64,000 bases of DNA from a virus. Made by a program: the position numbers and the translations under genes. The DNA is taken from IMG/VR virus record IMGVR_UViG_3300020048_000136. One strand, written 5' to 3'. Within the stretch, counting starts at the first letter, position 1; the number at the start of each line of letters is the position of its first letter. The notes beneath the pieces are model-generated. The model was not told the origin of the DNA, ran no database searches, and worked only from the letters and a program-made list of their open reading frames with translations. Below, one piece after another: positions 1-64,000 of the stretch.

Positions 1-236
1 TATTCATCCTATTTAATATGGCATAGTATGACGAGTCATACATAGCCATTAGTTAGCCAATAAGCCACTTTCAAGTCGTGTTATAAAACTCAGTCCAATC
101 CAAGACAGCATCGCAACAATTCAGATACAGCAGCAGTGGCCTATTGCTAACAGCAACTATATGGCAATGCTTTGCGGTCGTGTTTGAAACAGTAGTGGTC
201 AGTATCATAATTATTTTTTGGATTGAGTTAACGAGG

Positions 237-410
237 CTACATAAACCTAACTTTGTGTATGGTAAATTCACCGTGAATAATCGGGAACTTTTTAGATTTC
301 AGCGAGTGATACGGCAGTACATCAAATCCCTTCGCTTCGCACAACTTTTTGAAGTTGCCACAAACTTCAATAGTAGGTGCAACTATTACTATTACTGATT
401 GCCGCTTCAT
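237..410 (-). CDS. small hypothetical protein (57 aa, below track cutoff)
   Basis: ATG at 410-408 and TAG at 239-237. Translation MKRQSVIVIVAPTIEVCGNFKKLCEAKGFDVLPYHSLKSKKFPIIHGEFTIHKVRFM. ATGA overlap with the upstream ORF; same strand as the whole left block. Confidence 0.35.
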   Translation of the reverse strand: MKRQSVIVIVAPTIEVCGNFKKLCEAKGFDVLPYHSLKSKKFPIIHGEFTIHKVRFM

Positions 411-556
411 GATTTACAATTTTTTACAATCCATTGCATAATTTCATCAGCCATAGCATCAATATCGTCCGTATCTATCCATGTACCTTCGCGCCCGTCG
501 TTATCGGTTTGCCAAGTTCCGTAATCTGATATAATTTTAATTAATTCGTCCTTCAT
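407..556 (-). CDS. small acidic hypothetical protein (49 aa, below track cutoff)
   Basis: ATG at 556-554 and TGA at 409-407. Translation MKDELIKIISDYGTWQTDNDGREGTWIDTDDIDAMADEIMQWIVKNCKS. Stop overlaps the next start (ATGA). Confidence 0.35.
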   Translation of the reverse strand: MKDELIKIISDYGTWQTDNDGREGTWIDTDDIDAMADEIMQWIVKNCKS

Positions 557-599
557 TTTATTTGCCCGTGTAGCCGATAGCGAAGCTGTTATGTGTGGG

Positions 600-830
600 T
601 TAAAGGTTTTTAATATTTTCTTCTATTTGTTCTTTAGTATAAACATCTGTATTTTTTATAACACCGATATGCCTAAAATCTGATGGGTATTTATCTCTTA
701 ATGATAATGACCCGATTTTAAAATTACCATTTTCAAAATCAATAATAACAGAATCAAATGCGGTTAGTGTAATTAAAACATTTTGTATTAATTCTGATGG
801 TAAAATGTTTAAGATTTCTGCTGCTTTCAT
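600..830 (-). CDS. hypothetical protein (76 aa)
   Basis: Track ORF, co-oriented with the early block. Confidence 0.5.
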   Translation of the reverse strand: MKAAEILNILPSELIQNVLITLTAFDSVIIDFENGNFKIGSLSLRDKYPSDFRHIGVIKNTDVYTKEQIEENIKNL

Positions 831-1076
831 GGCTTTGTGTTTTAAAGAAATAGCTTCGTTGCTGTTTCATGATGTAAAGATACAACATATATTTCTATTT
901 GGTACTCTTATTTGTAATTATTTTCATTATTCTTCTAAATTTATATTGATTCTAAATAAGAGTAGAACGAGCAAGTAAAAAATAATTATTTACTTCAGTA
1001 ATCTTTATTCACTTCGCAGCGTACTTTACGCACTGCATATAGTTGCAGCCGTTACCCTCAATAAATAATTGACGAG

Positions 1077-1463
1077 TTAACGCGAAAGCTCGGCAATCAA
1101 TTCAGTACCATTTAAAACATCCCACAAGTTTTGAAGTTGATGAACAAACTCTGGCTGCACTTTTAACTGTTTCGATTCATACCACCAACCGTGATTTGTA
1201 TTATAGGTTAATGGATATTTCCTATAAACCATAAATCTGTTATTAGGAGAATCAGCATTCATTAATTCGGGTTCAAATCCAATATCAATTAACCACTTTT
1301 CAGTTATAGATATTGGCTCATATCCTTCAAATTTCTTACCTTCTGAATTAGCGAAATCAGCATTAACAAATGTTTGTATTCTGATGTGGTGATATTCCAC
1401 TTCAATGATACTTTCACCGTGTTTTACTAAATTTCCCACTCTCAATTCTTGTACTTTTATCAT
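1077..1463 (-). CDS. hypothetical protein (128 aa)
   Basis: Track ORF with protein-like composition. Confidence 0.6.
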   Translation of the reverse strand: MIKVQELRVGNLVKHGESIIEVEYHHIRIQTFVNADFANSEGKKFEGYEPISITEKWLIDIGFEPELMNADSPNNRFMVYRKYPLTYNTNHGWWYESKQLKVQPEFVHQLQNLWDVLNGTELIAELSR

Positions 1464-1576
1464 GTTTCATCAATTATTAGGTAAAGTGAGTATTAAAGTC
1501 AATTATTAACTGAGGGTAACATTCGCTATGTTGCACTGGTAGAAGCGACAACATAGCTCAGTACCGTTATGTGCCA

Positions 1577-1801
1577 TTAATCGGGCAGAATAATCCCCAT
1601 CGGCATTACGTTTCTTAGCTTCAAAATATATAAAGCTAATTTAGTTCTACCATAGAAACAGTTATCACAAGAACAATCGTGTTTCGATGTTGCAGTATAA
1701 CCTTCTTCTTTGATTTCTTCTTCGGTCATATAACTTTTAACGCCATCAGGATTTCTTGTATCATAGTAGCATAATTTTTCAGCTATTTCGGACATTTTCA
1801 T
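1577..1801 (-). CDS. hypothetical Cys-containing protein (about 74 aa)
   Basis: Track ORF 1577..1849. An internal start (MKMSEIAEK, ATG at 1801 or 1795) is preferred because the N-terminal extension looks non-coding. Contains a CSCDNCFYG motif. Confidence 0.5.
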   Translation of the reverse strand: MKMSEIAEKLCYYDTRNPDGVKSYMTEEEIKEEGYTATSKHDCSCDNCFYGRTKLALYILKLRNVMPMGIILPD

Positions 1802-1920
1802 AATTCTAAATTTAACAGCACATAACAAGGTATATATGTTATACACCAATGAGTGTTGTACTTAATTTTAAAGTTTGTGGATAGGCGTACAACACATATA
1901 CCTAACCGTTATACGCAAGG

Positions 1921-2235
1921 CTAAATTCCTGCTAACTTATAACGTCCGTTGTCCCCATGAGCCAATAAATAATACAACTCAAACCATTCAACAGTGCTTT
2001 CTAAAGCAATAAAAGTTCTTTTTGAACTATGCCACACACGGTAGTAATAGCTTCCAAATGATATTGAAATTCTATCTCTGTCTTTAATGTTTGGTTCAAT
2101 GTAGTAACCGTTTTCTTCTACCCATCCACGTTCAATTAAGTGTTGTGGTGTTAATTGTGTTCCGTGTTTCACAATGTTAATTGCGATAACTTTTTTTGCT
2201 AATTTGAATAGCCATTTGTAAATCTTCTTTTTCAT
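1921..2235 (-). CDS. hypothetical protein (104 aa)
   Basis: Track ORF. Confidence 0.6.
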   Translation of the reverse strand: MKKKIYKWLFKLAKKVIAINIVKHGTQLTPQHLIERGWVEENGYYIEPNIKDRDRISISFGSYYYRVWHSSKRTFIALESTVEWFELYYLLAHGDNGRYKLAGI

Positions 2236-2321
2236 GTTGTATTATTTATTTGTTGTTAATTAAAATTTTCGTTCCTAAACCGCACAGCGTATAACAGCAC
2301 CTTACGGAGGTCTTATAAAAA

Positions 2322-2477
2322 CTACTCCATATATCCCTGTCCATCTCTTTCATAATATTTATGAAATCCTAATAAACAAAGAATACTTTTATTTCTATTT
2401 CTAATATCTCCACTTATTGTTTTTTTAGTCCATTTAAAGTGTCGAGAAATCAGCCAATATTTTACAGTATTTTTCAT
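2322..2477 (-). CDS. small basic hypothetical protein (51 aa, below track cutoff)
   Basis: ATG at 2477-2475 and TAG at 2324-2322. Translation MKNTVKYWLISRHFKWTKKTISGDIRNRNKSILCLLGFHKYYERDGQGYME. Fills an otherwise empty 280-nt gap. Confidence 0.35.
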   Translation of the reverse strand: MKNTVKYWLISRHFKWTKKTISGDIRNRNKSILCLLGFHKYYERDGQGYME

Positions 2478-2512
2478 AATTTTCTAAGTTTAGGTAAAAC
2501 GTGTTTAATTGT

Positions 2513-2824
2513 TTATTTCCCATATTCTTTTCGATTAAATTCTGTGAAAAACTGACTGAACAACTGTCCTGTCGTGTATATGTTCCTTGTTGTTATGATG
2601 CTTGCAAGTTTACGCACCCAATACTTGTGGTTAAAGTCTGTGGGGGATGTAGTGTAAACAAAATGATTAAATTGTAACCACTCAGCAAATGCTATTGATA
2701 CAGCCTCTATCCTTGGAGTAATCTCGCAGAGAGTCTCGTGTATCGTATGTAAGTCATATCCTGTAAGTTCATCTCTACCCTCCATGGCATCATGAACTTT
2801 ATAAATCATATCAGATATCTCCAT
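2513..2824 (-). CDS. hypothetical protein (103 aa)
   Basis: Track ORF 2513..2872. The internal ATG at 2824 (MEISDMIYK) lies 2 nt after the stop of the upstream gene at 2827. Confidence 0.55.
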   Translation of the reverse strand: MEISDMIYKVHDAMEGRDELTGYDLHTIHETLCEITPRIEAVSIAFAEWLQFNHFVYTTSPTDFNHKYWVRKLASIITTRNIYTTGQLFSQFFTEFNRKEYGK

Positions 2825-2826
2825 AA

Positions 2827-3120
2827 CTATTCGTCTAAAATGTTTTTGTATACGCACCCATCTCCATCCCAATCCGATATCTCCACCTCGTCCCCAACTT
2901 TATCATATGCAATCATATACGGACTGTCTATAACCAATAGAAACGCAGTCAATATCTCATCCCTGAAGATTATATAATCCTTGTGTGTGTCAAAGATAAA
3001 CTCCCCCAATATCTCCCACCGTGATGGGAATATGCCCACGGACATATCTCCCTTGTCTTGAACCACCAACTTCTGAATAGTTACAGGTTGGTTCTGCTGT
3101 GATACTCGTATCCTTGCCAT
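2827..3120 (-). CDS. hypothetical protein (97 aa)
   Basis: Track ORF, tightly packed against the helicase gene. Confidence 0.55.
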   Translation of the reverse strand: MARIRVSQQNQPVTIQKLVVQDKGDMSVGIFPSRWEILGEFIFDTHKDYIIFRDEILTAFLLVIDSPYMIAYDKVGDEVEISDWDGDGCVYKNILDE

Positions 3121-3122
3121 GT

Positions 3123-4577
3123 TTATAAATTTAAGGTTAGTAAATCTCTTTTAAAGTGTCTAAGCGTGTAGTCCTTCTTCTTGGTAACAGCCTTGTAAAT
3201 CATTGGCTCAATCCCTCCCTCAGAGAATACCCAATAAACATCATTCTTCAGCCTATCCTTTGTCGTCATCCTGTCCCGTGACTGCCAATAGCTTGTTGCG
3301 CTAAAGTCAATATTAAAATAAACAAGGCAGTCGGCTTGCTTCAGCGATATACCTTCCCTGCCCGAAACAATCTGAAGAGCAATTGATTTGTCCGTGTCTT
3401 CGAAGACATTAAGTTCAGTTGTTAGGTCATCACCGAATACCTTCTTCAGTACATTTAGCTCCTCAATGAACTTATAGAAGATTCCAATCTTCTTTCCGTT
3501 AAAGTAAGAGCGGATGAAGTCAGCCTTGGAGGTATCTATTATCATTGAATTCCCACTCTCAAACTTCACCGTGCCTGAGTACATTTGGTGTAGCTTCATC
3601 ATCAACTTCACAGGAGTATCTCCCAAGATAACCTCCTCCTTGCCTTCAATAACCAAGTCCTTGCGCAGGTTGGCAGTTAACTTATAAGTTAAGTCGCTCA
3701 TGCGAACCTTCAATACAGTCTCAATTGTTTGAACTACAAATCCCGCATCCTTTTGAGAGTACTGAATAGTGTATGGCTTCATCGCCTGTAGGATATCTTC
3801 GCTACCGTGAGAGTAATCCCTCATGAACAATCCATTTATCTTCTTCTCCTTCACATCCACATACCTGTCACAGAATCTGTAGAAATTAGAGAACTCATTG
3901 AATGGATTATTTGGGATGCCATAAACTTGATGATACATCTGAGAGTACGATTCGGGTGTTGGAGTGCCTGACATCAGTATAACCTTGGGTCTGAACCTCT
4001 TGACAATGTCATGGATGCTCTTCGCACGTATACTCGGCTTGGGGAATGCACCCATAGAGTGTGACTCATCGCAAATTACCACATCCCACTTAGTTTGTGG
4101 TATCTTGTGCAAACTTTCATAGTTTACTACGTGCAACTCAAAGGATGGATTTAAGAGGTTGTAATCACTTATGATGGACGACATAGCCTTCTTCTTCGTT
4201 ACGAAGAGAACGTGCGCCACATCCAAGGAATCGCATATCCCAAGACTTGTTAAGGTCTTTCCTGTTCTCACCTCCATGGCAAGGAGCAGAAATCCATGCT
4301 TTCGGATGACCTCTGCTCCACTTTTAATTATCTCCTTCTGATATTCTCGTAGTTCCACGTTGCTTATTTTAGGGTTGCTGCTGTAGTATTCGATGCTATT
4401 TAAAATCCTGTGTGTATACTTTGGCTCATCCACGTACTTCCTATTCTTGGTGATGGTCGTTCCCTTCTTTGTTGTCTTCACGATATCATACTCAGATAGC
4501 ATAACATCACGAAGCAGCTTGCAATACTGAACCATGTCCTCATTTGAGTACCCTATTGTTCTGTTTATTATATCCAT
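3123..4577 (-). CDS. SNF2/DEAD-like superfamily 2 helicase
   Basis: Walker A EVRTGKTLTS, DExH box VICDESH, motif III MSGTPTPES, and C-terminal helicase motifs SGREGISL and QSRDRMTT. Confidence 0.8.
   Translation of the reverse strand: MDIINRTIGYSNEDMVQYCKLLRDVMLSEYDIVKTTKKGTTITKNRKYVDEPKYTHRILNSIEYYSSNPKISNVELREYQKEIIKSGAEVIRKHGFLLLAMEVRTGKTLTSLGICDSLDVAHVLFVTKKKAMSSIISDYNLLNPSFELHVVNYESLHKIPQTKWDVVICDESHSMGAFPKPSIRAKSIHDIVKRFRPKVILMSGTPTPESYSQMYHQVYGIPNNPFNEFSNFYRFCDRYVDVKEKKINGLFMRDYSHGSEDILQAMKPYTIQYSQKDAGFVVQTIETVLKVRMSDLTYKLTANLRKDLVIEGKEEVILGDTPVKLMMKLHQMYSGTVKFESGNSMIIDTSKADFIRSYFNGKKIGIFYKFIEELNVLKKVFGDDLTTELNVFEDTDKSIALQIVSGREGISLKQADCLVYFNIDFSATSYWQSRDRMTTKDRLKNDVYWVFSEGGIEPMIYKAVTKKKDYTLRHFKRDLLTLNL
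3395..3408. repeat. palindrome TGTCTTCGAAGACA (inside the SNF2 helicase ORF; read as VFED)
   Basis: Exact match read from the sequence. Confidence 0.95.
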
Positions 4578-4578
4578 C

Positions 4579-4914
4579 CTATCTCCTTTTTATTTTACCG
4601 TCACAACTTATGCATCGCATATTTTTAGAGTATCCCTTTATTACGGGGTGGTCACATTCACATTCATGACTACTTTTATAATCGCCCTTGAACATATTCT
4701 TATAAGCTACCGTTAACTCAGCGCATATCTCATACATTTCATGGTCACGAAAATATTCTATTATCAACTGAAAGTATTCTTCGTCAATTGGGACATCGGG
4801 GTTATGCCCGAATACAATAATGTCGCTCTCTATTATGTCATCCATGGTTGCCTTATTGGTAAGCAGGTTGTAGGAGTTAATCATTGCCAAGTGCATTGTC
4901 TGAGTCTCGTTCAT
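4579..4914 (-). CDS. hypothetical protein with C-terminal Cys4 zinc-ribbon-like motif (111 aa)
   Basis: Track ORF. C-terminus reads CECDHP...CISCDGK. Confidence 0.55.
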   Translation of the reverse strand: MNETQTMHLAMINSYNLLTNKATMDDIIESDIIVFGHNPDVPIDEEYFQLIIEYFRDHEMYEICAELTVAYKNMFKGDYKSSHECECDHPVIKGYSKNMRCISCDGKIKRR

Positions 4915-4918
4915 AGAT

Positions 4919-7336
4919 TTATGTTTCTGAGGTTATTGAATCTGTATCATGCCTTGTACGAATCTTCATCCACCTTCCTGACATATCTCTACCATCCTCA
5001 GGCATAACACCCTCTTTGAACATAGCATATGAGATAAGCCATTTGTAGAATCGTGTACGGGATATGGTCATCTTTGACCGTGAACCATAGTCGGGGTATT
5101 CGTTTATAAAGTCGTTGAATAGTTCTTGCTTATAAAGTTTAACACCTGCTTCTAACAATCTGTTAGGCTCAGTACCTTCAATAATTCCGCACCATTCAAT
5201 GAATTCATGTGATGACTCTGCTGATAGTTGGCGAATCTTAAGGTTTACAAACTTAGCTTTAACCAAGCCTGTATTAAGGTATCCCTGTAAGCAGCTAATC
5301 ATGTAGTTGTCGAATTCGCACCAATCGTCATCATTCCAATCCCCGAACATCAGTTTCCCGAACTCATCAAGAGGAGTGAACTCCTTTGTGTAATACTGAT
5401 GAAGTTCAAGTTCCCACTTCCTACGTGCAAATGAATTACCTGCACCCTTAATAGCATAGTTGGTTGTGATGGCAATTTTCGGTGATTTGCTGAATGGAAT
5501 CTTGATGGCATCTTTGTTCTTCTTCTCCAATGTCAGCCCCTCGGTGACAACGCTGAACAGACGTTCAAAATCGAAGTGCTTCTTAACGTCATCGAATACA
5601 AGAATCTGAGTGTCTGCCGATACTAACTGATAAGCGAATGACCGCTCAAAAGTAAATGACTTTCCGTCAATAGTTACAACCTTCTTCATGTGACTCAATG
5701 CATTCATAAAGATTCCCTTTCCTGTGCCACCCTCAGGGTTATCACTTATAACCTCATCGTTAAGAATTATAGCAGGGCAGAATGAAAGATTCTTATGTGC
5801 ATGAAGCATAAACCCAATTGTACTATGCATTGAATCTACTCGGCTCTTATCGCCACCACAGATGTTTGATATAAACCTCTTGTAGTCGCAGGACTTTGTA
5901 ACCTTACAGATGTTGAACACCCTGTCAATTACGTGGTCTTTCCAAACATAACCGCCAAGGTCAAGATAGTCTATCGGTATAATCTCATCCTTTGAAACCA
6001 TAACAGCGCAGTTCTTGTAGTAGATGTAAGCCTCGGTAGCCGTATCAGCAATAAAGTAAATGTCGATTGTGGAAAGAAGAGTCAAGAACTCATCCTTAAA
6101 GAACCGTGTTTGGTCAGCGAAGTAGTTGTAAATCCCGACATCGTCTAACTCAATAACGTATGACAGTATGAAGTCTTTAATTTCCTTCTCTGATGTGTGG
6201 TCAATCAAGTTGTTGGTAACCTTTACAAACACATAGTTCTTGCTACCTTCGGGACAGTACTTGTAAAATCCATTGTCCTCAAGGAAGTGCTTGAAAAGTA
6301 TGTGGATTATCTGAATCCTACCCTTATCATTCTTAGACCAAAATATTTGCTTTGAGTTCTCCTCTTCAACTTTTGACAACACGGAATCAATAATATCGCT
6401 ATCCAAATTTGACTCCTGTAATTGGTAGCGAATCTCTTTTTTTGATACACCCCTCCTCAATTTAGTTTTTATAGCGTTAATCCTTTCTTCATCCTCATAG
6501 TACTTAGTTCCAAAGTTGGCTGTATTAAGATATGCTGAGTCAATTGTTCGCTGTATCTCCCGTGACGTGAAGTCTTCAGAAACATACTGCGTTAACACAA
6601 ATGATGCAAGGCTCTTGGCTACTCCAAAATCATTCATTGCCATTGCCAATACATATGTATTCTGATTGCGCTGCCCCGAAACCATTGGATACTTATGTAG
6701 CCACCATTTTGTTAGGATTTCAACAATCTTGTTCTCGTCTGTAATTGGGATTGTAGGAGAATCTCTGTTCTTGCTAACCTCATTATACGATGTTTCTTCT
6801 ATCGTATCCCAAATCGAACTGTTGATATTGACGTGAGTCCTTGGGTCATATGATTCGTAGCATACTCGGCTGATATTCTTGCTCGTCTTATCGAAGTATG
6901 GAGAGTTAAAATAATTCTCCAACGAATTGAAGTAGTTGAGATGATTTTCTACATCGGGTGGAATCTTAACAAGTATCTTTAGTCCATTGCCCGATGGTGA
7001 AATAAAAATTGCAAATACGTATTTGTTTTTTGAAAGAGTCTCCTTGTCTTGAAGAAGTTCCTTCTGAGTTTGATACCCGTCAAAGTCTAAGCAGATAAGC
7101 CCGCTATGGTCAATTATTGAGTTATCATTCCTCTTGGTAAAAGTTCCGCTAAAGCATATGGCAGGTAACTTCTTTTTCAATTCGTTACGCTCAGATTTAT
7201 TCTTCTCTAATCGTATCTTCTTTACAAGGTCTTTAGATGCTCCCTCCTTTATCCTCTCAAGGATTGTCATGACATCCCTATGGAACGGAGTGGCTGTTTC
7301 TTTTATAGTTTGGAATATTGTAACATTTGCTCCCAT
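4919..7336 (-). CDS. primase-helicase (N-terminal AEP/VirE-BT4734-like primase plus D5-like SF3 P-loop helicase)
   Basis: Acidic primase motif LICLDFDGY near the N-terminus. Walker A NPEGGTGKGIF and Walker B-like ILVFDDV in the C-terminal half. 805 aa. Confidence 0.8.
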   Translation of the reverse strand: MGANVTIFQTIKETATPFHRDVMTILERIKEGASKDLVKKIRLEKNKSERNELKKKLPAICFSGTFTKRNDNSIIDHSGLICLDFDGYQTQKELLQDKETLSKNKYVFAIFISPSGNGLKILVKIPPDVENHLNYFNSLENYFNSPYFDKTSKNISRVCYESYDPRTHVNINSSIWDTIEETSYNEVSKNRDSPTIPITDENKIVEILTKWWLHKYPMVSGQRNQNTYVLAMAMNDFGVAKSLASFVLTQYVSEDFTSREIQRTIDSAYLNTANFGTKYYEDEERINAIKTKLRRGVSKKEIRYQLQESNLDSDIIDSVLSKVEEENSKQIFWSKNDKGRIQIIHILFKHFLEDNGFYKYCPEGSKNYVFVKVTNNLIDHTSEKEIKDFILSYVIELDDVGIYNYFADQTRFFKDEFLTLLSTIDIYFIADTATEAYIYYKNCAVMVSKDEIIPIDYLDLGGYVWKDHVIDRVFNICKVTKSCDYKRFISNICGGDKSRVDSMHSTIGFMLHAHKNLSFCPAIILNDEVISDNPEGGTGKGIFMNALSHMKKVVTIDGKSFTFERSFAYQLVSADTQILVFDDVKKHFDFERLFSVVTEGLTLEKKNKDAIKIPFSKSPKIAITTNYAIKGAGNSFARRKWELELHQYYTKEFTPLDEFGKLMFGDWNDDDWCEFDNYMISCLQGYLNTGLVKAKFVNLKIRQLSAESSHEFIEWCGIIEGTEPNRLLEAGVKLYKQELFNDFINEYPDYGSRSKMTISRTRFYKWLISYAMFKEGVMPEDGRDMSGRWMKIRTRHDTDSITSET

Positions 7337-7506
7337 TTTATGTCGATTTTGATGACGTTAATTTAGTTGTAAGTTCCTAATAATCAGTAGCCATGTTAAT
7401 TATGTCGTTTATTTCTTTCTTTTACGTTTAGAAAAAAATAATATAATAGAATTATATATATAGAGAGATAAGGCTCTACTTTTTCGACATAATTGACATT
7501 TATAGG
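7337..7506. repeat. iteron-bearing AT-rich module, copy A
   Basis: ATGTCG(A) boxes at 7340 and 7402, and inverted (T)CGACAT/TGACAT boxes at 7484-7498. The core ATTATATATATAGAGAGATAAGG is about 75 percent identical to 19885-19932. Confidence 0.6.
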
Positions 7507-7511
7507 AGGTT

Positions 7512-7540
7512 AAAAAAGGGGACTATTACATCCCCCTTTT
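7512..7540 (-). terminator. rho-independent terminator after the SSB gene (bidirectional shape)
   Basis: Stem GGGGA/TCCCC with an 8-nt loop. It is followed by a T-run on both strands. Confidence 0.65.
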
Positions 7541-7562
7541 ATATTCCAACTACTGTATTGGT

Positions 7563-7874
7563 TTAGAATGGCAAGTCATCATCAATAGGGGCAGCGTTCC
7601 GAGTGGGTTGTGGAGCAGGAGCAGGTTGACGAGCAGGAGCAGGAGCAGCAGTAGTCTCATCTGCCGATTTAGGAGTGAATGTATCCAACTCCAAGTAGTA
7701 GCTTCCGCCCTTAGATTTGTTGATACTCAGGTTTACCCAACCATTCTTGATGTTTGCATTTAAGAAATCAACTGCATCCTCTACCTTGATTGATAGCTTT
7801 CCTACCACGAAGTCGGGTGCATTGTCTCTACGTTTGAAAGAGAATCCGTTAGCAAAGATTTTTTCTTCTGCCAT
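7563..7874 (-). CDS. ssb: single-stranded DNA-binding protein
   Basis: C-terminal acidic tip DDDLPF preceded by a Pro/Ala/Gln-rich linker, as in bacterial and phage SSBs. Sits among replication genes. Confidence 0.7.
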   Translation of the reverse strand: MAEEKIFANGFSFKRRDNAPDFVVGKLSIKVEDAVDFLNANIKNGWVNLSINKSKGGSYYLELDTFTPKSADETTAAPAPARQPAPAPQPTRNAAPIDDDLPF

Positions 7875-7977
7875 AATTGAAAGTTGTTTTTGTTTTTGTG
7901 TCCCAAATATTTATAATATAGTGCCGAAGATTGGAACGTACTTCGTCATTATATGGAGTGTCGTCAAAGACAAATCG

Positions 7978-8067
7978 TGGTTGGAATGGGAATCGAACCC
8001 ATACTCCGCAGAAGATACCCCACTTTCGTGGCTCGACTACATAGTGCTGCCATTACACTATCCAACC
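7978..8067 (-). tRNA. tRNA-like gene with a non-canonical, expanded anticodon arm (no assignable anticodon)
   Basis: Minus-strand RNA has acceptor stem GGUUGGA/UCCAACC and a D-arm GUG(U)-AAUGGCA-(G)CAC. The T-arm is AUGGG-UUCGAUU-CCCAU, the discriminator is A, and no CCA is encoded. The anticodon position holds stem UGUAG/CUGCG enclosing 25 nt, which include a CCAC-GAAA-GUGG hairpin. Confidence 0.55.
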
Positions 8068-8086
8068 CCCTTTATATTAAAGGGTA

Positions 8087-8827
8087 TTAATTATCAATTA
8101 TCTCGTCAATGTAATAGTTCTCAATGTCCTCAGGATGACCTTGGGCGAAGAACTTATTGAATACCTCAATTGCCCTTGCAACCTTGAACTCGCCATTCTT
8201 AACGAATGCTTCAGTAGGTCTGAAGATTCCAAGCTGTTGAGTCTCTTTATCGATGACAAAGAAGATGAGCGGTTTTCCGAAGAGTATTTGGTAGATGTAT
8301 GCTTGGCTGTCGTAGTTGTACATACGTGCCGACCATTTGAACTTATTGATGTCACTTGTGGTCTTCAAGTCGATTATGCAATTATCGGTTACGATATCCG
8401 CTTTCCCCTTCCACATCATTCCTTGAATCTGACCAACAGCAGGTTCTTCAAACTTGTTGCCAACCTTGTAAATCTCATCAAAGAAATATATGTTTGATTT
8501 CATTACGCTCGCAAGGCTGACAATATTGTCGTACTCCTTCTTCAGCATAACAAAGTCAAGGTTGTTAGTCTCAATGAACGCTTTGTACTCTTTTGTGGTA
8601 CGTGTTGTGACATCTACAAACTGAACCAATTTAGCTTTCTCCTGCTCTATCAGAAGTTGGTGGAAGAATCTCCCCTCGGCAAATGCCTTGGAGTCTTCAC
8701 GCTCAACCCCGAATAATTTAGGGTTTGAAAGTAATATTCCGATATCGGAATTTGATAAGTAATTCTTTCCTACACCCGTGTAGTACTCGGAATCAGTCTT
8801 CAGTAAATCAATTACGGCTTTATCCAT
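8087..8827 (-). CDS. PD-(D/E)XK (RecB/Cas4-like) exonuclease
   Basis: Motifs GKADIV...IIDLKT and QAYIYQ. Immediately adjacent to the annealing-protein gene, forming a recombination pair. Confidence 0.7.
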   Translation of the reverse strand: MDKAVIDLLKTDSEYYTGVGKNYLSNSDIGILLSNPKLFGVEREDSKAFAEGRFFHQLLIEQEKAKLVQFVDVTTRTTKEYKAFIETNNLDFVMLKKEYDNIVSLASVMKSNIYFFDEIYKVGNKFEEPAVGQIQGMMWKGKADIVTDNCIIDLKTTSDINKFKWSARMYNYDSQAYIYQILFGKPLIFFVIDKETQQLGIFRPTEAFVKNGEFKVARAIEVFNKFFAQGHPEDIENYYIDEIIDN

Positions 8828-8829
8828 GG

Positions 8830-9510
8830 TTAGTTTTCGGAATTAACGAGTTTCTCAATAGCTTTCTTTACGGCTGCTTTAACTTTATACTTACGCTGAA
8901 CCTGCTGAAGAATCTTCTCCACCCCAAGCGCTTTGTTAGCGGTTATATACGAGGCGACTTTCACCCATCCATCGGTATCGATGATAAGGTCTGTAATTAC
9001 AGGAACTACAGGCTGCTCAACGGGGACGACAGTAGCTGCTTCTACTACAACCTCAGGCATATCCTCACCTGCATAAATATACAGTCCAAGTCCGAACATT
9101 GCTAAGTTCTTAGTCAAGCATCGCATGATAGTTTTATTGATGTCGAACATCGTAGCAGCCTCAACAGATTTCTCCACATCAGTCTTAACATTGTTTACCC
9201 ACCCTTTTACGAAGTATGTGTATGGGTCAGATTTCATGGCTCTGTTTGCTCCGTCCATTACAGGCAACCACATCTCATGCATTATATCTCCAATCGTAAC
9301 CTCGGTGAATACCATGTACCCCGTGTTCGGGTCATAGAAGTAAGGAAGACCTTCATTGTTCTTTACGATTTGATACCGTGCCTCAGGATAGAGTTTCTTT
9401 ATCTCAGCCCAAGCGTAAGCCCATGACAGGTACGTCAGACCATTCTTCTTTTCGGTCTTGGAGTTTACGTTGATTTCATTTAAAGTCTGAAAGACTAAGT
9501 TGTTGTCCAT
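8830..9510 (-). CDS. single-strand annealing protein (Rad52/Sak-DUF1071-like)
   Basis: N-terminal GLTYLSWAYAWAEIKKLYPEA motif, recalled from Rad52-like phage SSAPs. Paired with the exonuclease gene. Confidence 0.55.
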   Translation of the reverse strand: MDNNLVFQTLNEINVNSKTEKKNGLTYLSWAYAWAEIKKLYPEARYQIVKNNEGLPYFYDPNTGYMVFTEVTIGDIMHEMWLPVMDGANRAMKSDPYTYFVKGWVNNVKTDVEKSVEAATMFDINKTIMRCLTKNLAMFGLGLYIYAGEDMPEVVVEAATVVPVEQPVVPVITDLIIDTDGWVKVASYITANKALGVEKILQQVQRKYKVKAAVKKAIEKLVNSEN

Positions 9511-9923
9511 TTGATTAGATTAGATTGTTTTTTGATAATTTGATTATACTTTAATTTAAGCGACTCCCTGTAGGATAATAGTTCATGTAGTAGTTTCTCG
9601 TTACAGCTTCCACTACAGGATTCGGCATCAATCCTCCGTTGATTTACTAAAAGTTTAGCGTTGCAGTTGTACAAAGCTATGTGTATTACTCCTAACTTCC
9701 ACCCATTTTCTAAAAAAAACAAGTAATCTTCTTTGCTTATTTCTCGGTAGTAATCACCGCCAAGATGCGTATTATAGATGTGGACTTCGTTAGTATTAAT
9801 ATCCTTGGTAATCTTGACCCCTGACCCGATATACCCAATATACTCAATTCCTGTTAGGGGAGCGCTATCGGCATCCTTACCTGCTTGGTTGAATGTGTCC
9901 ATCAACGAGTCTATAGCGTACAT
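9495..9923 (-). CDS. hypothetical protein (142 aa)
   Basis: Track ORF with short overlaps on both neighbours. Confidence 0.5.
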   Translation of the reverse strand: MYAIDSLMDTFNQAGKDADSAPLTGIEYIGYIGSGVKITKDINTNEVHIYNTHLGGDYYREISKEDYLFFLENGWKLGVIHIALYNCNAKLLVNQRRIDAESCSGSCNEKLLHELLSYRESLKLKYNQIIKKQSNLIKWTTT

Positions 9924-10210
9924 CTCTCAACCTCCCTCATTACGTGGATATAGTCATCATCCAACTTCATTCTATCGCTTGATGCCTTTATCCCATGGAT
10001 TATAGACGAGTGACCAATCTTGTAGCCCGATGCAGCCATATATTTTTGAATGTACATTACCTGCATTGGTCGGTGAAAGCATACGTAATATAGTATGTGA
10101 CGAGCATCAACCAATTCCCTACGTTTGCTCTTGCTGAATAATTCCTCCCGTGTTATGCCGAACTTAGATATTATCTTATCGACATAGCTGTTGAATACGT
10201 CCTGTTTCAT
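9911..10210 (-). CDS. DnaA domain IV-like HTH DNA-binding protein
   Basis: SKRRELVDARHILYYVC...IGHSSIIHGIK resembles the DnaA C-terminal pattern R..ARQIAMYL...RDHSTVIHA. The internal ATG at 10210 is preferred: it lies 19 nt after the upstream stop and is preceded by AAACCTTTAAAA. Confidence 0.5.
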   Translation of the reverse strand: MKQDVFNSYVDKIISKFGITREELFSKSKRRELVDARHILYYVCFHRPMQVMYIQKYMAASGYKIGHSSIIHGIKASSDRMKLDDDYIHVMREVERCTL

Positions 10211-10229
10211 GATTTTTAATTTTAAAGGT

Positions 10230-10529
10230 TTAGCCCTTGAGCCACTCAACAATGTAACCGCTCCCATCAAGTTCGTTAATAACCGATATTGGATAGAGCA
10301 ATTTGAATGCATTACGGATTTGATTCCATGTTTCCACATCCCTTATCCCCGTGTAAGCGGAGAGTTCATTTTTTACTTCTTGAAGTTTACTTTCCATTTG
10401 ATTAGATTTAGATTGTTTTAGATTAAATTCCATTTCCAAAGAACTATGGGAGATGACAATGTCTTCGAAGACAATATCATCACCCTCACGCTCTCGCACC
10501 TGCATAAACAGGTCTTTAGTCTTGCCCAT
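10230..10529 (-). CDS. hypothetical acidic protein (99 aa)
   Basis: Track ORF with a promoter box 20 nt upstream. It contains an internal AATCTAATCAAATG leader-like motif at about 10397, so it could be two genes in one frame. Confidence 0.5.
   Translation of the reverse strand: MGKTKDLFMQVREREGDDIVFEDIVISHSSLEMEFNLKQSKSNQMESKLQEVKNELSAYTGIRDVETWNQIRNAFKLLYPISVINELDGSGYIVEWLKG
10460..10473. repeat. palindrome TGTCTTCGAAGACA (inside ORF 10230..10529; read as VFED)
   Basis: Exact match. Confidence 0.95.
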
Positions 10530-10549
10530 AATAAATTAGATTAGCCGAC

Positions 10550-10557
10550 AAAGATAA
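10550..10557 (-). promoter_or_regulatory. Bacteroidota-type -7 box TATCTTTG
   Basis: Minus strand reads GCTTATCTTTGTCGG, ending 20 nt before the ATG at 10529. Confidence 0.55.
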
Positions 10558-10593
10558 GCATTATGTTCATACGATGTACATTCATCGATTAAT

Positions 10594-10998
10594 TTATTTT
10601 AGCGATGGCTGCACCTTTTCTTTCCAATATTTATCCTCTACTTTATTGAGGTTTGAGTTGGATATCAGAGTGCTTGGTTTAGCCATGTCTTCGTGGTCGT
10701 GTAGGTTTACATAGAAGTTCCCATTATTTAGAACCTCAATGAAGAACCCACCAATATATCTGATGACGTGAACACAATCGGGATGAAGGACAGCCACTCT
10801 ATTGTAGTCGTTCTTGAATGTGTTGGCAGGGATATACTTTCCCGTATCTCTGAAAGATTCAAGGGATAGTTCATCCTCCTTGTCCATCAATTTCTGTAGC
10901 TGCATGATATACAACCTGTTGGGTCTGCGCCTCAACTTTTCTGCTAAAATCTCATCAATTACTATCTGCATCTTTATTTTCTTTAGAAGGTTCAACAA
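10594..10998 (-). CDS. hypothetical protein (134 aa; alternative start at 10971)
   Basis: Track ORF. Overlaps the upstream gene by 44 nt, or by 17 nt if the ATG at 10971 is used. Confidence 0.5.
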   Translation of the reverse strand: MLNLLKKIKMQIVIDEILAEKLRRRPNRLYIMQLQKLMDKEDELSLESFRDTGKYIPANTFKNDYNRVAVLHPDCVHVIRYIGGFFIEVLNNGNFYVNLHDHEDMAKPSTLISNSNLNKVEDKYWKEKVQPSLK

Positions 10999-11194
10999 TT
11001 ATGGAATAGATGTATATCCCGCCAAGTCCTAATAGCGTTGACCATATTAAAACTATAGCCAAGGAGTCAAATACTTCGCTCGCTCCATCCGATGTGCTAA
11101 TGAGTCGATACATAACGATAAGGCTATGAACTGTGACAAAAGCATACGAGACACCGAAGAACGCTTTGCTTAAAATGTTCCGTGTTTTTTTCAT
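10955..11194 (-). CDS. small membrane protein (two predicted TM helices)
   Basis: Hydrophobic stretches FFGVSYAFVTVHSLIVMY and LAIVLIWSTLLGLGGIYIYSII. Promoter box upstream. Confidence 0.5.
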   Translation of the reverse strand: MKKTRNILSKAFFGVSYAFVTVHSLIVMYRLISTSDGASEVFDSLAIVLIWSTLLGLGGIYIYSIIVEPSKENKDADSN

Positions 11195-11216
11195 TATTTA
11201 AAGATTAATGGGTGTA

Positions 11217-11224
11217 CAAATATA
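11217..11224 (-). promoter_or_regulatory. Bacteroidota-type -7 box TATATTTG
   Basis: Minus strand reads ACTATATTTGTACACC, ending 22 nt before the ATG at 11194. Confidence 0.5.
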
Positions 11225-11233
11225 GTACATTAG

Positions 11234-11536
11234 TTATAAAAAATTAAGGTCTGCGCACTTTACATACACAAATCCATCAATTGTTTTCTTGGTAGCCTTT
11301 GCCCATGTGGTTTTAGCTGATAACCCCCTATTCATTTTCCCAACTTCGATGTATATTTTAAGGTTCCTATCCATCTCTGCGTTAAGTTCTTTGTAGGATT
11401 TTATCATAATCATTATGTTCTGCCCTAAGATTCGCTCCTTTCGGTATATCTTGAATATCCCGAACACGTATATCTCTGCTGCCTTTGAGGTGACATCCAT
11501 CCATAGAATGTCACCCTTCGTCTTTATCAATGCCAT
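11234..11536 (-). CDS. hypothetical protein (about 100 aa)
   Basis: Track ORF 11234..11596. The internal start MALIKTKGD at 11536 is preferred. Confidence 0.45.
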   Translation of the reverse strand: MALIKTKGDILWMDVTSKAAEIYVFGIFKIYRKERILGQNIMIMIKSYKELNAEMDRNLKIYIEVGKMNRGLSAKTTWAKATKKTIDGFVYVKCADLNFL

Positions 11537-11623
11537 AGTTACGAGTTTAGTATATATAAAACACCTGCTGTTATTATTATTGCAATGGTAACCCATGTCA
11601 CAACCGCCAATACCGAATCATTA

Positions 11624-11851
11624 TTATCCATTTTCATCGGTATCCTTTTTAGTGATTGTGGGAAAGTTTATTAGGTCAATCCTGCGCTGAAATTCAGTCC
11701 CCAAGCATCCACGCTTGAAAGCCATCTGCTCCCATAGCGCTGTGTTCTCAGGAGTTCTCTCTGTTAGCTTGGACATCCGTCTTGAGTAGTGCGACATAAG
11801 AGCCGACAAATCAATCATAGACAGGTCAGATAGTTCGGTCTTCTTAACCAT
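11624..11851 (-). CDS. hypothetical protein (75 aa)
   Basis: Track ORF. Confidence 0.5.
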   Translation of the reverse strand: MVKKTELSDLSMIDLSALMSHYSRRMSKLTERTPENTALWEQMAFKRGCLGTEFQRRIDLINFPTITKKDTDENG

Positions 11852-12242
11852 AAATAACCTCCCCTAAAACTATGTACTGAAAGATAACGTCACTTGACTC
11901 GGCATCTCCATTATCTTCAATCTCGCTAATCAGATATGATATCATATTGTCATCGTCAGCAATCTTCTGTAGTCGCTCCCACATAGTACTCATTGAGATT
12001 GTTCCTAAGCACTCATCCTCTTCTTCCCCATCATGGATATCAATATCAATATTCATGTCGTAGACGGCTTTAAATAGAGCCGTAGATAAGCAAGGGTCTT
12101 CAGTCTTGGGGACAGCAGCCCTAATCTTCTTGATGCTGTGTTCGGGGATGAAGTACCAATAATTACTACCACCCTCAATAGCGGTTATAAAGATGCACTC
12201 CAACACTTCTCGTGTAATCTCTTTCTTTACGGTGATGTTCAT
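11844..12242 (-). CDS. hypothetical acidic protein (132 aa)
   Basis: Track ORF. Confidence 0.55.
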   Translation of the reverse strand: MNITVKKEITREVLECIFITAIEGGSNYWYFIPEHSIKKIRAAVPKTEDPCLSTALFKAVYDMNIDIDIHDGEEEDECLGTISMSTMWERLQKIADDDNMISYLISEIEDNGDAESSDVIFQYIVLGEVIYG

Positions 12243-12583
12243 AACAGATTCAGTTTTAATTGTGTATAATTAGGTAAGTTAATTGGCTGCTCCTTAAATA
12301 CGGATAGCTTGCTCTCGGCTTTCTTCAGCCCCACGTATGGAGGTGAGTGACTGCCTGATGTAGCTACAGAATAGAACTTGAGAACTAAATCATCAGTCCA
12401 TCTGAACCCATCTCCATAGCCCTCAAGATGCAGGGATTTAAAGATTCGAATCTTGTCGGCTACCTTCCTCGCTCCGCAGTACGGAGGTTCATCGGCACAT
12501 CCCGAATGATAGACTCGGATAAATTGCCTCAACAGGTCTTCAGTCCATTGAAACCCATCCGATTCAATTTTTGTTTTTGTCAT
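12239..12583 (-). CDS. hypothetical protein made of two tandem ~45-aa repeats
   Basis: DGFQWTEDLLRQFIRVYHSG...PPYCGARKVADKIRIFKS is followed by DGFRWTDDLVLKFYSVATSG...PPYVGLKKAESKLSVFKE. The start is moved to the ATG at 12583 because 12584-12613 belongs to the conserved hammerhead tail. Confidence 0.55.
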   Translation of the reverse strand: MTKTKIESDGFQWTEDLLRQFIRVYHSGCADEPPYCGARKVADKIRIFKSLHLEGYGDGFRWTDDLVLKFYSVATSGSHSPPYVGLKKAESKLSVFKEQPINLPNYTQLKLNLL

Positions 12584-12603
12584 AGGTTTATTTATTAAGG
12601 GTT

Positions 12604-12654
12604 TCCGTTTCATCGTTTACGAATCATCGGTCAGGATACACATCCCAAGACAGA
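12604..12654 (-). ncRNA. hammerhead ribozyme-like element HHR-3 (type III topology, U4C core variant)
   Basis: Minus RNA reads UCUGU-C | UUGGGAU-GUGU-AUCCUGA | CCGAUGA | UUCG-UAAA-CGAU | GAA-ACGGA. Same architecture as HHR-1 and HHR-2, with compensatory changes in stem I and a G.U pair in stem III. Confidence 0.5.
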
Positions 12655-12683
12655 AGGAGTGTCTTCGACGACACCCCAACCCT

Positions 12684-13844
12684 TTATTCTCTAAATTTAA
12701 CTACCTCCTCTTCTCTGAACCATATCCCGCAAGACTTGCAGTAATAGTTCGCAAACCCATCAAACTCCAAATCAGAATAGCAATCAACGCACATAGCGTT
12801 CTCCTCGGTGATATTGAAATCAGTAGGAGTAGTTCCCGTTATGAAATCCTGCTCGGATAATCCCGACATAAAATCAAGTTCGTACCTTACATCAGCATCT
12901 TGGAATCGGGATGGCTTATAAGTAATTTCGGGACGAGTCTGAGGTGTAGGAGTATATTTCGGAGCATAACCCATAATCCTTTCAGTATATGTGCGAAAAT
13001 CCTGCTTGTATGCTTTGTGGAATGTAGCATTGGCGCTTATCATCTTCGGATTGAAGTATAACCAACATACAAGGACATTCCCGTTAGCCATCTTGATAGG
13101 AATCTGCTGCCTCTGATACCAATTGGGATGACCTTCCAACCTATCCAAATCAGTTAGCTTATCATCGCTGACCTTGAAAACATCAACAGCAACATTATGC
13201 CCGATACCTTTGCGATTCACTACATAAGGTAGCCCCTCTATTATTAACGGATACTTATCCTTGGTGACTCCATTGCCGACATAAGTACTCTTGGTAAGAT
13301 ACGACTGATAGTTATTGTATCCCTTCTTCAGAGTCCCGTATACGGCAACCAAATGCTCTTGGAGGACATTGCCCTTTGAGTACCAAATATCGCCTCTCAT
13401 TGACCATAGCTGTTGATTGTAAATCTCGTATGTTTTAGTCTTTACGTTGACCGTGACAAACCTGCATGGGTATTTTGCAAGTTCTTCTTCCCAACCGCTC
13501 CTCGGAATCAATCCTAACTTTTCAGCCAACACTTTGCTGTCAGTCTTTTTGTGAGTCCCGATACCCTGTATTGTACCGTTCATCATGAGCCATTCATCCG
13601 AATTTGCACCGCATTGGAATGGATGAGTATTGTCTTTCCCAATCTTGCCAACCGTAGCATAGCGGAAGTGCGCTATAAATGGTCGGGCTGTATCAAGAAC
13701 CTTAAATTCTGATGACTTGTGATAACTGATACTGTAGTCATCAAGCCATACAACACCCAACCCGTCAGGATTGATTAAGGATGATGTCTTGGCTATCTCT
13801 GTGGACAGCCTCTCATTCGACTTCTTAATGATTATTACACACAT
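12684..13844 (-). CDS. fusion protein: class II (Ntn) glutamine amidotransferase, gamma-glutamylcyclotransferase (AIG2/GGACT-like) domain, and C-terminal zinc ribbon
   Basis: N-terminus MC(2)VIII with HFRYATVG...NTHPF...MMNGTI (GATase-II pattern). Central AVYGTLKKGYNNY...LDRLEGHPNWYQR (GGCT/AIG2 pattern). C-terminus CVDC...CKSC. Confidence 0.7.
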   Translation of the reverse strand: MCVIIIKKSNERLSTEIAKTSSLINPDGLGVVWLDDYSISYHKSSEFKVLDTARPFIAHFRYATVGKIGKDNTHPFQCGANSDEWLMMNGTIQGIGTHKKTDSKVLAEKLGLIPRSGWEEELAKYPCRFVTVNVKTKTYEIYNQQLWSMRGDIWYSKGNVLQEHLVAVYGTLKKGYNNYQSYLTKSTYVGNGVTKDKYPLIIEGLPYVVNRKGIGHNVAVDVFKVSDDKLTDLDRLEGHPNWYQRQQIPIKMANGNVLVCWLYFNPKMISANATFHKAYKQDFRTYTERIMGYAPKYTPTPQTRPEITYKPSRFQDADVRYELDFMSGLSEQDFITGTTPTDFNITEENAMCVDCYSDLEFDGFANYYCKSCGIWFREEEVVKFRE

Positions 13845-13908
13845 GATTAAATTAAATTATGGACAGCCACACCCGTAGATATGACTGCCCTGTTAAACAA
13901 TGAATCGA

Positions 13909-13916
13909 CAAAGATA
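13909..13916 (-). promoter_or_regulatory. Bacteroidota-type -7 box TATCTTTG upstream of the GATase-GGCT gene
   Basis: Minus strand reads GTTTTATCTTTGTCGATTC, ending 64 nt before the ATG at 13844. Confidence 0.5.
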
Positions 13917-13960
13917 AAACATATAATAGACATATGCAAGCATTTTCTAAAATATATTTT

Positions 13961-14419
13961 TTAACAGTAGTAAGGTCTCCCTTTTGTTTGATTCTCGCCA
14001 AGGATAAACTCGTCAAAGAATGTGTAATAACCGCCCCGACTCATCTGAACACCCTCTTGATGTTTCTCAATAATAGTCCTGTTCTGCTCGGATGTCATAG
14101 TTGGGTATGTGTATGCTGTGTAGTACCAACCACCTTCTTCTGCACCGCCATAACAACGCTCGTAGCAGTACTGAACTGTGATGGCAGGATAAACATCGCC
14201 TCCGCAGGATAATACGAATTTGACGGCTGTATCTATTACGTCATCATCGTGTAGATAGGTATCGGAAATAATTACAGCCTCGGCATCCTCTATTAGCTGC
14301 TCAAGATGTTCGGGAGCATGAGTTGATGCATACAGGCATTTGTCCTGCTCGTAAAAACGAGCAACAAACACAACATCTACAGAGCCTTCATAGCCCCGAA
14401 TTGAATACGTTCTTAGCAT
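13961..14419 (-). CDS. hypothetical protein (152 aa)
   Basis: Track ORF. Confidence 0.55.
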   Translation of the reverse strand: MLRTYSIRGYEGSVDVVFVARFYEQDKCLYASTHAPEHLEQLIEDAEAVIISDTYLHDDDVIDTAVKFVLSCGGDVYPAITVQYCYERCYGGAEEGGWYYTAYTYPTMTSEQNRTIIEKHQEGVQMSRGGYYTFFDEFILGENQTKGRPYYC

Positions 14420-14424
14420 ATTGG

Positions 14425-14673
14425 TTAAGTTAAAATGATTACTATTCTTATGTCATTGTAGATTGTGGATGCAGTTACATATCCGCAAGAATCTACGGTC
14501 ATCTTGGCAACCTCGGCATTTATAACATTTGCTATCTCTGCCTTGTAATGCCCTTGCAGGGTGATTTCTGATTTGCTTACGCTTATTGAGTAGAAATACT
14601 CAAGCGGTAAATCCTTGGGAGACAATAAAGCCTCAACCATTTCTAAGTTCTTTATGATAAGATGGTCTTCCAT
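14425..14673 (-). CDS. hypothetical protein (82 aa)
   Basis: Track ORF. Confidence 0.5.
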   Translation of the reverse strand: MEDHLIIKNLEMVEALLSPKDLPLEYFYSISVSKSEITLQGHYKAEIANVINAEVAKMTVDSCGYVTASTIYNDIRIVIILT

Positions 14674-14697
14674 AATATTTGTCTTTAAAGATATTAT

Positions 14698-14943
14698 TTA
14701 TTTATTTGTGATTTCTTCGGCATCAGTCCATGCTGCCAACAGGCTTGGATATTCGTATCCATCGACTAAATCCAATGCGTTAAACGCATCTTCATCCCAC
14801 TTGGTGATATCTTTGTCCATCTGATACTGACAGAATACCGTGGTATCCTTTGTTGCGCTGACTCCCACAACACTTACGACTGAGGTATCATAGTTGGTTA
14901 CAACCATCCACTTCATCGCCATTAAGAGCAAGAATGTTTTCAT
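14698..14943 (-). CDS. hypothetical protein (81 aa)
   Basis: Track ORF. A one-mismatch copy of the palindrome (TGTCTTTAAAGATA) overlaps its stop at 14689-14702. Confidence 0.5.
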   Translation of the reverse strand: MKTFLLLMAMKWMVVTNYDTSVVSVVGVSATKDTTVFCQYQMDKDITKWDEDAFNALDLVDGYEYPSLLAAWTDAEEITNK

Positions 14944-14991
14944 GATTCTATAAATTAGATTAAATTAAACTGTACGGATTATCCGCACATT

Positions 14992-15026
14992 GCAGCTAAG
15001 AGGGGAATCGAACCCCTCACAAGCAG
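14992..15026 (-). ncRNA. isolated tRNA T-arm/acceptor-like minihelix (or tRNA 3'-half relic)
   Basis: Minus RNA reads GUGAGGGG-UUCGAUU-CCCCUC-UUAGCUGCA, a canonical T-loop sequence on a 6-bp stem. No D or anticodon arm can be built upstream because that region is the 3' end of ORF 15030..15296. A 7-bp hairpin follows at 14969-14985. Confidence 0.4.
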
Positions 15027-15029
15027 AGT

Positions 15030-15296
15030 TTATGACCTTAAGAATGCCAATAACTCATCCATGTAGCTAACCTCATCACCATCGTCATTTGTTCGGGTAT
15101 CCAAATCCTCAAAGTAGAGGTATTCAGCAGCCCATTCCGAAAAACGTCCCTTCTGCTCGGCATCCATTGCCTTCCAAAGGTTTTTAGCTTGCGTATTCTG
15201 CCCGTTTGACCTTGAGTCTATGATGTACTCAAAGTAATCGTTGATGCAATCGAACTCGTATGGCTCATACAAATTCCTGTCTGCGAAGTAGTCCAT
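15030..15296 (-). CDS. hypothetical acidic protein (88 aa)
   Basis: Track ORF. Confidence 0.55.
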   Translation of the reverse strand: MDYFADRNLYEPYEFDCINDYFEYIIDSRSNGQNTQAKNLWKAMDAEQKGRFSEWAAEYLYFEDLDTRTNDDGDEVSYMDELLAFLRS

Positions 15297-15298
15297 GC

Positions 15299-15469
15299 CT
15301 ATTCAGTTTTAGATTGTTTGTCCTCAGGATAATCGACTCCGATTACCTTGCCGTGTTTGCACACCTTATTGTACCACTCCGTGAAGTGCGCATCGTCACG
15401 GAATGTTTTATTGTAGATTGAATACGCTCCATCGTTTGATTTCACGGTGCATACATAAGTGAATTCCAT
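15299..15469 (-). CDS. small hypothetical protein (56 aa, below track cutoff)
   Basis: ATG at 15469-15467 and TAG at 15301-15299. Translation MEFTYVCTVKSNDGAYSIYNKTFRDDAHFTEWYNKVCKHGKVIGVDYPEDKQSKTE. Exactly fills the gap between two track ORFs. Confidence 0.4.
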   Translation of the reverse strand: MEFTYVCTVKSNDGAYSIYNKTFRDDAHFTEWYNKVCKHGKVIGVDYPEDKQSKTE

Positions 15470-15473
15470 ATTG

Positions 15474-15680
15474 TTACAGTTTAGTGATGAAGAAAAGAGT
15501 TGAGAACACCATATAGGTGAAGATGTGCCACTTCAGATTGCTCCATGATTTCGGCTCATCTGATAGGATTATTACAGCTATTGCCAATGCAGATAGCGTT
15601 ACGAATGTATATGTCCTCATCCCGTAGAAGAATGACGGGAGAATTAAGCAATAGCTTAATATTACGTGCTTGATGTTCAT
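15474..15680 (-). CDS. small membrane protein (68 aa)
   Basis: Track ORF, largely hydrophobic, with two or three TM-like segments. Confidence 0.5.
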   Translation of the reverse strand: MNIKHVILSYCLILPSFFYGMRTYTFVTLSALAIAVIILSDEPKSWSNLKWHIFTYMVFSTLFFITKL

Positions 15681-15682
15681 AT

Positions 15683-15973
15683 CTATTTGATATTATATTT
15701 GTCTAACAATACTTTGAATCCGTGGCGCACTGCCTTTACATAAGCATCAGAGAGATGCCCGAATGTAGCAGGATTGCTCATAAGGATAGAGGTGATAGAT
15801 ACGTAGCGCATCTCTATCTCATGGAGCAGAACCTCGTTAGTCTCACCCATTACGATAGCATTGATAATCTCGGGAGCAGTACTACACTTCCTGCAATTGA
15901 AGACTCCCGTCCTTTTGGATTCGATGTGCCGATTGGCAATCTCGCTCTGCAAAGCACTCAATCTGTTGCTCAT
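15683..15973 (-). CDS. hypothetical protein (96 aa)
   Basis: Track ORF. The start lies 21 nt downstream of HHR-1. Confidence 0.55.
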   Translation of the reverse strand: MSNRLSALQSEIANRHIESKRTGVFNCRKCSTAPEIINAIVMGETNEVLLHEIEMRYVSITSILMSNPATFGHLSDAYVKAVRHGFKVLLDKYNIK

Positions 15974-15994
15974 AGCTTTTTGGTTTTAAAGGTT

Positions 15995-16048
15995 TCCGTT
16001 TCGACTGTTTTCAGTCTTCATCAGCGAAGATACACATCTTCGGACGGA
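15995..16048 (-). ncRNA. hammerhead ribozyme HHR-1 (type III topology)
   Basis: Minus RNA reads UCCGU-C | CGAAGAU-GUGU-AUCUUCG | CUGAUGA | A | GACUG-AAAA-CAGUC | GAA-ACGGA. All core residues are present: C3-A9, G12A13A14, A15.1-U16.1 and the GUC cleavage triplet. One extra nt lies between A9 and G10.1. Confidence 0.75.
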
Positions 16049-16072
16049 GGGAATGTCTTTAAAGACAATCCC
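16049..16072 (-). terminator. 12-bp hairpin abutting the HHR-1 5' end (contains the TGTCTTTAAAGACA palindrome)
   Basis: GGGAATGTCTTT/AAAGACAATCCC with one mismatch. Lies 10 nt after the stop of 16083..16379. The T-run is on the plus strand only. Confidence 0.45.
16054..16067. repeat. palindrome TGTCTTTAAAGACA (hairpin upstream of HHR-1)
   Basis: Exact match. Confidence 0.95.
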
Positions 16073-16082
16073 TTTTTGCGTA

Positions 16083-16379
16083 TTATTTTACGTATACTTT
16101 ATACGTTTTGCCCGTTTTCTTCGAAGTGCGCAGGTAATAAACACCGCCCTTGCTCCCTGTATAAAAGGTTTCCCCTCCTATCACTTGATAAACTTTTGAT
16201 GTCTTTGCTGTTGCTTTGCCCGTATCAGCTATTGTGGTAACCTGACCGTTTACCATCTTGTAATGTGGCGGCTTTTGAGCCTTTACCATAACTCCACTAA
16301 GAACCAATACGATGATTCCGATTACTAATGCAACAGAGATGTACCTGTCGCTTGAATTCCTTCTGTCATAATTTGTCAT
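16083..16379 (-). CDS. membrane-anchored basic protein (98 aa)
   Basis: N-terminal TM helix VALVIGIIVLVLSGVMV. The basic C-terminus TGSKGGVYYLRTSKKTGKTYKVYVK resembles viral basic-adaptor-type repeats (low confidence). Confidence 0.55.
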   Translation of the reverse strand: MTNYDRRNSSDRYISVALVIGIIVLVLSGVMVKAQKPPHYKMVNGQVTTIADTGKATAKTSKVYQVIGGETFYTGSKGGVYYLRTSKKTGKTYKVYVK

Positions 16380-16401
16380 AAGACTTAGAATTTAAAAGAT
16401 T

Positions 16402-16455
16402 TCCGTTTCGACTCTTTAGAGTCATCATCAGCGAAAGCACTCACCTTCGGACGGA
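16402..16455 (-). ncRNA. hammerhead ribozyme HHR-2 (type III topology)
   Basis: Minus RNA reads UCCGU-C | CGAAGGU-GAGU-GCUUUCG | CUGAUGA | U | GACUC-UAAA-GAGUC | GAA-ACGGA. The core is identical to HHR-1, and stems I and II carry compensatory differences. Confidence 0.75.
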
Positions 16456-16475
16456 GGGAGAGATTGCGCTCTCCC
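16456..16475 (-). terminator. 7-bp hairpin abutting the HHR-2 5' end
   Basis: GGGAGAG-attgcg-CTCTCCC, 10 nt after the amidoligase stop. Confidence 0.45.
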
Positions 16476-16485
16476 GTGATTTAGT

Positions 16486-17487
16486 TTAGAAATTTATGTC
16501 AGCTAACTCATCGACAATACCTTCGATTGAATTTCGCCTTGCAGCATTGCTGACTCCTCGCTCGTAAAGACTCCTCATCTGCATACGTGGGTCAACAAAC
16601 TTTTGCACCTCTGTTCCGATTTTGCCCGTCTTAATCATCCTGTGGAATGCCTTGGACAATTCCATGATTTTCTCGGCTTTGTCAACATTGCCATTATACA
16701 TGGAGATAATGATAGGCTTTATGACCTTCAAAAATGATGCATAGGATGTCCGTGGTTTATTGACGGATATATTTACAATCTCGTACATCAATTCGTATCT
16801 GCGCATCATCTGCTTTACAGACTCGAATCGGGAGATGACTCTAAATTCAACTCCGCTTGTCCCGTCAGGGAATCTGACGTACTTTGCGAGATTGTATTTG
16901 GTATGGTATCCGTTGAACCATTGCGCCCTGTCAGATATTGGCAGCATAGTAAGGTTATGGCTGCAATAGCTGTTTGTCAGACGATTGCGAAACAATGCGA
17001 GGAGAATAGCTGAGTTTAAGCGAATCTTGCTGAGTAACTCTTCCCCGTCCATACCTACGCAAGTAATTGTGGCATGACCTCCGCAGTTATTACTGCTTGG
17101 GCTGAATCTGTCATCAATAATACGCTCTGCTTTGTGCATCATGTCGTAAACTTTATTCCTCCATAAACCCGACGGGAGCAAAGGTAAAACGTGAGTTACT
17201 GCCTCGTATCCGCAGCTATTATCTTGCTCAAATCCGCAAAATAATTCATATTCACGAATCGCATCCCTATGAAGTTGATTCTTTTCAACTTCGAATCCGA
17301 TTGTAAATTTGGATGTCACTTCGTCACCCAAAACAGTCACAGCATTTGCTTGTATTACAGGTTTTAGGCTTTCGACATCAGCCCTATAGGCTTTATTCAA
17401 TTTGAACGGTGACGGTTTCGCGTGATAGGAACACACTCTTCCTCGTGCTCTCTCGCCTGAGGTGAGATAAACCACTTCTTTTTTCAT
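16486..17487 (-). CDS. putative amidoligase (glutamine synthetase-like COOH-NH2 ligase family)
   Basis: Motifs IGFEVEKN, GYEAVTHVLP, CGGHATI and GVEFRVISRF match, as recalled, the GxExE / E..T / H.H / EFR pattern of the phage and plasmid amidoligase family. Confidence 0.6.
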   Translation of the reverse strand: MKKEVVYLTSGERARGRVCSYHAKPSPFKLNKAYRADVESLKPVIQANAVTVLGDEVTSKFTIGFEVEKNQLHRDAIREYELFCGFEQDNSCGYEAVTHVLPLLPSGLWRNKVYDMMHKAERIIDDRFSPSSNNCGGHATITCVGMDGEELLSKIRLNSAILLALFRNRLTNSYCSHNLTMLPISDRAQWFNGYHTKYNLAKYVRFPDGTSGVEFRVISRFESVKQMMRRYELMYEIVNISVNKPRTSYASFLKVIKPIIISMYNGNVDKAEKIMELSKAFHRMIKTGKIGTEVQKFVDPRMQMRSLYERGVSNAARRNSIEGIVDELADINF

Positions 17488-17491
17488 AGTG

Positions 17492-17515
17492 TTAAAGGTT
17501 AAAGGTTAAAGGTTA
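17492..17515 (-). repeat. three tandem copies of the AACCTTTAA leader motif
   Basis: Minus strand reads TAACCTTTAACCTTTAACCTTTAA, ending 4 nt before the amidoligase ATG. Confidence 0.7.
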
Positions 17516-17523
17516 GTAAATTG

Positions 17524-17566
17524 TGGGAGTGAGATGAATCGAACATCTCACTTGCACCTTGCTCCC
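17524..17566 (-). ncRNA. tRNA acceptor/T-arm-like minihelix
   Basis: Minus RNA reads GGGAG-CAAGGUGCAA-GUGAGAUG-UUCGAUU-CAUCUCAC-UCCCA. It has a T-loop sequence, a 3' part resembling an acceptor strand plus discriminator A, and GGGA/UCCC closure. It has no D or anticodon arms. Confidence 0.4.
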
Positions 17567-17572
17567 TGATTT

Positions 17573-17586
17573 TGTCTTCAAAGACA
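17573..17586. repeat. palindrome TGTCTTCAAAGACA (3 nt after the stop of 17589..18224)
   Basis: Exact match. Confidence 0.95.
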
Positions 17587-17588
17587 TT

Positions 17589-18224
17589 TTACAAAAATCC
17601 TTGTAGGAATTCAATCGCTGCCTGTATTTCGGATGCATTGTTTGTTGTTTTCAATTCCCCTGACTCTGTCACTCTTACAGCGACATTCTTAACATCATTT
17701 TTCCAAGTGAGGACAAATATCGCCTTCTCCCTCGTAACTGAGGGTGTTCCTTCTCCCTCTTCTCCCTCTTCTCCTTCTCCCTCCTCTGCCTGCGCTGCTT
17801 GCTGCTCCAAGGCTTTAGCGTATCTCAGCAGTCCTTCAATTGTGCGCTCTGCATCATCACCGTTATTCTCGGCAATAGTGCAGTCACGTTTAAATTTGGT
17901 GATAACCTCAGGTTTCACTTCCTGTAGCTTACCAACTTTCAGCATCTTATAGGCAAACGATTTCTGCCATCCGAATACCTTATTGAAGATGTCTTCCGAT
18001 GTCCAAGCTATTCCCTCAGTTGTCAATGTGTTAACTCCCTCCTCTGAGGTGAACCAAAGCATCGCTTTCAATACTAACTCGCTCAACTCAACCGATTTGT
18101 CGAATTTCTGCTTCTTGGCATTCTTTATGCCTGTGTTCAATATTTCAATTGCACTCAGGTTAATTGCCTGACGTACTGTTGCATTCTGTAGGAATGCTGA
18201 TTCAATTGCTAATAAATTGCTCAT
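17589..18224 (-). CDS. hypothetical protein with a Glu/Gly-rich linker (211 aa)
   Basis: Track ORF. Contains a possible HTH (FGWQKSFAYKMLKVGK) and the acidic low-complexity tract EEGEGEEGEEGEG. Confidence 0.55.
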   Translation of the reverse strand: MSNLLAIESAFLQNATVRQAINLSAIEILNTGIKNAKKQKFDKSVELSELVLKAMLWFTSEEGVNTLTTEGIAWTSEDIFNKVFGWQKSFAYKMLKVGKLQEVKPEVITKFKRDCTIAENNGDDAERTIEGLLRYAKALEQQAAQAEEGEGEEGEEGEGTPSVTREKAIFVLTWKNDVKNVAVRVTESGELKTTNNASEIQAAIEFLQGFL

Positions 18225-18312
18225 ATTATTTAAAGGTTAAAGGTTAATGTTAGCGAATCAGAGAGGTAGCGAATCTCATAACAACTTAATGTTTCTGACT
18301 CAGTCAAGCGCA

Positions 18313-18534
18313 CTATCGAATCACAACTCTGTTCTCACATTCATCTCTCTCGGCAAGTATTGGCGATTTGCTATACCTTTTGTTCCAATCGATTGCGATA
18401 AACATTGTTACAGTAAAAAGAGTTATTCTTAACTCTAACTCCTTACGGATGTATGTCACTGCTACTGCTACAGCTGATTTCCATGTCTTGCCAAATCCGA
18501 CGGCAAGATGTCCTTTGATTTCGTAAACTCTCAT
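18313..18534 (-). CDS. hypothetical protein (73 aa)
   Basis: Track ORF 18313..18696. The internal ATG at 18534 is preferred because 18544-18586 duplicates the non-coding element found upstream of gene 17589..18224. Confidence 0.45.
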   Translation of the reverse strand: MRVYEIKGHLAVGFGKTWKSAVAVAVTYIRKELELRITLFTVTMFIAIDWNKRYSKSPILAERDECENRVVIR

Positions 18535-18777
18535 TGCTATTGTTTTAAAGGTTAATGTTAGCGAGACAGAGGAAGAAACGAATTCCTTATACATCTGCTG
18601 TTCTGTCTCAGCACTACTTCCAAATGCTGTTTCCCCTCGCAGCATTCCATTCAATCTGTCAATGTACTTGTGTTCCCCTCCTCCGCATTTCTTCACCTCT
18701 GACTCTTCAGAAATGTCATCTAACTGATAATCAAGGAGTTAGTGTCCTGTAGGCTGATTCACTGTCGAATCATGGAG

Positions 18778-18785
18778 CAAATATA
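18778..18785 (-). promoter_or_regulatory. Bacteroidota-type -7 box TATATTTG, candidate leftward early promoter
   Basis: Minus strand reads AAGACTATATTTGCTCC. This is the first such box at the right edge of the leftward block. Confidence 0.45.
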
Positions 18786-18901
18786 GTCTTTTTATTGTTC
18801 ATTCCTAATATTAAATGCATTTATTTTTAATTATTTTTAAAAGATGCAGTTAACGTGCTGAATCACAGCGATAAAAAGTTATGAACAACAGTAAAATAAT
18901 T

Positions 18902-18915
18902 TGTCTTTGAAGACA
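18902..18915. repeat. palindrome TGTCTTTGAAGACA (control region)
   Basis: Exact match. Confidence 0.95.
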
Positions 18916-19154
18916 TCGAGAGGAGGGAACGCCCTGTCTCCATGCTTGCATCTTATTGTATTACAGATAGTTACATCTGCTTACTTAAAGTGTTACTTTA
19001 AGTGATTTATCGATATGCTGCGGATATTTATGGTATGAGTGCAGCACAATAGCAGTATAAAGCATAGGAGAAACAGTTAGTTGATTGATTATTAATCTGA
19101 TGCACATATACGCTATTCATCTGCTCGTTATCTATGGCATTGTGTATTAGTTAC

Positions 19155-19286
19155 TTACATTCCATGTAAGCAACAGCAGCAGCAGCAGCAGTAACAAGGT
19201 AAGCAGCAGCAGGAGCAGCAGCAGCAGCAGCAGAGACAGCAGCAGCAGGAGCAGAGACAGCAGGAGCAGGAGCAGGTGCAGCCCAT
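19155..19286 (-). CDS. speculative Cys-rich micro-ORF (43 aa, 27 Cys) across the trinucleotide repeat
   Basis: ATG at 19286-19284 and TAA at 19157-19155. Translation MGCTCSCSCCLCSCCCCLCCCCCCSCCCLPCYCCCCCCCLHGM. No recognisable promoter or leader motif upstream. Confidence 0.15.
   Translation of the reverse strand: MGCTCSCSCCLCSCCCCLCCCCCCSCCCLPCYCCCCCCCLHGM
19168..19280. repeat. imperfect (GCA)n / (CAG)n trinucleotide repeat tract (about 37 units)
   Basis: Runs of GCA units interrupted by GGA, GAG ACA, and GTA ACA AGG TAA. GC-rich island inside an AT-rich non-coding region. Confidence 0.9.
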
Positions 19287-19423
19287 GTATGGAAAGCCTA
19301 AAAATCCTGCAAGAAAATTTGGAATCGTAACCCCACCCCTTCGAATTAAAATCGGTTTCGGTTATGGGTAATGGCTCGCAAAACGCTATAGAACCTAAAT
19401 ACTCTGACCATCTGAATATTTTT

Positions 19424-19431
19424 TATCTTTG
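19424..19431 (+). promoter_or_regulatory. Bacteroidota-type -7 box TATCTTTG
   Basis: TTTTATCTTTGTCTG, ending 27 nt before the ATG at 19459. Confidence 0.55.
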
Positions 19432-19458
19432 TCTGTCCAACAACTTAAAATTTGAGAT

Positions 19459-19656
19459 ATGAAAAACCTATTAGGATTGCGAATGCGTAGTGGCAGAATT
19501 AATGGAGACATTGACTCGGGCATGACGGGAATACAGAAGGCTACTGTTATGAAAAAAGCCGTGAAGAGAGCGAATAAAATCGACATGATATCCAAAGGAA
19601 TTCGTCATGCAGAGATGATGGATGATATGAATGAGGGCAAAATCGACATGGATTAG
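19459..19656 (+). CDS. small basic/acidic hypothetical protein (65 aa)
   Basis: Track ORF with its own promoter box and a strong terminator. Preferred over the overlapping minus ORF 19395..19595. Confidence 0.5.
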   Translation: MKNLLGLRMRSGRINGDIDSGMTGIQKATVMKKAVKRANKIDMISKGIRHAEMMDDMNEGKIDMD

Positions 19657-19711
19657 AACTTTTTTAGAATTTTATTCACAGTCATCCCGACTAATTGTTG
19701 TTTAAATCAAG

Positions 19712-19741
19712 GAGAGTGATTCTTATCATTCTCTTTTTTTT
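19712..19741 (+). terminator. rho-independent terminator
   Basis: Stem GAGAGTGAT/ATCATTCTC with loop TCTT, followed by T8. Confidence 0.75.
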
Positions 19742-19761
19742 ATATTAAATGATAGTTTCTT

Positions 19762-19932
19762 GACATTTTAATGTCGTTTTTATGTCGATAATAGTTATAT
19801 AACTAATTGATTATTAACTTTATGTCGATTATGTCGATTTTAAATAGAAAATAGAATAATAAAATAGTAGTAGTAGTAATAGTAATTATATAGAGAGATA
19901 GGGGTAAAACTTTTGACATTTACGACATAGCG
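19762..19932. repeat. iteron-bearing AT-rich module, copy B
   Basis: Palindrome GACATTTTAATGTC at 19762-19775. ATGTCG(A) boxes at 19771, 19782, 19822 and 19831, the last two within a tandem TATGTCGAT x2. TGACAT/CGACAT boxes at 19914-19927. The core AATTATATAGAGAGATAGGGG is homologous to 7451-7473. Confidence 0.6.
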
Positions 19933-19948
19933 TATAAATAATGAGTTG

Positions 19949-19956
19949 TATATTTG
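19949..19956 (+). promoter_or_regulatory. Bacteroidota-type -7 box TATATTTG upstream of the chaperonin gene
   Basis: GTTGTATATTTGCATAAACTAAATCTAAT, ending 23 nt before the ATG at 19980. Confidence 0.55.
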
Positions 19957-19979
19957 CATAAACTAAATCTAATTTAATC

Positions 19980-21578
19980 ATGGAAAACTTAGGATATTCT
20001 CCTAAAGATTTGAAGTTTGGGGAAGAAGGTCGCAAGAAGTTAATCGTTGGAATCACGAAGATAGCTACTGCGGTGAAGAGTACCCTCGGCTCGCACGGGA
20101 ACACGGTGTTGATAGAGTCTCCACAGCACACACACGGAATCACGGTAACAAAGGATGGAGTAACGGTAGCTAATGCTATACAGTTGCTTGACCCGATTGA
20201 GAACCTTGCGGTACAGATGATGAAGGAGGCGGCGGAGCGCACATCCACTTCTGCGGGTGATGGGACGACAACGGCAATTGTACTAACGGAGGCATTAGTC
20301 CTCGGTGGTGATGAGTTAATGAGACCACACCATAACAGGGTTGAGGTTCTGCGCAATATGAGCGATATCACTAAGGTTATCATCGATGAACTTAGGAGCA
20401 AACGCAAGCTGCTCACTAAAAAGATGCTCCACGATATCGCAAGCATATCATCCAATAATGACAAGACCGTTGGCAAGGTCATCGCTGACGTATATCGTGG
20501 TATCGGTAAGCATGGGATTGTGACGGTTGAGAAGAGTCAGACTATTGACACGTACTTTGAGACCACAACAGGACTCAAGATTGACCGTGGGTATACAAGC
20601 CCACTATTTATTAATGACCAAAGTAAAGACGAGTGTGTCTTTGAAGACACACATATATTGGTATCAGATGCCGAGATATCAAGTATACTTCAGATTGACC
20701 GACTCGTTAAGCCTTTAGTGGACGGAAACCACAAGCTACTAATTATTGCGCCATGTAGCACAAATGTTGTCAACACATTGGCTTCCAATGTTATTAAGAA
20801 CAACCTGAAGTTATGTAATATTATGCCACCGTCATTCGGCTATAGGCAACACGAACTAATGCAGGATATTGCGATTTCTATAGGCGCTAAGTACTTCTCC
20901 GATAAGACAGGTGATGACCTAAGTCTGATGACATTTGCTGACTTAGGGTTCGCTCCGAAGGTTATCGTTGGTGGAGAGTCCACTATTATTATCAACTCAG
21001 TAGAAGAGCCAAAGCCTCAGGTGACAGAACGTGTTGCTCAGTTGTGGAACGCTCATAAGTTGGCTAAACGTAAGCATGACAAAGACTTCATCTTGCAACG
21101 GATTGCATCCCTGACAGGTGGAATTGGAGTAATCTATGTTGGTGGACATACCGACCTTGAACAGAAAGAACTTTATGACCGTGTTGAGGATGCAGTATGC
21201 GCAGTTCGCTCGGCAATGGAGGAAGGAATTCTTGAAGGAGGAGGTAAAGCCCTTTGGGATATTGACCTATCACGGGTTGTTACCCACAGCGAAGAAGAAG
21301 AGGTAGCCCTTGAGATTATAGCACGGGCATTACGTGCGCCACTCACTCAGATTCTGACAAATGCAGGGCTTAAAGTTAAGGATATCTACTATGCAGGGAT
21401 ACCACAAGATATGGGATTCGATGTAAAGAACCATAAGTATGGCAACATGATAACCATGGGAGTTATCGACCCCTTAAAAGTCACACGGAGCGCTCTACAG
21501 AACGCAGTCTCTGTGGCGATGACAATCCTTAGTACTAACGCAATTATTACAATGGCGAGGACTTATGAGACAAAATGA
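19980..21578 (+). CDS. groEL: phage-encoded GroEL-type chaperonin (Cpn60)
   Basis: AVKSTLGSHGNTVLI, TVTKDGVTVANAIQL, SAGDGTTTAIVLTEAL and a C-terminal GVIDPLKVTRSALQNA all align with conserved GroEL blocks. 532 aa. Confidence 0.9.
   Translation: MENLGYSPKDLKFGEEGRKKLIVGITKIATAVKSTLGSHGNTVLIESPQHTHGITVTKDGVTVANAIQLLDPIENLAVQMMKEAAERTSTSAGDGTTTAIVLTEALVLGGDELMRPHHNRVEVLRNMSDITKVIIDELRSKRKLLTKKMLHDIASISSNNDKTVGKVIADVYRGIGKHGIVTVEKSQTIDTYFETTTGLKIDRGYTSPLFINDQSKDECVFEDTHILVSDAEISSILQIDRLVKPLVDGNHKLLIIAPCSTNVVNTLASNVIKNNLKLCNIMPPSFGYRQHELMQDIAISIGAKYFSDKTGDDLSLMTFADLGFAPKVIVGGESTIIINSVEEPKPQVTERVAQLWNAHKLAKRKHDKDFILQRIASLTGGIGVIYVGGHTDLEQKELYDRVEDAVCAVRSAMEEGILEGGGKALWDIDLSRVVTHSEEEEVALEIIARALRAPLTQILTNAGLKVKDIYYAGIPQDMGFDVKNHKYGNMITMGVIDPLKVTRSALQNAVSVAMTILSTNAIITMARTYETK
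20636..20649. repeat. palindrome TGTCTTTGAAGACA (inside groEL; read as VFED)
   Basis: Exact match. Confidence 0.95.
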
Positions 21579-21614
21579 CGACATTATAATCATACACTAA
21601 TAACCCCATATACA

Positions 21615-21953
21615 ATGAGACACGTAGAGATTGCGTTAGAGAAGTACATGAAGGAGAGCGATTCTCCTGCAAATGAATATGTTCAGTTGGTAAATACTGA
21701 GGATATCAAGGGAATTGCTCCTATTGTCAGCTTCATAGTTCAGAGTGACCCCATCGGAGAGGTAGGAATTAATGGATGCCAAGCATTAGATATGCTAAAG
21801 TATACCAAGTGCCTGTTCCAAAGTCTGAATGAAGTGTTCCCATGTCGTGAGAATGCTATCACAATAACAAAACTTGAAGAGGCTATCCATTGGCAGGATG
21901 CAAGGACAAAGGATAGGATGAGAAGGAATGTTGAAGGCGCTAATAAATCGTAA
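21615..21953 (+). CDS. hypothetical protein (112 aa)
   Basis: Track ORF. Confidence 0.55.
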   Translation: MRHVEIALEKYMKESDSPANEYVQLVNTEDIKGIAPIVSFIVQSDPIGEVGINGCQALDMLKYTKCLFQSLNEVFPCRENAITITKLEEAIHWQDARTKDRMRRNVEGANKS

Positions 21954-21955
21954 CC

Positions 21956-22285
21956 ATGACAGCCGAGGAACAAGAGAAACACTTAGCATCTTTTGTCAAT
22001 AAGATGGCTCACCTACTTATCCGAAAGGGTAACGACTACGCCAATGATGATAGGTTATCAAACTTTAAGAAGGTCGCAATAGTTTGTGGTCTATCTGAGG
22101 AGCAGGTAATACTTGTGATGTTAGCCACTAAGATTGTTAGGTTATCAAACTTAATCGGCAATGATGTAGTTGTTATGAATGAATCGATAAGTGATACCAC
22201 GGTAGACCTGTCTAACTATTCAGCACTACTTGATATGATGATTTCAGAGAACAATAACCTTAAAGTAAAAACAAGTCATGACTGA
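21956..22285 (+). CDS. hypothetical protein (109 aa)
   Basis: Track ORF. Confidence 0.55.
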   Translation: MTAEEQEKHLASFVNKMAHLLIRKGNDYANDDRLSNFKKVAIVCGLSEEQVILVMLATKIVRLSNLIGNDVVVMNESISDTTVDLSNYSALLDMMISENNNLKVKTSHD

Positions 22286-22505
22286 TAAGAAATCAAAAAG
22301 GGTTGGTGATATAATCACCGTTGAGAATACAGAGCGGAAGTTCGGAAGTGCAAATGAATATATGTACATGATGACTCAGCTTGAGGATGGGACAGAGATT
22401 CCAATCCTATTTACCATTGACGAGTTCAATGTAATGATGGCACGGGCAGAGAAGAATACAGAGGACTTGCCCAAAGTGGGTTGGTTGCGAAACATTTTAA
22501 CATAA
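22278..22505 (+). CDS. hypothetical protein (75 aa)
   Basis: Track ORF. Confidence 0.5.
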   Translation: MTDKKSKRVGDIITVENTERKFGSANEYMYMMTQLEDGTEIPILFTIDEFNVMMARAEKNTEDLPKVGWLRNILT

Positions 22506-22509
22506 TAAG

Positions 22510-22767
22510 ATGAAGCCAATAGGTAAATACATAGCTATCAAATCCATTGAGGAGGAGATAAAGACTGAATCGGGAATACTTTTGTCAGCCGATGATGCCG
22601 AATCGATGAGGTATAAGCATGGGAAGGTAATAAAGGCAGGGACTGAGGTTGCTAATATCCATGATGGTGACGAAATCTATTACGAAAAGCGCAATAGTTT
22701 CACAATGCTTATCAATGATGAGCAGTTTACTATCATTCGGGAGGCTGATGTCGTTGTTGTTTTATAA
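22510..22767 (+). CDS. groES: GroES-type co-chaperonin (Cpn10)
   Basis: MKPIGKYIAIKSIEEEIKTESGILL...HGKVIKAG...HDGDEIYY...IIREADVVVVL follows the GroES pattern. 85 aa. Confidence 0.75.
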   Translation: MKPIGKYIAIKSIEEEIKTESGILLSADDAESMRYKHGKVIKAGTEVANIHDGDEIYYEKRNSFTMLINDEQFTIIREADVVVVL

Positions 22768-23188
22768 ATGCATTCATCTCTTTAATCATGTTCCGATAAA
22801 TCTTATCTGAATATTTCACATTCTTTGCGAACATCGTATTATTTGCTTGACTGACGGGGATTTCTTCCCCGTTTAGTTTTTTATACATAGATGCTATCAT
22901 GCGCCTACCCTTAAGAGATATCTGATAGATGGACTTTACGTTCTGATAGTGCGCTCTGAATAGGTCAATCCATCCTTCCCGAACTAATCTCTCAAACCTC
23001 TTCACGTCCCAACTTAAAAGTTCGTTGAACTCTTGGAACTTCTGCCGAGAAAAGTATCTTTCGGAGTATAAGAATAGCAGCATATCCAAGTCGGTTGTGC
23101 TGAGTCCATACTTGGCTCTTATAAAGTATCTGATGACACGGTAATATTTTAGATAGTCGTATGGTTCGGGTTTTGGTGATTCTATCAT
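22733..23188 (-). CDS. putative winged-helix DNA-binding regulator (151 aa), the only minus-strand gene inside the rightward block
   Basis: Track ORF with its own -7 box. Helix-rich basic sequence (YYRVIRYFIRAKYGLSTTDLDMLLFLY...). The fold assignment is inference only. Confidence 0.45.
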   Translation of the reverse strand: MIESPKPEPYDYLKYYRVIRYFIRAKYGLSTTDLDMLLFLYSERYFSRQKFQEFNELLSWDVKRFERLVREGWIDLFRAHYQNVKSIYQISLKGRRMIASMYKKLNGEEIPVSQANNTMFAKNVKYSDKIYRNMIKEMNAFIKQQRHQPPE

Positions 23189-23204
23189 TGAATTAAATTT
23201 TGAT

Positions 23205-23212
23205 TAACTTTG
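23205..23212 (+). promoter_or_regulatory. -7 box TAACTTTG (rightward member of a divergent pair)
   Basis: Ends 21 nt before the ATG at 23234. Confidence 0.5.
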
Positions 23213-23218
23213 CATCTA

Positions 23219-23226
23219 CAAAATTA
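23219..23226 (-). promoter_or_regulatory. -7 box TAATTTTG (leftward member of a divergent pair)
   Basis: Plus strand reads CAAAATTA; ends 30 nt before the ATG at 23188. Confidence 0.5.
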
Positions 23227-23233
23227 ACATAAA

Positions 23234-23509
23234 ATGGCTGACGAAAAACAATCAACCCCGACAACTGCTGCCACAGAGACTCCTGCAAAGGCATCGACAG
23301 AGAAAGTTACAATGACTGCCGAGGAATCAACATTCAGGAATAAGGCTTATGATACCATATCTAAGTTAGCCAACGAGAATGCTAAACTGAAGAATATGGC
23401 TATGTCTAATCGGAAATCATCATTGGCAAAGCGAAGAACCGAGTCGTCTTCTATGAAGATAGCGGGTTTGCAGACACTTAACCCTCAGTTGGGTAACCAA
23501 AAAGTGTAA
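23234..23509 (+). CDS. hypothetical protein (91 aa)
   Basis: Track ORF. Confidence 0.5.
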   Translation: MADEKQSTPTTAATETPAKASTEKVTMTAEESTFRNKAYDTISKLANENAKLKNMAMSNRKSSLAKRRTESSSMKIAGLQTLNPQLGNQKV

Positions 23510-23610
23510 CTACAGGAAGGATATAGTCCTTATCAACGGCAGAGAAGCTGAGAACAAACACATCTGATGAGCGTGAGGCACTCATTAATCCTGTACAATA
23601 AAAATATTAT

Positions 23611-23618
23611 TATCTTTG
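23611..23618 (+). promoter_or_regulatory. -7 box TATCTTTG
   Basis: ATTATTATCTTTGTGACC, ending 34 nt before the ATG at 23653. Confidence 0.55.
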
Positions 23619-23652
23619 TGACCTTAGTCATACACAATTAAAACCTATAGCA

Positions 23653-23814
23653 ATGAAAAATTCAACATCTAATCTTCCTATTAACACTAATGCAGGTGGT
23701 AAAAGCCTGTTGTTAAAGAAAGTAAAAAAAGGCAACCCCATGGGTGGAACTACTCCTGAGTGTTTAGCAATGGGTGGTGTAAAAAGCAAACTCACATCAC
23801 TTATCGGAAAGTAA
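23653..23814 (+). CDS. small basic protein (53 aa, below track cutoff)
   Basis: Translation MKNSTSNLPINTNAGGKSLLLKKVKKGNPMGGTTPECLAMGGVKSKLTSLIGK. Promoter box upstream. Replaces the antisense track ORF 23628..23843. Confidence 0.4.
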   Translation: MKNSTSNLPINTNAGGKSLLLKKVKKGNPMGGTTPECLAMGGVKSKLTSLIGK

Positions 23815-23815
23815 T

Positions 23816-23977
23816 ATGGAAAGCAAGGGTCTTGGTGATACAATAGAGAAGATTACCACCGTAACAGGAATAAAGAAGGTGGTTACTATAGTAACAAAGG
23901 CTGTTGGGATAGATGATTGTGGCTGTGAAAAGCGCAAAGAAAAACTAAATGAAATATTTCCATACGATAAAAAATAG
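23816..23977 (+). CDS. small protein (53 aa, below track cutoff)
   Basis: Translation MESKGLGDTIEKITTVTGIKKVVTIVTKAVGIDDCGCEKRKEKLNEIFPYDKK. Starts 1 nt after the previous stop. Replaces the antisense ORF 23797..24003. Confidence 0.4.
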   Translation: MESKGLGDTIEKITTVTGIKKVVTIVTKAVGIDDCGCEKRKEKLNEIFPYDKK

Positions 23978-23982
23978 AAATC

Positions 23983-24246
23983 ATGGCATATCAAAAACTT
24001 CAAGGGTATCGTGCTACATTAGTAGTCCCAAGTGATACAGATAATATACTATCGGGCAATGGCGCTACTGACCCAACTGCTGAGTGCGTTCTTTATATAG
24101 GGGTGGGTGGTATATTGCGTGTTCTTACAGCAGGTAATGATGACGTTACATTTATAAATGTAATCGCAGGTTCATTCTTCCCTATAAATGTAAAGAGAGT
24201 ATTTGCTACTGATACAACTGCAACAGACATAGTTGCTATATGGTAA
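23983..24246 (+). CDS. hypothetical (possibly virion) protein (87 aa)
   Basis: Track ORF. Confidence 0.55.
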   Translation: MAYQKLQGYRATLVVPSDTDNILSGNGATDPTAECVLYIGVGGILRVLTAGNDDVTFINVIAGSFFPINVKRVFATDTTATDIVAIW

Positions 24247-24269
24247 TTTAATTCGTCAATATAGGATAT

Positions 24270-24428
24270 ATGAACGGCATATTGATAGTCATTGCTAATA
24301 TGATAGGGGTGCAGTACATACAGAGTATTGTGCCACCTCCTATTGGAGAGCAGTTATATACTCTTGAGAATCCTGAAAAAATTTACACACTTGAAGATTT
24401 TCTTCCAATACACGTATTGGAGGTTTAG
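24270..24428 (+). CDS. small hypothetical protein (52 aa, below track cutoff)
   Basis: Translation MNGILIVIANMIGVQYIQSIVPPPIGEQLYTLENPEKIYTLEDFLPIHVLEV. Fills the gap before the fiber gene. Confidence 0.3.
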   Translation: MNGILIVIANMIGVQYIQSIVPPPIGEQLYTLENPEKIYTLEDFLPIHVLEV

Positions 24429-24453
24429 GCATATAATAGTTAAAAAACATATC

Positions 24454-27400
24454 ATGATAACGATAACAACCGAGGTAACATACTCAGAACTTATAGCCCT
24501 AATAGCAGCAAGTGGACTGAAGTCAGGGCTTCAGTATAGGATAACTGACTATCAGACTGTCCATACAATACCCTACACAACAGATACAAATACTGCTCCG
24601 ATTGAGCAGATTGTTGTTACGGCAATATCACCAACTCAGTTAGCACCTGAGGCAAGTTCGTTGTCATATCCACAAGATATTATCTACTATAATCATCTTA
24701 ATGATGAAGTTGTTGTACAAGGATGCACTAAAGGTTATATCTACAGGCGTATTGACACGTTGCAGAATAACGACCTTGGGTTTGACTTCAGGAACGTTAA
24801 ATTTCGTAGGTGGCAGATTGACGTTACTACGGTATCACCACTTGGTGATGATGGAACTTATTTAAAAGGGGCTGTTGTTAGGAAGGACTTTACTGATAAA
24901 ATTTATATTAAGTTAACCAATAATCCTAATGTTCCATTTACGAATGTATCAGATTGGAAATTGTTTGAGTGGGACAACCTATCATATGTATCTCCATATT
25001 CAGGGTCATGGACATTATCAGATAATGAATTTTCAATTTCAATCCCATGCACGTTATTGTATGAAGACTATACTATATTTGCTACATCTGTTTATTACTT
25101 TTCAATGTATAATAATACCATTGGGAGTAGTATAACTGATATAATTGTAACTAATAATACAGTAATATTGGGAAATTACTTTAGTGATAATAATATAGAT
25201 TCATTATTTCGCGATAACACTATTAATAATAGCTTTCAATATAATACTATTGGATTTAATTTTGTAAATAATAGTATTGGGAATCATTTTACAAATAACA
25301 CCATTAGTAATAATTTCTACTCCAACACCATTGGGGATAGCTTCGTCGCCAACATCATTGGGTATGGTTTCAACTCCAACACCATTGGGGATAATTCCAA
25401 CACCAACACCATTAGTAATAATTTCAACGCCAACACCATTGGGAATAATTTCAACGCCAACACCATTGGATATGATTTCTCCATCAACATCATTGGGTAT
25501 GGTTTCAACTCCAATACCATTGGGGATAATTTCTACATCAACATCATTGGATATAGTTTCAACGCCAACACCATTGGGAATAATTTCAACGTCAACACCA
25601 TCGGGTACAATTTTACAAACAACACCATTGGGGATAATTTCTCCAACAACACCATTGGGGATAGTTTCAACACCAACACTATCAAAATAGGATTCAATAA
25701 CAATTTAATCCAAGAATACTTCCAATACAATGACATAGGAACAGACTTCAATAGTAACATTATTGCGAGTAACTTTGGTGGAGATGGTGATGGATTTTCA
25801 AGAGGGAATATTATCGGGAACTACTTCTGTGGTAATACGACATTGGGGTTTTTTATAAATAATACAATAGGATTATTCTGTGGGGGGCATCCTGAGGAGG
25901 GTTTAATGCCTAACACATTTGGGGATAACTTCAACTCCAATACCATTGGGAATAATTTTAGAAACAACACCATTGGGTACAGTTTCTACAACAACACCAT
26001 TGGGGAATATTTCTCCATCAACACCATTGGGAATAATTTCAACTCCAACACCATTGGGGATATTTTCTCCAACAACACCATTGGGAATATTTTCTCCAAC
26101 AACACCATTGGGAATCTTTTCTACACCAACACCATTGGGGATTATTTTAGAAACAACACTATCAAAATAGGATTCAATAACAATTCCATCCAAGACTACT
26201 TCCAATACAATGACATAGGAACAGACTTCAATAGGAACATTATTGCGAGTAACTTTGGTGGAGATGGTGATGGATTTTCAAGAGGGAATATTATCGGGAA
26301 CTACTTCTGTGGTAATACTACATTGGGTATTTTTAGAAATAATACAATAGGATTATTCTGTGGAGGGAATCCTGAGGAAGGTTTAAATCCTAACACATTT
26401 GGTAATGGCTTCGACTCCAATACCATTGGAAATTATTTCTACAACAACACCATTGGGGATAACTTCAGTTCCAACACTATTGGTATTAATTCCAACGCCA
26501 ACACCATTGGTATTAATTCCAACTCCAACACCATTGGGGATAACTTCAACACCAACACATTTGGGGATAATTTCTCCTCCAACACCATTAGTAATAATTT
26601 CTACTCCAACACCATTGGGGAGAATTTCAACTCCAACACCATTGGGAATAACTTCGACTCCAACACCATTGGGGATAATTCCAACTACAACACCATTGGA
26701 AATTATTTATACTTCAATACTATTGGGAATAACTTCAACTCCAATACTATCAAAATAGGATTCAATAACAATTTAATCCAAGACTACTTCCAATACAATG
26801 ACATAGGAACAGACTTCAATAGGAACATTATTGCGAGTAACTTTGGTGGAGATGGTAGTGGATTTTCAAGAGGGAATATTATCGGTAACTACTTCTATGG
26901 TAATACGACATTGGGTATTTTTACAAGTAATACAATAGGATTATTCTGTGGAGGGAATCCCGATATGGGTTTAATGCCTAACACATTTGGGGATAACTTC
27001 AACTCCAATACCATTGGAAATTATTCCAACTCCAACACCATTGGGGATAACTTCAACACCAACACATTTGGGGATAATTTCTCCTCCAACGCCATTGGAT
27101 ATAATTTCTACAATAACACTATTGGGGCTGACTTCAACGCCAACACCATTGGGGCTGACTTCATCGCCAACACCATTAGTAATAATTTCTACTCCAACAC
27201 CATTGGGGATAGTTTCTACAACAACATCATTGGGGGTTATTTCAACAACAACACCATTGGGGGTTATTTCAACAACAACACCATTGGATATAATTTCTAC
27301 TACAACACCATTGGGAATTTATTTAGGGGTAATAGTGGGACTATATTAGGTACTGATTTTACATCAGCAACGTATGTATACCTAAGCTATTCCAAAACGT

Positions 27401-27483
27401 TTTCCAAAAAACCAAATGGGACTTTCATCTTATCGTACATTAACAACTCAAATGTGTTAACCTTTGTCTTACCAACAGCTTAA
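24454..27483 (+). CDS. nonapeptide-repeat (NTIGxxFxx) beta-solenoid-like fiber or appendage protein
   Basis: Track ORF 24328..27483 starts at TTG; the ATG at 24454 (MITITTEV) is preferred. A ~240-aa unique N-terminal domain is followed by about 70 nine-residue repeats. These are interrupted by three near-identical ~90-aa inserts. Confidence 0.7.
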   Translation: MITITTEVTYSELIALIAASGLKSGLQYRITDYQTVHTIPYTTDTNTAPIEQIVVTAISPTQLAPEASSLSYPQDIIYYNHLNDEVVVQGCTKGYIYRRIDTLQNNDLGFDFRNVKFRRWQIDVTTVSPLGDDGTYLKGAVVRKDFTDKIYIKLTNNPNVPFTNVSDWKLFEWDNLSYVSPYSGSWTLSDNEFSISIPCTLLYEDYTIFATSVYYFSMYNNTIGSSITDIIVTNNTVILGNYFSDNNIDSLFRDNTINNSFQYNTIGFNFVNNSIGNHFTNNTISNNFYSNTIGDSFVANIIGYGFNSNTIGDNSNTNTISNNFNANTIGNNFNANTIGYDFSINIIGYGFNSNTIGDNFYINIIGYSFNANTIGNNFNVNTIGYNFTNNTIGDNFSNNTIGDSFNTNTIKIGFNNNLIQEYFQYNDIGTDFNSNIIASNFGGDGDGFSRGNIIGNYFCGNTTLGFFINNTIGLFCGGHPEEGLMPNTFGDNFNSNTIGNNFRNNTIGYSFYNNTIGEYFSINTIGNNFNSNTIGDIFSNNTIGNIFSNNTIGNLFYTNTIGDYFRNNTIKIGFNNNSIQDYFQYNDIGTDFNRNIIASNFGGDGDGFSRGNIIGNYFCGNTTLGIFRNNTIGLFCGGNPEEGLNPNTFGNGFDSNTIGNYFYNNTIGDNFSSNTIGINSNANTIGINSNSNTIGDNFNTNTFGDNFSSNTISNNFYSNTIGENFNSNTIGNNFDSNTIGDNSNYNTIGNYLYFNTIGNNFNSNTIKIGFNNNLIQDYFQYNDIGTDFNRNIIASNFGGDGSGFSRGNIIGNYFYGNTTLGIFTSNTIGLFCGGNPDMGLMPNTFGDNFNSNTIGNYSNSNTIGDNFNTNTFGDNFSSNAIGYNFYNNTIGADFNANTIGADFIANTISNNFYSNTIGDSFYNNIIGGYFNNNTIGGYFNNNTIGYNFYYNTIGNLFRGNSGTILGTDFTSATYVYLSYSKTFSKKPNGTFILSYINNSNVLTFVLPTA
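25681..25950 (+). repeat. large intragenic repeat, copy 1 (about 270 nt)
   Basis: ATCAAAATAGGATTCAATAACAAT...CCTAACACATTTGG, more than 90 percent identical by eye to copies 2 and 3. Confidence 0.85.
26161..26430 (+). repeat. large intragenic repeat, copy 2
   Basis: Same block, 480 nt after copy 1. Confidence 0.85.
26749..27018 (+). repeat. large intragenic repeat, copy 3
   Basis: Same block, 588 nt after copy 2. Confidence 0.85.
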
Positions 27484-27494
27484 TAAATAAAAAT

Positions 27495-27824
27495 ATGAAG
27501 AACCTGAAAAAAGAAAAAAATGGAACATGGATTGAAACAAAACTTATCTCCATGACAGAAGAGCAGAAGATTTTATTCTACTCAAAAGACGAATCCCTTA
27601 AAGCTGAGAAGTTATCCATGATGAACCAAGTATCGGCTGATGCCAATGCTCCTGCTACAGCAGAAGATATAGCCATCGTACAACCAATACTTGATGCTAA
27701 CAGCCCTGAGGGTGAATTTGTATTCTGTGGCATCAGTATAGCAGAAGATAAGATTAGCGGAACTATTCACTATATATTTGAAGAGAAATTTAAAACTAAA
27801 AATTTTAGTGTGCCTATAGTATAG
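27495..27824 (+). CDS. hypothetical protein (109 aa)
   Basis: Track ORF. Confidence 0.55.
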   Translation: MKNLKKEKNGTWIETKLISMTEEQKILFYSKDESLKAEKLSMMNQVSADANAPATAEDIAIVQPILDANSPEGEFVFCGISIAEDKISGTIHYIFEEKFKTKNFSVPIV

Positions 27825-27862
27825 TACGTTTATAATTCTTGAATAACTAATCTATTACTTGG

Positions 27863-28162
27863 ATGAATACTATTAGCGACAAAACACAACTAAACTTGAC
27901 TATAAAGGATTTTGCAGGATTAGCATTAGTTATAGCAAGCATTATTGGGATGTACTTTGCGTTGCAGGCTGATATTGCTTTAGCAAAGGAACTTCCAAAG
28001 CCTACTATTACTCAAGAGGAGTTTAAGTATAAAGATGAACTAATTCGTGCATCTATATTACATACTCAGGAGGATATAGGAACTGTAAAGTCTGACATAG
28101 CGGAGATAAAAGGTAGCTTGAAAGTTTTAGAAGAAAGACTATACGAACTAAAAAAGAAATGA
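27863..28162 (+). CDS. single-TM coiled-coil protein (lysis-cassette associated; holin- or spanin-like)
   Basis: TM segment FAGLALVIASIIGMYFAL followed by a charged helical tail. Sits upstream of the endolysin. Confidence 0.45.
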   Translation: MNTISDKTQLNLTIKDFAGLALVIASIIGMYFALQADIALAKELPKPTITQEEFKYKDELIRASILHTQEDIGTVKSDIAEIKGSLKVLEERLYELKKK

Positions 28163-28506
28163 AAACGTTTGTTGGAATAGCCCTCTTATGTAGTTCAATT
28201 ATGTTTATTTGTCATAATGTATTTGAGTTATACAAGAGGAATACTAAGAGTGATGTGACAGTTATTCAGATAAACTCAAATTGGAACATAAAAAATAGTT
28301 TAGACTTGAGTAAACTAAATGGATGTGATGTAAGTAGTATATCATGTATGGATACTGATTCAAAAAAACGTATTTGCTTTACTAACGTTCCTACTATAAT
28401 TGTATACCACAAAGATTTAATTATCTCTGTATTCGGTGGTGATATTACGCTTAAACCAACAGTAGCAATAGATTCCTTGCAAAAATTAGTAAATAAATTA
28501 AATTGA
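28159..28506 (+). CDS. protein with N-terminal signal or TM segment (115 aa)
   Basis: N-terminus MKTFVGIALLCSSIMFIC. Overlaps the previous gene by 4 nt. Confidence 0.5.
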   Translation: MKTFVGIALLCSSIMFICHNVFELYKRNTKSDVTVIQINSNWNIKNSLDLSKLNGCDVSSISCMDTDSKKRICFTNVPTIIVYHKDLIISVFGGDITLKPTVAIDSLQKLVNKLN

Positions 28507-28507
28507 T

Positions 28508-28645
28508 ATGGCAAAGATTCAAGCAAGTGTTAAGTTCGTAAAGAAGGCGAAGGTGAATAATGCAGGAATACACTCCAAGAATAACGCAAGTAACTCAAAG
28601 AGTAGCAAGAATTACCTTAAGTCTTATAGGGGGCAGGGACGATGA
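28508..28645 (+). CDS. very basic micro-protein (45 aa, below track cutoff)
   Basis: Translation MAKIQASVKFVKKAKVNNAGIHSKNNASNSKSSKNYLKSYRGQGR. ATGA overlap with the endolysin start. Confidence 0.35.
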   Translation: MAKIQASVKFVKKAKVNNAGIHSKNNASNSKSSKNYLKSYRGQGR

Positions 28646-29091
28646 ATCTATCAAAGAACTTTTCATTAACCGAGTTGACGTTTAGTGCCAATGGTACTAA
28701 GGCGGGTATTGATAATACTCCCGATGCAGCAGGAATAGAGCGGTTAAAGGCTCTATGTGATAATGTGCTTCAGCCTGTTCGGGATTTCTTAGGAGAGTCT
28801 CTTACTGTGTCAAGTGGATATCGTAGTCCTGCGTTAAATGTCATAACCCCCAACTCTTCAAATACGAGTCAACATACCAAGTGTGAAGCTGCGGATATAG
28901 TTTGTTATCACCGCAATAAAGAGGTATTTGAGTTCATTAAGAACATGCTTGTATTCGACCAACTTATATGGGAGTATGGAGATGATTCAAGTCCTAAGTG
29001 GATACACGTATCATTCTCAAAAAAGCGGAACAGGCAGCAAATATTACGGGCATATATCGTAAATGGTAAACCAAAATACGTAGCATTATGA
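28642..29091 (+). CDS. endolysin, peptidase M15 (L-alanyl-D-glutamate / DD-peptidase fold)
   Basis: SGYRSPALN...SQHTKCEAADI...WIHVSF matches the SxHxxGxAxD and terminal His pattern of M15-type phage lysins. Confidence 0.75.
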   Translation: MNLSKNFSLTELTFSANGTKAGIDNTPDAAGIERLKALCDNVLQPVRDFLGESLTVSSGYRSPALNVITPNSSNTSQHTKCEAADIVCYHRNKEVFEFIKNMLVFDQLIWEYGDDSSPKWIHVSFSKKRNRQQILRAYIVNGKPKYVAL

Positions 29092-29555
29092 GTGAAGAGA
29101 AGAAAAAATTCAGAGATACCAAGGTCGGGGAGTGGCTTAAGACTGCATCTCCAAAAATCTTGGGGGTTGTTGGCGACCTATTGCCCGACCAAGGTATGTT
29201 AGGAGTCGTTAAAAACCTTATTGATGGCGATAAAGACCTGACACCCGAACAGAAGGCTGAGGCTACTGCGCAGCTTAATAGAATGATTGAGTTGGAGAAT
29301 GCAGATAGGGCATCCGCAAGGAATCGTGAGATTGAAATTGCTAAACTTAAGGGAACAGATTATATGTTTAACATCACGGGGATAATTGGTCTCGGAGTGT
29401 TTGTGTTTATCGTATATGCAATTATCTTCCTTCAGATTCCAAAGGATAACCAAGAGGTATGGATTCATCTTATCGGTATTTGCGAGGGGATTGTAATTTC
29501 CATCTTCGGATATTTCTATGGAAGTGCCGTTAAAAAGAATATTGGAGAAAAGTAG
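29088..29555 (+). CDS. holin-like membrane protein
   Basis: The C-terminal half has two TM helices (ITGIIGLGVFVFIVYAIIFL and IHLIGICEGIVISIFGYFYG). Overlaps the endolysin stop. Confidence 0.5.
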   Translation: MSEEKKKFRDTKVGEWLKTASPKILGVVGDLLPDQGMLGVVKNLIDGDKDLTPEQKAEATAQLNRMIELENADRASARNREIEIAKLKGTDYMFNITGIIGLGVFVFIVYAIIFLQIPKDNQEVWIHLIGICEGIVISIFGYFYGSAVKKNIGEK

Positions 29556-29563
29556 TATATTTG
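29556..29563 (+). promoter_or_regulatory. -7 box TATATTTG
   Basis: AGTAGTATATTTGCATAAATTAAATCTAATC, nearly identical to the groEL promoter region. Ends 20 nt before the ATG at 29584. Confidence 0.55.
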
Positions 29564-29583
29564 CATAAATTAAATCTAATCAA

Positions 29584-29847
29584 ATGGGAAAAGTACTTGG
29601 AATGAATCAGACAATCAAATTGACAGAAGAAGAACTTAGTGCAGTTCAGAAAATGAACTCTGATTTCAGTAAAGCTAAAATGGCACTTGGAGACTTGGAA
29701 CTACGTAGACATGAATTATTACTTGGAATCGATTCGCTTAAAATAACATTCAGCGAAAATGAGAAGATGCTTATCGATAAGTATGGCATCGATTCGGTTA
29801 TAAACATACAAACAGGAGAAGTCACACAAAAACCCCCAACACCATGA
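29584..29847 (+). CDS. hypothetical coiled-coil protein (87 aa)
   Basis: Track ORF. Confidence 0.55.
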   Translation: MGKVLGMNQTIKLTEEELSAVQKMNSDFSKAKMALGDLELRRHELLLGIDSLKITFSENEKMLIDKYGIDSVINIQTGEVTQKPPTP

Positions 29848-30185
29848 TAACGGGTAAATTCTTAGGAATGTTATTTCAGTCAAGAGATATTATGCACTTG
29901 GCTCATCTGAACACATCGTCATTTGCCGAGCATAAGGCATTGAATGGATACTATGACTGTATCCTTGACCTTACGGACAAGTTTGCAGAGGCGTATTTCG
30001 GACGATTTAAACGTGTTGAGATTATCGTTCCTGAGTCTAAAATCCTTGGCGCTGTTGAGCATCTAAAAGAGATACAGCAACTGCTTGATGGGGAGCGAAA
30101 CAACTACCCAAGTGAACTCCAAAACATAATTGACGAGATGCTTTGTCTTGTCAATAAAACTCTGTATTTACTCACATTAGTATAA
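29844..30185 (+). CDS. hypothetical helical protein (113 aa)
   Basis: Track ORF. Confidence 0.55.
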   Translation: MITGKFLGMLFQSRDIMHLAHLNTSSFAEHKALNGYYDCILDLTDKFAEAYFGRFKRVEIIVPESKILGAVEHLKEIQQLLDGERNNYPSELQNIIDEMLCLVNKTLYLLTLV

Positions 30186-30193
30186 ATAGAATA

Positions 30194-31012
30194 ATGGGAA
30201 AGATAGTAAATTACCCAATAGATACAATCCCTGCCTTAAATGATAAGGTTATTGGGACTGACGTTAGTGATGGTAATAAAACCAAAAACTTTCTCGTAAG
30301 TGATATATTAGATTTGGCAAGTGGAGGAACATCGATATCGATACCAAAGTTACTACTACAAGGATTTAATGTAAAGAACACAAGTATTGGGACAGATTTA
30401 TATTCTTTGAGAGATACCCTACGTGCTAAGTGGACAGGAACAGATACCGAGTTCTTAAGTTTAAATCCTGAAATATGGATGTTTAACTATAACTCATATG
30501 CTCAAAGGAAAAACTATAATGGTAACACGTACCATATATCGAAGAGGAATAAAAAGTGGAAACATGAACCACATCTAAAGGGCATTAAGTTCCCTAATGG
30601 AGCGTTCTATTCAGGTCAAGTTGTTGGTCACTTTGCTCAATTTGTAAATGACTATGGAAGGCATACTGAGTTTCCTTTTAGCGATACTCCCGATACGTGG
30701 TTTAATGTAGATGTGGATATCTATGAATGGGTATTTGGTAAGTTAATCCCTACAGAAGATTTCATAAAAATGGATGATTATTCTGTAATAAACAACCTAT
30801 TTTCAAGTATACAATGTAGGCGGCATATGGTATCTGAGGTGTTTAGGTTTGCTATAGTTATAGATAATCCTGACACTCAAGCTATAAATCCTAAGATAAT
30901 AGGAGTTCTATCTGATGAGATATGTATTAAATATGTAAACACGCCATGGAGTAATTTACAAAGATTTATATACTGCGCTAAAAATATATTTGTAAAGAAT
31001 GTAGGCGTATAA
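30194..31012 (+). CDS. tail fiber/receptor-binding protein paralog 1
   Basis: The N-terminal ~40 aa (MGKIVNYPIDTIPALNDKVIGTDVSDGNKTKNFLVSDILDL) are shared with the next fiber gene. The C-terminus is unrelated. Confidence 0.55.
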   Translation: MGKIVNYPIDTIPALNDKVIGTDVSDGNKTKNFLVSDILDLASGGTSISIPKLLLQGFNVKNTSIGTDLYSLRDTLRAKWTGTDTEFLSLNPEIWMFNYNSYAQRKNYNGNTYHISKRNKKWKHEPHLKGIKFPNGAFYSGQVVGHFAQFVNDYGRHTEFPFSDTPDTWFNVDVDIYEWVFGKLIPTEDFIKMDDYSVINNLFSSIQCRRHMVSEVFRFAIVIDNPDTQAINPKIIGVLSDEICIKYVNTPWSNLQRFIYCAKNIFVKNVGV

Positions 31013-31016
31013 AGAC

Positions 31017-31160
31017 ATGGGATGCGCGTATAAGTGTTTTCCTTTATATGGGAGGCATAATTGGCTAATTCCTACGGGAGTTGTTAATAAACGTATTCCT
31101 AATCTCTTCAGAAATGGAGGGATTTTATCGGTCTTATTTTTTGGGGTGACAGCCACTTAA
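31017..31160 (+). CDS. speculative small ORF (47 aa) in the inter-fiber spacer
   Basis: Translation MGCAYKCFPLYGRHNWLIPTGVVNKRIPNLFRNGGILSVLFFGVTAT. No supporting motif. Confidence 0.2.
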   Translation: MGCAYKCFPLYGRHNWLIPTGVVNKRIPNLFRNGGILSVLFFGVTAT

Positions 31161-31292
31161 TGTATGGTCGGTAAAGCAAAAACGTATCTATCTTCGGGTA
31201 GGTGCGTTAGGAAGTAATCCCTCAAGGTTGCAGATTAGTCATCTGTAATAACTTTGGGGGGTTGCAACCTTAATCTTTAAAACTATATAGCA

Positions 31293-32207
31293 ATGGGAAA
31301 GATAGTAAATTACCCTGTAAATTCAATGCCTTCACTAAGTGACAGACTTATCGGGACTGACGTTGATTCAAATAACGAAACAAAGAACTTCCTTATAAGC
31401 GATGTGCTATCATTAGTGGGTGGTGTATTAGGATACGTCCCATATACAGGAGCAATAGCAGATGTAAACCTTGGTGTATATAAGATTACTGCTGATAAGT
31501 TTATTAAGTCAGGAGGGACATCATCACAATTTCTAAAGGCTGATGGTAGTATTGACTCATCTATATACCTAACAACTACATCCATTTTAGGATATATACC
31601 GTACTCAGGGGCAACAGATAATGTGCATCTTGGAGCGTATACGATTACAGCCAACAAAATTATAAAATCGGGTGGACTTACATCTCAGTTCTTAAAAGCT
31701 AACGGAGATATCGATTCCACGGTATATCTTCCTGCATCATCAGCATACGTGCCAAAGTATGCCTCTTATTATGATACAACAACTCAAACTGTTGTGTCGG
31801 GGGCGTCAAAGGCAATGCAGTTTAATACTTCTAACTTCTATGCGGGAATAACAATTACAAATGATTTACTTGGTAAGCCTACAAGGATAACTGTTGATGA
31901 AACAGGAACATATAATATACAATTTTCTGCTCAAATAGTCAGAACCTCAGGTGGGTCTTCAAAAAGAATAGTAATATGGGTTAAGGTTAATGGGGTTAAC
32001 GTTCCTTGGTCATCTACATACGCAACTGTAGAGGCTAATTCTGACCATACTGTTATCGGTTGGAATTTCTTTATCTATATGACAAATGCTCAGTATGCAG
32101 AACTGTGGTGGACTCAAGATGATGATATCACTTTTGGTGCTGAGCCTACGGGTGTAGTATATCCCGATGTCCCTTCCGTTATATTGACAGTTAGCAAAGT
32201 GTCATAA
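31293..32207 (+). CDS. tail fiber/receptor-binding protein paralog 2
   Basis: Shares the N-terminal anchor with paralog 1. Contains an internal tandem ~47-aa repeat (GYVPYTGAIADVNLGVYKITADKFIKSGGTSSQFLKADGSIDSSIYL, then GYIPYSGATDNVHLGAYTITANKIIKSGGLTSQFLKANGDIDSTVYL). Confidence 0.6.
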   Translation: MGKIVNYPVNSMPSLSDRLIGTDVDSNNETKNFLISDVLSLVGGVLGYVPYTGAIADVNLGVYKITADKFIKSGGTSSQFLKADGSIDSSIYLTTTSILGYIPYSGATDNVHLGAYTITANKIIKSGGLTSQFLKANGDIDSTVYLPASSAYVPKYASYYDTTTQTVVSGASKAMQFNTSNFYAGITITNDLLGKPTRITVDETGTYNIQFSAQIVRTSGGSSKRIVIWVKVNGVNVPWSSTYATVEANSDHTVIGWNFFIYMTNAQYAELWWTQDDDITFGAEPTGVVYPDVPSVILTVSKVS

Positions 32208-32428
32208 TGGATATACGCAAGCTATCAATCGGAGCAGACTTCAAAAATAATGCAATGCATTATATTGTGGGTCAAGAGGTATTAGGTGGATATAAAATTC
32301 ACCTTATCAAAAAGGATATAGAGTCACAGTCGATAAAAATATGGGTTGAACAGAAGGATGAAATATTCCTTTGGAAGGAGTTCAATTTCACAATGCCAAT
32401 CGCAATCGAATTTAATATAAACTTCTAA
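32207..32428 (+). CDS. hypothetical protein (73 aa)
   Basis: Track ORF. Start overlaps the previous stop. Confidence 0.5.
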   Translation: MDIRKLSIGADFKNNAMHYIVGQEVLGGYKIHLIKKDIESQSIKIWVEQKDEIFLWKEFNFTMPIAIEFNINF

Positions 32429-32991
32429 TGCAGTCACCATTCTATTTTATAGCTACTCCTGTAATGGGTAGGCGCTACGACAATACAAAAAAAATAGCAG
32501 GAATTGAATTTATAACAAGCACGTCAGAGGAAGACCATCGGTTCTCAAATAGACAAGCTATTGTCATGGAAGTACCGTTAGGATATGACGGAGCGATTAC
32601 CAAGGGTGATATTCTTCTCGTACACCACAACGCATTCAAATTTTATAACGATATCAAGGGTAGGCAGAAGAGTGGAAAGAGTTTCTTTAAGGATAATCTG
32701 TTCTTTATAGAGGTTGACCAATTCTTCATGTATAAGCATAATGACGTATGGTATGCATATGACAGATATTGTTTCGTTAAACCAATACCTCCTGAGAAAT
32801 CTATAATTGGGAAGCCAATAAAAGAAGAGCCACTTATGGGGATAATGAAATATCCTAATGAGTTCTTGATAAAGATGGGTGTTAAGTCGGGGGATAAGAT
32901 TTGCTTTAAACCTGACAGCGAATATGAATTCATGGTAGATGGGGAGAAACTCTACAGAATGTTTGACCATCAAATAACCATGGTATTATGA
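32428..32991 (+). CDS. hypothetical protein (187 aa) with a possible Cpn10-like C-terminal segment
   Basis: GVKSGDKICFKPDSEYEFMVDGEKLYRMFDHQITMVL resembles the GroES C-terminal pattern. Weak, by eye only. Confidence 0.5.
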   Translation: MQSPFYFIATPVMGRRYDNTKKIAGIEFITSTSEEDHRFSNRQAIVMEVPLGYDGAITKGDILLVHHNAFKFYNDIKGRQKSGKSFFKDNLFFIEVDQFFMYKHNDVWYAYDRYCFVKPIPPEKSIIGKPIKEEPLMGIMKYPNEFLIKMGVKSGDKICFKPDSEYEFMVDGEKLYRMFDHQITMVL

Positions 32992-33290
32992 AGACCTCCG
33001 CTCAGATAAAAAGAGAAATCATAGATGCAGGGTACGAAGCTATTCAGCAGCTTATCAAGGTGGCAAAAGAGAATATCTTAAAGCCTACTGTCGTGAATTC
33101 AGAGGATGATAATGGTGAGTTATCTGCCGATAGATTAAAGAATGCAGCAGCAACTAAAAAATTAGCCATCTTTGATGCGTTTGAAATATTGAGCAGAATA
33201 GAATTAGAGAAGTCAAATTTAGAAACTGAAGAGCGTGGAGTACAGCGAACAGATACAAAAGAAGGATTTGCAGAACGAAGGTCTAAGTAG
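32988..33290 (+). CDS. hypothetical protein (100 aa), positional candidate for the small terminase subunit
   Basis: Track ORF immediately upstream of, and overlapping, the large terminase gene. Helical and charged. Confidence 0.4.
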   Translation: MKTSAQIKREIIDAGYEAIQQLIKVAKENILKPTVVNSEDDNGELSADRLKNAAATKKLAIFDAFEILSRIELEKSNLETEERGVQRTDTKEGFAERRSK

Positions 33291-35514
33291 TCTATATCGG
33301 GTTGTTGATGACTATATACCAAAGACTGTAATTACCCGAAAGAATGCATCTCGTTCATGGATATACGGGCATAATGCTCAGTATGATGTTATCGTAATTT
33401 CAAAAACAGGTAAGGTAGGAGAGATAATTTATATCTATGGGCTATATATCGCATTACCTGCAATAGAAAATGAGTGTCTTCGAAGACACCCAAAGTCTTC
33501 AGAGCAATATTGGGAGAGAACAGAACTCCCAAAGGAATTAAAAAAAATCAACTCAATCTTCCAATGGAACGAAATGCCATCCCCATTTAAGGATAGGTGG
33601 ATTGATTATATCGAATCAGAATTTGATAGAAGAGAGTTAGGGATTTGGTTCATGAATAATGGATACCCTACTTATATTACAGGCTCTCACTATATGTACC
33701 TACAATGGTCTGCAATCGATGTTGGATATCCCGACTACCGTGAAGCCAATAGAATACTATATCTCTTTTGGGAGGCTTGCAAAGCAGATTCTCGGTCATT
33801 TGGGATGATATATCTAAAGATACGCAGGTCAGGATTTTCATTTATGGAGTCATCTGAGTGTATCAATATCGGAACGTTGGCAAAAGATGCTCGGATAGGA
33901 ATACTTTCCAAGACAGGTGCGGATGCAAAGAAGATGTTTACAGATAAGGTTGTACCTATCCTTACACGGTTGCCATTCTTCTTTAAACCGATTCAAGATG
34001 GTATGGATAAGCCTAAGATGGAGTTAGCATTTAGGATTCCTGCATCTAAGATTACGAAAAAGAATATGTACGATATCGTCCAAAACGAGATAAGTGGTTT
34101 GGATACTACTATCGATTGGAAGAACACGGATGATAACTCATATGACGGAGAGAAGTTATTGCTATTAGCGCATGACGAGAGTGGTAAATGGCTAAAGCCT
34201 GTGGATATATTAAACAATTGGCGAGTCACAAAGACCTGTTTGCGTTTGGGAAATAAGATTGTTGGAAAGTGTATGATGGGGTCTACCTCAAATGCATTGA
34301 GCAAAGGAGGGGCTAACTACAAGAAGTTATTCGAAGAGTCATATTGCAAGACCCGAAATAAGAACGGTCAGACTAAAAGTGGGATGTATTCATTGTTTAT
34401 CCCGATGGAGTTTAATATGGAGGGATTCATTGACCGATACGGAATGCCTGTTCTACGTAAACCGTCTTCTCCCGTGTTAGGAATTGATAATATTCCTATC
34501 ACTAATGGCGCTATAGATTATTGGGAGGCTGAAGTAGATTCCTTAAAGGCTGACTCCGATGCGCTGAATGAGTTTTACCGTCAGTTCCCAAGAACAGAGT
34601 CCCATGCCTTTAGAGATGAGAGCAAGCAATCCTTATTCAATCTTACGAAAATATATCAGCAGATTGATTACAATGACTCAATGATTAAGGCTCATAATAT
34701 TACACGGGGCAGTTTCTTTTGGGAGGATGGAATCAAGGATACTAAGGTAGTTTGGAGACCCGACAATAATGGCAGATTCCTTATTAGTTGGTTGCCGAGT
34801 GCAGCTTTGCAGAACAGATTTCATGAGAAGGGTGGAGTCAAATACCCATCCAATGAACACATTGGGGCTTTTGGCTGTGACTCATATGACATCTCAGGAG
34901 TAGTAGGGGGGAAGGGGTCTAATGGGTCTCTCCATGGTATGACTAAATCCCATATTGATGATGCCCCTACGAATGAGTTCTTCTTGGAATATATTGCTCG
35001 TCCTCAGACTGCGGAAATATTCTTTGAGGAAGTTCTTATGGCTTGCGTATTCTGCGGGATGCCTATTCTTATTGAGAATAATAAGCCACGACTATTGTAC
35101 CATTTTAAGAATAGGGGGTATCGTGGATTCTGTTTGAATAGACCTGACAAAACAACAAACAATTTATCTAAAACGGAACGTGAACTTGGAGGTATACCAA
35201 ACTCATCTGAGGATATAAAACAGGCTCATGCATCTGCAATTGAATCGTATATAGAGAAGTACGTTGGTATTGATTTTGAAGGAATATATAGGGACTCGGA
35301 CGATATGGGGTCAATGCCATTCCAAAGAACGTTAGAGGATTGGGCTAAATTTGATATAAGTGATAGGACTAAATTTGATGCAAGTATAAGTTCGGGATTG
35401 GCTATTATGGCTAATCAGAGACACTTGTATTTGACTGAAAAGAAACAATCCAAAATAAATATTAACTTTGCAAGGTATACTAATAATGGAACTCTAAGCG
35501 AAATAATTAGATGA
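33235..35514 (+). CDS. terL: terminase large subunit
   Basis: 759-aa ORF directly upstream of the portal gene (ATGA overlap). Walker B-like LLLLAHDESGKW. The track start at 33235 is GTG, and there is no in-frame ATG for the first 112 codons. Confidence 0.65.
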   Translation: MEYSEQIQKKDLQNEGLSSLYRVVDDYIPKTVITRKNASRSWIYGHNAQYDVIVISKTGKVGEIIYIYGLYIALPAIENECLRRHPKSSEQYWERTELPKELKKINSIFQWNEMPSPFKDRWIDYIESEFDRRELGIWFMNNGYPTYITGSHYMYLQWSAIDVGYPDYREANRILYLFWEACKADSRSFGMIYLKIRRSGFSFMESSECINIGTLAKDARIGILSKTGADAKKMFTDKVVPILTRLPFFFKPIQDGMDKPKMELAFRIPASKITKKNMYDIVQNEISGLDTTIDWKNTDDNSYDGEKLLLLAHDESGKWLKPVDILNNWRVTKTCLRLGNKIVGKCMMGSTSNALSKGGANYKKLFEESYCKTRNKNGQTKSGMYSLFIPMEFNMEGFIDRYGMPVLRKPSSPVLGIDNIPITNGAIDYWEAEVDSLKADSDALNEFYRQFPRTESHAFRDESKQSLFNLTKIYQQIDYNDSMIKAHNITRGSFFWEDGIKDTKVVWRPDNNGRFLISWLPSAALQNRFHEKGGVKYPSNEHIGAFGCDSYDISGVVGGKGSNGSLHGMTKSHIDDAPTNEFFLEYIARPQTAEIFFEEVLMACVFCGMPILIENNKPRLLYHFKNRGYRGFCLNRPDKTTNNLSKTERELGGIPNSSEDIKQAHASAIESYIEKYVGIDFEGIYRDSDDMGSMPFQRTLEDWAKFDISDRTKFDASISSGLAIMANQRHLYLTEKKQSKININFARYTNNGTLSEIIR
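33475..33488. repeat. palindrome TGTCTTCGAAGACA (inside terL; read as CLRRH)
   Basis: Exact match. Confidence 0.95.
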
Positions 35515-37946
35515 AAGACGTAAAGGTAAATATAGCATCTACTGCATTCCCAAGTCAATTCGTTCCCGATGCTGTAAAGCAGACGGATGAGTTCGGACTT
35601 CAGATAGGTCAAGCTATTCAATACGAGTGGTTTAGAAAAGACGGTAATCAATGTAGATATTATAACCAATGGAGAGATTTCCATAAACTAAGGCTATATG
35701 CACGGGGAGAACAATCTATCCAAAAGTACAAGGATGAGGTTGCTGTCGATGGCGATTTATCATATATGAATTTGGATTGGACTCCCGTACCGATACTACC
35801 AAAGTTTGTTGATATTGTTGTGAATGGAATGTCCGAGCGGATGTTCAAGGTTAAGGCTTATGCACAGGATGCAATGTCTCAGCAGAAGAGGGGCAGCTAC
35901 CAAGATAATATTGAAGGGCAGATGGCAGCAAAAGATATCCTATTGAAAATAAAGGATGCTACAGGTGCTGACCCATTTACCACAAACCCTGATGACCTTC
36001 CTGCGAATGACGAGGAACTTAGCTTATTCATGCAGTTAAATTATAAACCTGCAATCGAAATAGCGCAAGAGGAAGCCATCAACACAATGCTTGATGAGAA
36101 TAACTACATTGAATTACGGAAAAGACTTGATTATGACCTTACTGTAATTGGTATAGCTGTAGCTAAACATGAGTTCCTGCAAGGTGCAGGTGTTGAACTT
36201 AGTTATGTCGACCCTGCGAATGTTGTTTATAGTTATACAGAAGACCCATACTTCAGAGATGTATTCTATTGGGGCGAAATAAAGACTGTTCCCGTAACCG
36301 AACTGATGAAGATTGACCAAAAATTAACTCCCGATGATTTGGAGGAGATTTCAAAGTACAGTCAAAGTTGGTATAACTACTACAATGTTGCTCAGTTCTA
36401 TCAGAATAGCATATTCTACAGGGATACCTGCACACTACTTTACTTCAACTATAAGACTACTAAAAAGGTTGTCTATAAGAAGAAGATACTTGAAGGTGGA
36501 GGCGCACGTATCATTGAAAAAGATGACACATTTAACCCACCCGAAGAAATGATGAAGGAGGGGAGCTTCGAAAAGATTGAAAAGACAATTGATGTGTGGT
36601 ATAATGGCATTATGGTCATGGGTACTAATATTATGCTGAAGTGGGAGGTTGCCGAGAATATGGTCAGACCCAAATCGGCTACCCAACACGCTATACCTAA
36701 CTATGTTTGCGTTGCGCCTCGGATGTATAAAGGGGTTATAGAATCATTAGTTCGAAGGATGATACCGTTTGCCGACCTTATTCAGTTAACCCATTTGAAA
36801 TTGCAGCAGGTTATTGCCCGTGTTGTTCCCGATGGAGTATTCATTGATGCAGATGGTATAAACGAAGTTGACTTGGGAACGGGAGCAGCTTACAATCCGC
36901 AGGATGCATTAAGACTATACTTCCAAACGGGTAGCGTTATCGGAAGAAGTTATACTCAGGATGGAGAGTTTAATAATGCCCGTGTCCCTATTACGCAGTT
37001 AACGTCAAATTCGGGCTTGTCAAAGACTCAGATGCTTATAGCTAACTACAATCATTACCTTGATATGATAAGGTCTGTGACGGGAGTTAATGAAGCGAGA
37101 GACGGTAGTAGTCCTGACCCCAATTCTTTAGTTGGTCTTCAGAAATTAGCAGCATTGAATTCAAATACAGCAACTCGGCATATTCTTGATGCAGGATTGT
37201 ATATGTTTAAAACTTTATCTGAAGGGCTTACATATAGAATTGCAGACATACTGCAATATGCAGACTTCAAGGAAGAGTTTGCTAATAAGATTGGGAAGTA
37301 TAATGTATCTATACTTGAGGAAACAAAAGAACTATATGTCTATGACTTCGGAATCTTTATTGAAGTATCGCCTGACGAAGAGGATAAGGCAAAACTTGAA
37401 GCCAATATACAGGTAGCCCTTGCAAAGGGGGATATCTATCTTGAGGATGCCATTGATATAAGGGAACTCAGGAATACAAAACTTGCGAATCAACTTCTTA
37501 AGATTAAGCGAGTCAAGAAACAAGACCGTGAAGAGAAGATGAAGATGCAACAGCAAGCTATGATATCTCAACAGCAACTTAAGTCTCAAGAAATGGCAGG
37601 ACAGACTGCCATGCAAACCATACAGGCAGAGACTCAGAGTAAAATGCAGATTAAACAAGCCGAAGTTGCATTTGACATAGAGCGTATGAATAATGAGGCT
37701 AAGTTAAAGAGTCAATTAATGCGTGAAGAGTTTGATTATAATATGCAATTAAAAGGTATTGCTGAATCGTCATTAGCTAATAGAGACCAAATGAAAGAGG
37801 ATTCTAAATCTAAGCGAATCAGTCAACAAAATACAGAGCAATCTAAGTTAATCAACCAAAGAAAGAATAACCTGCCTCCTCAGAATTTTGAATCTAATGA
37901 GGATAGCTTAGACGGATTTGACCTTGCTGAGTTTGAACCACGATAA
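35511..37946 (+). CDS. portal protein
   Basis: 811 aa, positioned between TerL and the scaffold/capsid genes. Gln/Lys-rich C-terminal extension. Confidence 0.6.
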   Translation: MKDVKVNIASTAFPSQFVPDAVKQTDEFGLQIGQAIQYEWFRKDGNQCRYYNQWRDFHKLRLYARGEQSIQKYKDEVAVDGDLSYMNLDWTPVPILPKFVDIVVNGMSERMFKVKAYAQDAMSQQKRGSYQDNIEGQMAAKDILLKIKDATGADPFTTNPDDLPANDEELSLFMQLNYKPAIEIAQEEAINTMLDENNYIELRKRLDYDLTVIGIAVAKHEFLQGAGVELSYVDPANVVYSYTEDPYFRDVFYWGEIKTVPVTELMKIDQKLTPDDLEEISKYSQSWYNYYNVAQFYQNSIFYRDTCTLLYFNYKTTKKVVYKKKILEGGGARIIEKDDTFNPPEEMMKEGSFEKIEKTIDVWYNGIMVMGTNIMLKWEVAENMVRPKSATQHAIPNYVCVAPRMYKGVIESLVRRMIPFADLIQLTHLKLQQVIARVVPDGVFIDADGINEVDLGTGAAYNPQDALRLYFQTGSVIGRSYTQDGEFNNARVPITQLTSNSGLSKTQMLIANYNHYLDMIRSVTGVNEARDGSSPDPNSLVGLQKLAALNSNTATRHILDAGLYMFKTLSEGLTYRIADILQYADFKEEFANKIGKYNVSILEETKELYVYDFGIFIEVSPDEEDKAKLEANIQVALAKGDIYLEDAIDIRELRNTKLANQLLKIKRVKKQDREEKMKMQQQAMISQQQLKSQEMAGQTAMQTIQAETQSKMQIKQAEVAFDIERMNNEAKLKSQLMREEFDYNMQLKGIAESSLANRDQMKEDSKSKRISQQNTEQSKLINQRKNNLPPQNFESNEDSLDGFDLAEFEPR

Positions 37947-37970
37947 AAAATGAGCATTTAAAAAAAATAC

Positions 37971-37978
37971 TATCTTTG
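37971..37978 (+). promoter_or_regulatory. -7 box TATCTTTG
   Basis: ATACTATCTTTGTAAAAAATTAAATCTAATC, ending 21 nt before the ATG at 38000. Confidence 0.55.
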
Positions 37979-37999
37979 TAAAAAATTAAATCTAATCAA

Positions 38000-39067
38000 A
38001 TGGAATTCACAGTAAAAGCATTGGACTCTGTTGAGCCGAAATCAATTCAGCAAATAGAGTCAACTCTATTGCAAAAAAAGGAAGAAGAAAATGCAGGGAT
38101 TCCTGCTGTAGTAACACCGCCTGCTGTCGTTCCATTGGAATTAAAAGAAGAAGACGTTCTTTCATATATTGGAAAGAGATACAATAAAGAGATTAAGTCC
38201 TTTGACGAGTTACTCGCAGAGAGGAAAGAATCCGAACCATTGCCTGAGGATGTTGCTGCATACTTCAATTTTAAGAAGGAAACGGGACGAGGCATTGAAG
38301 ATTTTGTTAGGCTCAGAAAAGATTTTGATACAATGAATCAAGATGAGATGCTGATGGAATACTTCTCTGCTACCGAGAAAGGGCTTGATAAGGATGACAT
38401 CCAAACAATGATGGAGCAGTACTCATATGATGAGGATATTGATGACGACTCGGTTATTAAAAAAGCCAAGTTGGAAAAGAAAAAGATTGTTGCTAAAGCT
38501 AAATTGTTTTTCAACGAACAGAAGGAGAAATACAAACAGCCCCTTGAGTCAAGCGTGGTTGGACGTTCTTCAGAAGACGATGAAGATTTTAAGGCTTACA
38601 AACAATATATTAAAGAGGCAAGTACCGAGTTAGAATCTGCTAACCGTAAACGTGATTGGTTCTTGCAAAAGACCGATGAGGTGTTTAATACTGAGTTCAA
38701 AGGTTTTGAGTTCAATATAGACAACAAAAAACTAACGTATACACCCGCAGATGCATCTGAACTAAAAAAGAACCAAGTATCACCAACTAACTTTATTAAT
38801 AAGTTCTTGGATGAGAACGGTCTCATGAAGGATGCAGTAGGATATCATCGGGCTTTGTCTATTGCAATGCATCCTGAGCGGTTTGCCAAGTTCTTTTATG
38901 AGCAAGGAATCGCAGAGGCTACAGAGGGAACTATGAAAAGTATCAAGAACATTAAGATGTCTGAACATCGGTCACCCGAAATAACCAACAAGGGAGGGAT
39001 GCAAGTGAAAGTCGTAAATCCCGATGCAGGTCGTGGACTAAGGATTTCAAGTGCCAAGAAAAAATAA
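38000..39067 (+). CDS. scaffolding protein
   Basis: 355 aa, highly charged (Glu/Lys/Asp-rich) and helical. Lies between the portal and major capsid genes. Confidence 0.55.
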   Translation: MEFTVKALDSVEPKSIQQIESTLLQKKEEENAGIPAVVTPPAVVPLELKEEDVLSYIGKRYNKEIKSFDELLAERKESEPLPEDVAAYFNFKKETGRGIEDFVRLRKDFDTMNQDEMLMEYFSATEKGLDKDDIQTMMEQYSYDEDIDDDSVIKKAKLEKKKIVAKAKLFFNEQKEKYKQPLESSVVGRSSEDDEDFKAYKQYIKEASTELESANRKRDWFLQKTDEVFNTEFKGFEFNIDNKKLTYTPADASELKKNQVSPTNFINKFLDENGLMKDAVGYHRALSIAMHPERFAKFFYEQGIAEATEGTMKSIKNIKMSEHRSPEITNKGGMQVKVVNPDAGRGLRISSAKKK

Positions 39068-39095
39068 AGTATTCACTCTAAAAAAATTAACCATC

Positions 39096-40541
39096 ATGCC
39101 CGCAGGATTTGTAAGCAACTCAATCACAGGAGGATATCAGTTAAGTCCATCTTCCGAACAGGTAGCATTATCTACCAATTATATCACCAACTTCGACTTC
39201 TTTAATCAGTATCTTCCCGATACATATGAGAAAGAATTTGAACGTTATGGTAATCGTACCGTAGCATCGTTCCTACGCTTGGTAGGCGCTGAACTCCCTT
39301 CAATCTCTGACCTTATCAAATGGACAGAGCAGGGTAGACTCCATACCAAATATACGAATGTTGCATCCCCCTCAGCTCTTCACGCAACTACAGGTGTGTT
39401 TACTGTTAGTGACGTTTTAGTTCCCGTAGCAGCAGCTATTGCTATCCGCAAAGGTCAGACTGTTATGATTACCCCTAACAATGGCTTGTCAAAAGCAAAT
39501 AAGGGAATCGTTATTGCCGTTACCGCAACTACATTTACTGTAGCTTACTACGAAGCAGGTGGACAGAATTTCGCTGCCAATACCGTTTGTACTGTTTTTA
39601 TCTATGGTTCTGAATTCAAAAAAGGAACTGAAGGCATGATTGGCTCACTTGAAGCTGATAGCCAAATCTTCTCAAACTCACCGATTATCATAAAAGATAA
39701 ATATGCTGTTAGCGGTTCGCAGATGGCTCAGATTGGATGGGTTGAAGTAACTACCGAGAATGGCGCAACAGGCTACCTATGGTATCTGAAATCAGAACAT
39801 GAGACCCGTCTCCGTTTTGAAGATTATCTTGAAACATCCATGATTGAAGCAGTTCCTGCCGAACCAAACTCGGGTGTTGTAACTCAGGCTACCTATACCG
39901 ATGCAGGTAATAAAGGTTCTGAAGGTATCTTCTATGTTGTTAAAAACCGTGGTAATGTTTGGGGTGGTGGAAACCCAACCTCACTTCTTGACTTCGACAA
40001 CGTTGTTTCCCGTCTTGACAAACAAGGCTCAATCGAAGAAAATGTAATCTTCGTTAACCGTGACTTCAGTTTTGATATCGATGATATGTTGGCTCAGTTA
40101 AACGGCTACGTATCGGGTGGTTCAGCAGGTGGAGCATCATTCGGCTTATTCGATAACGATGTTGAGATGGCATTGAACCTTGGATTCTCAGGATTCCGTA
40201 GGGGTTATGACTTCTACAAATCGGATTGGAAATATCTGAATGACCCAACAATGCGTGGCGGTCTTTCTTCAGTTGCCTCTTCAGAAATGGTAAGCGGTCT
40301 TCTTGTTCCCGCAGGTTCAACAACCGTGTATGACCAAATCCTTGGTAAGAATGCAAAACGTCCTTTCCTCCATGTCCGTTACCGTGCTTCAGAAACTGAA
40401 GACAGGCGCTACAAAACTTGGATTACAGGGTCAGCAGGTGGTGCTACCACAAGTTCTCTTGATGCAATGGAAGTTCACTTCTTGTCAGAAAGAGCAGTAT
40501 GTACCCTTGGCGCAAACAACTTCGTTCTGTTCCAATACTAA
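39096..40541 (+). CDS. major capsid protein
   Basis: Track ORF 39051..40541 starts at GTG inside the scaffold gene; the ATG at 39096 is preferred. Position after the scaffold gene and a strong terminator downstream fit a highly expressed capsid gene. Confidence 0.6.
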   Translation: MPAGFVSNSITGGYQLSPSSEQVALSTNYITNFDFFNQYLPDTYEKEFERYGNRTVASFLRLVGAELPSISDLIKWTEQGRLHTKYTNVASPSALHATTGVFTVSDVLVPVAAAIAIRKGQTVMITPNNGLSKANKGIVIAVTATTFTVAYYEAGGQNFAANTVCTVFIYGSEFKKGTEGMIGSLEADSQIFSNSPIIIKDKYAVSGSQMAQIGWVEVTTENGATGYLWYLKSEHETRLRFEDYLETSMIEAVPAEPNSGVVTQATYTDAGNKGSEGIFYVVKNRGNVWGGGNPTSLLDFDNVVSRLDKQGSIEENVIFVNRDFSFDIDDMLAQLNGYVSGGSAGGASFGLFDNDVEMALNLGFSGFRRGYDFYKSDWKYLNDPTMRGGLSSVASSEMVSGLLVPAGSTTVYDQILGKNAKRPFLHVRYRASETEDRRYKTWITGSAGGATTSSLDAMEVHFLSERAVCTLGANNFVLFQY

Positions 40542-40560
40542 TTTTCCATTGCCGAATTAA

Positions 40561-40600
40561 GGGATGTGGTGTCTTCAAAGACACTACTCCCTTCTTTTTT
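40561..40600 (+). terminator. rho-independent terminator after the capsid gene (embeds TGTCTTCAAAGACA)
   Basis: GGGA-tgt-GGTGTCTT-ca-AAGACAC-tac-TCCC followed by TTCTTTTTT. Confidence 0.75.
40570..40583. repeat. palindrome TGTCTTCAAAGACA (capsid terminator)
   Basis: Exact match. Confidence 0.95.
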
Positions 40601-40624
40601 AAAATCTAATCTAATCTGAATCAA

Positions 40625-41377
40625 ATGAATGCTCAACAGCCACAATCAGACGTAGTCTATCGACTAACATCAAATGCAGCGCCACTTTCGTATATGCTGC
40701 CAACACGTAATACAAAGAGGTATCCTCTACTGTGGTACGATGAAAAAAATAATGTTAATAGGTCATTGCGATATGCAAGAAATCAGAAGTCCCCATTTGA
40801 AGATGAGCAGGACGGGAATGCTATCCTTGAACCTATCATATTTGAGAACGGATTCTTAACCGTTCCGAGAACAAACCCCGCCTTACAAAAATTCCTTTAT
40901 TACCATCCGCTCAACGGAATCGTTTTCAACGAGGTCGATGAAGAAAAAGAAGCTAAAATTTCTCTTGACTCCATGAACCTTGAGGTTGATGCCTTAATTG
41001 AGGCTCGGAAGTTAAGTGTTGAACAACTTGAGATGGTTGCAAGGGTTCTATTCGGGAAAGACCCATCATTGGTTACCACATCCGAACTCAGGAGAGATAC
41101 ACTTATATTCGCCAAAAGAGAACCTGCTGCGCTACTCAATATCCTTTCTGACCCTACATTACAGTTACAATCAAAGACTCAGTCACTATTTGATAATAAG
41201 TTGCTTGCATTCAGAAATAACCAAAAGGAGGTATGGATTAATACAACAGCTAATAAGCGTAAACTTCTTATTGTCCCATTTGGCGATGACCCAATGGTAG
41301 CTGTATCCGCATACCTTCAAACAGATGAGGGAATAGAGGTTCTAAAGGTCTTGGAACGGATATCGGAGACAGTATAA
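40625..41377 (+). CDS. hypothetical virion-module protein (250 aa)
   Basis: Track ORF flanked by terminators. Confidence 0.55.
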   Translation: MNAQQPQSDVVYRLTSNAAPLSYMLPTRNTKRYPLLWYDEKNNVNRSLRYARNQKSPFEDEQDGNAILEPIIFENGFLTVPRTNPALQKFLYYHPLNGIVFNEVDEEKEAKISLDSMNLEVDALIEARKLSVEQLEMVARVLFGKDPSLVTTSELRRDTLIFAKREPAALLNILSDPTLQLQSKTQSLFDNKLLAFRNNQKEVWINTTANKRKLLIVPFGDDPMVAVSAYLQTDEGIEVLKVLERISETV

Positions 41378-41405
41378 TGCTAATCTAATCAACTATAATT
41401 GAATA

Positions 41406-41437
41406 GGGGATGCAAATTGTATCCCCTTTTCTTTTTT
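41406..41437 (+). terminator. rho-independent terminator
   Basis: GGGGAT-gcaaattgt-ATCCCC followed by TTTTCTTTTTT. Confidence 0.75.
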
Positions 41438-41440
41438 ATT

Positions 41441-41448
41441 TATCTTTG
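41441..41448 (+). promoter_or_regulatory. -7 box TATCTTTG
   Basis: TTATTTATCTTTGTAAAAAAG, ending 14 nt before the ATG at 41463. Confidence 0.55.
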
Positions 41449-41462
41449 TAAAAAAGATTCAG

Positions 41463-42206
41463 ATGATAAACATGGTTAGGAACACAGTACTATCTATACT
41501 GAACAAAAATAATTACGGATACTTATCCCCATCTGACTTCAACTTATTCGCTCAACAAGCTCAAGTTGAAATCTTCGAAAATTATTTTTCTGAGTATAAT
41601 AATGCTATAAATAAAGAGAATGCTCGCTTATCGGGGACTGATTTTGCAGACCTAAAGCAGAAGGTACAAGAGGATATTGAAGCCTTTTATGTTACAAAGA
41701 ATCTTACTCAATTTCTTGATAATCAATTCTATCTACCATCGATATCAACGACAGGAGATGAGTTTATTCGTATCATAAAAGTATTGTGCTATATTGCAGG
41801 AGTTCCACGCATTTTCAAAGGAGAAGCCGAGAAGGTAAATCAGAGGTATATTACTATGCTTGTAAATTCCAATACAACTAAACCTACTGTTGCATTCCCA
41901 TCATATGTAATTTCAGAAGATAAGTTAACTGTATATCCTGAAGGAACATTCAATGCTCCTACATCTGTAGAATGTCAATATATAAGATACCCTAAGATAC
42001 CAAAGTGGACTTACGTATCTCTATTTAATGGCTCACCTATGTTTGACCAAACACAGTCAGACTACCAAGACTTTGAACTTCCTCAAGAAGATGCGCCAAA
42101 GCTTATTACGAAGATTCTTCAGTACGCAGGAGTATCTATAAGGGAGTCAGAGGTAATTAATTTCGCTCAGGTAGAAGAGCAAAAAGATAAACAACAACAA
42201 GCATAA
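41463..42206 (+). CDS. hypothetical virion protein (247 aa; head-tail adaptor position)
   Basis: Track ORF; function inferred from gene order only. Confidence 0.5.
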   Translation: MINMVRNTVLSILNKNNYGYLSPSDFNLFAQQAQVEIFENYFSEYNNAINKENARLSGTDFADLKQKVQEDIEAFYVTKNLTQFLDNQFYLPSISTTGDEFIRIIKVLCYIAGVPRIFKGEAEKVNQRYITMLVNSNTTKPTVAFPSYVISEDKLTVYPEGTFNAPTSVECQYIRYPKIPKWTYVSLFNGSPMFDQTQSDYQDFELPQEDAPKLITKILQYAGVSIRESEVINFAQVEEQKDKQQQA

Positions 42207-42209
42207 GCT

Positions 42210-43133
42210 ATGTCATATATCACTCAGTATCAGTACTACGAGAATGGAGGAAGCGCTCCTGAGAATATTAATTGGGGGTCGTACCAATATGTAAGCTTGT
42301 TTGATATCGTTAACAACTTCATGTTAATGCATACAGGTAACCACTCCCTTGTAAACAACGAGGAGCGATATAAGATTCTGTTCCATGCGAAGATGGCTAT
42401 CAAGTATCTTAACTATGATGCGTTTAAAGCTATAAAGGTATTAGAGTTGAACGTTTGTAACGGGTTAAGGTATGTGCTACCATCAGATTATGTGAATTGG
42501 GTACGGATATCATTGTATAAGGATGGTGTATTAAGACCTCTAACGGAGAATATACAAGAGATGTCCTCTTCAGCATACCTACAAGCGCACGATTGCCGTA
42601 TACTTTTTGACATAGATGGGAATGCCCTTGAGCCTGAACACTCCAATCTTGATTATGATAGGATAACGGGTCAGAGCAAGAGCATATACCTCAATGAAAG
42701 TAATCAGTTCAATGGCGCTGAAGGTTGGTTATATGAGGGAAGATGGTTCTTCGACTATACTATTGGGGCAAGATATGGTCTCAATACCGAGACCGCCAAT
42801 GTAAACCCTGTATTCAAGATAGATAAACAAGCAGGAGTTATAAACTTCAGTTCAGATATGGCTGACGAACTCTGTGTCCTTGAGTATGTGTCTGATGGGA
42901 TGGAGAATGGCGATGACTCTAAGGTATGCGTAAACAAGTTGTTTGAGAAGTATGTCTACTCTTATATTAAGCATGAGATTTTATGCGACAAGTTAGGAGT
43001 GCAGGAATACATTGTCACACGGGCAAGGAAAGAAAAGATATCTGAATTGCGTAACTCAAAGATAAGACTTAGCGATATTCACCCATCAAGACTCCTTATG
43101 AACTTACGGGGTATGGATAAGATTATAAAATAG
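42210..43133 (+). CDS. hypothetical virion protein (307 aa; tail tubular A-like position)
   Basis: Track ORF; function inferred from gene order only. Confidence 0.5.
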   Translation: MSYITQYQYYENGGSAPENINWGSYQYVSLFDIVNNFMLMHTGNHSLVNNEERYKILFHAKMAIKYLNYDAFKAIKVLELNVCNGLRYVLPSDYVNWVRISLYKDGVLRPLTENIQEMSSSAYLQAHDCRILFDIDGNALEPEHSNLDYDRITGQSKSIYLNESNQFNGAEGWLYEGRWFFDYTIGARYGLNTETANVNPVFKIDKQAGVINFSSDMADELCVLEYVSDGMENGDDSKVCVNKLFEKYVYSYIKHEILCDKLGVQEYIVTRARKEKISELRNSKIRLSDIHPSRLLMNLRGMDKIIK

Positions 43134-43134
43134 T

Positions 43135-46100
43135 ATGACCAATATAACGAGAACATTCATTACAGGCAGAATGAATAAGGTTGTCGATGACCGCCTTATC
43201 CCCAATGGAGAGTATATTGATGCCCTTAATATTCGTATGGGTTCTGCCGAGAAGTCAGATATAGGAGTGGTATCTAATACTCTTGGGAATACAAAGCTCT
43301 CATTCTTAATGTTTGAGGGAATCCCATTAAGTGATGATGCACGTTGTATTGGTTCTAAAGGTAACGGGAGCAAGGAGACTATCTATTGGTTTGTGCATGA
43401 CCCATCATTCCCTCTTGGGGCTACAGGTAAACTTGACATGGTGGTGTCACTAAACACGACTACATCAATACTGACATACCATCTCATAACAATTGATGAT
43501 GGGGGTGGCATAAACACTACATTGAATTTTAATCCACTATACACAATTACAGGTATTGACTTACTTGATGATATGCTATTTTGGACTGATGACTATAATC
43601 CTCCACGAAAGATAAATATTACAAAAGCGTATCCTATTGGTGGGATAGGGACAGACCCATTAGAGGCTGAGGAAATTCTTGTTATAAAGAAACCGCCTAT
43701 TGAGTCCCCACCTGTACAAGTACTATATACAGGAAATGAAGATAATTTTCTACAGGAACGATTGATATGCTTTGCATATAGGTATCTGTACGAAGATGAT
43801 GAGTACTCTGCTATCTCTCAGTTTAGCGCACCTGCATTTATCCCAAAAGCATTTAATTTTAGTGTAGACAGCTATCTGAATGAGGGGATGGTAAACTATG
43901 GCAATGCAGCTATTATATCATACAATACAGGGAGTAAGTATGTTAAGGGAATAGACATCCTATTTAAGGAAGCGGATAGCAATATTATAAATGTAATAGA
44001 GAAGCTCAACAAGAAGAACATGGGTCTTGTAGATAATACAGTATATACATACTCATTTGCAAATAGCAAGATATTTACCATACTGCCTGACTACGAGTTA
44101 TTAAGACTATTTGATAGTGTTCCATTATTGGCAAAGGCGCAGACAATTATGGGCAACAGAATTATGTTTGGTAACTATGTTGAGGGATATGATTTGATTG
44201 ATAAGTATGGGAATCCTTCAAGGTTAGATTACTTTACAGACCCAATCTCTGAGGAGATAGGCGTAACATCATTCTCAAATACATTTGATGAAGGGAGCTA
44301 TAGTATTGATGGAGTTAAATTAATAACTAACTCAATTATAAGCATTGACCTTACAGGATATGAACTTAAATCTAATTCGTCAATTACAATTGACTTAAGA
44401 TTTGAGCATAGCGATTGGTCAGGTATAGTGCCACCTCCATACCCAACTGATGTAACTGCAAATACAGACTTAACGTTCCCATTTATTTTGCCAAGGGATT
44501 ATTCCTCTGTACATGAAATGGTTACAAGTGATGAGTTCCTATCTGTGGTAGGTACTGTCGCTAACATAAAACCGATGTCACTTGCTTGTAATGGGGGGAC
44601 TTGGACTGACTTCTTTAATTGCAACCTTCCAAATAATCTTGGAGGATTATATAAATCAGATAGTGGAATAGATGGACTTACCCAACCAATAAAGATTACA
44701 TCATCTACATCAAGTAGCATAATAGAGATACAGCTTTTAGCAGCAGTATATGTTGATGACTTAGTTTCTCCGACTGTTACTAAGTATGAATATTATAAAG
44801 CAAACTATGCTAATACGACATTCCAAGAGATTTCAACTCCAAGAAGCCTTCACAGTAATAGGGGATATGAGGTTGCTATCGTATATATGGATGATTTCTT
44901 ACGCTCATCCACAGCATTAGTTAGTTCCGACAATACGGTTTCATTCCCTTGTAGTGCATCTGATACCAAGAACAGTATCCGTGTTACTATACCAACAACG
45001 CAGATTGCGCCTTATTGGGCAACACGATATAAGTTTGTTATAAAGCCCGATGAGCATACGTATGAAACTATATATAGCAACATATTCTTTAATGACCCCA
45101 AAACAAATTCATCATTCTTTTTATTAGATGGTGAAAATTCTCAAAAGGTAGAGAAGGGGGATAGGTTAATTGTAAAGGCTGATACTGAAGGAGCTACTAC
45201 ATCATGTGTGTACGCTACAGTACTTGATAAGGAGGCACAAATAGAGGGGTTTATAGAACCTGTAGATGGGGAAGGTAATGTTATAGTTGTCCCTTCAGGT
45301 GTTTATATGAAGTTAAATGCCAATGACTTTAATACAGTAAAGGGCGATAATGCTATAATAGACCTGCATGAGAAAAGTGCTGTAGCAGATTATGATTCTT
45401 GGTTTTATGAGGGTAGAAATTATCCTATACTTCATTATCCTGTTAGTTTTCTTTCAGGGTCAACTGTAATCCCCATAGCGATACCACAGGGTAGTATTAT
45501 AAAGCTATCATATAAGTTTGAGCGTAAGGGTACAGGTGGTGGTGATAATGCGTGTGAAAGGCGTAACTATACATTAGATAAGACACTTGTCGCATCAGCT
45601 CCATATTTAAGTTTTAAGGCTTGGTGGGATGGGGATAATGTACAGAACATATTAAATACAGGTACTGCTGATATTGGAGGAGGTGAATGCCCTCCCGATA
45701 ACTCATATGATATTACAATAGCAACAAATCCTAATGATATTAATACTTCATTATGCACTAACTATTGGAGATTCTTTGAAGACCCAATAGACGGTCGGAT
45801 GTATCTAATGACTACAGGGACTAAGAGATGTACAGGAGATATACTTATAATAAATGCCAAGAAAAGGAAGTCTTATGTAACGGCTCACATAATTATCTTC
45901 ACTTCAAGCGGAACTGTTATATTTGAAACAGAGCCACAAGATGCATCCCCTGACATATTTTTTGAGAATGAAGAGTCATTTGCTATCTCATCAGATGGAG
46001 AGCATATGGGTAATGTACAGAATCAAGACTTCTTACTTAATCAGAACGGGATAGTAGATACGGGATTCTTTAATTGCTATGCATTTGGCAATGGAACAGA

Positions 46101-47760
46101 GAGTTACAAGATTCGTGACTCAATTGTTGGGAAGGGATTCAACTTTGGAAACCGTGTAACGGCAGTATCTGTCCAAGACTATAAGAGTACAAGGCGATTT
46201 GCAGACATCACATATAGTGGTATATTTAATAACGAGTCTAATGTAAATAAGCTAAATGAGTTCAATGCAGGTCTCTTAAACTATAAGAGGTTAGAAAATT
46301 CATTTGGGTTAATACAGATAATGGATGGACGTGAGACAGATGTCCTTGTAATCCAAGAGGATAAAATATCATATGTTCTTTCGGGTAAGAACTTACTCTC
46401 TGATGCAGCAGCAGGTGGGACTATCACGTCAATCCCCGAGGTATTGGGGACTCAACTTGCACGGATAGAGAACTATGGAATCAGTCACAATCCTGAAAGT
46501 TATGTATCATGGGGATACGATAAGTACTTCACAGATGCAAAGAGGGGTGTTGTCCTACAGTTAAAGGGAGGTTCGTACAATAGCGATAAGCTAACGATTG
46601 TATCTGAATTTGGTATGAGGACATGGTTTCGTGACTTATTCCATGACTCCTTTGATACGCAAAAGCTTGGTGGATATGACCCATATTTAGGAGAGTATGT
46701 ACTATCATCAAATAACATAAAGACTCCGTCATCATTAGATTGCGCTCCTTGCGGAACAAGACTTAGGATGACGATATCTGAGGGGTCTCCATTTACAACG
46801 TGCGTAAACCTTGGGAGTGTTGTTGGTCATGCATTTATTCAGTATACACTTGTATCTGCGGAAAACACATTCCAAATAGATGTCTCCTACAATAGTGTTA
46901 TAACGTCCACAGGAGAGGTTAGTGATTCAGGCTATCTCAATTATGATAAGAACGAGATAGAGGTTCAGGTGGCTTATATAACCATAACTTCGCAAAGTGG
47001 TGATGTAGTATTAGATTTGAATATTGCTTGTGTTGAGCCTAATGAGATAACAATCTTTCAAGTTGTAGTTACAAACTCATATGAAGCCTTTAAATACTCT
47101 CATATTCAGTACAGATTTCAGGATGGGATGTATACGTCTCCCATACAGTCTACGCTAATACAGTTTGCAGCAGGGTCTACTAACCCTCTTGTCACGTATT
47201 GGTTGGCTACATTAGGATTTCAAGGGTTTGGGGCTTTCCCTACCAATGGTAGTACTGTCAGCATAATATCCAATAAATATGGATTCGATAACTTTATATT
47301 TGACCCATTAAAGTATAAGTTTAGGTACTTAAGGACTGATACATTCTATGGAGAGACTCCCCCTGAAGTTGCAGATTTAATTGCTGCATCATCACTTGCC
47401 ACCCCAAATGTAACAGATAGCCCTAATCAGTACCATGCTACATTCGTTATGCCTTCAACAGGAGATAACCTATATCTTATATGGGACTTAAGAGATGCTG
47501 TTCTTACCAATCTTTGCAGGTCTACAGAGAGTATATTAGATGTATGTTGCTCTTGCTGTAATGAGCCATGTAATAAGTGGTCAATAGAGAATACAATAGG
47601 GGCAGCGCTATCATTTACGTATGCCGATTGTGGGGGAGAGATAGCCACAGGTGAAATAAATCCATACGATACTATCATGATTTGCTCTATGGTAGAACCA
47701 CACATAAACACAGGTGTAGGCATAGTAACATTCGCAGAGTGCGGATGCGGAGGGGATTAA
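43135..47760 (+). CDS. large tail structural protein (1541 aa; tail tubular B / nozzle-like position) with a Cys-rich C-terminus
   Basis: Track ORF. C-terminal cluster CRSTESILDVCCSCCNEPCNKW...ECGCGG. Confidence 0.5.
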   Translation: MTNITRTFITGRMNKVVDDRLIPNGEYIDALNIRMGSAEKSDIGVVSNTLGNTKLSFLMFEGIPLSDDARCIGSKGNGSKETIYWFVHDPSFPLGATGKLDMVVSLNTTTSILTYHLITIDDGGGINTTLNFNPLYTITGIDLLDDMLFWTDDYNPPRKINITKAYPIGGIGTDPLEAEEILVIKKPPIESPPVQVLYTGNEDNFLQERLICFAYRYLYEDDEYSAISQFSAPAFIPKAFNFSVDSYLNEGMVNYGNAAIISYNTGSKYVKGIDILFKEADSNIINVIEKLNKKNMGLVDNTVYTYSFANSKIFTILPDYELLRLFDSVPLLAKAQTIMGNRIMFGNYVEGYDLIDKYGNPSRLDYFTDPISEEIGVTSFSNTFDEGSYSIDGVKLITNSIISIDLTGYELKSNSSITIDLRFEHSDWSGIVPPPYPTDVTANTDLTFPFILPRDYSSVHEMVTSDEFLSVVGTVANIKPMSLACNGGTWTDFFNCNLPNNLGGLYKSDSGIDGLTQPIKITSSTSSSIIEIQLLAAVYVDDLVSPTVTKYEYYKANYANTTFQEISTPRSLHSNRGYEVAIVYMDDFLRSSTALVSSDNTVSFPCSASDTKNSIRVTIPTTQIAPYWATRYKFVIKPDEHTYETIYSNIFFNDPKTNSSFFLLDGENSQKVEKGDRLIVKADTEGATTSCVYATVLDKEAQIEGFIEPVDGEGNVIVVPSGVYMKLNANDFNTVKGDNAIIDLHEKSAVADYDSWFYEGRNYPILHYPVSFLSGSTVIPIAIPQGSIIKLSYKFERKGTGGGDNACERRNYTLDKTLVASAPYLSFKAWWDGDNVQNILNTGTADIGGGECPPDNSYDITIATNPNDINTSLCTNYWRFFEDPIDGRMYLMTTGTKRCTGDILIINAKKRKSYVTAHIIIFTSSGTVIFETEPQDASPDIFFENEESFAISSDGEHMGNVQNQDFLLNQNGIVDTGFFNCYAFGNGTESYKIRDSIVGKGFNFGNRVTAVSVQDYKSTRRFADITYSGIFNNESNVNKLNEFNAGLLNYKRLENSFGLIQIMDGRETDVLVIQEDKISYVLSGKNLLSDAAAGGTITSIPEVLGTQLARIENYGISHNPESYVSWGYDKYFTDAKRGVVLQLKGGSYNSDKLTIVSEFGMRTWFRDLFHDSFDTQKLGGYDPYLGEYVLSSNNIKTPSSLDCAPCGTRLRMTISEGSPFTTCVNLGSVVGHAFIQYTLVSAENTFQIDVSYNSVITSTGEVSDSGYLNYDKNEIEVQVAYITITSQSGDVVLDLNIACVEPNEITIFQVVVTNSYEAFKYSHIQYRFQDGMYTSPIQSTLIQFAAGSTNPLVTYWLATLGFQGFGAFPTNGSTVSIISNKYGFDNFIFDPLKYKFRYLRTDTFYGETPPEVADLIAASSLATPNVTDSPNQYHATFVMPSTGDNLYLIWDLRDAVLTNLCRSTESILDVCCSCCNEPCNKWSIENTIGAALSFTYADCGGEIATGEINPYDTIMICSMVEPHINTGVGIVTFAECGCGGD

Positions 47761-47792
47761 AAAGCTAAAAGCATAAATTAAACAATAAAACT

Positions 47793-48710
47793 ATGGCATT
47801 CCACGGATTATATTATCTAAATGCACCAACACTACTTCAAGCAACAGCAGTATTTTATGATGTTGAGCTAACGTTATACGCCCCCGATGGGTTCTATTCT
47901 GATAGCACTATAGCAAGGGAGCAGGTAAGTGGACATCTTCTTGCCCCTAATGCTTGCCCTTCATGCTCTCCCCCATGTGGAGGGACTATAAGCGTAACGG
48001 GGAATGAAGGGGTATACCTTATGAATATAAACACGGGTAATTCAACGGGAGCTATAATAATTAGATTTGACCCATTTAGCATTCCCGATGGGATAATGGC
48101 TACATATAATGGTTCAATTTATAATAAACTTAGTTCCCCGTCATATGGATTATTGACGAGTACAGTAATAAATTCACCTACATATATTGGCAAGGTATCG
48201 GGGGATTGTGGATTAGCAGGCAATTCGTTTATTCTGAATGAGTACAATTATAACGGGTCATCATTTGTCCCTACGGGTAATACACAGTCTATACCTATAT
48301 TGCTGAATCAAGTAAAGACAACTGCTGATATACCACACCAATCAGTAATGGTAATCCCAAAATTTAACACATATCCTGAGGATATACTTGTTACAATTAT
48401 TGGAGCTTGCCCATCTACAGCATTTGATATAGAGATATCATGCCCTACATTGCTTACGCAATTTGTTGGAAGCCTAAGATATAATTTAAACTCGGAGGCT
48501 TGTGCTGCCGAGGATAATGAGGCTGTATACTACAATGTACCTGTTAATGGGTCGTTTGGTACTGTAGGGTTATATGACTTTGTATTTCATGATAGGTATG
48601 GTATAAATAAATTATCAGCAGGATGGTATAAGGTTGGAATTTACCCATTATATTATAGATTTAACGTTGATAATAATGGAATCGTTGTCGCATTAGAGGT
48701 TTGCCCTTAA
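47793..48710 (+). CDS. hypothetical virion protein (305 aa)
   Basis: Track ORF. Contains a CPSCSPPCGG motif. Confidence 0.55.
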   Translation: MAFHGLYYLNAPTLLQATAVFYDVELTLYAPDGFYSDSTIAREQVSGHLLAPNACPSCSPPCGGTISVTGNEGVYLMNINTGNSTGAIIIRFDPFSIPDGIMATYNGSIYNKLSSPSYGLLTSTVINSPTYIGKVSGDCGLAGNSFILNEYNYNGSSFVPTGNTQSIPILLNQVKTTADIPHQSVMVIPKFNTYPEDILVTIIGACPSTAFDIEISCPTLLTQFVGSLRYNLNSEACAAEDNEAVYYNVPVNGSFGTVGLYDFVFHDRYGINKLSAGWYKVGIYPLYYRFNVDNNGIVVALEVCP

Positions 48711-48720
48711 CAATAAGAAT

Positions 48721-49515
48721 ATGGAATATACACTAACATTTAGCGAGGGAGCGCAAGGATGGGCTTCATTTTATTCTTACATCCCCGATTGGATGATTGG
48801 GATGAATAATAATTTCTACTCATTTAATAATGGCAACCTGTACAAGCATAACTCACATCCAATCCGTAATAACTTTTATGGACAGCAATACACATCAAAG
48901 ATTCGTAGCGTGTTTAATGATGAGCCTCTTGTAAACAAACTCTTTAAGGCATTAAACTTAGAGGGAGATGCTGCATGGGGAGCATCATTGACTACTGACA
49001 TACAGAACACGGGGTACATTGATGAGGCATGGTTTGAGAAGAAGGAGCAGTCGTTCTTTGCATTTGTAAGAAACTCAGGTTCAATCCCTGCATCATCAGA
49101 TGAGTATGTGTTAAGGTCGATAAATGGTATCGGAAGGGGAGAGTCATTAGTTACGTTACTTCCTTCGTTGGTAGAGGTAAACTTCTCCATATCACCACTT
49201 GTATCAATAGGAAACATCATAAGCTGTGGGGATACTCTTTATTACGCTATTCCCCCATATACTACTCCTATCTATGCAGGGGAGGTTTATCTCGTTACAG
49301 TAGATATTCCTAATGGCATAAATAAGATTACCGTTCAGAACCTACCACTTGTAACTATACCAATTGGAGATGCCTACTTTATGTTCGTAAAGAACTCGGT
49401 TGCTGAATCGCATGGGGTATTAGGACACTACTGTGTATTTGAATTGGAGAATGACTCAACATCACATATAGAGCTGTTTGCAGTAGAATCATCCGTTATG
49501 AAAAGTTATCCGTAA
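48721..49515 (+). CDS. hypothetical virion protein (264 aa)
   Basis: Track ORF. Confidence 0.55.
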   Translation: MEYTLTFSEGAQGWASFYSYIPDWMIGMNNNFYSFNNGNLYKHNSHPIRNNFYGQQYTSKIRSVFNDEPLVNKLFKALNLEGDAAWGASLTTDIQNTGYIDEAWFEKKEQSFFAFVRNSGSIPASSDEYVLRSINGIGRGESLVTLLPSLVEVNFSISPLVSIGNIISCGDTLYYAIPPYTTPIYAGEVYLVTVDIPNGINKITVQNLPLVTIPIGDAYFMFVKNSVAESHGVLGHYCVFELENDSTSHIELFAVESSVMKSYP

Positions 49516-49523
49516 AAAATTAA

Positions 49524-49531
49524 TATCTTTG
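49524..49531 (+). promoter_or_regulatory. -7 box TATCTTTG only 7 nt before the GNAT start (near-leaderless)
   Basis: TTAATATCTTTGTACCACCATG. Confidence 0.5.
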
Positions 49532-49538
49532 TACCACC

Positions 49539-49949
49539 ATGGACTTTGAAATTAGACCACTCGTAGAAACTGATTATGATGCTATCCTTGTCGGGTGGTG
49601 GGCTGATTGGGGCATGAAAGCCCCTATAAGGGATATACTTCCTGAAAATGGTAGTGGAGGAGTCATGGTACTTGATGGGGAAACACCTGTCTGTGCAGGG
49701 TTCTTATACGCTAACAATTCTAATACAGCGTGGATAAATTGGATAGTATCAAACAAAGGGTACAATAAAAAGCCCGAAAGACGGGATGCATTAAGTATTC
49801 TAATTGATACACTTACTAATATAAGCAGGAACTTAGGGTATAAATATGCATATGCGTTGATAAGCAATAACTCCCTAAGCAACATTCTTATCAACTTAGG
49901 ATTTATAGAAGGAATCACATATAACTCAGAACATTTTAAGAAACTATAA
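49539..49949 (+). CDS. GNAT-family N-acetyltransferase-like protein
   Basis: 136 aa. The pattern VCAGFLY...WINWIVSN...RRDALSILIDTL...LGYKYAYALI...LGFIEG is compatible with the GNAT fold. Confidence 0.5.
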   Translation: MDFEIRPLVETDYDAILVGWWADWGMKAPIRDILPENGSGGVMVLDGETPVCAGFLYANNSNTAWINWIVSNKGYNKKPERRDALSILIDTLTNISRNLGYKYAYALISNNSLSNILINLGFIEGITYNSEHFKKL

Positions 49950-49950
49950 T

Positions 49951-50742
49951 ATGGCAATTGGGACAGTATTAGCTGTGGCAGGATTAGCAATGTCAGCAGC
50001 AACAACGACAACATCATTTATCCAAGCAGGTAAGCAGAGGAATCTTCAACTTGCTGCTGAGCATGATGCTGAGATGGCAATGAAGGAGGCAAGAAAGAAA
50101 CTTGACGTAAACTTCTATAAGCAGTTAGCTATTGCTAAAGAGCCATACGACTTAGAGAGGCAAGCGTTATTAGCAGCAGGAGCGCAGGCAACCGAGGCAG
50201 GTCGTGAGTCTGAGCGTGGTGCTGCATCTACGGCAGGTCGTATTCAGATGGCTGAGCAGGAAGGTCAAGGTCAGATTCGTTCAGCTATGACAAAAGAGCA
50301 AGATGCATTGAATAAACAGGTAGTGGCAGAAGACAGTAGGTTACGTGACATAAATGTTCAGTTGGACTTAGAGACAGTTGCAGGAGCGCAACAAGCTGCT
50401 GCACAAGCTGCTGAGGCACAGCAAGCTGACCTTACACAAGGATTCCAAGGGCTTACTAATATGGCACAGCAGGGGGTTGGAATGTTGCCATTGTATATGA
50501 AGGATGCTACTGCTCGTCAAGTATCTAAGTTTCAAAAACAGTTTGATGCTACCAATAAGACAGTCGGTAAAACATTAGGAGATGTTCTTGTTGGAACGAG
50601 TTTACCCGCAGGGTATGTAGGAGACATTAAGTCAGGGAATACAAGTGATTGGCTAATGAAGCAATCTCCTGAATATCTAAAATTACTTTATGGAACGGTA
50701 TTCCCTAATATTACAACAGAAGTTACTACACCGACCCCCTAA
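49951..50742 (+). CDS. internal virion/ejection protein candidate (263 aa)
   Basis: N-terminal TM segment AIGTVLAVAGLAMSAA followed by an Ala/Gln/Glu-rich coiled coil. Confidence 0.45.
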   Translation: MAIGTVLAVAGLAMSAATTTTSFIQAGKQRNLQLAAEHDAEMAMKEARKKLDVNFYKQLAIAKEPYDLERQALLAAGAQATEAGRESERGAASTAGRIQMAEQEGQGQIRSAMTKEQDALNKQVVAEDSRLRDINVQLDLETVAGAQQAAAQAAEAQQADLTQGFQGLTNMAQQGVGMLPLYMKDATARQVSKFQKQFDATNKTVGKTLGDVLVGTSLPAGYVGDIKSGNTSDWLMKQSPEYLKLLYGTVFPNITTEVTTPTP

Positions 50743-50795
50743 TATGGTGTTACCGCAGTTAAGGCTAAGCTTTGGGAGTAGAATAGTTACGACAA

Positions 50796-50803
50796 TACAT
50801 TTG
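50796..50803 (+). promoter_or_regulatory. -7 box TACATTTG
   Basis: Ends 22 nt before the ATG at 50826. Confidence 0.45.
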
Positions 50804-50825
50804 GGAAATAATAAACGATACTACG

Positions 50826-52685
50826 ATGGCTACATATTACAAATACGCTGAGCGCAATATACAGAACGATGTCAATTGGGCAGAGATTGGTAAGAACCTT
50901 ACCGATATGCTCCAAGAGCAGAATAAGTTACGTGAAGATAAGAAGGCTGCAATTGATGAAGCGAGTCGTCAGTATGGACAAGTGTTGGAGTCAAATCCTA
51001 TCGGTGAGAATGACAACCTAAACAAGTGGTCTTTAGACTATGCCTCAAACGCAAAGGAGGCAAGGCTTCTGCAAGACAGACTTCTCAAGCGTGGTATCCT
51101 TAGCGTTAAGGACTATACTGTTATGCGCCAGAACATAACTGACGGCACGAACAATGCATTTGGATTACTTACTGAGTGGAATACGCTGTACAAAGAAAAG
51201 ATGGACAGATACGCTAAAGGCGAGTCTGCTTTCCAAGAGCAGTTTGAGATGGAGATAAACGATGGTCTCAGCAACTTCTCAAAGACAGCTTTGTATATCA
51301 GTCCGACAGATTATACTGTTAGTGTCGGGAATAAAATCAAAGACCCTAATACGGGGCAGATGATATTAGACCCCGATAGGTCTAAGTACTCAACCATCTC
51401 AAGCTTAAAGGCAAGGATGAATGAGAAGATTAATAAGTTTGATGTTGTCGGAAAGCTAACTGCCATATCGGGGACATTGGGCGAGTACATAACTACAGCA
51501 AAAGCAGCGGGTGTTGCAGGCGCATCAACCGTTGAGAGCGTACTATTGAGTCCCGAGTATCAAAAGACTGAGGGGAATATTATAGAAAGCCTCATGGTTG
51601 ACCCAAGAAATGTAGGAAGTATTCTTACTGATTTTGTTAAGACCGCTCCTAATGGTCAGACGTACACGTTTACGTTAGACCCAAAGGCAGTTGATGCCAA
51701 CCATATTCTGCTTAAAGAAGACCCCAACCAACCGTCATCTGGAAGGCTTGTTCCTTCACTTACTCCCGAGCAGGAGAAGGATGCCAAGGATAGGGTTCAG
51801 TCAAGGCTTCGTACCATGCTTGACTACAAGGTAACTCCCGAGCAGAAGTTTGCTCCTCACGCTCCTTATCGTCCTACAGAGGGTGATTATGCCCGTGGTG
51901 ATGCTAAAAGGGTAGAGAAAACTGTTGTTACCATGTTGGGACAGTTCTATAGTGGGGATGCCTCGGGAATTGATGCTGCTTCTCGGTACTTTAAAGGATT
52001 TGATAAAGGTATTCAGTCTATAAATAAAGGAGATAAAGGGCTTGTTATAACATATAATGATGGTAGACCGCAGGATATCTTGGGATTCAAAACTGCTAAT
52101 GGCACATTAATGAAATCGACAGATTGGATTCAAGGCGCAACAGTATTATCTAAGATGCCAAATATAACAGATGCCATGAAAGCTGCGGGATTAACAGGCA
52201 ATGAAGCGTATTCTACTGCACAAGGGGGATATTCAACAGCAGCTACTACTCCTAAATATACTGAGGCTATTATTCCTGTTACTGACGATAAAGGTAATAT
52301 TGCCCCTAAAGGGCTTGATGACTATTTTAATTCAACCTTTAAGAGGGGTACAAATTATAAGTTTTTTAGTGAAGTTGAGACAGCTAAGAATGCTGCTGCT
52401 GTAACAACAACTATCCTTGGGACATTACCTTCCGATGCTACAAAACAAATGTCTATAAAATCAGAAGAGGTAGGAGGTGTAACTAACTTAACCATAAGAC
52501 TTCCGAAGATAATGAAGGGAGTTGTAAAAATACCTATGGCTAAAAGTGCAAATTTAGAGGCTGAAATAAAACGGATAGTAAAGAATATATATGATTTGGC
52601 AGCTACGGGAGAAGAGTTCTTATCATCTGATGCTCTTCAAGACAAGGATACATCGGGTAAAAAGGATATGAGTAAATACGATTAA
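50826..52685 (+). CDS. internal virion/ejection protein candidate (619 aa)
   Basis: Track ORF; function inferred from gene order only. Confidence 0.45.
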   Translation: MATYYKYAERNIQNDVNWAEIGKNLTDMLQEQNKLREDKKAAIDEASRQYGQVLESNPIGENDNLNKWSLDYASNAKEARLLQDRLLKRGILSVKDYTVMRQNITDGTNNAFGLLTEWNTLYKEKMDRYAKGESAFQEQFEMEINDGLSNFSKTALYISPTDYTVSVGNKIKDPNTGQMILDPDRSKYSTISSLKARMNEKINKFDVVGKLTAISGTLGEYITTAKAAGVAGASTVESVLLSPEYQKTEGNIIESLMVDPRNVGSILTDFVKTAPNGQTYTFTLDPKAVDANHILLKEDPNQPSSGRLVPSLTPEQEKDAKDRVQSRLRTMLDYKVTPEQKFAPHAPYRPTEGDYARGDAKRVEKTVVTMLGQFYSGDASGIDAASRYFKGFDKGIQSINKGDKGLVITYNDGRPQDILGFKTANGTLMKSTDWIQGATVLSKMPNITDAMKAAGLTGNEAYSTAQGGYSTAATTPKYTEAIIPVTDDKGNIAPKGLDDYFNSTFKRGTNYKFFSEVETAKNAAAVTTTILGTLPSDATKQMSIKSEEVGGVTNLTIRLPKIMKGVVKIPMAKSANLEAEIKRIVKNIYDLAATGEEFLSSDALQDKDTSGKKDMSKYD

Positions 52686-52705
52686 TAAGCAAATAAAACC
52701 ACCAC

Positions 52706-55700
52706 ATGAACGAGCAAGCAATCAAGGATTCCTACGAATTATTTGTTGCAAATGGGTATGGAAAATCTATTGATGACTACAAGACCCTCATTGCATCAAA
52801 TCCAAATGCTCTTAAGGATTCATACGACCTATTTGTTGAGAATGGGTACGGAAGAACTATTGATGATTACAAGACACTCATGGGGGTTGGTATTTCTGCT
52901 GAGCCTACTGTAAAAAAAAAAGAAGTTTCCTCTCAGCCTGTTACTACCGATTTGCGAATTTCTTCAAATCCTCAGGCAATGGAGGCTATCGGGAACAGGA
53001 TAGAGCAGATAGACCCACTATCTCAGCATAATCTAAATAAAGAACAGTCGATATCTAACGCATATAAGGCAGCTGAAAATCCTCCAAACGAGGAGAAGAA
53101 GGAAGGGAACTTCCTTACCAAGGCAGCCTCATTAATCTTCAAAGGTCTTCTGTTCCAAAAGGAAATTGAGAGCCAAGTTGAGTCGGGGACAACTAAGCTT
53201 GTCTCGGGCGCATTAGGTGTACCCGAGATTGCTTGGGATGTTGCAAGTTCAGCGCCAAGGGCATTAGGCATTCCCGTTCAACATTGGAGAGATACTCCTT
53301 GGGTACAATCTGCCGATGTTGCGGGTGTTGAGTTGAACCCTATTGCTCATATGGAGAACACCAAGAACTATTTGTTTGAGCGTGGTAAGGAGATAGACAA
53401 GTATGTCAGAACCATAAATCCCGAATTGGACAAGGGCGCTTTAACTGCATTTTCAGAAGGTGATGTTGGATTAGGTTTCAGAAATCTTATTAGCGGTACG
53501 GCTCAGTCTCTGCCAACTACCGTGGCTATTGCTGCCTCGGGAGGTACTGCTGCGCCTGCTATGGTAGGGTTTCAAGTAGGTACATTTGCCGAGCAGTCAT
53601 ATCAGCAGTCATTGGATGATAATGACTATGAGAAGATAGGTCAAGACAGACTTGCTCTTGTGAGCCTTTTGTCGGGGTCTATGGAGTACACATTTGAAAG
53701 CGTATTGGGAGCAGGAGCAACGGCAGCAGCAATAAGGAAACTAATTGAGCGGGAAGGTAAGGATGTTGCAGAGGGTGTTGTACGCAAAGGAATCAAGAAC
53801 GGGTTCGTTGATATGCTTATCACTAACCCTTGGCTTGCGCCTTTAGGTGATTCTTTCGAGGAGGGAGCGACTCAGCTTTCTCAGAACGTCATCAATAAAT
53901 ATTCGGGATACAAACCCGACATTAAGATAATGGATGGTGTCGGAGAGAGTATGCTCCAAGGCTCATTCATGGGTATCGCAATGGGAGGCACATTGAAGGC
54001 TGTAGCTATGTCTCAGAAAGAAAAGCTTCCATCGCAGAAAGAGGCTGATGAGAAGATAAGAGGTATCGCTGATAGGCTTATGAACCCCGAGAATCTCCCG
54101 CTTGTCAGCACATCTATGGAGCGGGTAGTTAAGTGGAGTGAGATGATGAATAGCTTGGGCAGGATTGATGAGCAGACTTACAATCGAATCCAAGAGAACG
54201 TATCGAACTATCGTGCTGCCACAGACCTATTAAGTGTCGGTAAAGGGGAAAAGACTACCCCGAAACCCGAGACTGTAACCCGTCTGATGGATTTATTGGC
54301 AGCAAAGAAAGACTTGACATCCACCAAGGATAGGGCAGAGTACTACTCTGATGAGATTAGGCGCATCAATGATGAGATTCTGAACGTAACTCAGAACAAA
54401 GAAGTTCCCGAGGGAAACAATCGTGAGTACATCAATCAGTTAGTCAACGATATCGTGGCTCATACCCGTGTTGGTGTTCCCTCATATACCATTGATGGTG
54501 TTGAGTATGCCAAGGATAAGTTCACCGAGATTATAAGTGGCATGACTGCCAATGATTTCAAGGCGCACAAGATTGGTGTGTCGAATGATAAAGAAACATC
54601 TAACCTTTTAATCGAAAGAAGCAATGCCATTCAAGAGCCAAGCACAGAGGAGAGCCTGCCACGCAGCGAACAACCCGAAGTGGGACTGCCAAAAGTGGGA
54701 GAAGGAGACACCCAAGAACAAACCGCTCCCGAAGTACTTCAAGCCAAACAAGAAGAAGTAACCGCTGAGGTAGCAACGGAGGCTTCTCCTGCTGCCGAAA
54801 CAGTTACCGCTGCCGAGACTGCCACCGAGCAAGAGCCTGCCGTAGAGGTCACCGCAGAGCCTGCTGTAACAGAAACTACTGAGGTGGTATCTGAGGCGGG
54901 TGAGACTGCCGTGAGGGAAGTGTCTTCAAAGACACTTGAAGGAACTAAGTATGACTTGTCGGATGTGGATAAGTCCACAAGCACAATCGCTACCTTGGCA
55001 AGCACAGCAAGGGAGGAGAAGAGAGCATTCTTGACTGAAAGGAAAGCTGAACTGTTAAATACAGTAGAGACAGCGCCTTCCGAGAACCCGTCAACCGCTC
55101 GGGCATTAGAAGAACTTCAGTCTGTAGAGAAGAGGATAGAGTCATTGGCTATAGCTGACAAGATTGACGAGGTGAAAGCTAAGCTTGCCGCTGCAACAAA
55201 CGCAAAGGACAAGGCTAAGTGGGACAAGGAGAATACTAACCTTCAGAACAGATTCCGTGAGTTGAATGGTAACTTCTCATACAGTGGATACGAACTGATA
55301 TCGCATACAAACCGTGATATTGTTAAGGCTAAGTCGTATAAAGACCTTGCTGAGAAGTACCATGCTGCCAAGCAGGACGGCACAAATCCTGCATTGGTGA
55401 AAGCTGTTGAGGAGTTGGCTTATAAAGGGGCGGGTATCCCTGCTCCCGAGGCTGTTGTTCAGACCGAAGCGCCTGCACAAGAGACAGCGCCCGTTCAAGC
55501 TGAGACCACACAAGTAGCGCCTGCACAAGAGACAGTCGTAGAGGCTGCTCCTGCCAAGCCTGCTAAAGCTGCCAAGCCTGCTGTTAAAAGCGAGGTAGAG
55601 GCTATTGAGGAGGATATACAGTTCTACGAGATGAAGGTAGAGGATTTCATTGAAGACAATAAGTCATCTCTCTCTGAGTTAAAGGAGGACATCGCCAATC

Positions 55701-58700
55701 TGAAGAAGAAGAAGGATGGAGTTCGCTCATCAAATATGACTCGGGCAGAAAAGGCTGAGGCGATAGAGGAGATTGACTCCGACATAGAAGAACTTAAGGA
55801 CAACTACGATGCTGTTGTTGAGTCTAATAACAATGACATCAGAGAGCATAAATCAGAATTAAATAAACTAAAAAAGAAATTAGCAAAGGCTCAGCTTAAA
55901 GCAAAAGCCTCCACCACATCACAAACAACCAAGGCAAATGGACAAGAAAACACAGAATCAGCAAGTGGCACTAACCAAGGAGCAGGAGAAGGAACTTCTA
56001 AGTTATCCCGACTATTGGAGACCATCACTCAGAGAAGCAGCGTTAAGAGGGGAATCAATAAAAAAGACGTACGAAGAGAACAAACAGTTAGAGGCTTTCA
56101 TGTAAACATCATAAGTGAGATAACCTTTGACAAATCACTATCGTCTAAACTCAAAAAAGCATTCTCGGGGTTCAAGGGAACTCAGAAGGTTTACGAGATA
56201 ACGAATGGTGATTCGTTCTTGGCATTGCAGAAGAAAGCTTTAGAGAACAACAAGTTCGGCACATCGGTCACATACAAATCCGCAGAGGATTACAATAGTA
56301 CACGAATGTTTATTACTGAGGACGGGTCAACGGGATTAGTCCTAACTAAGGACGGTGAACTCTCGGCAGGATTCTCAGATGGGACACGACCAAACAATAT
56401 CTCTCAGCTTCTTATCCTTGGTATCAAAGAAGGCGCTCAGCATATAGAGTGCTTCGATACCGTGCTTCCTCACTACTATTCTAAGTTCGGGTTCAAAATC
56501 AAATCAAGACTTGAGTTCAACGATGAGATGAAACCCGAGGGGTGGGACTATGAGACGTACAAGAACTTCAACAATGGCAAACCCGATGTCCTTTTTGGCA
56601 TATATGAGGGTGGTGATAGGAACACCATTGAGGATAGGATAGGCACATTAGGTGACTACAATAAGGACGAGGCAAAGAAATTTGATAAGGATAGTTATCA
56701 GCAGGCACACGATTTCAACCTTAACGAAGACGTAAAGGTTCGTAAGGCAGAGGGTGTATATGAAGAAACAGTTGCTGATGAGGCTTCTCGGTTAGAGTCA
56801 TTGCTTGACGATGGCGCTCAGTTCCAACTTGAGACCGAGCCGTCAGATGTGCAGGAGAGCATGATTGCTGAGGCTGAGAAGATGATGGCTGAAGCTGAGG
56901 CGCAAGGATTCTCTGAGAATGCTTTTGATGCCACTAATCCCGAGCCTGCCGTGGTTCAGATTCCTATAGTGATAAGGGAGAACTCAAAGCTTGCCGATAA
57001 GGTAAAGCGCATGGGGTTATCTGAACTTATAGGGAAGAAGGTAAACCTTGTCATGGCTGACCAACTAAAGGTTGGTAGTGTGATGGTTGGTAAGAAGAGG
57101 CTCAATAGAATGGGAGGTCACCTATTCCCTCTCATCGACAAGCTGTTCGGGAAGGTTGCTTGGGCATCAATAGATAGAGCTGCTGCTAAGAAAATTGTTA
57201 TCGGTGCTATAAAATCAGACTATACTGTGGTTTACAACATGGATACCAAAGCTATAGATTCTAATAAAGCAATGAGAGAGACGTTCTTGGGGATGATAGA
57301 GGCGCTTCCAAAGGAGCAGAGCGATGTTATTCTCAAGCAAATACTATCACACCTTGACGGGAAGAAGTTCGCAAAGGCAACTGCTGCTGTGCATAAGGCA
57401 CTTGATAATGTTAAAACATTCAAGGAGTTTGAAGATGCCCTCTCTACTTTAAATGTTGATGCTAAAGCAAAAATAGTAAACTTACTAATACCTTCTGATA
57501 AAGTAAAGGCTGCTTCTGATTTAGGGAAGACCTTACAGAGTTTAGACATCTCTGTTGAATCAATTCGCAGGCAGAACATAGAGCAGTTCGTATCTGAGCT
57601 GCCAATGGGTGCTATGACGATGGTTCTTGAAGTTCACGATAAGAATGGAAATCGTGTGACCGCAGAAACATTGGATGAGGCTATTATGACAAGGGAGCAG
57701 CAAGAAGCTGAGGGTCTGCCTACGCATGATAACTATCCGTTCTATGTTAGAGGTAAAGCAGTAGCTATCTTAAAAGAGACTGTCCCCTTTTGGCATATGC
57801 TAAAGCAAAGCTTGGATAAAATAAATAAAAAAACTGCCAAGATATTAAGGGATAAAAACGATAATATAATAACAGCTAATACTGCGTTACTGAATGAGAT
57901 GTATATGGCTCAAAGGTCTGCAACAAATGCAAAAGAACTTACAGACCCAAATACCACACACTATCAGAAGTTTGTTGCGTTATTGTCAAGGTCATTCCCT
58001 ACAGTAAAGGTTGCAACAGAAGCTGAGTTCAATAACTTGATAGATAACCTTGGCGCTCAGACTCTTTTAGTTAAGAAACAAAAGGTATATGGCGCAGTAT
58101 ACGGAGGTAAGGTCTATCTTAACCCTACTCTTGAGAACTACAACACACCTATCCATGAGTTTGGGCACATATGGACTAACGTTACAAAGGCATCCAATCC
58201 AAAGCTATACGAGAAGGGAATCTCTCTTGTAAAAGGCTCATCTTATGAGAGCAGAGTCCTTAACAGTCCCGACTACAAGAGGATTGTAAGGAAGATGCGT
58301 GAGAGTGGCTCTACTGTTCAGCAGATAAACGAGTATGTGGCTGAGGAGGCTCTCGCTATGGCTATCGGTGACAAGGGTGAGTCATTCATAATAGCCTCAC
58401 AGAGGGCATCGTTTAATGATTGGCTGAACAAGATGTACTCGGCATTCAAGAACATGATGGGTATCTCAAAGTATACCACCGAGCAGCTTGAGAATATAAC
58501 CCTTGATGAGTTCACTAAGGCTATCGCTGTTGACCTTCTGTCGGGAGGTCAGCTATTCTCCAATGAGGAGGTTGACAATGCTGCCAAGAAGCTACAGTTG
58601 GATACAGCAGGACGTAGTGCCGAGGCAATAGTTAAGAAGGCTCGGGAGAATGGATTCTCTGAGGAGTCAATCAGAGTGGTTCTCAACAAGAGAGGCTACT

Positions 58701-61700
58701 CTCCTGCCGAGATTACCGAGGCAATGTCCAATATTGCTCCAACCGCTACGCTGTCAGAAGATATTCTTGAGGGATACGATGCCCTTATGAAGAAGGTTGA
58801 TGACAAGATTCGCACACAAATCGCCAACAAGGTTGATGTGAAAGCCATCGCCAAGTACTTGGATAAGATGCTTGCCAAGAGTGAGGTGTACAATAATGCC
58901 ACCGATGCTCAGAAGAAACGGTTGGAACTTGAGGTTAAGAACAAGCTGAATGTAAGGGAGAATCGGACGGCTACCTTGGGTCGCTTCTTTGGTGCTATCA
59001 AGGATGTGACGGGAATGTCTAACTCCGACAAGAAGAAGATTGTTCGCAGTATCAGAGACTTGTCACAAGACTCGGCAAAGCACATCACTCAAGAACTGAG
59101 GATGTTGGCAGAGACGGGGAAGGTTACCTTAAACCAAGTAAATAATATCATATCGAAGTTCGGCAAGACGAATCTGAATAGCGAGACATCCGTGTCTCAC
59201 TTTGTTGACTACATGTCCAAGGTATTTAAGGATGCTGAGTACTCAGCTAAGCTTAGTGATGCCAACAAGATGATGAAGTCAATCAAGAAGCTGTCCAAGA
59301 ACAAGGACAAGGATGCCAATTTAAGGGCATTAGCGAGCGCCTTTATAAAAATCAACCCTGCTACCGTTGATGACATAGATATGTACAACAGCGTGGCTGC
59401 AAAGATAAACGAGGCTATAAAAGGGTCAACCATGCGTGGGCAGAATGTTACGTTTGCCGAGTCGGTAAACATAGCTGAGGCATCCGAGTACATACGGGAG
59501 ACCATTGATGCGCAGAACGATAAGATTCGCAAGGATAGGATAGCTGAGATTCAGCAGCTTATGGGTGTTGATGTCTCTGACTTGAGTGCTGAGGATATGT
59601 TGGAGTTCTTATCCAACGATGAGCCTATCACCAAGTACAACGAGGGGATAGTGAGAAGCACAATCAACAAGATGTTCAATATCTACTCTACGCTTATAAG
59701 CGAATCATTCTCTACGGGCAAGGATGTCTTTACTGATGAGGATGTCAGCTTTACGCAGGAGCAGATGGAACTTGTCAATAAGTTCATGTCTATGGACTTG
59801 AAGTTGCTCAGTCCCAAGAATGCTCTCAAGGCGGTGGATGCTCTATCAAACTTCCTACAGAACAAATCGACTGCCAAGATGCAGGCGGTGGTATCTGAGT
59901 ATGCAGGAGAGTATAACGCACAAGCATTGGTTCGCAAGGGTGTTAAGTCAAGGGTTCTTCGTAAGTATTACTTTAAGAACATTGGTCGATTCTTGACAGA
60001 GCAAACATATAATCTGAACATGGTATTTGAGCGCATGTTCGGTGGTGTAAACAGCGGAGCGTTGGTCAAAAGACTTTCGGGAATGGCTGATGTCATTAAC
60101 AATAAGGCTCTTGCTCAGAGGATGTCATCAGATATTACTAAGCGATATGTAGATAGGTTCTATCATAGGACTACAAATGGTCAACCTTTCAACTCAGAGT
60201 ACAATGAGGTTGAGCGTGGTGTGTATGCCTTTATGACGAGGAATGTCATAGGAACTGAGGCTGAGATGAAAGCTGAGTTCGGGCGCAGGAAGACGTTACT
60301 TGAGGAGACAATTGATGCATTATCCAAAGGAGACTCAAAGGAGCAGGCTATAGCTGCTCTATACCAAAGCGCATACATAGGCATAGTAGCTGAAGCTAAG
60401 ACCATAAAAGACATATATGACAATACGAGTTCAACAAATGTTGATGCTGTTGAGTTTTGGGTGTCGGAGTGGGCAGATAACTTTGAGCAGATGTCAGATG
60501 TTGCGTTAAATGTATACAACAAGGTGTTGGATAGAGACTTAAACTACACTCCCGATAGGTACTCAAGGCTTAGTGCTGACTCGGGAACGGTAGAACTTAG
60601 CAACGATGAGTCTGCATTCTTAAACAATACTGATGGTGTTATCTACAAGAAAGAAACGGGTGTGTTGATGACTGCAATAAAGCCTAAGACACTCCCAAAG
60701 AATCGGTATATCAATCTGTCATTCGATACCAACAACTCTAACTCAATGTACGATGCGCTTGTGGATATCAATACCGCATCAGCTATACGTCAAGTGGAGT
60801 CGTTCTTCAATTCAGATAGCTACAGTAAGATTGTCCAAAGCGGTGATGATGCTAAGCTTCTGAAGAATCGTGTAGCCTTATATGTTCAGAACATAAGGAG
60901 GAAGTCACCGTTCTCAAATGACGAGATGTCGGCAATGGTGCGAAACTTAAACAAGCTTGCCACAATCGGTGTCGGTCAAGCATTAGGTGGCGTAACTCAG
61001 CCACTAAAGCAGGTCATCTCCGTGGGAACAAATACCCTTGTAAATGCAGGGGGATTAGATGTATTATCTACATTTAATGCGGCTAAGAAATCATTTATTG
61101 ATAGATGCGGGTACGCTATTGCAAACCGTGGGATTGAGTCTCAGGCTCACGTTGAGTCTATAAATAAGTTGATTGAAGAAGCTTCAAAATCAACAGGAGA
61201 GAAAGCCCTGAAACTCATTGAGAAGGCTAACAAGAAATGGTTGGAAGTCTTCTTGGTAAATCCCGATGTATACATAGCAAGAATGTCTTGGATGACATAC
61301 TACGAGAAGGCATTGCGGGCAGACGGAATAGACCCAAGCAGGATAGACTACAACACGGCTGAGGTTAATACCAAGGCAGCTGACTACGCACAAGAGATGG
61401 TGGATAGGCAGCAGAACGTGTCAGATACTGACATGGCAGGCAAGGTATTCAGCAATAAAGAGCCGTCCAATCAGATTCTTGTTAAGACTTTGCTCCCGTT
61501 TGCAAGCTTTAGGATGAACCAATCCGCTCGTTTAGGTACGGACATATCTGTTCTGACATCTAAGACATCTACTGTTGAGGATAAGATAATAGCGGGTAGG
61601 TCTGTAGCAGGGTTCGGGGTCGAGATGGTTGTGTTCCATGCTTTAGGTGTGGGTATTGCACTCACGTTGGGAAGTATAGCTAAGGCGCTGTTGGGCAAAG

Positions 61701-62362
61701 ATGAGGATGACGAAGAATATGCAAAGAGGAAGAAGAATATTATGAAGGGTAGAGGCTCTTCTGTGGTAGCCGACATGTTCTCACCAATACCCATTGCTGA
61801 TAAGTTGGTTCAGATGGCAGCAAGCTATGCGTTGAATGAGGCTCAAGATATGATGGATGTAAGTGAGGAGGATAAGTTAGCTATCTATAGCAGCAACAAG
61901 CAGGACTTTGTTCAAGCCATGGGGACTTTTGGAATAGCATATGATAGGGCAAAGCAGCTGTATGACCTTGTATCTCTTTCGGCTACGGGTGAATACAAAG
62001 ATGACTTTGGTGTTGAGAAGAAGATAACTGAAGCCAACCAAGATAAGCTTAAGTACTTTATCCCTGCTGCCGTCATGGTAAACATGGGGTTAGCGCCATC
62101 GGAGACGAGTTCAGTTATACGCTACTCAATAAAGTATGCCAAGGAGAAGAGCAAGAAGGTTGGAGGTGAGTCATCAGAGGGAGGCATGACCAAGGAGGAC
62201 ATGAAGACCTACATGCCCAAGACATATGAGAGGATGTACGGGAAGAACTCTGCTGATGCAAAGATGAAGGAGAAGATTAAGGCGCATACAAAGCCTTATG
62301 ATGACAAGATGAAGGCTTATAAAGCTAAGATGAAGTTGATGGGAAAGAGAAGTGGATTATAG
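52706..62362 (+). CDS. giant multidomain (polyvalent-type) virion protein, 3218 aa, with a GNAT-like domain, a zincin HExxH motif and a C-terminal TM region
   Basis: N-terminal tandem repeat DSYELFVANGYGKSIDDYKTL / DSYDLFVENGYGRTIDDYKTL. Acidic Thr/Glu/Ala/Pro linker around 54600-55600. GNAT-like segment around 56085-56530 (...ECFDTVLPHYYSKFGFK). HEFGH at 58154-58168. TM helices near 61600-61700. Confidence 0.7.
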   Translation: MNEQAIKDSYELFVANGYGKSIDDYKTLIASNPNALKDSYDLFVENGYGRTIDDYKTLMGVGISAEPTVKKKEVSSQPVTTDLRISSNPQAMEAIGNRIEQIDPLSQHNLNKEQSISNAYKAAENPPNEEKKEGNFLTKAASLIFKGLLFQKEIESQVESGTTKLVSGALGVPEIAWDVASSAPRALGIPVQHWRDTPWVQSADVAGVELNPIAHMENTKNYLFERGKEIDKYVRTINPELDKGALTAFSEGDVGLGFRNLISGTAQSLPTTVAIAASGGTAAPAMVGFQVGTFAEQSYQQSLDDNDYEKIGQDRLALVSLLSGSMEYTFESVLGAGATAAAIRKLIEREGKDVAEGVVRKGIKNGFVDMLITNPWLAPLGDSFEEGATQLSQNVINKYSGYKPDIKIMDGVGESMLQGSFMGIAMGGTLKAVAMSQKEKLPSQKEADEKIRGIADRLMNPENLPLVSTSMERVVKWSEMMNSLGRIDEQTYNRIQENVSNYRAATDLLSVGKGEKTTPKPETVTRLMDLLAAKKDLTSTKDRAEYYSDEIRRINDEILNVTQNKEVPEGNNREYINQLVNDIVAHTRVGVPSYTIDGVEYAKDKFTEIISGMTANDFKAHKIGVSNDKETSNLLIERSNAIQEPSTEESLPRSEQPEVGLPKVGEGDTQEQTAPEVLQAKQEEVTAEVATEASPAAETVTAAETATEQEPAVEVTAEPAVTETTEVVSEAGETAVREVSSKTLEGTKYDLSDVDKSTSTIATLASTAREEKRAFLTERKAELLNTVETAPSENPSTARALEELQSVEKRIESLAIADKIDEVKAKLAAATNAKDKAKWDKENTNLQNRFRELNGNFSYSGYELISHTNRDIVKAKSYKDLAEKYHAAKQDGTNPALVKAVEELAYKGAGIPAPEAVVQTEAPAQETAPVQAETTQVAPAQETVVEAAPAKPAKAAKPAVKSEVEAIEEDIQFYEMKVEDFIEDNKSSLSELKEDIANLKKKKDGVRSSNMTRAEKAEAIEEIDSDIEELKDNYDAVVESNNNDIREHKSELNKLKKKLAKAQLKAKASTTSQTTKANGQENTESASGTNQGAGEGTSKLSRLLETITQRSSVKRGINKKDVRREQTVRGFHVNIISEITFDKSLSSKLKKAFSGFKGTQKVYEITNGDSFLALQKKALENNKFGTSVTYKSAEDYNSTRMFITEDGSTGLVLTKDGELSAGFSDGTRPNNISQLLILGIKEGAQHIECFDTVLPHYYSKFGFKIKSRLEFNDEMKPEGWDYETYKNFNNGKPDVLFGIYEGGDRNTIEDRIGTLGDYNKDEAKKFDKDSYQQAHDFNLNEDVKVRKAEGVYEETVADEASRLESLLDDGAQFQLETEPSDVQESMIAEAEKMMAEAEAQGFSENAFDATNPEPAVVQIPIVIRENSKLADKVKRMGLSELIGKKVNLVMADQLKVGSVMVGKKRLNRMGGHLFPLIDKLFGKVAWASIDRAAAKKIVIGAIKSDYTVVYNMDTKAIDSNKAMRETFLGMIEALPKEQSDVILKQILSHLDGKKFAKATAAVHKALDNVKTFKEFEDALSTLNVDAKAKIVNLLIPSDKVKAASDLGKTLQSLDISVESIRRQNIEQFVSELPMGAMTMVLEVHDKNGNRVTAETLDEAIMTREQQEAEGLPTHDNYPFYVRGKAVAILKETVPFWHMLKQSLDKINKKTAKILRDKNDNIITANTALLNEMYMAQRSATNAKELTDPNTTHYQKFVALLSRSFPTVKVATEAEFNNLIDNLGAQTLLVKKQKVYGAVYGGKVYLNPTLENYNTPIHEFGHIWTNVTKASNPKLYEKGISLVKGSSYESRVLNSPDYKRIVRKMRESGSTVQQINEYVAEEALAMAIGDKGESFIIASQRASFNDWLNKMYSAFKNMMGISKYTTEQLENITLDEFTKAIAVDLLSGGQLFSNEEVDNAAKKLQLDTAGRSAEAIVKKARENGFSEESIRVVLNKRGYSPAEITEAMSNIAPTATLSEDILEGYDALMKKVDDKIRTQIANKVDVKAIAKYLDKMLAKSEVYNNATDAQKKRLELEVKNKLNVRENRTATLGRFFGAIKDVTGMSNSDKKKIVRSIRDLSQDSAKHITQELRMLAETGKVTLNQVNNIISKFGKTNLNSETSVSHFVDYMSKVFKDAEYSAKLSDANKMMKSIKKLSKNKDKDANLRALASAFIKINPATVDDIDMYNSVAAKINEAIKGSTMRGQNVTFAESVNIAEASEYIRETIDAQNDKIRKDRIAEIQQLMGVDVSDLSAEDMLEFLSNDEPITKYNEGIVRSTINKMFNIYSTLISESFSTGKDVFTDEDVSFTQEQMELVNKFMSMDLKLLSPKNALKAVDALSNFLQNKSTAKMQAVVSEYAGEYNAQALVRKGVKSRVLRKYYFKNIGRFLTEQTYNLNMVFERMFGGVNSGALVKRLSGMADVINNKALAQRMSSDITKRYVDRFYHRTTNGQPFNSEYNEVERGVYAFMTRNVIGTEAEMKAEFGRRKTLLEETIDALSKGDSKEQAIAALYQSAYIGIVAEAKTIKDIYDNTSSTNVDAVEFWVSEWADNFEQMSDVALNVYNKVLDRDLNYTPDRYSRLSADSGTVELSNDESAFLNNTDGVIYKKETGVLMTAIKPKTLPKNRYINLSFDTNNSNSMYDALVDINTASAIRQVESFFNSDSYSKIVQSGDDAKLLKNRVALYVQNIRRKSPFSNDEMSAMVRNLNKLATIGVGQALGGVTQPLKQVISVGTNTLVNAGGLDVLSTFNAAKKSFIDRCGYAIANRGIESQAHVESINKLIEEASKSTGEKALKLIEKANKKWLEVFLVNPDVYIARMSWMTYYEKALRADGIDPSRIDYNTAEVNTKAADYAQEMVDRQQNVSDTDMAGKVFSNKEPSNQILVKTLLPFASFRMNQSARLGTDISVLTSKTSTVEDKIIAGRSVAGFGVEMVVFHALGVGIALTLGSIAKALLGKDEDDEEYAKRKKNIMKGRGSSVVADMFSPIPIADKLVQMAASYALNEAQDMMDVSEEDKLAIYSSNKQDFVQAMGTFGIAYDRAKQLYDLVSLSATGEYKDDFGVEKKITEANQDKLKYFIPAAVMVNMGLAPSETSSVIRYSIKYAKEKSKKVGGESSEGGMTKEDMKTYMPKTYERMYGKNSADAKMKEKIKAHTKPYDDKMKAYKAKMKLMGKRSGL
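54921..54934. repeat. palindrome TGTCTTCAAAGACA (inside the giant ORF; read as VSSKT)
   Basis: Exact match. Confidence 0.95.
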
Positions 62363-62376
62363 TGTCTTCAAAGACA
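62363..62376. repeat. palindrome TGTCTTCAAAGACA (begins 1 nt after the giant ORF stop)
   Basis: Exact match. Confidence 0.95.
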
Positions 62377-62380
62377 TTGC

Positions 62381-62425
62381 AAAAAAAATACCCAATAACT
62401 AAGGATTATCTCCATGGTTATTGGG
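62381..62425 (-). terminator. rho-independent terminator of the right-hand leftward operon (convergent junction)
   Basis: On the minus strand, CCCAATAAC-17 nt-GTTATTGGG is followed by TA and T8. Confidence 0.65.
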
Positions 62426-62430
62426 CATTC

Positions 62431-62622
62431 TTATACCTCATCTTCCAACGATTCAAGTATTGCTCGCATAGTTTTTATTAGGCGCTTCAATTCTTTCTTA
62501 AGTTCATCGCTATCGTTGTCAATCATACATTCATAGACGGTATTAACGGATGAGTGTATGTCATCCATCACGAAATTGACGTGCGCTATTCTTTCGGTAT
62601 CTATTGCGGTGATAATAGTCAT
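62431..62622 (-). CDS. hypothetical acidic protein (63 aa)
   Basis: Track ORF. Confidence 0.5.
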   Translation of the reverse strand: MTIITAIDTERIAHVNFVMDDIHSSVNTVYECMIDNDSDELKKELKRLIKTMRAILESLEDEV

Positions 62623-62623
62623 C

Positions 62624-63169
62624 TCATATTCGTATACGTGTAGCGTACAAGCTGTTAAACATGGCAGTTAATTTCAGTTCAATATCCTCCTCCATACCAT
62701 AAGGAGTCCTCGCTTTTATTATCCGAAATATCTTAGCAAACCTTTCGCTTACAGCCAACTTGCTAACCAAATCTTCTTGGGACAAAGTTAGCGATTTTAT
62801 CCTCTCCCTTAAAGCGTATACTTCTTCGGTCAGACTCTCTACATTTGCCTCTGATTCCTCCTTATGGGTATCGTCATTAGCGTGGAATTTATCTCGGCAC
62901 TCAGTATACTTATCCTTCAAATCTTCATCATACTTCAACTGCCAATCGATATCCCTAAGGTAGTGCATGATAGTTGCGTGGTCTTTAAGGATGCCTTCTC
63001 CAATCTTTTGGAATGGGTATCCATCCTCCCTGAGAATCATTGAGTATACCTTTCTCCCGTTAACAACCTCTCTCTTCCTTGTATCCCGTGATATATCTGT
63101 CATGAACACTCCGTTCACAATCTCAAATAGCATCTTTGCTTTTGCTTCACTTTTAATTTTCTTATTCAT
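62624..63169 (-). CDS. DnaA domain IV-like HTH protein (second paralog) with a coiled-coil tail
   Basis: RKREVVNGRKVYSMILREDGYPFQKIGEGILKDHATIMHYLRDI follows the DnaA C-terminal pattern. Confidence 0.5.
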   Translation of the reverse strand: MNKKIKSEAKAKMLFEIVNGVFMTDISRDTRKREVVNGRKVYSMILREDGYPFQKIGEGILKDHATIMHYLRDIDWQLKYDEDLKDKYTECRDKFHANDDTHKEESEANVESLTEEVYALRERIKSLTLSQEDLVSKLAVSERFAKIFRIIKARTPYGMEEDIELKLTAMFNSLYATRIRI

Positions 63170-63395
63170 GGCTTAGTTTTATAATGTGAAATTCATCAAG
63201 ATAAAGTTCGAACACATCTACGCAGAACTGCCTGTTCTTCATTTGCGAGCGACTCCCGTTACAGCTTATAGAGAACTCCGTTTCCTTACAGGTCAAAGTT
63301 GAACCTGCATTTATAATCCCGCAGGATTGTCCTCCATGTTGTTCTTTAGGGAATTGCTCCCATACCATTAGCTTCTTTATTTCTTCGGTTATCAT
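63162..63395 (-). CDS. hypothetical protein (77 aa)
   Basis: Track ORF. Confidence 0.5.
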   Translation of the reverse strand: MITEEIKKLMVWEQFPKEQHGGQSCGIINAGSTLTCKETEFSISCNGSRSQMKNRQFCVDVFELYLDEFHIIKLSHE

Positions 63396-63694
63396 TCTAT
63401 ATCGCTATTAAAAAGTTCGTATAATTCTGATGTAGTAAATACCGTCCCCTCTTTTACACGGGGATTATCTATATTGAACCAAGCCCCCGACACCCCGTAT
63501 TGCCTGTAGGATGGCTCAAGCCACTCCGCAAATAACAATGACTGCTCTTTCGCATAGTTCATGATGTCAGATGCAAGTTTGTGTTTTTCTTGTAGCATCA
63601 GCCCACCCGACTTTCCAAATCCTTCTACCCACGAAATAGCTATCAGCCGTGGGGTTTTCTTTATCCCGCTGATTGGTACGAGTTCGTAGTCCAT
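63392..63694 (-). CDS. hypothetical protein (about 100 aa)
   Basis: Track ORF 63392..63748. The internal ATG at 63694 (MDYELVP) abuts the upstream stop at 63696. Confidence 0.5.
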   Translation of the reverse strand: MDYELVPISGIKKTPRLIAISWVEGFGKSGGLMLQEKHKLASDIMNYAKEQSLLFAEWLEPSYRQYGVSGAWFNIDNPRVKEGTVFTTSELYELFNSDIE

Positions 63695-63695
63695 A

Positions 63696-63941
63696 TTATT
63701 TTGGTGGCATTTTAGATTCAACCATAAGTCTGAACTTCCGATATGCATTCTTCTTGTTTATCGCAATAATGTAAAATGACCTCGCATCATGCATAGTCTT
63801 TGTCTTCTTATCCCCGATATCCTTCTTATGTTGGGCGGCATCTGTATAGTTTGCCGTATCGATAGGAGTCCTTACGACCTCCTTCATTTCCTGCGTGTCA
63901 ATGTTAAAAGCGAACAACTTCATGCCCCTTGGGATTCTCAT
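63696..63941 (-). CDS. hypothetical basic protein (81 aa)
   Basis: Track ORF near the window edge. Confidence 0.45.
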   Translation of the reverse strand: MRIPRGMKLFAFNIDTQEMKEVVRTPIDTANYTDAAQHKKDIGDKKTKTMHDARSFYIIAINKKNAYRKFRLMVESKMPPK

Positions 63942-64000
63942 GCTCCCGATTAGCTTGTACTCTTGCTTCTGCTCGGCTTTAGTTTCTACAACCGTTTTGG

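Follow-up and report, generated by a model that had tools for sequence, protein, structure and literature searches.

A dispersed 16-bp palindrome and its candidate protein partner p211 in a family of uncultured podophages

The window analyzed here, a stretch of about 64 kb, belongs to a podophage, apparently a lytic one judging by its genome, from a large uncultured family. Copies of a palindrome of 14 to 16 bp are scattered over it in numbers far above chance. With a probability we put at roughly 0.55, these copies are the recognition sites of a dimeric early protein of 211 amino acids, p211 (17589..18224, minus strand), which would read them, probably as DNA, in controlling early expression. 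p211 is named as the likeliest partner since the motif appears, disappears and changes sequence together with it across about 100 related phages; the case for the pairing is a comparative one.

In the proposed mechanism, p211 would bind the two inverted half-sites of each copy as a dimer, most likely on double-stranded DNA. The sites are concentrated in the early operon, and many of them make up the top 16 nt of inverted repeats whose transcripts already act as RNA 3'-end hairpins. After each such hairpin comes a hammerhead that cleaves itself, a tRNA-like element presumed to be an RNase P substrate, a tRNA or, after the capsid gene, a U-tract. Given that the p211 gene is itself bracketed by sites, control of the early genes may be autoregulated, for example with transcription blocked or attenuated where cistrons end. 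Such a placement, at cistron ends rather than promoters, is unusual for a repressor.

The palindrome in the window and in related phages

The palindrome TGTCTTNNAAGACA is present in ten exact copies, starting at 3395, 10460, 16054, 17573, 18902, 20636, 33475, 40570, 54921 and 62363, against 0.007-0.013 expected under Markov models of order 0-5 trained on the window, and in none of 100 dinucleotide-preserving shuffles of it. The original prediction had listed the same ten copies against an expectation of about 0.01, and both figures were recovered. It had also placed degenerate copies near 7958, 12662 and 14689; these three exist as one-mismatch copies, with true starts at 7959, 12660 and 14680, and a fourth one-mismatch match, with a GG centre, was found at 61284 and is probably due to chance. 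The central dinucleotide is YR in all ten exact copies (CG in three, CA in four, TG in two and TA in one).

Four exact copies lie inside real ORFs. The CG-centred copy at 3395..3408 is in the SNF2-type helicase gene (3123-4577, minus strand), where it is read as N-V-F-E-D-T; the copy at 20636..20649, which has an 8-bp stem, is in the GroEL gene (19980-21578, plus strand) and is read as C-V-F-E-D-T; the copy at 33475..33488 is in the large-terminase gene (33235-35514, plus strand) and is read as C-L-R-R-H; and the copy at 54921..54934 is in a giant gene of 3218 aa (52706-62362, plus strand). A fifth copy that had been counted as coding, at 10460, is probably noncoding. It falls in the doubtful 5' part of ORF 10230-10529. 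A distance of 678 nt separates the p211 start from the copy at 18902..18915, which stands upstream of it in a noncoding divergent control region.

A near-identity search of 24 kb against GenBank phages returned no match, and the closest record, MW202828.1, which holds 14 copies, was reached through GroEL. The family comes largely from freshwater samples, and its hosts may be Bacteroidota, although this is a guess. Relatives carry 3-14 copies each, at a density of up to 11 per 20 kb, most commonly in the 16-bp form GTGTCTTYRAAGACAC. The G at position -1 and the C at position +14 are found in 99% of these copies, and conservation stops there. The full site is a 16-bp unit in which the 8-nt half-site GTGTCTTY occurs twice, in inverted orientation, with the duplex form GTGTCTTCAAAGACAC. 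The window copies are atypical in comparison with the relatives, given that the flanking G and C are present in just four of the ten. A literature search on the motif string yielded unrelated primer matches only.

The apex sequence is constant within one genome and different between lineages, whole genomes switching variant in concert. The two half-sites both end in Y in most lineages, and both in R in one (L328). Among the relatives, 142 of 299 copies are inside ORFs, and orthologous copies are stable across lineages that share about 77% protein identity. Most relatives have an ortholog of the helicase copy, in which synonymous sites show stronger conservation than in the flanks. Of 39 relatives, 6 have the motif at the position of the terminase copy, where the encoded amino acids have been altered to fit; the terminase copies are new in one subclade, where they arose via about 6-7 substitutions. 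The original prediction had held that the constraint acts on the nucleic acid and not on the protein, which agrees with a motif that is family-wide, invariant per genome and kept in ORFs despite amino-acid changes. It had further proposed a sequence-specific partner, and both the switching between lineages and the retention of the ORF copies argue for one.

RNA hairpins and cleavage elements at the intergenic copies

Between genes, the copies make up the apex of sense-strand RNA hairpins, which begin 0-30 nt past stop codons, and the neighbours of these hairpins are type III hammerhead ribozymes, tRNA-like minihelices, tRNAs or, after the capsid gene, a U-tract terminator. In the window, seven copies (7959, 12660, 14680, 16054, 17573, 40570 and 62363) lie no more than 30 nt 3' of a stop codon or a tRNA, as had been predicted.

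Most of the intergenic copies are on the minus strand. The one-mismatch copy at 7959..7972 is 4 nt 3' of a tRNA-Ser(CGA) gene (7977-8067, minus strand). The exact copy at 10460-10473 forms the apex of a 15-bp hairpin (10448..10485; -19.3 kcal/mol, z -5.4), which probably lies between genes and not within one. The one-mismatch copy at 12660-12673 is the apex of a hairpin (12656..12677) located 6 nt past the stop of the GATase/GGACT gene (12684-13844), and the orthologous position in MW202828 is occupied by that phage's own variant of the palindrome. This hairpin is adjoined by a type III hammerhead (12603..12655, minus strand) with the core CCGAUGA...GAAAC, three stems and a predicted cut after GUC at about 12649. 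The one-mismatch copy at 14680..14693 separates ORFs 14698-14943 and 14425-14673, with the next ATG 6 nt on. The exact copy at 16054-16067 is the apex of the hairpin GGGAU-UGUCUUUAAAGACA-UUCCC (16049..16072), which adjoins a second type III hammerhead (15995..16048, minus strand), the whole module having a z of -4.5. The copy at 17573..17586 is 2 nt past the p211 stop codon, and 6 nt beyond the palindrome begins a tRNA-like minihelix, or t-element (17525..17566, minus strand), consisting of an acceptor-like stem and a T arm with the loop GUUCGAUUC.

Two copies are on the plus strand. The copy at 40570-40583 is the apex of the 15-bp hairpin of an intrinsic terminator (40559..40601; -21.2 kcal/mol, z -5.7) followed by UCUUUUUU. 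The terminator stands after the capsid-like gene 39051-40541. The copy at 62363..62376 starts at the base after the giant-gene stop codon; a second hairpin is found 3' of it, at 62391-62425, between convergent genes.

Across 33 modules of hairpin plus hammerhead, pairing is present in 96.4% of cells, and both partners have changed in 17 pairs, compared with 0 of 500 shuffles. The lower stems below the apex covary and are rich in G.U. Hammerhead stems I-III of the same modules are 91-99% paired, with 13 of 15 pairs changing on both sides. Measured against the type III pattern of CUGAUGA and GAAA cores, covarying stems I-III and an open stem III, the elements adjoining 12660 and 16054 are hammerheads of this type; the assignment follows from the covariation of the stems and not from Rfam, which reported no hammerhead at the gathering threshold or at E-values up to 1. 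Copies are placed 0-8 nt upstream of predicted cleavage sites of hammerheads in 61 cases and of T-loop elements in at least 21. In some lineages, the hairpin sits within the tRNA-like element itself. In MW202828, the copy flanks shown contain no hammerhead core or T-loop, one T-loop-like stretch excepted.

The capsid-gene terminator is present at the same position in those relatives whose sequence reaches past the gene. The motif occupies its apex in about 25 of 80 loci, the remainder having unrelated hairpins. The hairpin and terminator context noted in the original prediction is confirmed, both by the covariation and by the capsid terminators. A U-tract directly after a G+C-rich hairpin is found only at window copy 40570 and in the relatives' capsid-gene terminators, whereas most other copies are followed by A-rich or ribozyme sequence. 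Hence, the intrinsic-terminator class does not fit the motif overall. An ungapped stem-extension test over all copies gave a weak result, extension being confined to the ribozyme-linked and terminator subsets, and the helicase and terminase copies in ORFs, read in detail, have no extended stems.

p211 as the candidate partner and the rival explanations

Among loci anchored on GroEL, a p211 homologue is present in 21 of 21 with the signature palindrome and in 0 of 15 without it, a co-occurrence confounded by phylogeny. The p211-negative loci were screened with fixed geometries, which missed imperfect motifs elsewhere (L309 and L441), so that a motif may have been overlooked in some of the negatives; in four of them, a check for inverted repeats gave no recurrent palindrome among the five longest pairs listed for each. 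A copy is found 0-60 nt past the p211 stop in 48 of 69 loci, and less than 1 kb upstream of its start in 60 of 69. A search with the single p211 homologue of one lineage (L298) returned two loci only.

The site and the protein also change together. About eight half-site changes were observed, each matched by a change in one conserved segment of p211, residues 85-93. The segment G[WFY]QKS[FY]x[YH]K accompanies a GTGTC-type site in all of more than 70 loci. Elsewhere, GWNKSYLFK goes with the half-site GTCTCTTY, GLSKAQGHK, the segment of MW202828, with GTGTCGTT, GFKKSYFMR with GTGTACAY, GW[KR]RA[FY]GYK with TGTMTCTTTAAAGAGACA, GFGKEWCYR, the segment of the L298 lineage, with AGTGCACTYGAGTGCACT, QMSKSYMYL with GTCCGAC.. 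and GIAERMIQR with CGTATT..AATACG.

None of the three HTH proteins named as candidates in the original prediction was p211, the ORF that tracks the motif. The recognition helix of the DnaA-domain-IV protein at 9911-10339 is the same whether or not a lineage has the motif, and ORF 22733-23188 occurs in both kinds of lineage alike; neither proposal was sustained. The third, 62624-63169, is a second DnaA_C protein. The GATase/GGACT protein and a 333-aa ORF are also associated with the motif, less cleanly than p211; the former, although the first to be linked with the motif, was rejected as a partner, being an enzyme with a looser association.

p211 has about 200 homologues, none annotated, and no significant match in Pfam, PHROG or PDB. 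Fold searches of PDB and BFVD gave no annotated match and no nuclease-like fold. In the structure model, a helical domain is joined by an acidic linker to a small C-terminal domain. Weak, sub-threshold matches to PF18090 SoPB_HTH were obtained in 5 of 40 homologues (best E-value 0.0012), with 12-15 bits, where scores were seen, against a cut-off of 27 bits. Given that these matches are below threshold and cover residues 35-64, outside the covarying segment, a DNA-binding fold is not established for p211. Pfam scans of about 60 window ORFs contained no ParBc or ParA family.

Several observations point to DNA as the ligand. The dyad symmetry extends across the positions that would form an RNA loop, and the half-site ends are symmetric in the Y-ending and R-ending lineages alike. 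Nearly half of the copies are in ORFs, those read in detail being without extended stems, and the terminase and helicase copies are conserved at the nucleotide level. Variants at position 6 show no clear preference for G.U over C.A (14 vs 8). The modelled layout of p211, with its weak SoPB_HTH matches, points in the same direction.

A possible, though clearly less probable, explanation is that p211 or another factor binds RNA, recognizing the conserved 6-bp stem with a UYRA tetraloop at processed 3' ends of early mRNAs. Such a factor would stabilize these mRNAs or control hammerhead or RNase P cleavage, as a counterpart of the histone stem-loop binding protein. This is consistent with the intergenic copies being on the sense strand, at the apex of covarying, G.U-rich hairpins just upstream of predicted cleavage sites, and in some lineages within the tRNA-like element. 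In sense orientation, the centre of the intergenic copies is CA in 56 cases vs TG in 17, and the rare non-palindromic loops are GNRA (GUAA twice and GUGA twice), with none of their complements. Although this centre bias and the tight coupling to RNA-cleaving elements would fit recognition of an RNA stem-loop, the strict two-fold symmetry covers the loop positions, the variants of pair 6 have no clear bias, the ORF copies examined are without a lower stem, RNA-binding proteins do not usually target a stem of invariant sequence, and MW202828 has its 14 copies in flanks that, where shown, are nearly free of such elements. It is similarly tentative that p211 and the stem-loop specific to each lineage make up a phage system for mRNA 3' ends, in which a 16-nt hairpin precedes interchangeable cleavage modules and p211 would set the stability of early cistrons or the timing of cleavage. 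In an equally tentative version acting at the DNA level, there would be a sequence-specific roadblock, stopping early transcripts precisely where one cistron gives way to the next.

The remaining explanations are less probable still. The bracketing of the p211 gene by copies, post-gene palindromes that are lineage-specific and in step with p211, and the new terminase copies would suit a selfish REP/RAYT-like system, whereby p211 copies its own flanking palindrome into new genic and intergenic places and the copies would do little beyond being tolerated as hairpins. We consider this improbable, given that p211 matches no Pfam family, HUH-type transposases included, and no nuclease-like fold, that orthologous copies are stable across diverged lineages, and that 16 bp is far below REP size, with no conserved flanking tetranucleotide. 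Somewhat more doubtful, and disfavoured, is the absence of any partner, the copies being ordinary terminator or 3'-stabilizer hairpins whose identical apex results from module duplication and shared descent. A general function as hairpins is plausible, and the terminators that relatives have at the corresponding site can end in apices of unrelated sequence, yet the 16 nt remained invariant amid free divergence of the flanks, lower stems and ribozymes, the variants switch genome-wide, intragenic copies are kept, and the motif is present or absent together with p211. Very unlikely is a target of restriction, modification or another host defence, such as a BbsI-like GAAGAC site. The hexamer GTCTTC or GAAGAC is found in nine of the ten exact copies, but not in every copy as had been claimed: the TA-centred copy at 16054 has neither, and it is wholly missing from the variant lineages (GTGTCGTTAACGACAC, AGTGCACTCGAGTGCACT and others), while the conserved unit is 16 bp. 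Moreover, a scan of 185,579 genomes gave at least 120 bacterial stretches with a match; among those listed, the matches are single except in one 56-kb contig of a Cytophagales MAG, which is probably phage. A host REP or uptake-sequence origin was dropped for the same reason, the matches listed being single and in unrelated bacteria. An equally slight chance is given to the copies being N4-type hairpin promoters for a virion-packaged RNA polymerase, the 3218-aa giant protein. The giant gene ends the structural module, the phage has a crAss-type muzzle domain and short hairpins cluster in the early region; however, the giant protein has no DxDxD motif, Pfam match or PDB match, the copies are at 3' ends, including after the last late-operon gene and in a canonical terminator, and relatives have no asymmetric flanking signal. 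No early-promoter motif was reported in the study of the crAss-like phage phi14:2.

If p211 does bind the sites, a function would be obtained for an unannotated family of about 200 homologues, together with about eight natural protein-site specificity pairs, of use for studying the evolution of recognition codes or as orthogonal parts, and the organization of early expression would be revealed for an abundant uncultured podophage family. Should the mRNA 3'-end system hold instead, it would be a bacterial-virus counterpart of the histone stem-loop and SLBP, with its specificity re-coded at least seven times in one family. The intercistronic modules of hairpin and hammerhead or tRNA-like element also suggest a testable role for phage hammerheads, a question dating from 2011.

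Comparison with known systems

ParB-type systems have sites within genes too, and their protein and site co-vary between relatives. KorB of IncP plasmids is a ParB-type global regulator with OB sites, the phage-plasmid N15 has dispersed SopB sites, and KorB and SopB share a layout of helical domain, flexible linker and small C-terminal domain. Each of the sopC repeats of the F plasmid contains a 16-bp inverted repeat bound by SopB (PMC3177203). The phage sites resemble these in being perfect inverted repeats of 13-16 bp, for which a dimer is suggested here by comparison, and in numbering about 10-14 near-identical sites per replicon, within and between genes; the modelled p211, with a helical domain, flexible acidic linker and small C-terminal domain, appears similar as well. 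They differ in that no ParB/Srx CTPase domain and no ParA partner are found among about 60 window ORFs, the link in sequence is the sub-threshold SoPB_HTH match of 5 of 40 homologues with no fold match, and the phage sites are at cistron ends in RNA hairpins instead of promoters or a single centromere.

REP/RAYT systems have genome-specific post-gene palindromes that double as RNA hairpins or terminators, and a transposase gene flanked by its own repeats. The p211 gene is likewise flanked by its putative cognate palindromes, but p211 has no HUH/Y1 family match, the motif is much shorter than REPs, and the setting is a phage and not a chromosome. DNA uptake sequences of Neisseria and Haemophilus, paired into terminators, exemplify a motif read as DNA and housed in terminator stems.

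Phage T7 has about 10 conserved RNase III hairpins between its early genes, and the cut leaves the upstream mRNA with a protective hairpin at its 3' end. In the phages studied here, cleavage would instead be performed by cis hammerheads or tRNA-like elements and not by RNase III inside the hairpin; the stems are of 6-15 bp, and what is conserved is an apex of 16 nt, one that varies in step with a phage protein. Histone mRNAs end in a 6-bp stem with a 4-nt loop soon after the stop codon, bound by SLBP and cut a few nt downstream, and RNase P makes 3' ends at tRNA-like elements in MALAT1/mascRNA and in plant mitochondrial t-elements. The likeness of the phage hairpins to these is a functional analogy without homology; unlike the histone stem-loop, many phage copies are in ORFs, and RNA binding by p211 is hypothetical.

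For prophages, in which multiple type III hammerheads are located between genes, Perreault et al. (2011, PMC3088659) proposed that these ribozymes split long transcripts into mRNAs of one gene each. No conserved upstream hairpin or associated protein was described there. In the present family, the ribozyme is one of three interchangeable cleavage modules that follow the same hairpin.

A recurrent palindrome in the window and its family

All ten exact copies of the 14-bp palindrome TGTCTTNNAAGACA that the original prediction had located in the window were found in place. Markov models of order 0-5, trained on the window, give an expectation of 0.007-0.013 copies, which bears out the proposed over-representation, and no copy occurs in any of 100 dinucleotide-preserving shuffles of the window. 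One-mismatch copies start at 7959, 12660, 14680 and 61284. The central dinucleotide of the exact copies (n=10) is always pyrimidine-purine (CG in three, CA in four, TG in two, TA in one). The hexamer GTCTTC/GAAGAC, said to be part of each copy, is absent from copy 16054.

Conservation in relatives, proposed as a check, proved family-wide, with the motif present in a 16-bp form or as variants. Most relatives carry the 16-bp form GTGTCTTYRAAGACAC, in which G-1 and C+14 are found in 99% of 143 distinct contexts with no conservation outside them, and copy density reaches 9-11 per 20 kb. MW202828, the nearest GenBank phage, has 14 copies of a variant, GTGTCGTTAACGACAC, all within the early block. 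Palindromes of the same design occur in further relatives (GTCTCTTYRAAGAGAC; GTGTCCTCGAGGACAC; GTGTGTTCGAACACAC; GTGTACAYRTGTACAC; TGTMTCTTTAAAGAGACA; AGTGCACTYGAGTGCACT; GTCCGAC..GTCGGAC; CGTATT..AATACG), and some relatives have no such palindrome. The literature search found no published report of the motif sequence.

A host repeat as the origin of the motif was rejected: in a scan that took one genome for each bacterial species, the matches listed were single, bar one phage-like contig. This contig, WTJX01000555.1 (56,458 bp; loci L110 and L157), was the only multi-copy 'bacterial' one among the matches listed, and is probably a phage of the window's family; its binning in a Cytophagales MAG is a weak hint to the host.

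The palindrome apex is invariant inside one genome while its surroundings diverge, the variant has switched in concert across whole genomes, and intragenic copies are maintained, in agreement with the predicted conservation of sequence beyond hairpin potential. Most relatives retain the helicase copy, and its synonymous sites show raised conservation. The terminase copy is present in 6 of 39 relatives, where the local peptide P-K-D-C-Y-S-R-S becomes P-(K/E)-(K/E)-C-L-Q-R-H, fitting the motif. Given that structure alone cannot explain the invariant apex, the concerted switches and the kept intragenic copies, a gene tracking the motif was sought.

An early protein that tracks the motif

The best motif-tracking gene in GroEL-anchored loci is ORF 17589-18224 (minus strand), which encodes a 211-aa early protein (p211). 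In primase-anchored loci the best match was an enzyme (GATase/GGACT), which was discarded as an enzyme that associates less cleanly with the motif than p211. By HMM search for p211 and de novo calling of motifs, 21/21 loci with a signature palindrome (the lineage's own recurrent palindrome) have a homologue, against 0/15 without; three of the 21 have very divergent homologues (16-21% identity), each with a different palindrome. Among 80 further p211-anchored loci, more than 70 proteins contain the segment G[WFY]QKS[FY]x[YH]K, all with GTGTC-type sites, and every half-site change coincides with a change in this segment. A copy lies 0-60 nt after the p211 stop in 48/69 loci and at most 1 kb upstream of the gene in 60/69; in the window, copies 17573 and 18902 bracket it. 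Two HTH candidates of the original prediction did not follow the motif: the DnaA-like protein at 9911 has an identical recognition helix with or without it, and ORF 22733-23188 is found in motif-bearing and motif-less classes alike. From these patterns of co-occurrence and co-variation, we infer that p211 recognises the palindrome, with a probability of about 0.8.

The roughly 200 p211 homologues are all unnamed and contain no Pfam domain. The AlphaFold model (pLDDT 88.7) presents a helical domain (1-148), a disordered acidic linker and a small beta-beta-alpha domain; it has no significant fold or sequence match in the PDB, and BFVD returned unnamed homologues only. Sub-threshold matches to the SopB centromere-binding HTH family (residues 35-64) in 5 of 40 members are no more than a hint.

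Hairpins, processing elements and the ligand

Of 156 copies in relatives, 94 are intergenic in sense orientation, most of them 0-30 nt 3' of a stop codon; a later, larger set comprises 157 intergenic-like copies versus 142 in ORFs. Intergenic copies form the apex of longer hairpins. The hairpin context originally described is confirmed in the window, where copy 10460 tops a 15-bp hairpin, copies 12660 and 16054 adjoin hammerheads, and copy 40570 is, as predicted for the capsid terminator, the apex of a canonical terminator with a U-tract. Copy 7959 lies 3' of tRNA-Ser, and the last late gene's stop codon is immediately followed by copy 62363. A terminator follows the capsid gene in relatives whose loci reach past it, with the motif at the apex in about 25 of 80 loci and unrelated or degenerate apices in the remainder, so the motif is not needed for the hairpin to function.

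The two type III hammerheads (12603-12655 and 15995-16048, minus strand) lie 3' of copies 12660 and 16054, between early genes, and both were missed by Rfam models, even at E up to 1; strong covariation is found in all three stems in dozens of relatives' copies. The hairpin adjoins such a hammerhead in 33 non-identical modules, whose alignment has 96.4% of cells paired and 17 of 26 pairs varying on both sides, values reached by 0/500 shuffles; slid controls collapse. The lower stem covaries and is G.U-rich (pair 12-29: GU 21, AU 8; pair 11-30: GC 11, UG 9), and the five apical pairs hardly change. G.U pairs would become C.A mismatches on the opposite strand, so the hairpin is under selection as sense-strand RNA. 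It has been suggested that hammerheads next to phage genes cleave polycistronic transcripts (PMC3088659); here, the upstream product of such a cut would carry the hairpin as its 3' end.

In about 20 further contexts, a tRNA or a tRNA-like minihelix lies 1-5 nt 3' of the hairpin; the minihelix combines an acceptor-like stem with a canonical GGTTCGANTCC T arm (background rate of the T-loop motif, 0.085 per kb). The minihelices at 17525-17566 (minus strand, 3' of copy 17573) and in relatives' loci (L004:5400-5445, L005:3117-3165, L007:2943-2990) are located between early genes, have a connector of ~10 nt between stem and T arm, and were not called by ARAGORN. By analogy with mitochondrial t-elements, they may signal processing by RNase P or RNase Z. 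In two lineages (L309:7850-7900 and L328:4340-4400, minus strand), the signature hairpin is inside the tRNA-like element, between acceptor-like stem and T arm, in place of the anticodon arm. In the AGTGCAC lineage (L298:3300-6800, minus strand; same in L363), a second conserved element, ...CGCTATCAC(G/A)G(A/G)ATAGC...AATGAAC..., precedes several signature hairpins and might be another small ribozyme.

These contexts bear on whether p211 would bind DNA or RNA. Tight coupling of the hairpin to cleavage elements, a centre biased to CA in sense orientation, and the few asymmetric loops, which are GNRA in sense, speak for RNA. Dyad symmetry, on the other hand, covers the would-be RNA loop positions, the two half-sites share the class of their last base (Y in most lineages, R in L328), roughly half the copies are in ORFs (those inspected having no extended stem), and pair-6 variants present no clear G.U preference (14 vs 8). 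We lean towards DNA as the ligand. Both sets of observations would fit a dimer's DNA site accommodated at places that already tolerate inverted repeats; terminators that contain DNA uptake sequences set a precedent for a DNA site in a hairpin. A role of the putative p211 sites in early-gene control is proposed tentatively.

The phage family and known systems

The window is a podophage genome of ~64 kb, and a 64,556-bp contig encodes a protein identical to one of its own. The region 1 to ~19,900 carries early and replication genes on its minus strand (SNF2 helicase, primase-helicase, Sak annealing protein, PD-(D/E)xK nuclease, two DnaA-domain-IV HTH proteins, GATase/GGACT enzyme); plus-strand genes encode GroEL/GroES, lysis proteins, large terminase, portal, a capsid-like protein, a protein with a crAss muzzle C-terminal domain and a 3218-aa protein. 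A near-identity search with 24 kb of the window found no GenBank phage close at the DNA level; MW202828.1 (60.8 kb) is syntenic, with a 58% identical GroEL, and IMG/VR holds several hundred relatives. Through the muzzle domain (PF25729, E 7e-19; 48721-49515, plus strand), this family of ~60-kb phages is connected with the tail architecture of crAss-like phages. The 3218-aa protein (52706-62362, plus strand) has no detectable domain, no match in Pfam or the PDB and no DxDxD motif; its 3859-aa MW202828 counterpart is mis-annotated as 'reticulocyte binding/rhoptry protein'.

Two small DnaA domain IV mimics, with a signature like ...GHSSIIHGI..., are encoded at 9911-10339 and 62624-63169 (minus strand); the former probably starts at MKQDVF, hence its annotated 5' extension overlaps ORF 10230-10529. 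The giant gene and ORF 62624-63169 converge on a strong 11-bp hairpin (62391-62425), which probably acts as a terminator in both directions. ATCGACAT has eight copies in the window, five of them clustered in both orientations at 19579-19838, within the divergent control region of the early operon and GroEL, and related TCGACA(C/T) repeats occur in a relative (L442, at 8445-8522 and 18541-18618). Such repeats look like iterons or operators, perhaps of the DnaA-domain-IV proteins. A CTG/CTC triplet-repeat run in the non-coding control region (19170-19290) gave rise to a weak, spurious Rfam match to isrG. The 12-mer CAACACCATTGG occurs 27 times at 25323-27314 (plus strand), inside ORF 24328-27483, with copies separated by multiples of 27 nt, and corresponds to a 9-residue tandem repeat in a ~1050-aa protein without family match.

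Among known systems, p211 and its palindrome come closest to ParB-, SopB- or KorB-type proteins, whose palindromes of 13-16 bp are dispersed (sopC: PMC3177203). Unlike in those systems, Pfam scans of ~60 window ORFs yielded neither a ParB domain nor a ParA partner. T7 RNase III sites, REP/RAYT and the histone stem-loop with SLBP are functional analogies only. What we rate as new is a protein family with apparently co-evolving sites, unusually located in RNA-processing hairpins.

Follow-up and report, generated by a model that had tools for sequence, protein, structure and literature searches.

Hammerhead ribozymes and tRNA mimics as interchangeable candidate processing modules between phage genes

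Introduction

In mitochondrial tRNA punctuation, and at the t-elements of plant mitochondria, RNase P and RNase Z release mRNAs by cutting at tRNAs or tRNA-like structures between cistrons; the marks in mitochondrial punctuation are mostly real, decoding tRNAs, and some stop codons are incomplete at the cut. Engineered polycistronic tRNA–gRNA and ribozyme-flanked gRNA cassettes use tRNAs and hammerheads interchangeably as transcript cutters. For phages, Perreault et al. (2011; PMC3088659) proposed that clustered hammerheads cut long transcripts to gene-length mRNAs, and tandem prophage hammerheads cleave polycistronic transcripts of around 2 kb in vitro. For bacterial RNase P RNA, a hairpin of acceptor stem plus T stem-loop is a substrate that is cut at the canonical site, and the substrates of RNase P also include phage RNAs and operon mRNAs (PMC11143913).

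Here we describe a viral DNA stretch of 64,000 nt (the window), of Bacteroidota-type phage origin, in which replication and recombination genes occupy a block at 1–19.5 kb with the minus strand as coding strand. A preliminary description had listed six RNA elements in this block: three hammerheads, one tRNA-like gene and two acceptor/T-arm minihelices. All six lie where it placed them, on the minus strand and in intergenic spacers. As in the clusters of Perreault et al., several coding-strand hammerheads border individual genes or short groups of genes; unlike in those clusters, the hammerheads of the window and its relatives share spacers with non-catalytic tRNA mimics, and the window copies carry an extra base after A9, with the core of one mutated. 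The combination had been put forward as undescribed; clustered hammerheads cutting phage polycistrons are the proposal of Perreault et al. (PMC3088659), and only the tRNA-like partner and the interchange appear to be new here. We think it fairly likely that a small number of host-type promoters give rise to multi-gene RNAs and that exchangeable RNA modules cut these RNAs between cistrons.

Two complete hammerheads and one variant

Two of the three proposed hammerheads, at 16.4 and 16.0 kb, are complete type III hammerheads, with the core in place within a three-helix layout; the third, at 12.6 kb, is homologous and has a damaged core. The string CTGATGA-N10–20-CGAAAC occurs twice, against 0.02 occurrences expected. 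A hammerhead covariance model that we built without the 12.6 kb copy and ran with filters off has exactly three matches in 1–20 kb, at 16398–16459 (64.2 bits), 15991–16052 (63.5 bits) and 12600–12658 (57.6 bits). An Rfam search of the window gave no hammerhead match; in a relative (L009), Rfam Hammerhead_3 matches four copies at 36.5–44.7 bits (E = 1e-7 to 2e-5), the scores of the relatives' copies being below the gathering threshold of that family. Across 14 copies from the window and relatives, 93.8% of cells are paired, double changes occur at 11 of 15 pairs, and the covariation score is 0.64, compared with at most 0.12 in slid controls.

The 16.4 kb hammerhead (16402–16455, minus strand), found by descriptor scan and hammerhead-shaped in its predicted fold, keeps all conserved core bases, with one additional U placed between A9 and G10.1. 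The 16.0 kb hammerhead (15995–16048, minus strand), also found by descriptor scan and with a folding z-score of −4.6, likewise keeps all conserved core bases, with an extra A at the same place; an extra A or U after A9 is tolerated in hammerheads (PMC3705267). Self-cleavage is predicted after C16450 (16450|16449) in the first and between 16043 and 16042 in the second. Adjoining stem III of the 16.4 kb hammerhead is a GC-rich hairpin, GGGAGAG-CGCAAU-CUCUCCC (16456–16475, minus strand), identified from sequence and fold, and directly 5′ of the 16.0 kb hammerhead is a hairpin with a GUCUUUAAAGAC palindrome (16049–16072, minus strand). In both, self-cleavage would fall shortly 3′ of a stable hairpin. 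The mRNA on the upstream side would end in that hairpin followed by UCCGUC with a 2′,3′-cyclic phosphate, so that at 16.4 kb the hairpin at 16456–16475 would cap its 3′ end with a 6-nt tail remaining; the downstream mRNA would begin with a 5′-OH and the folded ribozyme body, with the AUG about 22 nt further on.

The 12.6 kb element (12604–12654, minus strand) is assigned through its covariance-model match, its alignment and its orthologous spacers. Its core reads CCGAUGA (U4 to C) and contains a U·U pair at 10.1/11.1; with its U4C core mutation it is probably slow or dead, and its would-be cleavage site lies between 12649 and 12648. It is located directly downstream of the GATase-GGCT gene, where four relatives (L002, L003, L009 and L013) also have hammerheads, and the U10.1·U11.1 variant is common to this copy and that of L003. 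Sequence and fold place a hairpin, GGGGUGUC-GUCGAA-GACACUCC, 5′ of it (12656–12677, minus strand).

A family of T-loop minihelices

The T-loop string GTTCGATTC occurs three times in the window, compared with 0.49 expected, each time on the minus strand and between genes. Of the two proposed acceptor/T-arm minihelices, that at 17.5 kb proved to be a full member of a conserved family, here called T-loop minihelices (TLMs), and that at 15.0 kb is degenerate and lacks a real acceptor stem. The 17.5 kb TLM (17525–17566, minus strand) was found by descriptor scan, scores 44 bits with the TLM covariance model built in this analysis and is supported by family covariation. It runs GGGA, an 11-nt bulge (gcaaGGugcaa), the T-arm GUGAGAUG-UUCGAUU-CAUCUCAC and UCCC, followed by ACAA, and sits between a 211-aa gene (F0) and a 333-aa gene (F1), for which the earlier label of amidoligase obtained no confirmation. 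A palindromic hairpin, UGUCUUUGAAGACA (17573–17586, minus strand), begins 2 nt past the F0 stop codon, with 6 nt between it and TLM position +1; a leader with three tandem AACCTTTAA repeats (17492–17514, minus strand) separates the TLM from the start codon of F1.

TLMs are a real conserved RNA family, with no counterpart found in Rfam 15 or the literature searched. About 59 distinct copies were collected, mostly from viral contigs, and share a 4–6 bp acceptor-like stem, a bulge of about 11 nt containing GG, a 6–8 bp T-stem and a UUCGANU loop. First, all 18 copies in nine genomes (the window and eight relatives) are on the coding strand, and G–U pairs occur on the coding strand only. Second, covariation is 0.64 in this 18-copy set and 0.84 in a further 37 copies, with controls at or below 0.2. 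Third, among the first 49 copies the total helix is 11–12 bp in 35 and position −1 is A in 33, and the tail is A-C-N-A. Across 87 TLM matches, ARAGORN makes a single tRNA call. An accompanying hairpin is upstream of some TLMs and downstream of others.

Several known RNAs resemble this architecture. Like minimal RNase P substrates (McClain, Guerrier-Takada, Altman; PMC11143913), TLMs have a coaxial helix of about 12 bp, a T-loop cap and an RCCA-like tail; unlike those synthetic substrates, they add the 11-nt GG bulge and divide acceptor and T stems as 5+7 bp, compared with 7+5 in tRNA, and their tail is ACNA, compared with ACCA. The tRNA-like domains of tmRNA and of the Y RNA YrlA (PMC4201824) similarly join a T-arm module to an acceptor-like one, have an analogue of the D-loop and lack an anticodon arm; unlike TLMs, they belong to larger, independent non-coding RNAs that have further functional domains, and Rfam tmRNA matches on TLMs are sub-threshold only. 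In mascRNA/MEN-beta (Rfam RF01684), a tRNA-like fold within a long RNA is an RNase P/Z site; unlike TLMs, mascRNA is eukaryotic and a cloverleaf that retains D and anticodon arms. RF01684 is the best, weak Rfam match of a TLM, and membership was rejected, since 21.5 bits is far below the gathering threshold of 42.5.

With their acceptor/T-arm coaxial helix (11–13 bp), canonical T-loop, D-loop-like GG bulge and A-C-N-A tail, the tRNA mimics of the window (the 42-nt TLM at 17.5 kb and an anticodon-less element at 8.0 kb) would offer a second kind of module, resembling pre-tRNA to host RNase P and RNase Z. We infer that host RNase P may cut them at −1/+1, RNase Z after position 73, or both. An open reading frame ends at most 150 nt upstream in 52 of 59 TLM copies, and in about 11 of these 52 its stop codon overlaps the 5′ strand of the TLM, so that the frame would lose its stop to RNase P cleavage at that point. 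The commonest single register places the stop at −2, −1 and +1 (7/52), which recalls the incomplete stop codons of mitochondrial punctuation, and the overlapping copies include that after F1 in three relatives (L008, L010 and L011). Unlike the mitochondrial marks, the TLM is a 42-nt phage minihelix without an anticodon arm, and its cleavage is putative.

This frequent overlap also speaks against a −1/+1 cut, and so for a TLM that is a functional tRNA mimic of another kind: a 5′-UTR element for the recruitment or titration of some factor that binds tRNA (candidates are the ribosome, EF-Tu, the CCA-adding enzyme, a modification enzyme or, with the TLM as decoy, a host defence nuclease), or a 3′ tRNA-like cap stabilizing the upstream mRNA. 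The tight spacing to the next AUG (median 34 nt) and the distribution of TLMs, which account for 5 of 80 pattern-matching loci in bacterial genomes versus 63 hits in 120 viral loci, fit such a role. We nevertheless judge it unlikely, as it leaves unexplained the occurrence of self-cleaving hammerheads, in two different topologies, in the same spacers of related genomes.

Degenerate and aberrant tRNA-like elements

The 15.0 kb element (14987–15027, minus strand) scores 22.8 bits with the TLM model (E about 1e-5 to 2e-4). It contains a genuine T-arm, GAGGGG-UUCGAUU-CCCCUC (15000–15018), an 11-nt 5′ bulge without GG and an 'acceptor' of three A–U pairs (UAA/UUA), the 5′ strand of which is the stop codon of the upstream gene. 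In the processing model, this T-arm and the 12.6 kb hammerhead would be decayed or attenuated copies.

The proposed tRNA-like gene at 8.0 kb is recovered by ARAGORN (7977–8067, minus strand) and by the Rfam tRNA model (42.9 bits), with an aberrant anticodon region. Its acceptor stem (7 bp), D arm and T arm are normal, and it does not encode CCA. Its 'anticodon arm' is a 5-bp stem around 25 nt with a CCAC-GAAA-GUGG hairpin inside and holds no credible 7-nt anticodon loop; ARAGORN reads it as Ser(cga), with the anticodon stem paired at 3 of 5 positions, or as Asp(atc) with an 18-nt 'intron'. A hairpin, CCCUUU-AAUAU-AAAGGG (8068–8084, minus strand), stops exactly at its position +1.

These two elements raise the question of whether the tRNA-like pieces are functionless, either pseudogenes of tRNAs in decay or relics of integration sites targeted to tRNAs, with RNA processing left to hammerheads. 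The 15.0 kb element is clearly degenerate, the 8.0 kb element, with a D arm identical to that of ordinary phage tRNAs, looks like one of these after disruption of its anticodon arm, and the modules are sporadic among relatives. By contrast, TLM stems covary heavily around a fixed loop and bulge, so purifying selection on the structure is already indicated; a genome can contain as many as four copies of differing sequence, each in the orientation of the genes; unrelated contigs that range in GC content from 37% to 74% show one geometry and the same placement between cistrons; and a paired 5′ acceptor strand with a D-loop-like bulge is not expected of an integration-site remnant. This reading of the tRNA-like pieces is highly improbable.

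Exchange of modules between genomes

Orthologous spacers carry a hammerhead in some genomes and a TLM in its place in others. In the spacer that follows F1, 10 of 15 related genomes have a type III hammerhead and 5 have a TLM. Between F0 and F1, a TLM is present in the window, L008, L010 and L011; L007 has a type III hammerhead there, L004, L006 and L014 have one of type I, and others have just a hairpin. The F1 tree implies at least two module replacements. An unrelated contig (L124) interleaves a TLM, two type I hammerheads and a TLM-like element, in that order, on one strand; outside this phage group, only 1 of 120 TLM-pattern loci also has hammerheads detectable by scan. The closest GenBank relative, MW202828, contains none of these hammerheads and no TLM beyond a weak variant, so the modules can be dispensed with.

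Replacement of one module by the other is expected if both serve as cleavage devices, and the exchange suggests that hammerheads and TLMs both cut long messages to gene-sized pieces. Unlike in the synthetic gRNA cassettes, the pairing of tRNA mimics with hammerheads in these phages appears to be natural.

Earlier new ribozyme classes were discovered through association with hammerheads, and the swapping seen here could likewise mean that the TLM cleaves itself and represents a new class among the small ribozymes. Its conserved bases, however, are those of the tRNA T-loop and the GG bulge, a known purely architectural motif, and there is no further conserved core, which makes this explanation extremely unlikely.

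Promoters and terminator of the block

The proposal that the modules serve RNA processing is partly supported: the elements are structured RNAs on the coding strand between cistrons, and the hammerhead/TLM interchange fits such a role. Support is lacking for the 12.6 and 15.0 kb copies and for transcription as a single early operon. The block is not one operon because it contains internal TAnnTTTG promoter boxes, at 18785, 13916, 11224 and 10556, and an intrinsic terminator at about 7510–7536. Instead, a few host-type promoters would transcribe the replication and recombination genes into multi-gene RNAs, and cleavage between cistrons could then affect mRNA stability.

Alternatively, each gene could have its own promoter and hairpin terminator, the hairpins before the modules would either terminate transcription or act as promoters of the hairpin type for a phage polymerase, and the modules would merely trim a few nucleotides off primary 5′ ends. 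Nearly every module is indeed preceded by a hairpin, the GTGTCTTYRAAGACAC palindrome is strongly over-represented, and the genome encodes an uncharacterised 3218-aa protein for which virion RNA polymerase is a mere possibility. Against this, the hairpins before hammerheads lack U-tracts and vary in sequence between copies and genomes, the GTGTCTTYRAAGACAC palindrome is found inside open reading frames too, and the host-type TAnnTTTG box is absent from every module-bearing spacer, though present elsewhere in the block. Further, in the type I hammerheads of relatives the cleavage site lies at the module's 3′ end, so that trimming of a 5′ leader is not an option. We consider separate transcription of each gene to be very unlikely.

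Under transcription from a few promoters, the Bacteroidota-type −7 box TATATTTG (18778–18785, minus strand) likely starts the unit that holds the 17.5, 16.4, 16.0 and 15.0 kb modules. The −7 box TATCTTTG (13909–13916, minus strand), with TTG at −33, is likely the promoter of the unit with the GATase-GGCT gene and the 12.6 kb hammerhead. The terminator, GGGGGAUGUAAUAGUCCCC followed by UUUUUU (7510–7536, minus strand), lies between a 103-aa gene and the primase gene.

Hammerheads in the early gene block

On the minus strand, which is the coding strand of the 1–19.5 kb block, the elements at 16.4 kb (16402–16455) and 16.0 kb (15995–16048) have the type III hammerhead layout with all conserved core bases present. 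The 16.0 kb spacer reads UCCGUC followed directly by CGAAGAU-GUGU-AUCUUCG-CUGAUGA-A-GACUG-AAAA-CAGUC-GAAACGGA, and the 16.4 kb spacer follows the same plan with different stems. Both contain C3 U4 G5 A6 N7 G8 A9, G12 A13 A14, the A15.1–U16.1 pair and H17; stems I and II are closed by loops and stem III is open, a three-helix arrangement supported by covariation. Across an alignment of 14 hammerhead copies, 93.8% of cells are paired, two-sided changes affect 11 of 15 pairs, and covariation is 0.64, compared with ≤0.12 in slid controls. The underlying pattern CTGATGA-N10–20-CGAAAC occurs twice in the window (0.02 expected). A covariance model built from this alignment (R2), in whose construction the 12.6 kb copy took no part, was run with filters off and returned exactly three matches in the early block: the two hammerheads with complete cores, at 64.2 and 63.5 bits, and the 12.6 kb copy (12604–12654) at 57.6 bits. 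The first two stand as originally proposed. For the third, homology holds and the activity assumed in the preliminary description needs correction: its core departs from type III, with CCGAUGA (U4 to C) and a U·U apposition at 10.1/11.1; it is probably an attenuated or dead hammerhead homologue. A scan found no type I hammerhead in the window.

Searched with Rfam, the window gives no hammerhead match at thresholds as loose as E ≤ 10. This silence reflects an extra base and a short stem III: G10.1–C11.1 does not directly follow A9 in the two copies with complete cores, which carry one additional base there, U at 16.4 kb and A at 16.0 kb. In the CChMVd hammerhead, an extra A10 slows cleavage moderately and U10 speeds it 3–4 fold (PMC3705267). 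We rejected the reading of this silence as evidence against the window hammerheads, because the same element has canonical counterparts in relatives, likewise on the coding strand, and these do match Hammerhead_3 (RF00008). Those of the relative L009 score 36.5–44.7 bits (E = 1e-7 to 2e-5), just below the gathering threshold of 48.5 bits because stem III is short, and R2 ties the window copies to them at 57–64 bits.

A family of T-loop minihelices

The sequence GTTCGATTC is found three times in the window where 0.49 would be expected, each time between genes and on the minus strand. A scan of the relatives for T-loop hairpins placed the 17.5 kb element (17525–17566) in a family that we call the T-loop minihelix (TLM). 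From 5′ to 3′, a TLM comprises a conserved A at −1, an acceptor-like stem of 4–6 bp, a 10–12-nt bulge containing (A)UGGU, a 6–8-bp stem with a UUCGANU loop, an unbroken 3′ strand and an A-C-N-A tail.

The TLM is a real, selected RNA structure. First, all 18 copies found in the window and eight of its relatives lie on the coding strand; their stems are wholly different from copy to copy with the loop and bulge fixed, and G–U pairs arise on the coding strand only. Second, 79.9% of cells in this set are paired, against 56% in shuffles, with two-sided changes in 11 of 12 pairs and a covariation of 0.64, against ≤0.19 in slid controls. Third, covariation is 0.84 in a further set drawn from unrelated viral contigs.

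The total helix measures 11–12 bp in 35 of the first 49 copies analysed, the stacked acceptor and T arms of tRNA being 12 bp. The T-loop positions G53, U54, U55, C56, R57, A58 and C61 are present, and the loop GUUCGANUC is invariant, partly because the search patterns required it. An elbow such as D-loop G18 G19 makes with the T-loop might involve the conserved (A)UGGU of the bulge. A 3′ RCCA is a determinant for RNase P; the TLM tail has the consensus A (28/49)-C (33/49)-N-A (31/49), with an exact ACCA in few copies only. The idea that the CUAAC after TLMs is purely a CCA mimic is weakened, since (U/A)AACC also follows hammerheads as a general leader motif. ARAGORN calls no tRNA at TLMs of the eight relatives and one among 87 matches overall, and Rfam 15 has no family for them. 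The best weak Rfam matches are mascRNA-menRNA and the tRNA-like end of tmRNA; we rejected assignment to the former (RF01684), for which the best score of 21.5 bits (E = 0.36) compares with a gathering threshold of 42.5.

A pattern scan of IMG/VR followed by a covariance model of the TLM (R1) yielded 39 + 24 matches in 120 loci, and TLMs occur in many unrelated viral contigs ranging from 37% to 74% GC. In bacterial genomes, the same DNA pattern marked a TLM at only 5 of 80 loci and mostly ordinary tRNA-Val genes. An ORF ends within 150 nt upstream of 52 of 59 distinct TLM copies, and the next AUG lies a median of 34 nt downstream.

Of the two minihelices in the preliminary description, the one at 17.5 kb is a family member. 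The other, at 15.0 kb, scores only 22.8 bits with R1: it retains a T arm and an 11-nt bulge without GG, and its 'acceptor' is limited to UAA/UUA. It is a degenerate TLM copy, and the activity assumed for it needs correction. The observation of six elements is itself upheld, though two of them, at 12.6 and 15.0 kb, are degenerate.

At 5745–5815 in MW202828.1 (L141), the closest GenBank relative, a hairpin, GUGUCGUUAACGACAC, precedes a TLM-like element whose T arm is aberrant (R1 16.4 bits), both upstream of a homologue of the 211-aa gene F0; R2 finds no hammerhead in this record, which is without RNA annotation, and the window modules are absent from it. In one unrelated phage lineage, a conserved sequence of ~45 nt precedes the TLM (cccggaaggcgtYaagagacggg...gtgtggaaagaca; ~770–816 in contig L096, and the same in L035, L099, L023, L047, L076 and L072) and may be another structured element.

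The tRNA-like element at 8.0 kb

The tRNA-like gene at 8.0 kb (7977–8067, minus strand) is called as a tRNA by ARAGORN and scores 42.9 bits with Rfam RF00005 (threshold 29), bearing out its original identification. Its acceptor stem (7 bp), D arm and T arm (GTTCGAWYC loop) are all normal, the D arm being identical to that of ordinary phage tRNA-Gln, tRNA-Met and tRNA-His. It lacks a 5-bp anticodon stem with a 7-nt loop holding U33 and an anticodon: one reading (Ser-cga) pairs three of five stem positions, and a second forms a good 5-bp stem around 25 nt that include a CCAC-GAAA-GUGG hairpin, an insert absent from ordinary phage tRNAs with the same D arm. Given this aberrant anticodon region, the element is a tRNA-like structure and not a credible decoder.

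More anticodon-less tRNA-like elements lie at ~9709–9800 in L003 and ~9662–9755 in L002 (upstream of gene F7), both relatives, and in L267 and L278. In each, the acceptor stem (7 bp) and the T arm are present and unrelated hairpins take the place of the middle; that of L002 retains a tRNA-Leu-like D arm, and that of L003 lies in the spacer that houses the 8.0 kb element in the window. None of these four is called a tRNA by ARAGORN.

Hammerheads and minihelices interchange at orthologous sites

We grouped ORFs into families across 15 related genomes gathered via the GATase-GGCT protein (the window and L001–L014) and set out the orthologous spacers. None of the 15 lacks a module in the spacer after the 333-aa gene F1 (16486–17487, minus strand): ten (the window, L001–L007, L009 and L014) have a type III hammerhead there and five (L008 and L010–L013) a TLM. 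On the F1 tree, the genomes with a TLM at this site fall into two clades, which implies at least two replacements of one module by the other. In the spacer between F0 and F1, a TLM is found in the window, L008, L010 and L011, a type III hammerhead in L007 and a type I hammerhead in L004, L006 and L014; the remaining genomes have a GUGUCUUYRAAGACAC hairpin only, or nothing. After the GATase-GGCT gene, a hammerhead is present in the window (with its variant core), L002, L003, L009 and L013. The two kinds of module also meet in an unrelated contig, L124, which carries a TLM, two type I hammerheads and a TLM-like element, in that order, on one strand among small ORFs.

The type I hammerheads of the relatives (L004 5852–5919, 7524–7587 and 9254–9317; L007 8929–8992; L001 2269–2322; also L006 and L014) have a GGUUAA/UUAACC stem I, and their stem III, long and closed, looks like the usual intergenic hairpin. 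In L004, L006 and L014, the F0 stop codon overlaps stem I.

That a self-cleaving RNA and a tRNA mimic recur at the same site is best explained if both would cause a cut there. The earlier proposal is supported in part: the comparative evidence that these elements are processing devices is strong, the hammerhead part was already known, and cleavage of TLMs by RNase P and/or RNase Z is what we infer.

Predicted cleavage and its consequences

A stable hairpin sits directly against stem III in the type III hammerheads. Cleavage would leave an upstream mRNA ending in this hairpin plus 6–7 nt, with a 2′,3′-cyclic phosphate, and a downstream mRNA beginning with a 5′-OH and the ribozyme body, ~22 nt before the AUG. 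The relatives' type I copies are predicted to cut at the 3′ end of the module, so the conserved feature would be the cut and not the side that retains the module. We also rejected as a rule that a hairpin always caps the upstream mRNA, as it lies downstream of the TLM in L008, L010 and L011.

Bacterial RNase P cleaves hairpins composed of an acceptor and a T stem-loop at the canonical site, and it also processes phage RNAs and operon mRNAs (PMC11143913). The helix length, T-loop, GG bulge, A at −1 and ACNA tail of the TLM would fit such a substrate, with predicted cuts at −1/+1 (RNase P) or after N73 (RNase Z). The upstream stop codon occupies positions −2, −1 and +1 in 7 of 52 TLMs and overlaps the 5′ strand in 4 more; the first placement is seen in L008 (7723–7765), L010 (3895–3937), L011 (7532–7573), L033 (2887–2937) and L124 (12214–12264), and in L048, L036 and L107, and the overlaps include the TLM after F1 in L008, L010 and L011. 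An RNase P cut between −1 and +1 would cost the message its stop codon and leave an mRNA ending in UA. The functional cut may hence be 3′ of the TLM (RNase Z-like), or both cuts may be made, or the arrangement may parallel the incomplete stop codons of mitochondria, of which a stop at −2, −1 and +1 is reminiscent. We sought transcript-derived contigs ending at the predicted cleavage sites; the gene is present in only one metagenomic contig.

The hammerhead half of the finding is already known: in 2011, clustered hammerheads flanking phage genes were suggested to cut long transcripts into gene-length mRNAs, and their cleavage was proven in vitro (PMC3088659). For the minihelix family, or its interchange with hammerheads, we found no description in the literature searched, the coverage of which is incomplete, so that novelty is not proven. 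Processing at tRNA punctuation is familiar from mitochondria, and tRNA-like sites for RNase P and RNase Z are known in MALAT1, MEN-beta and plant mitochondria. We would give about equal weight to either side of the broader proposition: that TLMs are a widespread class of phage RNA that recruits host RNase P or RNase Z to cut polycistronic mRNAs, functionally interchangeable with type I and type III hammerheads at the same sites between cistrons, and would be a natural bacterial-virus counterpart of mitochondrial tRNA punctuation, down to a predicted cut that falls within some stop codons.

Since 2011, what bacterial and phage hammerheads do biologically has been mostly a matter of conjecture. 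That a tRNA mimic with no catalytic activity repeatedly takes their place at orthologous sites points to their job, cutting between cistrons, and the hammerhead and the TLM can be tested cleanly as a pair. Should the TLM prove to be cut by RNase P or RNase Z, phages would be shown to use tRNA punctuation, so far associated with organelles; bacterial synthetic operons would gain a compact, natural 42-nt processing tag; and a label could be given to many intergenic elements of viral metagenomes that now lack annotation. The overlap with stop codons would raise the question of how translation of such mRNAs is terminated or rescued.

Transcription units and host

The minus-strand genes at 1–19.5 kb serve replication and recombination, encoding a BT4734-N/DUF5906 primase, a Sak single-strand annealing protein, a PDDEXK nuclease, an SNF2 helicase and the GATase-GGCT fusion; the plus-strand half codes for GroEL, terminase, portal and virion proteins and a 3218-aa ORF. 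Megablast against GenBank phages gave no near DNA match to the window. In a protein search, the primase is 77% identical to that of MW202828, an uncultured 60.8-kb podovirus from a freshwater spring, and is distant kin of primases from Flavobacterium, Polaribacter and Cellulophaga phages, a kinship that makes a Bacteroidota host probable.

Bacteroidota-type −7 boxes (TAnnTTTG) lie between genes of the minus block at 18778–18785, 13909–13916, 11217–11224 and 10549–10556, and on the plus strand at 19949–19956, 29556–29563, 37971–37978, 41441–41448 and 49524–49531. These internal minus-strand boxes, with a classical terminator at ~7510–7536, contradict the initial picture of a single operon. No such box was found in the module-bearing spacers of the minus block, which together with the terminator places the modules inside multi-gene units: one, from ~18.8 to 13.96 kb, contains the 17.5, 16.4, 16.0 and 15.0 kb modules, and the following one contains the GATase-GGCT gene and the 12.6 kb module. 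A conserved 'aaatctaat' leader follows several late-side −7 boxes and is also seen just upstream of some early-gene starts.

The label 'amidoligase' earlier attached to the F1 product, encoded next to the GATase-GGCT gene, is unsupported. The single sequence has no match in Pfam, PHROGs, NCBIfam or PDB, nor do its homologues scanned individually against Pfam or an alignment profile against PDB; the protein is well conserved among them, at 42–57% identity and with many invariant Glu, Asp, His and Arg residues. On the plus strand, a GroEL-type chaperonin is encoded at 19980–21578 (PHROG 5725, E = 2e-127), and the annotation of MW202828 lists groEL and a 10-kDa co-chaperonin. No Pfam domain rises above noise in the 3218-aa ORF (52706–62362, plus strand), which in size alone is reminiscent of giant virion proteins, RNA polymerases included, in N4-like and crAss-like podoviruses. 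The divergent blocks are separated by 749 nt, within which the minus reading of ~19170–19290 is a long CTG/CTC-rich low-complexity stretch (ctgctcctgctgctgctg...).

Recurrent motifs around the modules

The palindrome GTGTCTTYRAAGACAC (core GTCTTYRAAGAC) has 13 sites in the window, against 0.7 expected. Many modules have it beside them as an intergenic hairpin, and a U-tailed terminator at 40.57 kb has it as its core; sites include 17573–17586, 16055–16066, 14681–14692, 18903–18914, 40571–40582 and 62364–62375. It also falls within ORFs, at 3396, 10461, 20637, 33476 and 54922, the coding sequences of GroEL, terminase and the giant ORF among them, and is conserved in spacers of the relatives whether or not these contain a hammerhead or TLM.

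On the minus strand of the early block, a leader motif, AACCTTTAA, recurs in nine exact copies; the plus strand has one. It stands three times in tandem before F1 and twice before F0 (minus-strand sites at 17492–17514, 18230–18245, 15986–15994, 18545–18553, 10222–10230 and 600–608). The related (U/A)AACC comes after nearly every hammerhead and TLM in the relatives, and in their type I hammerheads it forms the 3′ strand of stem I.

Follow-up and report, generated by a model that had tools for sequence, protein, structure and literature searches.

A tRNA, or a tRNA mimic, embedded in a long transcript can be cut by RNase P to generate the 3′ end of the upstream RNA, which is then protected by structure, as in the mitochondrial punctuation tRNAs and in MALAT1/mascRNA. 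Clustered hammerhead ribozymes that flank genes in phages and prophages were reportedly described by Perreault et al. in 2011. The t-elements of plant mitochondria are defined by a T-arm motif, GGTTCRANYCC; they adjoin mRNA ends, where they are interpreted as cis-acting signals to RNase P and RNase Z, and once excised a t-element can survive in the form of a small RNA (Forner et al. 2007, PMC1920247). The "enigmatic" tRNA introns of the Lak megaphages are ~93 nt long and carry their own T arm, and their removal leaves a canonical tRNA (Devoto et al. 2019, PMC6784885).

Here we describe a 90-nt tRNA-like element from a phage operon. In common with t-elements, it is a non-canonical cloverleaf that keeps an acceptor stem and a GGTTCRANYCC-type T arm, and it lies at a predicted mRNA boundary on the sense strand. 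T-elements are organellar, whereas the phage element belongs to an operon of a bacterial virus and its ends are predicted; the phage variants, moreover, form a family at a fixed gene junction and alternate with hammerheads at other junctions. Like mascRNA, the element has no normal anticodon loop, which sets it apart from the mitochondrial punctuating tRNAs, which are real decoders; MALAT1 is eukaryotic and has a triple helix, whereas the phage element has a simple hairpin. The Lak tRNA genes resemble it in being oversized phage tRNA genes (Bacteroidota hosts) with an anticodon loop split by an insert that is not a group I intron, but the insert of our element would be only 18–20 nt and leaves no canonical tRNA.

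The window, by which we mean the whole 64,000-nt stretch analyzed (IMG/VR record IMGVR_UViG_3300020048_000136), represents most of a roughly 60-kb phage. Its structural genes include those for a large terminase, a portal, a crAss-type muzzle domain and a GroEL homologue, and the early genes on the minus strand comprise a SNF2-type helicase, a primase, a 103-aa gene, a PD-(D/E)XK exonuclease, a Sak annealing protein, an amidoligase and a GATase/GGCT pair. The junction that holds the element is made up of the following features, in the direction of transcription.

8087..8827, minus strand: PD-(D/E)XK exonuclease (DUF3799, exonuclease VIII-like), the upstream gene (PHROG 412, E 6e-26; PF12684, E 2.7e-19)
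8068..8084, minus strand: 7-bp hairpin CCCUUUA-AUA-UAAAGGG, seen in the sequence (−8.3 kcal/mol with flanks)
7978..8067, minus strand: tRNA-derived anticodon-less element, 90 nt (from Rfam RF00005, ARAGORN calls and fold energies)
8044..8058, minus strand: D arm GUGU / AAUGGCA / GCAC with the equivalents of G18 and G19 (from the sequence and the Rfam alignment)
8007..8041, minus strand: replacement of the anticodon arm, a stem UGUAG/CUGCG (8041-8037 / 8011-8007) enclosing 25 nt with GAG/CUU pairing (from the minimum free energy fold, the frame-constrained fold and their energies)
8020..8031, minus strand: CCAC-GAAA-GUGG hairpin capped by a GNRA tetraloop (from the sequence and a pattern count)
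7986..8002, minus strand: T arm AUGGG-UUCGAUU-CCCAU, which fits the GGTTCRANYCC motif
7959..7972, minus strand: degenerate operon palindrome (TGTCTTnnAAGACA type) downstream of the element, seen in the sequence as a weak hairpin (−2.9 kcal/mol)
7563..7874, minus strand: downstream 103-aa gene (M..EKIFADGF..), conserved in all relatives, with homologues after the same slot

The exonuclease stop codon lies 2 nt before the 7-bp hairpin. An initial reading made from the letters alone (the sequence-only reading) had noted such a hairpin ahead of the element, and we find it at 8084-8068, flush with the 5′ end of the element and ending at position −1; the −1 nucleotide is a G that is paired inside it. 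The hairpin is not a terminator on the sense strand because no T-run follows it, and the terminator listing has it on the plus strand only. No sense-strand terminator was found between the exonuclease and the 103-aa gene. The sequence-only reading had also placed the element between the recombination genes and ssb. Its location between the exonuclease stop at 8087 and the start of the 103-aa gene at 7874 stands, but the name ssb is only putative, as the 103-aa gene gave no match in Pfam, PHROGs or PDB sequences.

Read from the sequence, the acceptor stem consists of seven Watson-Crick pairs between 8067-8061 and 7985-7979 (GGUUGGA/UCCAACC), with A at 7978 as the discriminator, and U8 and A9 follow it and lead into the D arm, whose loop GG is the partner of the T loop and can form the elbow. 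The variable loop has 4 nt (GAGU), GGTTCGATTCC is present, the 7+5 acceptor/T stack is intact, and all 21 of 21 stem pairs of the four arms are formed; no CCA is encoded at the 3′ end. The cloverleaf with the rod in place of the anticodon arm has a computed folding energy of −25.7 to −26.6 kcal/mol. The rod alone is no stabler than shuffled sequence (−8.9 kcal/mol compared with −7.0 ± 2.3 kcal/mol, 20% of shuffles being equally good), and its CCAC-GAAA-GUGG hairpin occurs once in the 64,000-nt window, with 0.1 copies expected by chance. The anatomy given by the sequence-only reading (acceptor stem, D arm, variable loop, T arm, discriminator, stem enclosing 25 nt and GNRA hairpin) is thus borne out, except that in its register 2 nt rather than 1 separate the D stem from the anticodon stem.

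The same reading had called the locus a tRNA-like gene in which a GAAA-capped rod replaces the anticodon loop, and Rfam confirms the tRNA likeness. The tRNA model RF00005 scores 42.9 bits, compared with a gathering score of 29 (E 3.5e-8 for the local region and 1.7e-6 for 12.7 kb), which places the observation far beyond chance, and the alignment spans every arm except the anticodon arm, taken as a 36-nt local insert. A search of 251 or of 12,701 bases yields this match, whereas the whole-window run on all 64,000, at the gathering threshold with fast filters, gave no match of any kind. The Rfam filters can lose elements that carry large inserts. The element has the 7-bp acceptor stem of a canonical tRNA, a D arm with G18 and G19 and a 5-bp T stem with a T-Psi-C-type loop, and shares its acceptor, D and T arms and the nucleotides of tertiary contacts with canonical tRNAs (RF00005) and with class II-like phage tRNAs. 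In contrast to a canonical tRNA, its stable fold has no 5-bp anticodon stem with a 7-nt loop carrying U33 and a purine at 37, and the 25-nt loop found there forms the GNRA-capped rod.

ARAGORN gave calls that disagree across its default, intron and tmRNA modes: tRNA-Ser(cga), tRNA-Asp(auc) and a spurious tRNA-Trp with a 106-nt intron. The default call, tRNA-Ser(cga) of 91 nt, forms three of five pairs in the anticodon stem and leaves a 23-nt open variable loop, and its fold (−15.5 to −18.8 kcal/mol) is 8–10 kcal/mol worse than the cloverleaf with the rod. The call with introns, tRNA-Asp(auc), removes an 18-nt intron at 32/33 and has U at position 37. Neither ARAGORN with introns nor Rfam, two of the checks proposed at the outset, yielded a canonical cloverleaf with a defined anticodon. 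The sequence-only reading had further held that no excision could produce a loop with both U33 and a purine at 37. This is correct in the register it used and fails after a shift of one pair in the stem, with A·G on top and the G-C pair opened as 32/38, which gives G32-U33-CGA-G37, a 20-nt insert and C38. The CGA is the anticodon of the default ARAGORN call, and the insert falls exactly at the canonical 37/38 site. In the product, 27:43 is an A·G mismatch, the variable loop has only 3 nt, 32 and 38 form a Watson-Crick pair and G37 stands beside A36; it would also be a tRNA-Ser without a long variable arm, which bacterial SerRS needs.

Known classes of interrupted or unusual tRNA-like RNA did not accommodate the element. 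A bulge-helix-bulge (BHB) intron has two 3-nt bulges around a 4-bp helix, whereas in the element a 3-bp helix is flanked by the bulges UC (2 nt) and GGUAU (5 nt), neither of which lies at the 37/38 boundaries. Group I introns are self-splicing, are built on a P1-P9 core and measure some 200 nt or more; the insert, at 18–20 nt, is far too short, and no Rfam intron family matched. tmRNA has a tag reading frame, and the ends of the bacterial Y RNA YrlA emerge from a Ro-binding stem opposite its tRNA-like module, whereas the ends of the element are the ends of its acceptor stem; ARAGORN -m reported no tmRNA, and no tmRNA or Y RNA family matched in the Rfam searches. A profile scan of 28 ORFs, among them every ORF of 240 aa or more apart from those of 1051, 1541 and 3218 aa, found no RNA ligase, splicing endonuclease or integrase family. 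An attP or integration site was rejected on the grounds that no integrase is present in the scanned ORFs and that the element presents a whole tRNA shape and not just a 3′ fragment. Taken together, the aberrant products, the lack of a BHB structure, an insert too short for a group I intron and the lack of a ligase or endonuclease gene among the scanned ORFs make decoding unlikely, and we consider it highly probable that the element does not decode.

Searches with the element itself gave no close counterpart. In a pattern scan of bacterial genomes, the same acceptor and T loop were found only in tRNA-Phe(GAA) genes of unrelated phyla, and alignment with these genes gave the element no identity; the idea that the GAAA cap is a relic of a Phe anticodon loop is unsupported, as U33 is missing. 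Exact-pattern scans of IMG/VR with the D arm plus T arm and with the 3′ half returned ordinary phage tRNAs or nothing, and a BLAST search of a phage database returned only short T-arm matches, one of which led to a tRNA-Ile(UAU)-like gene of Cellulophaga phage phi38:1 (described below).

We therefore turn to the interval between the exonuclease and the next gene (the slot) in other phages. A first search with exonuclease peptide patterns collected 34 IMG/VR and 80 metagenome loci, 114 in all, mostly marine and 25–67% identical. Neither a tRNA-like element nor a hammerhead was found in the slot of these loci, apart from a tRNA-like element of 76 nt in L007 that ARAGORN missed and Rfam scored at 19.9 bits; these 114 loci proved too distant. 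The informative relatives came from a second search, of the full records from which the amidoligase loci had been taken. It yielded 33 loci whose exonucleases are 57–70% identical, and 31 of these loci extend past the gene. The slot contains a tRNA-like element of 76–105 nt in 13 of these 31 loci. In 12 distinct slot sequences, that of the window among them, 143 of the 144 cells of the acceptor and T stems are paired. Both partners have changed at eight pairs (acceptor pairs 1, 4, 5 and 7 and T pairs 1–4), and the stack is always 7+5. The middles of the same 12 sequences, 44–73 nt long, are no more alike than background and contain no canonical anticodon loop; the hairpins of the relatives at the anticodon position have loops of 3, 4, 5 or 9 nt with no common anticodon, the one in L184 being capped by GAAA like that of the window. 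Paired and covarying top halves together with scrambled middles indicate that selection keeps the tRNA top half at this junction and ignores the bottom half.

Annotation tools see little of this family. ARAGORN in default mode called 1 of 12 relatives with the T-arm motif (L184, with C at 37), and the Rfam tRNA scores of the slot elements in relatives run from 43.6 bits down to undetectable; those of L169 and L170 retain a tRNA-Leu-type D arm. No such element occupies the slot in at least 11 of these 31 loci, and where it is missing the slot holds only a palindrome hairpin or has taken in a small ORF; no hammerhead was found in this slot in any relative. The element is dispensable here, since many relatives have the palindrome hairpin only. 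Compared with the relatives of the AGUCAGG type, the window element is 58–74% identical in its top half and at background in its middle, with only G2, U3 and G6 of the acceptor in common, although slot, geometry and the 7+5 anticodon-less design are alike. The sequence of the window copy differs from this majority, which makes common descent uncertain; the window element may have been captured independently, in which case covariation would be a weaker argument for this copy. Unrelated insertions of 330–430 nt, enough to hold a small ORF, occupy the exonuclease slot in L171, L172, L179, L185, L195 and L197, and the junction looks like an insertion hotspot. In L196 (3453-3538), ~1.2 kb downstream of the exonuclease, ARAGORN with introns reports a tRNA-Gly(ccc) that carries 11 nt inserted at 37, which may be another aberrant tRNA-like module.

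Further modules of two kinds are present on the same strand of the window.

17524..17566, minus strand: T-loop minihelix of 9 bp plus GGG/CCC (12 bp) with the loop UUCGAUU, intergenic between ORF 17589-18224 and the amidoligase gene
16402..16475, minus strand: hairpin and type III hammerhead-like motif after the amidoligase gene (CUGAUGA...GAAA core and GUC site read directly)
~15995-16072, minus strand: hammerhead-like copy (core read directly)
14993..15072, minus strand: tRNA-like element of ~80 nt, seen in the sequence, with a 6-bp T stem, loop UUCGAUU, a 6-bp acceptor-like stem and a 45-nt middle
12604-12677, minus strand: hammerhead-like copy (core read directly)

The T loop UUCGAUU is identical in the elements at 7978-8067, 17524-17566 and ~14993-15072. 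The tail of the minihelix can alternatively be read as a discriminator C with an encoded CCA, and the element at 14993-15072 overlaps the last codons of ORF 15030-15296. Each of the three hammerhead-like motifs has a hairpin ahead of it, and the layout of stop codon, hairpin and module is common to them and to the element at 7978-8067; self-cleavage of a hammerhead would leave the upstream gene ending in the hairpin plus six nucleotides. A search with Rfam RF00008 at E ≤ 1 of the copies at 16402-16475 and ~15995-16072 reported neither. In both, the stretch from the CUGAUGA box to stem II is longer by one nucleotide, and the copy at 12604-12677 has a U4C change in the core.

In relatives, the two kinds of module exchange places. 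Among 40 homologous loci, the slot downstream of the amidoligase gene holds a type III hammerhead in 35, a T-loop mini-mimic of ~45 nt in 4 and nothing in 1. In the upstream slot, 4 loci have a hammerhead, and 2 loci as well as the window have a T-loop mimic. A mini-mimic consists of a 6-bp acceptor, a linker of ~10 nt with AUGG and a 6-bp T stem with the loop UUCGAKU. Three of the hammerheads in relatives, homologous to copies in the window, score 34–47 bits with RF00008. Over all T-loop modules the stack of acceptor and T stem measures 11–13 bp, mostly 12, with linkers of 9–58 nt. Orientation is close to absolute in the relatives, with 28 sense and 0 antisense T-arm motifs and 73 sense and 1 antisense hammerhead motifs. 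This swapping means that a self-cutting device and a device shaped like a tRNA-processing substrate replace each other at fixed gene boundaries. The phage hammerheads thus share with the T-loop mimics the intercistronic sense-strand slots of the same operons, either one filling the same slot in sister phages; hammerheads cut themselves, whereas a tRNA mimic lacks a ribozyme core and depends on enzymes recruited from the host. A palindrome, GUGUCUUnnAAGACAC, stands 0–4 nt upstream of almost every hammerhead or T-loop module in relatives L129–L201. Its copies in the window lie at 16049-16072 and 17573-17586, and at the 7978-8067 element it is degenerate and downstream (7959-7972).

Our preferred reading, to which we give a probability of about 60%, is that the element does not decode and acts instead as a processing signal, with cuts by RNase P and probably also by RNase Z; we infer both the cuts and the enzymes that would make them. 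The element would be transcribed within the message of the early operon because no sense-strand terminator lies between the genes. It retains what processing enzymes read in a tRNA, namely the 12-bp acceptor/T stack, the T loop and the D loop with GG. Host RNase P would recognize the stack and the elbow of T and D loops and, given its established specificity, would cut before G1. Such a cut would leave the exonuclease mRNA ending exactly at the 7-bp hairpin, a likely shield against 3′ exonucleases, and a cut after A73 by RNase Z or an equivalent would free the downstream mRNA; the lack of an encoded CCA would suit RNase Z. The 90-nt RNA would be a by-product that may persist. Nothing would require its bottom half, and the anticodon arm would drift, here to a GAAA-capped rod. 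The paired G at −1 is not ideal for RNase P, and the full D arm and the 12-bp rod exceed the needs of a processing signal, leaving room for a second function. One such combination, which we regard as unlikely, is that this group of phages, of Bacteroidota-type hosts, splits its early transcripts with interchangeable hammerheads and tRNA mimics, the full-size mimics also being stable CCA-tailed RNAs whose bottom halves have a second role, such as occupying a host tRNA-binding defense or modification factor.

The sequence-only reading had left three options: a tRNA with an unusual insertion, a decayed tRNA, or a non-decoding mimic acting as a processing signal, decoy, primer or handle. Only the processing-signal version of the third draws support from the relatives, through the covarying top half in the slot of 13 phages and the swaps of mimics with hammerheads, and its decoy, primer and handle versions found no specific support. 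An RNA of that other kind, a stable small RNA whose tRNA-like top half serves another job and whose cleavage, if any, is only its own maturation, is an unlikely rival. Its job might be to occupy, as a decoy or sponge, a host tRNA-binding enzyme of defense or modification, to serve as a handle that is CCA-tailed or aminoacylated, or to act as an RNA linked to replication. Retention of the full L-shape (GG in the D loop, elbow and 12-bp stack) beyond what a 45-nt mini-mimic needs, the recurrence of a GAAA-capped hairpin in L184, the hypervariable middles, which could mean diversifying selection, and the location in the replication/recombination module all speak for it. However, the middles share no conserved motif across relatives and have no anticodon-loop likeness to any nuclease-targeted tRNA, at least 11 of 31 close relatives do without the element, as does every one of the 114 distant loci except L007, and mini-mimics without a bottom half occupy equivalent slots. 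That a real phage tRNA gene took up an insertion in the anticodon loop and has been decaying since, the element being its functionless relic, seems improbable. It is the only tRNA-like gene of its kind in the window, has no same-sequence homologue in IMG/VR and carries a rod no stabler than shuffled sequence, as a relic might, but decay would hardly have spared all 21 stem pairs or left such motifs on the sense strand only. The sisters, moreover, keep the top half paired by compensatory changes while the middle is scrambled, which points to selection on the RNA rather than neutral decay and contradicts the decayed-tRNA option in the sense of a functionless gene.

The insertion option takes its most concrete form as a decoding tRNA from which a hairpin insert of 18–20 nt is removed after transcription, a mini-intron akin to those of Lak. 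The shifted register, with its insert at the canonical 37/38 site and U33-CGA-G37 left behind, is what such a tRNA would be expected to show, and unexplained tRNA introns are reported in phages of Bacteroidota hosts (PMC6784885). These points are outweighed by the five defects of that product listed above, by an alternative product with anticodon AUC and U37, and by bulges of 2 and 5 nt around 3 bp, none at the 37/38 cut sites, in place of the 3-4-3 BHB arrangement. Lak introns, at ~93 nt with their own T arm (PMC6784885), are of a different make, and the loops of 3, 4, 5 or 9 nt in the slot homologues share no anticodon. With no ligase or endonuclease gene seen among the scanned ORFs, the insertion option is poorly supported, and we hold this reading to be very improbable. 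Still less credence goes to the idea that small selfish elements, inserting beside the palindrome GUGUCUUnnAAGACAC, carry the T-loop modules and hammerheads as cargo, with slot sharing reflecting target preference. Nearly every module in relatives directly follows that palindrome, presence is patchy among close relatives and unrelated small ORFs occupy the same slot, but mobile cargo would not explain a strictly sense-strand orientation or RNA helices maintained by compensatory substitutions, no repeats or target duplications were seen on either side of the element, and its insert occurs only once in the window.

If RNase P and RNase Z do cut at the processing signal we propose, these phages would have two swappable ways to split polycistronic messages into single-gene, hairpin-protected pieces: the hammerhead as an autonomous device and the tRNA mimic as one that borrows the host machinery for tRNA maturation. 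The principle of tRNA punctuation and t-elements would then extend from organelles to bacterial viruses, odd "tRNA pseudogenes" miscalled by gene finders would be explained, and the mimics would form a natural series of minimal RNase P substrates of 45–105 nt with very different bottom halves. In the literature covered by full-text searches we found no account of punctuation by tRNA mimics in phages, or of phage operons in which such mimics and hammerheads alternate, which is not proof of novelty. For annotation, the gene at 7978-8067 should not be counted as a decoding tRNA.

Several smaller observations concern the neighboring sequence and other phage tRNA genes. A pseudoknot-like leader, GCUUAGCCUCAGAGG ... 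AGACUGAGGCA, is conserved ahead of the 103-aa gene in nearly all close relatives (for example L174:2355-2430, L180, L175 and L191), and the window, at 7880-7935 on the minus strand, has a comparable pairing of GUUCCAA with UUGGGAC; the more distant relatives L008 and L020 have a different pseudoknot-like leader at this place. The leader may be a translational operator of the 103-aa gene. Two 92-nt tRNA-Ile(UAU) genes, L002:4860-4951 and L004:3272-3363, have a canonical CUUAUAA loop and an extra arm and share the D arm GUGUAAUGGCAGCAC with the element. In Cellulophaga phage phi38:1 (L121:2463-2535; NC_021796.1 ~36613-36685), a tRNA cluster includes an unannotated tRNA-Ile(UAU)-like gene, missed by both ARAGORN and the record annotation, with a 7-bp acceptor stem, the loop CUUAUAU and a bulged T stem.
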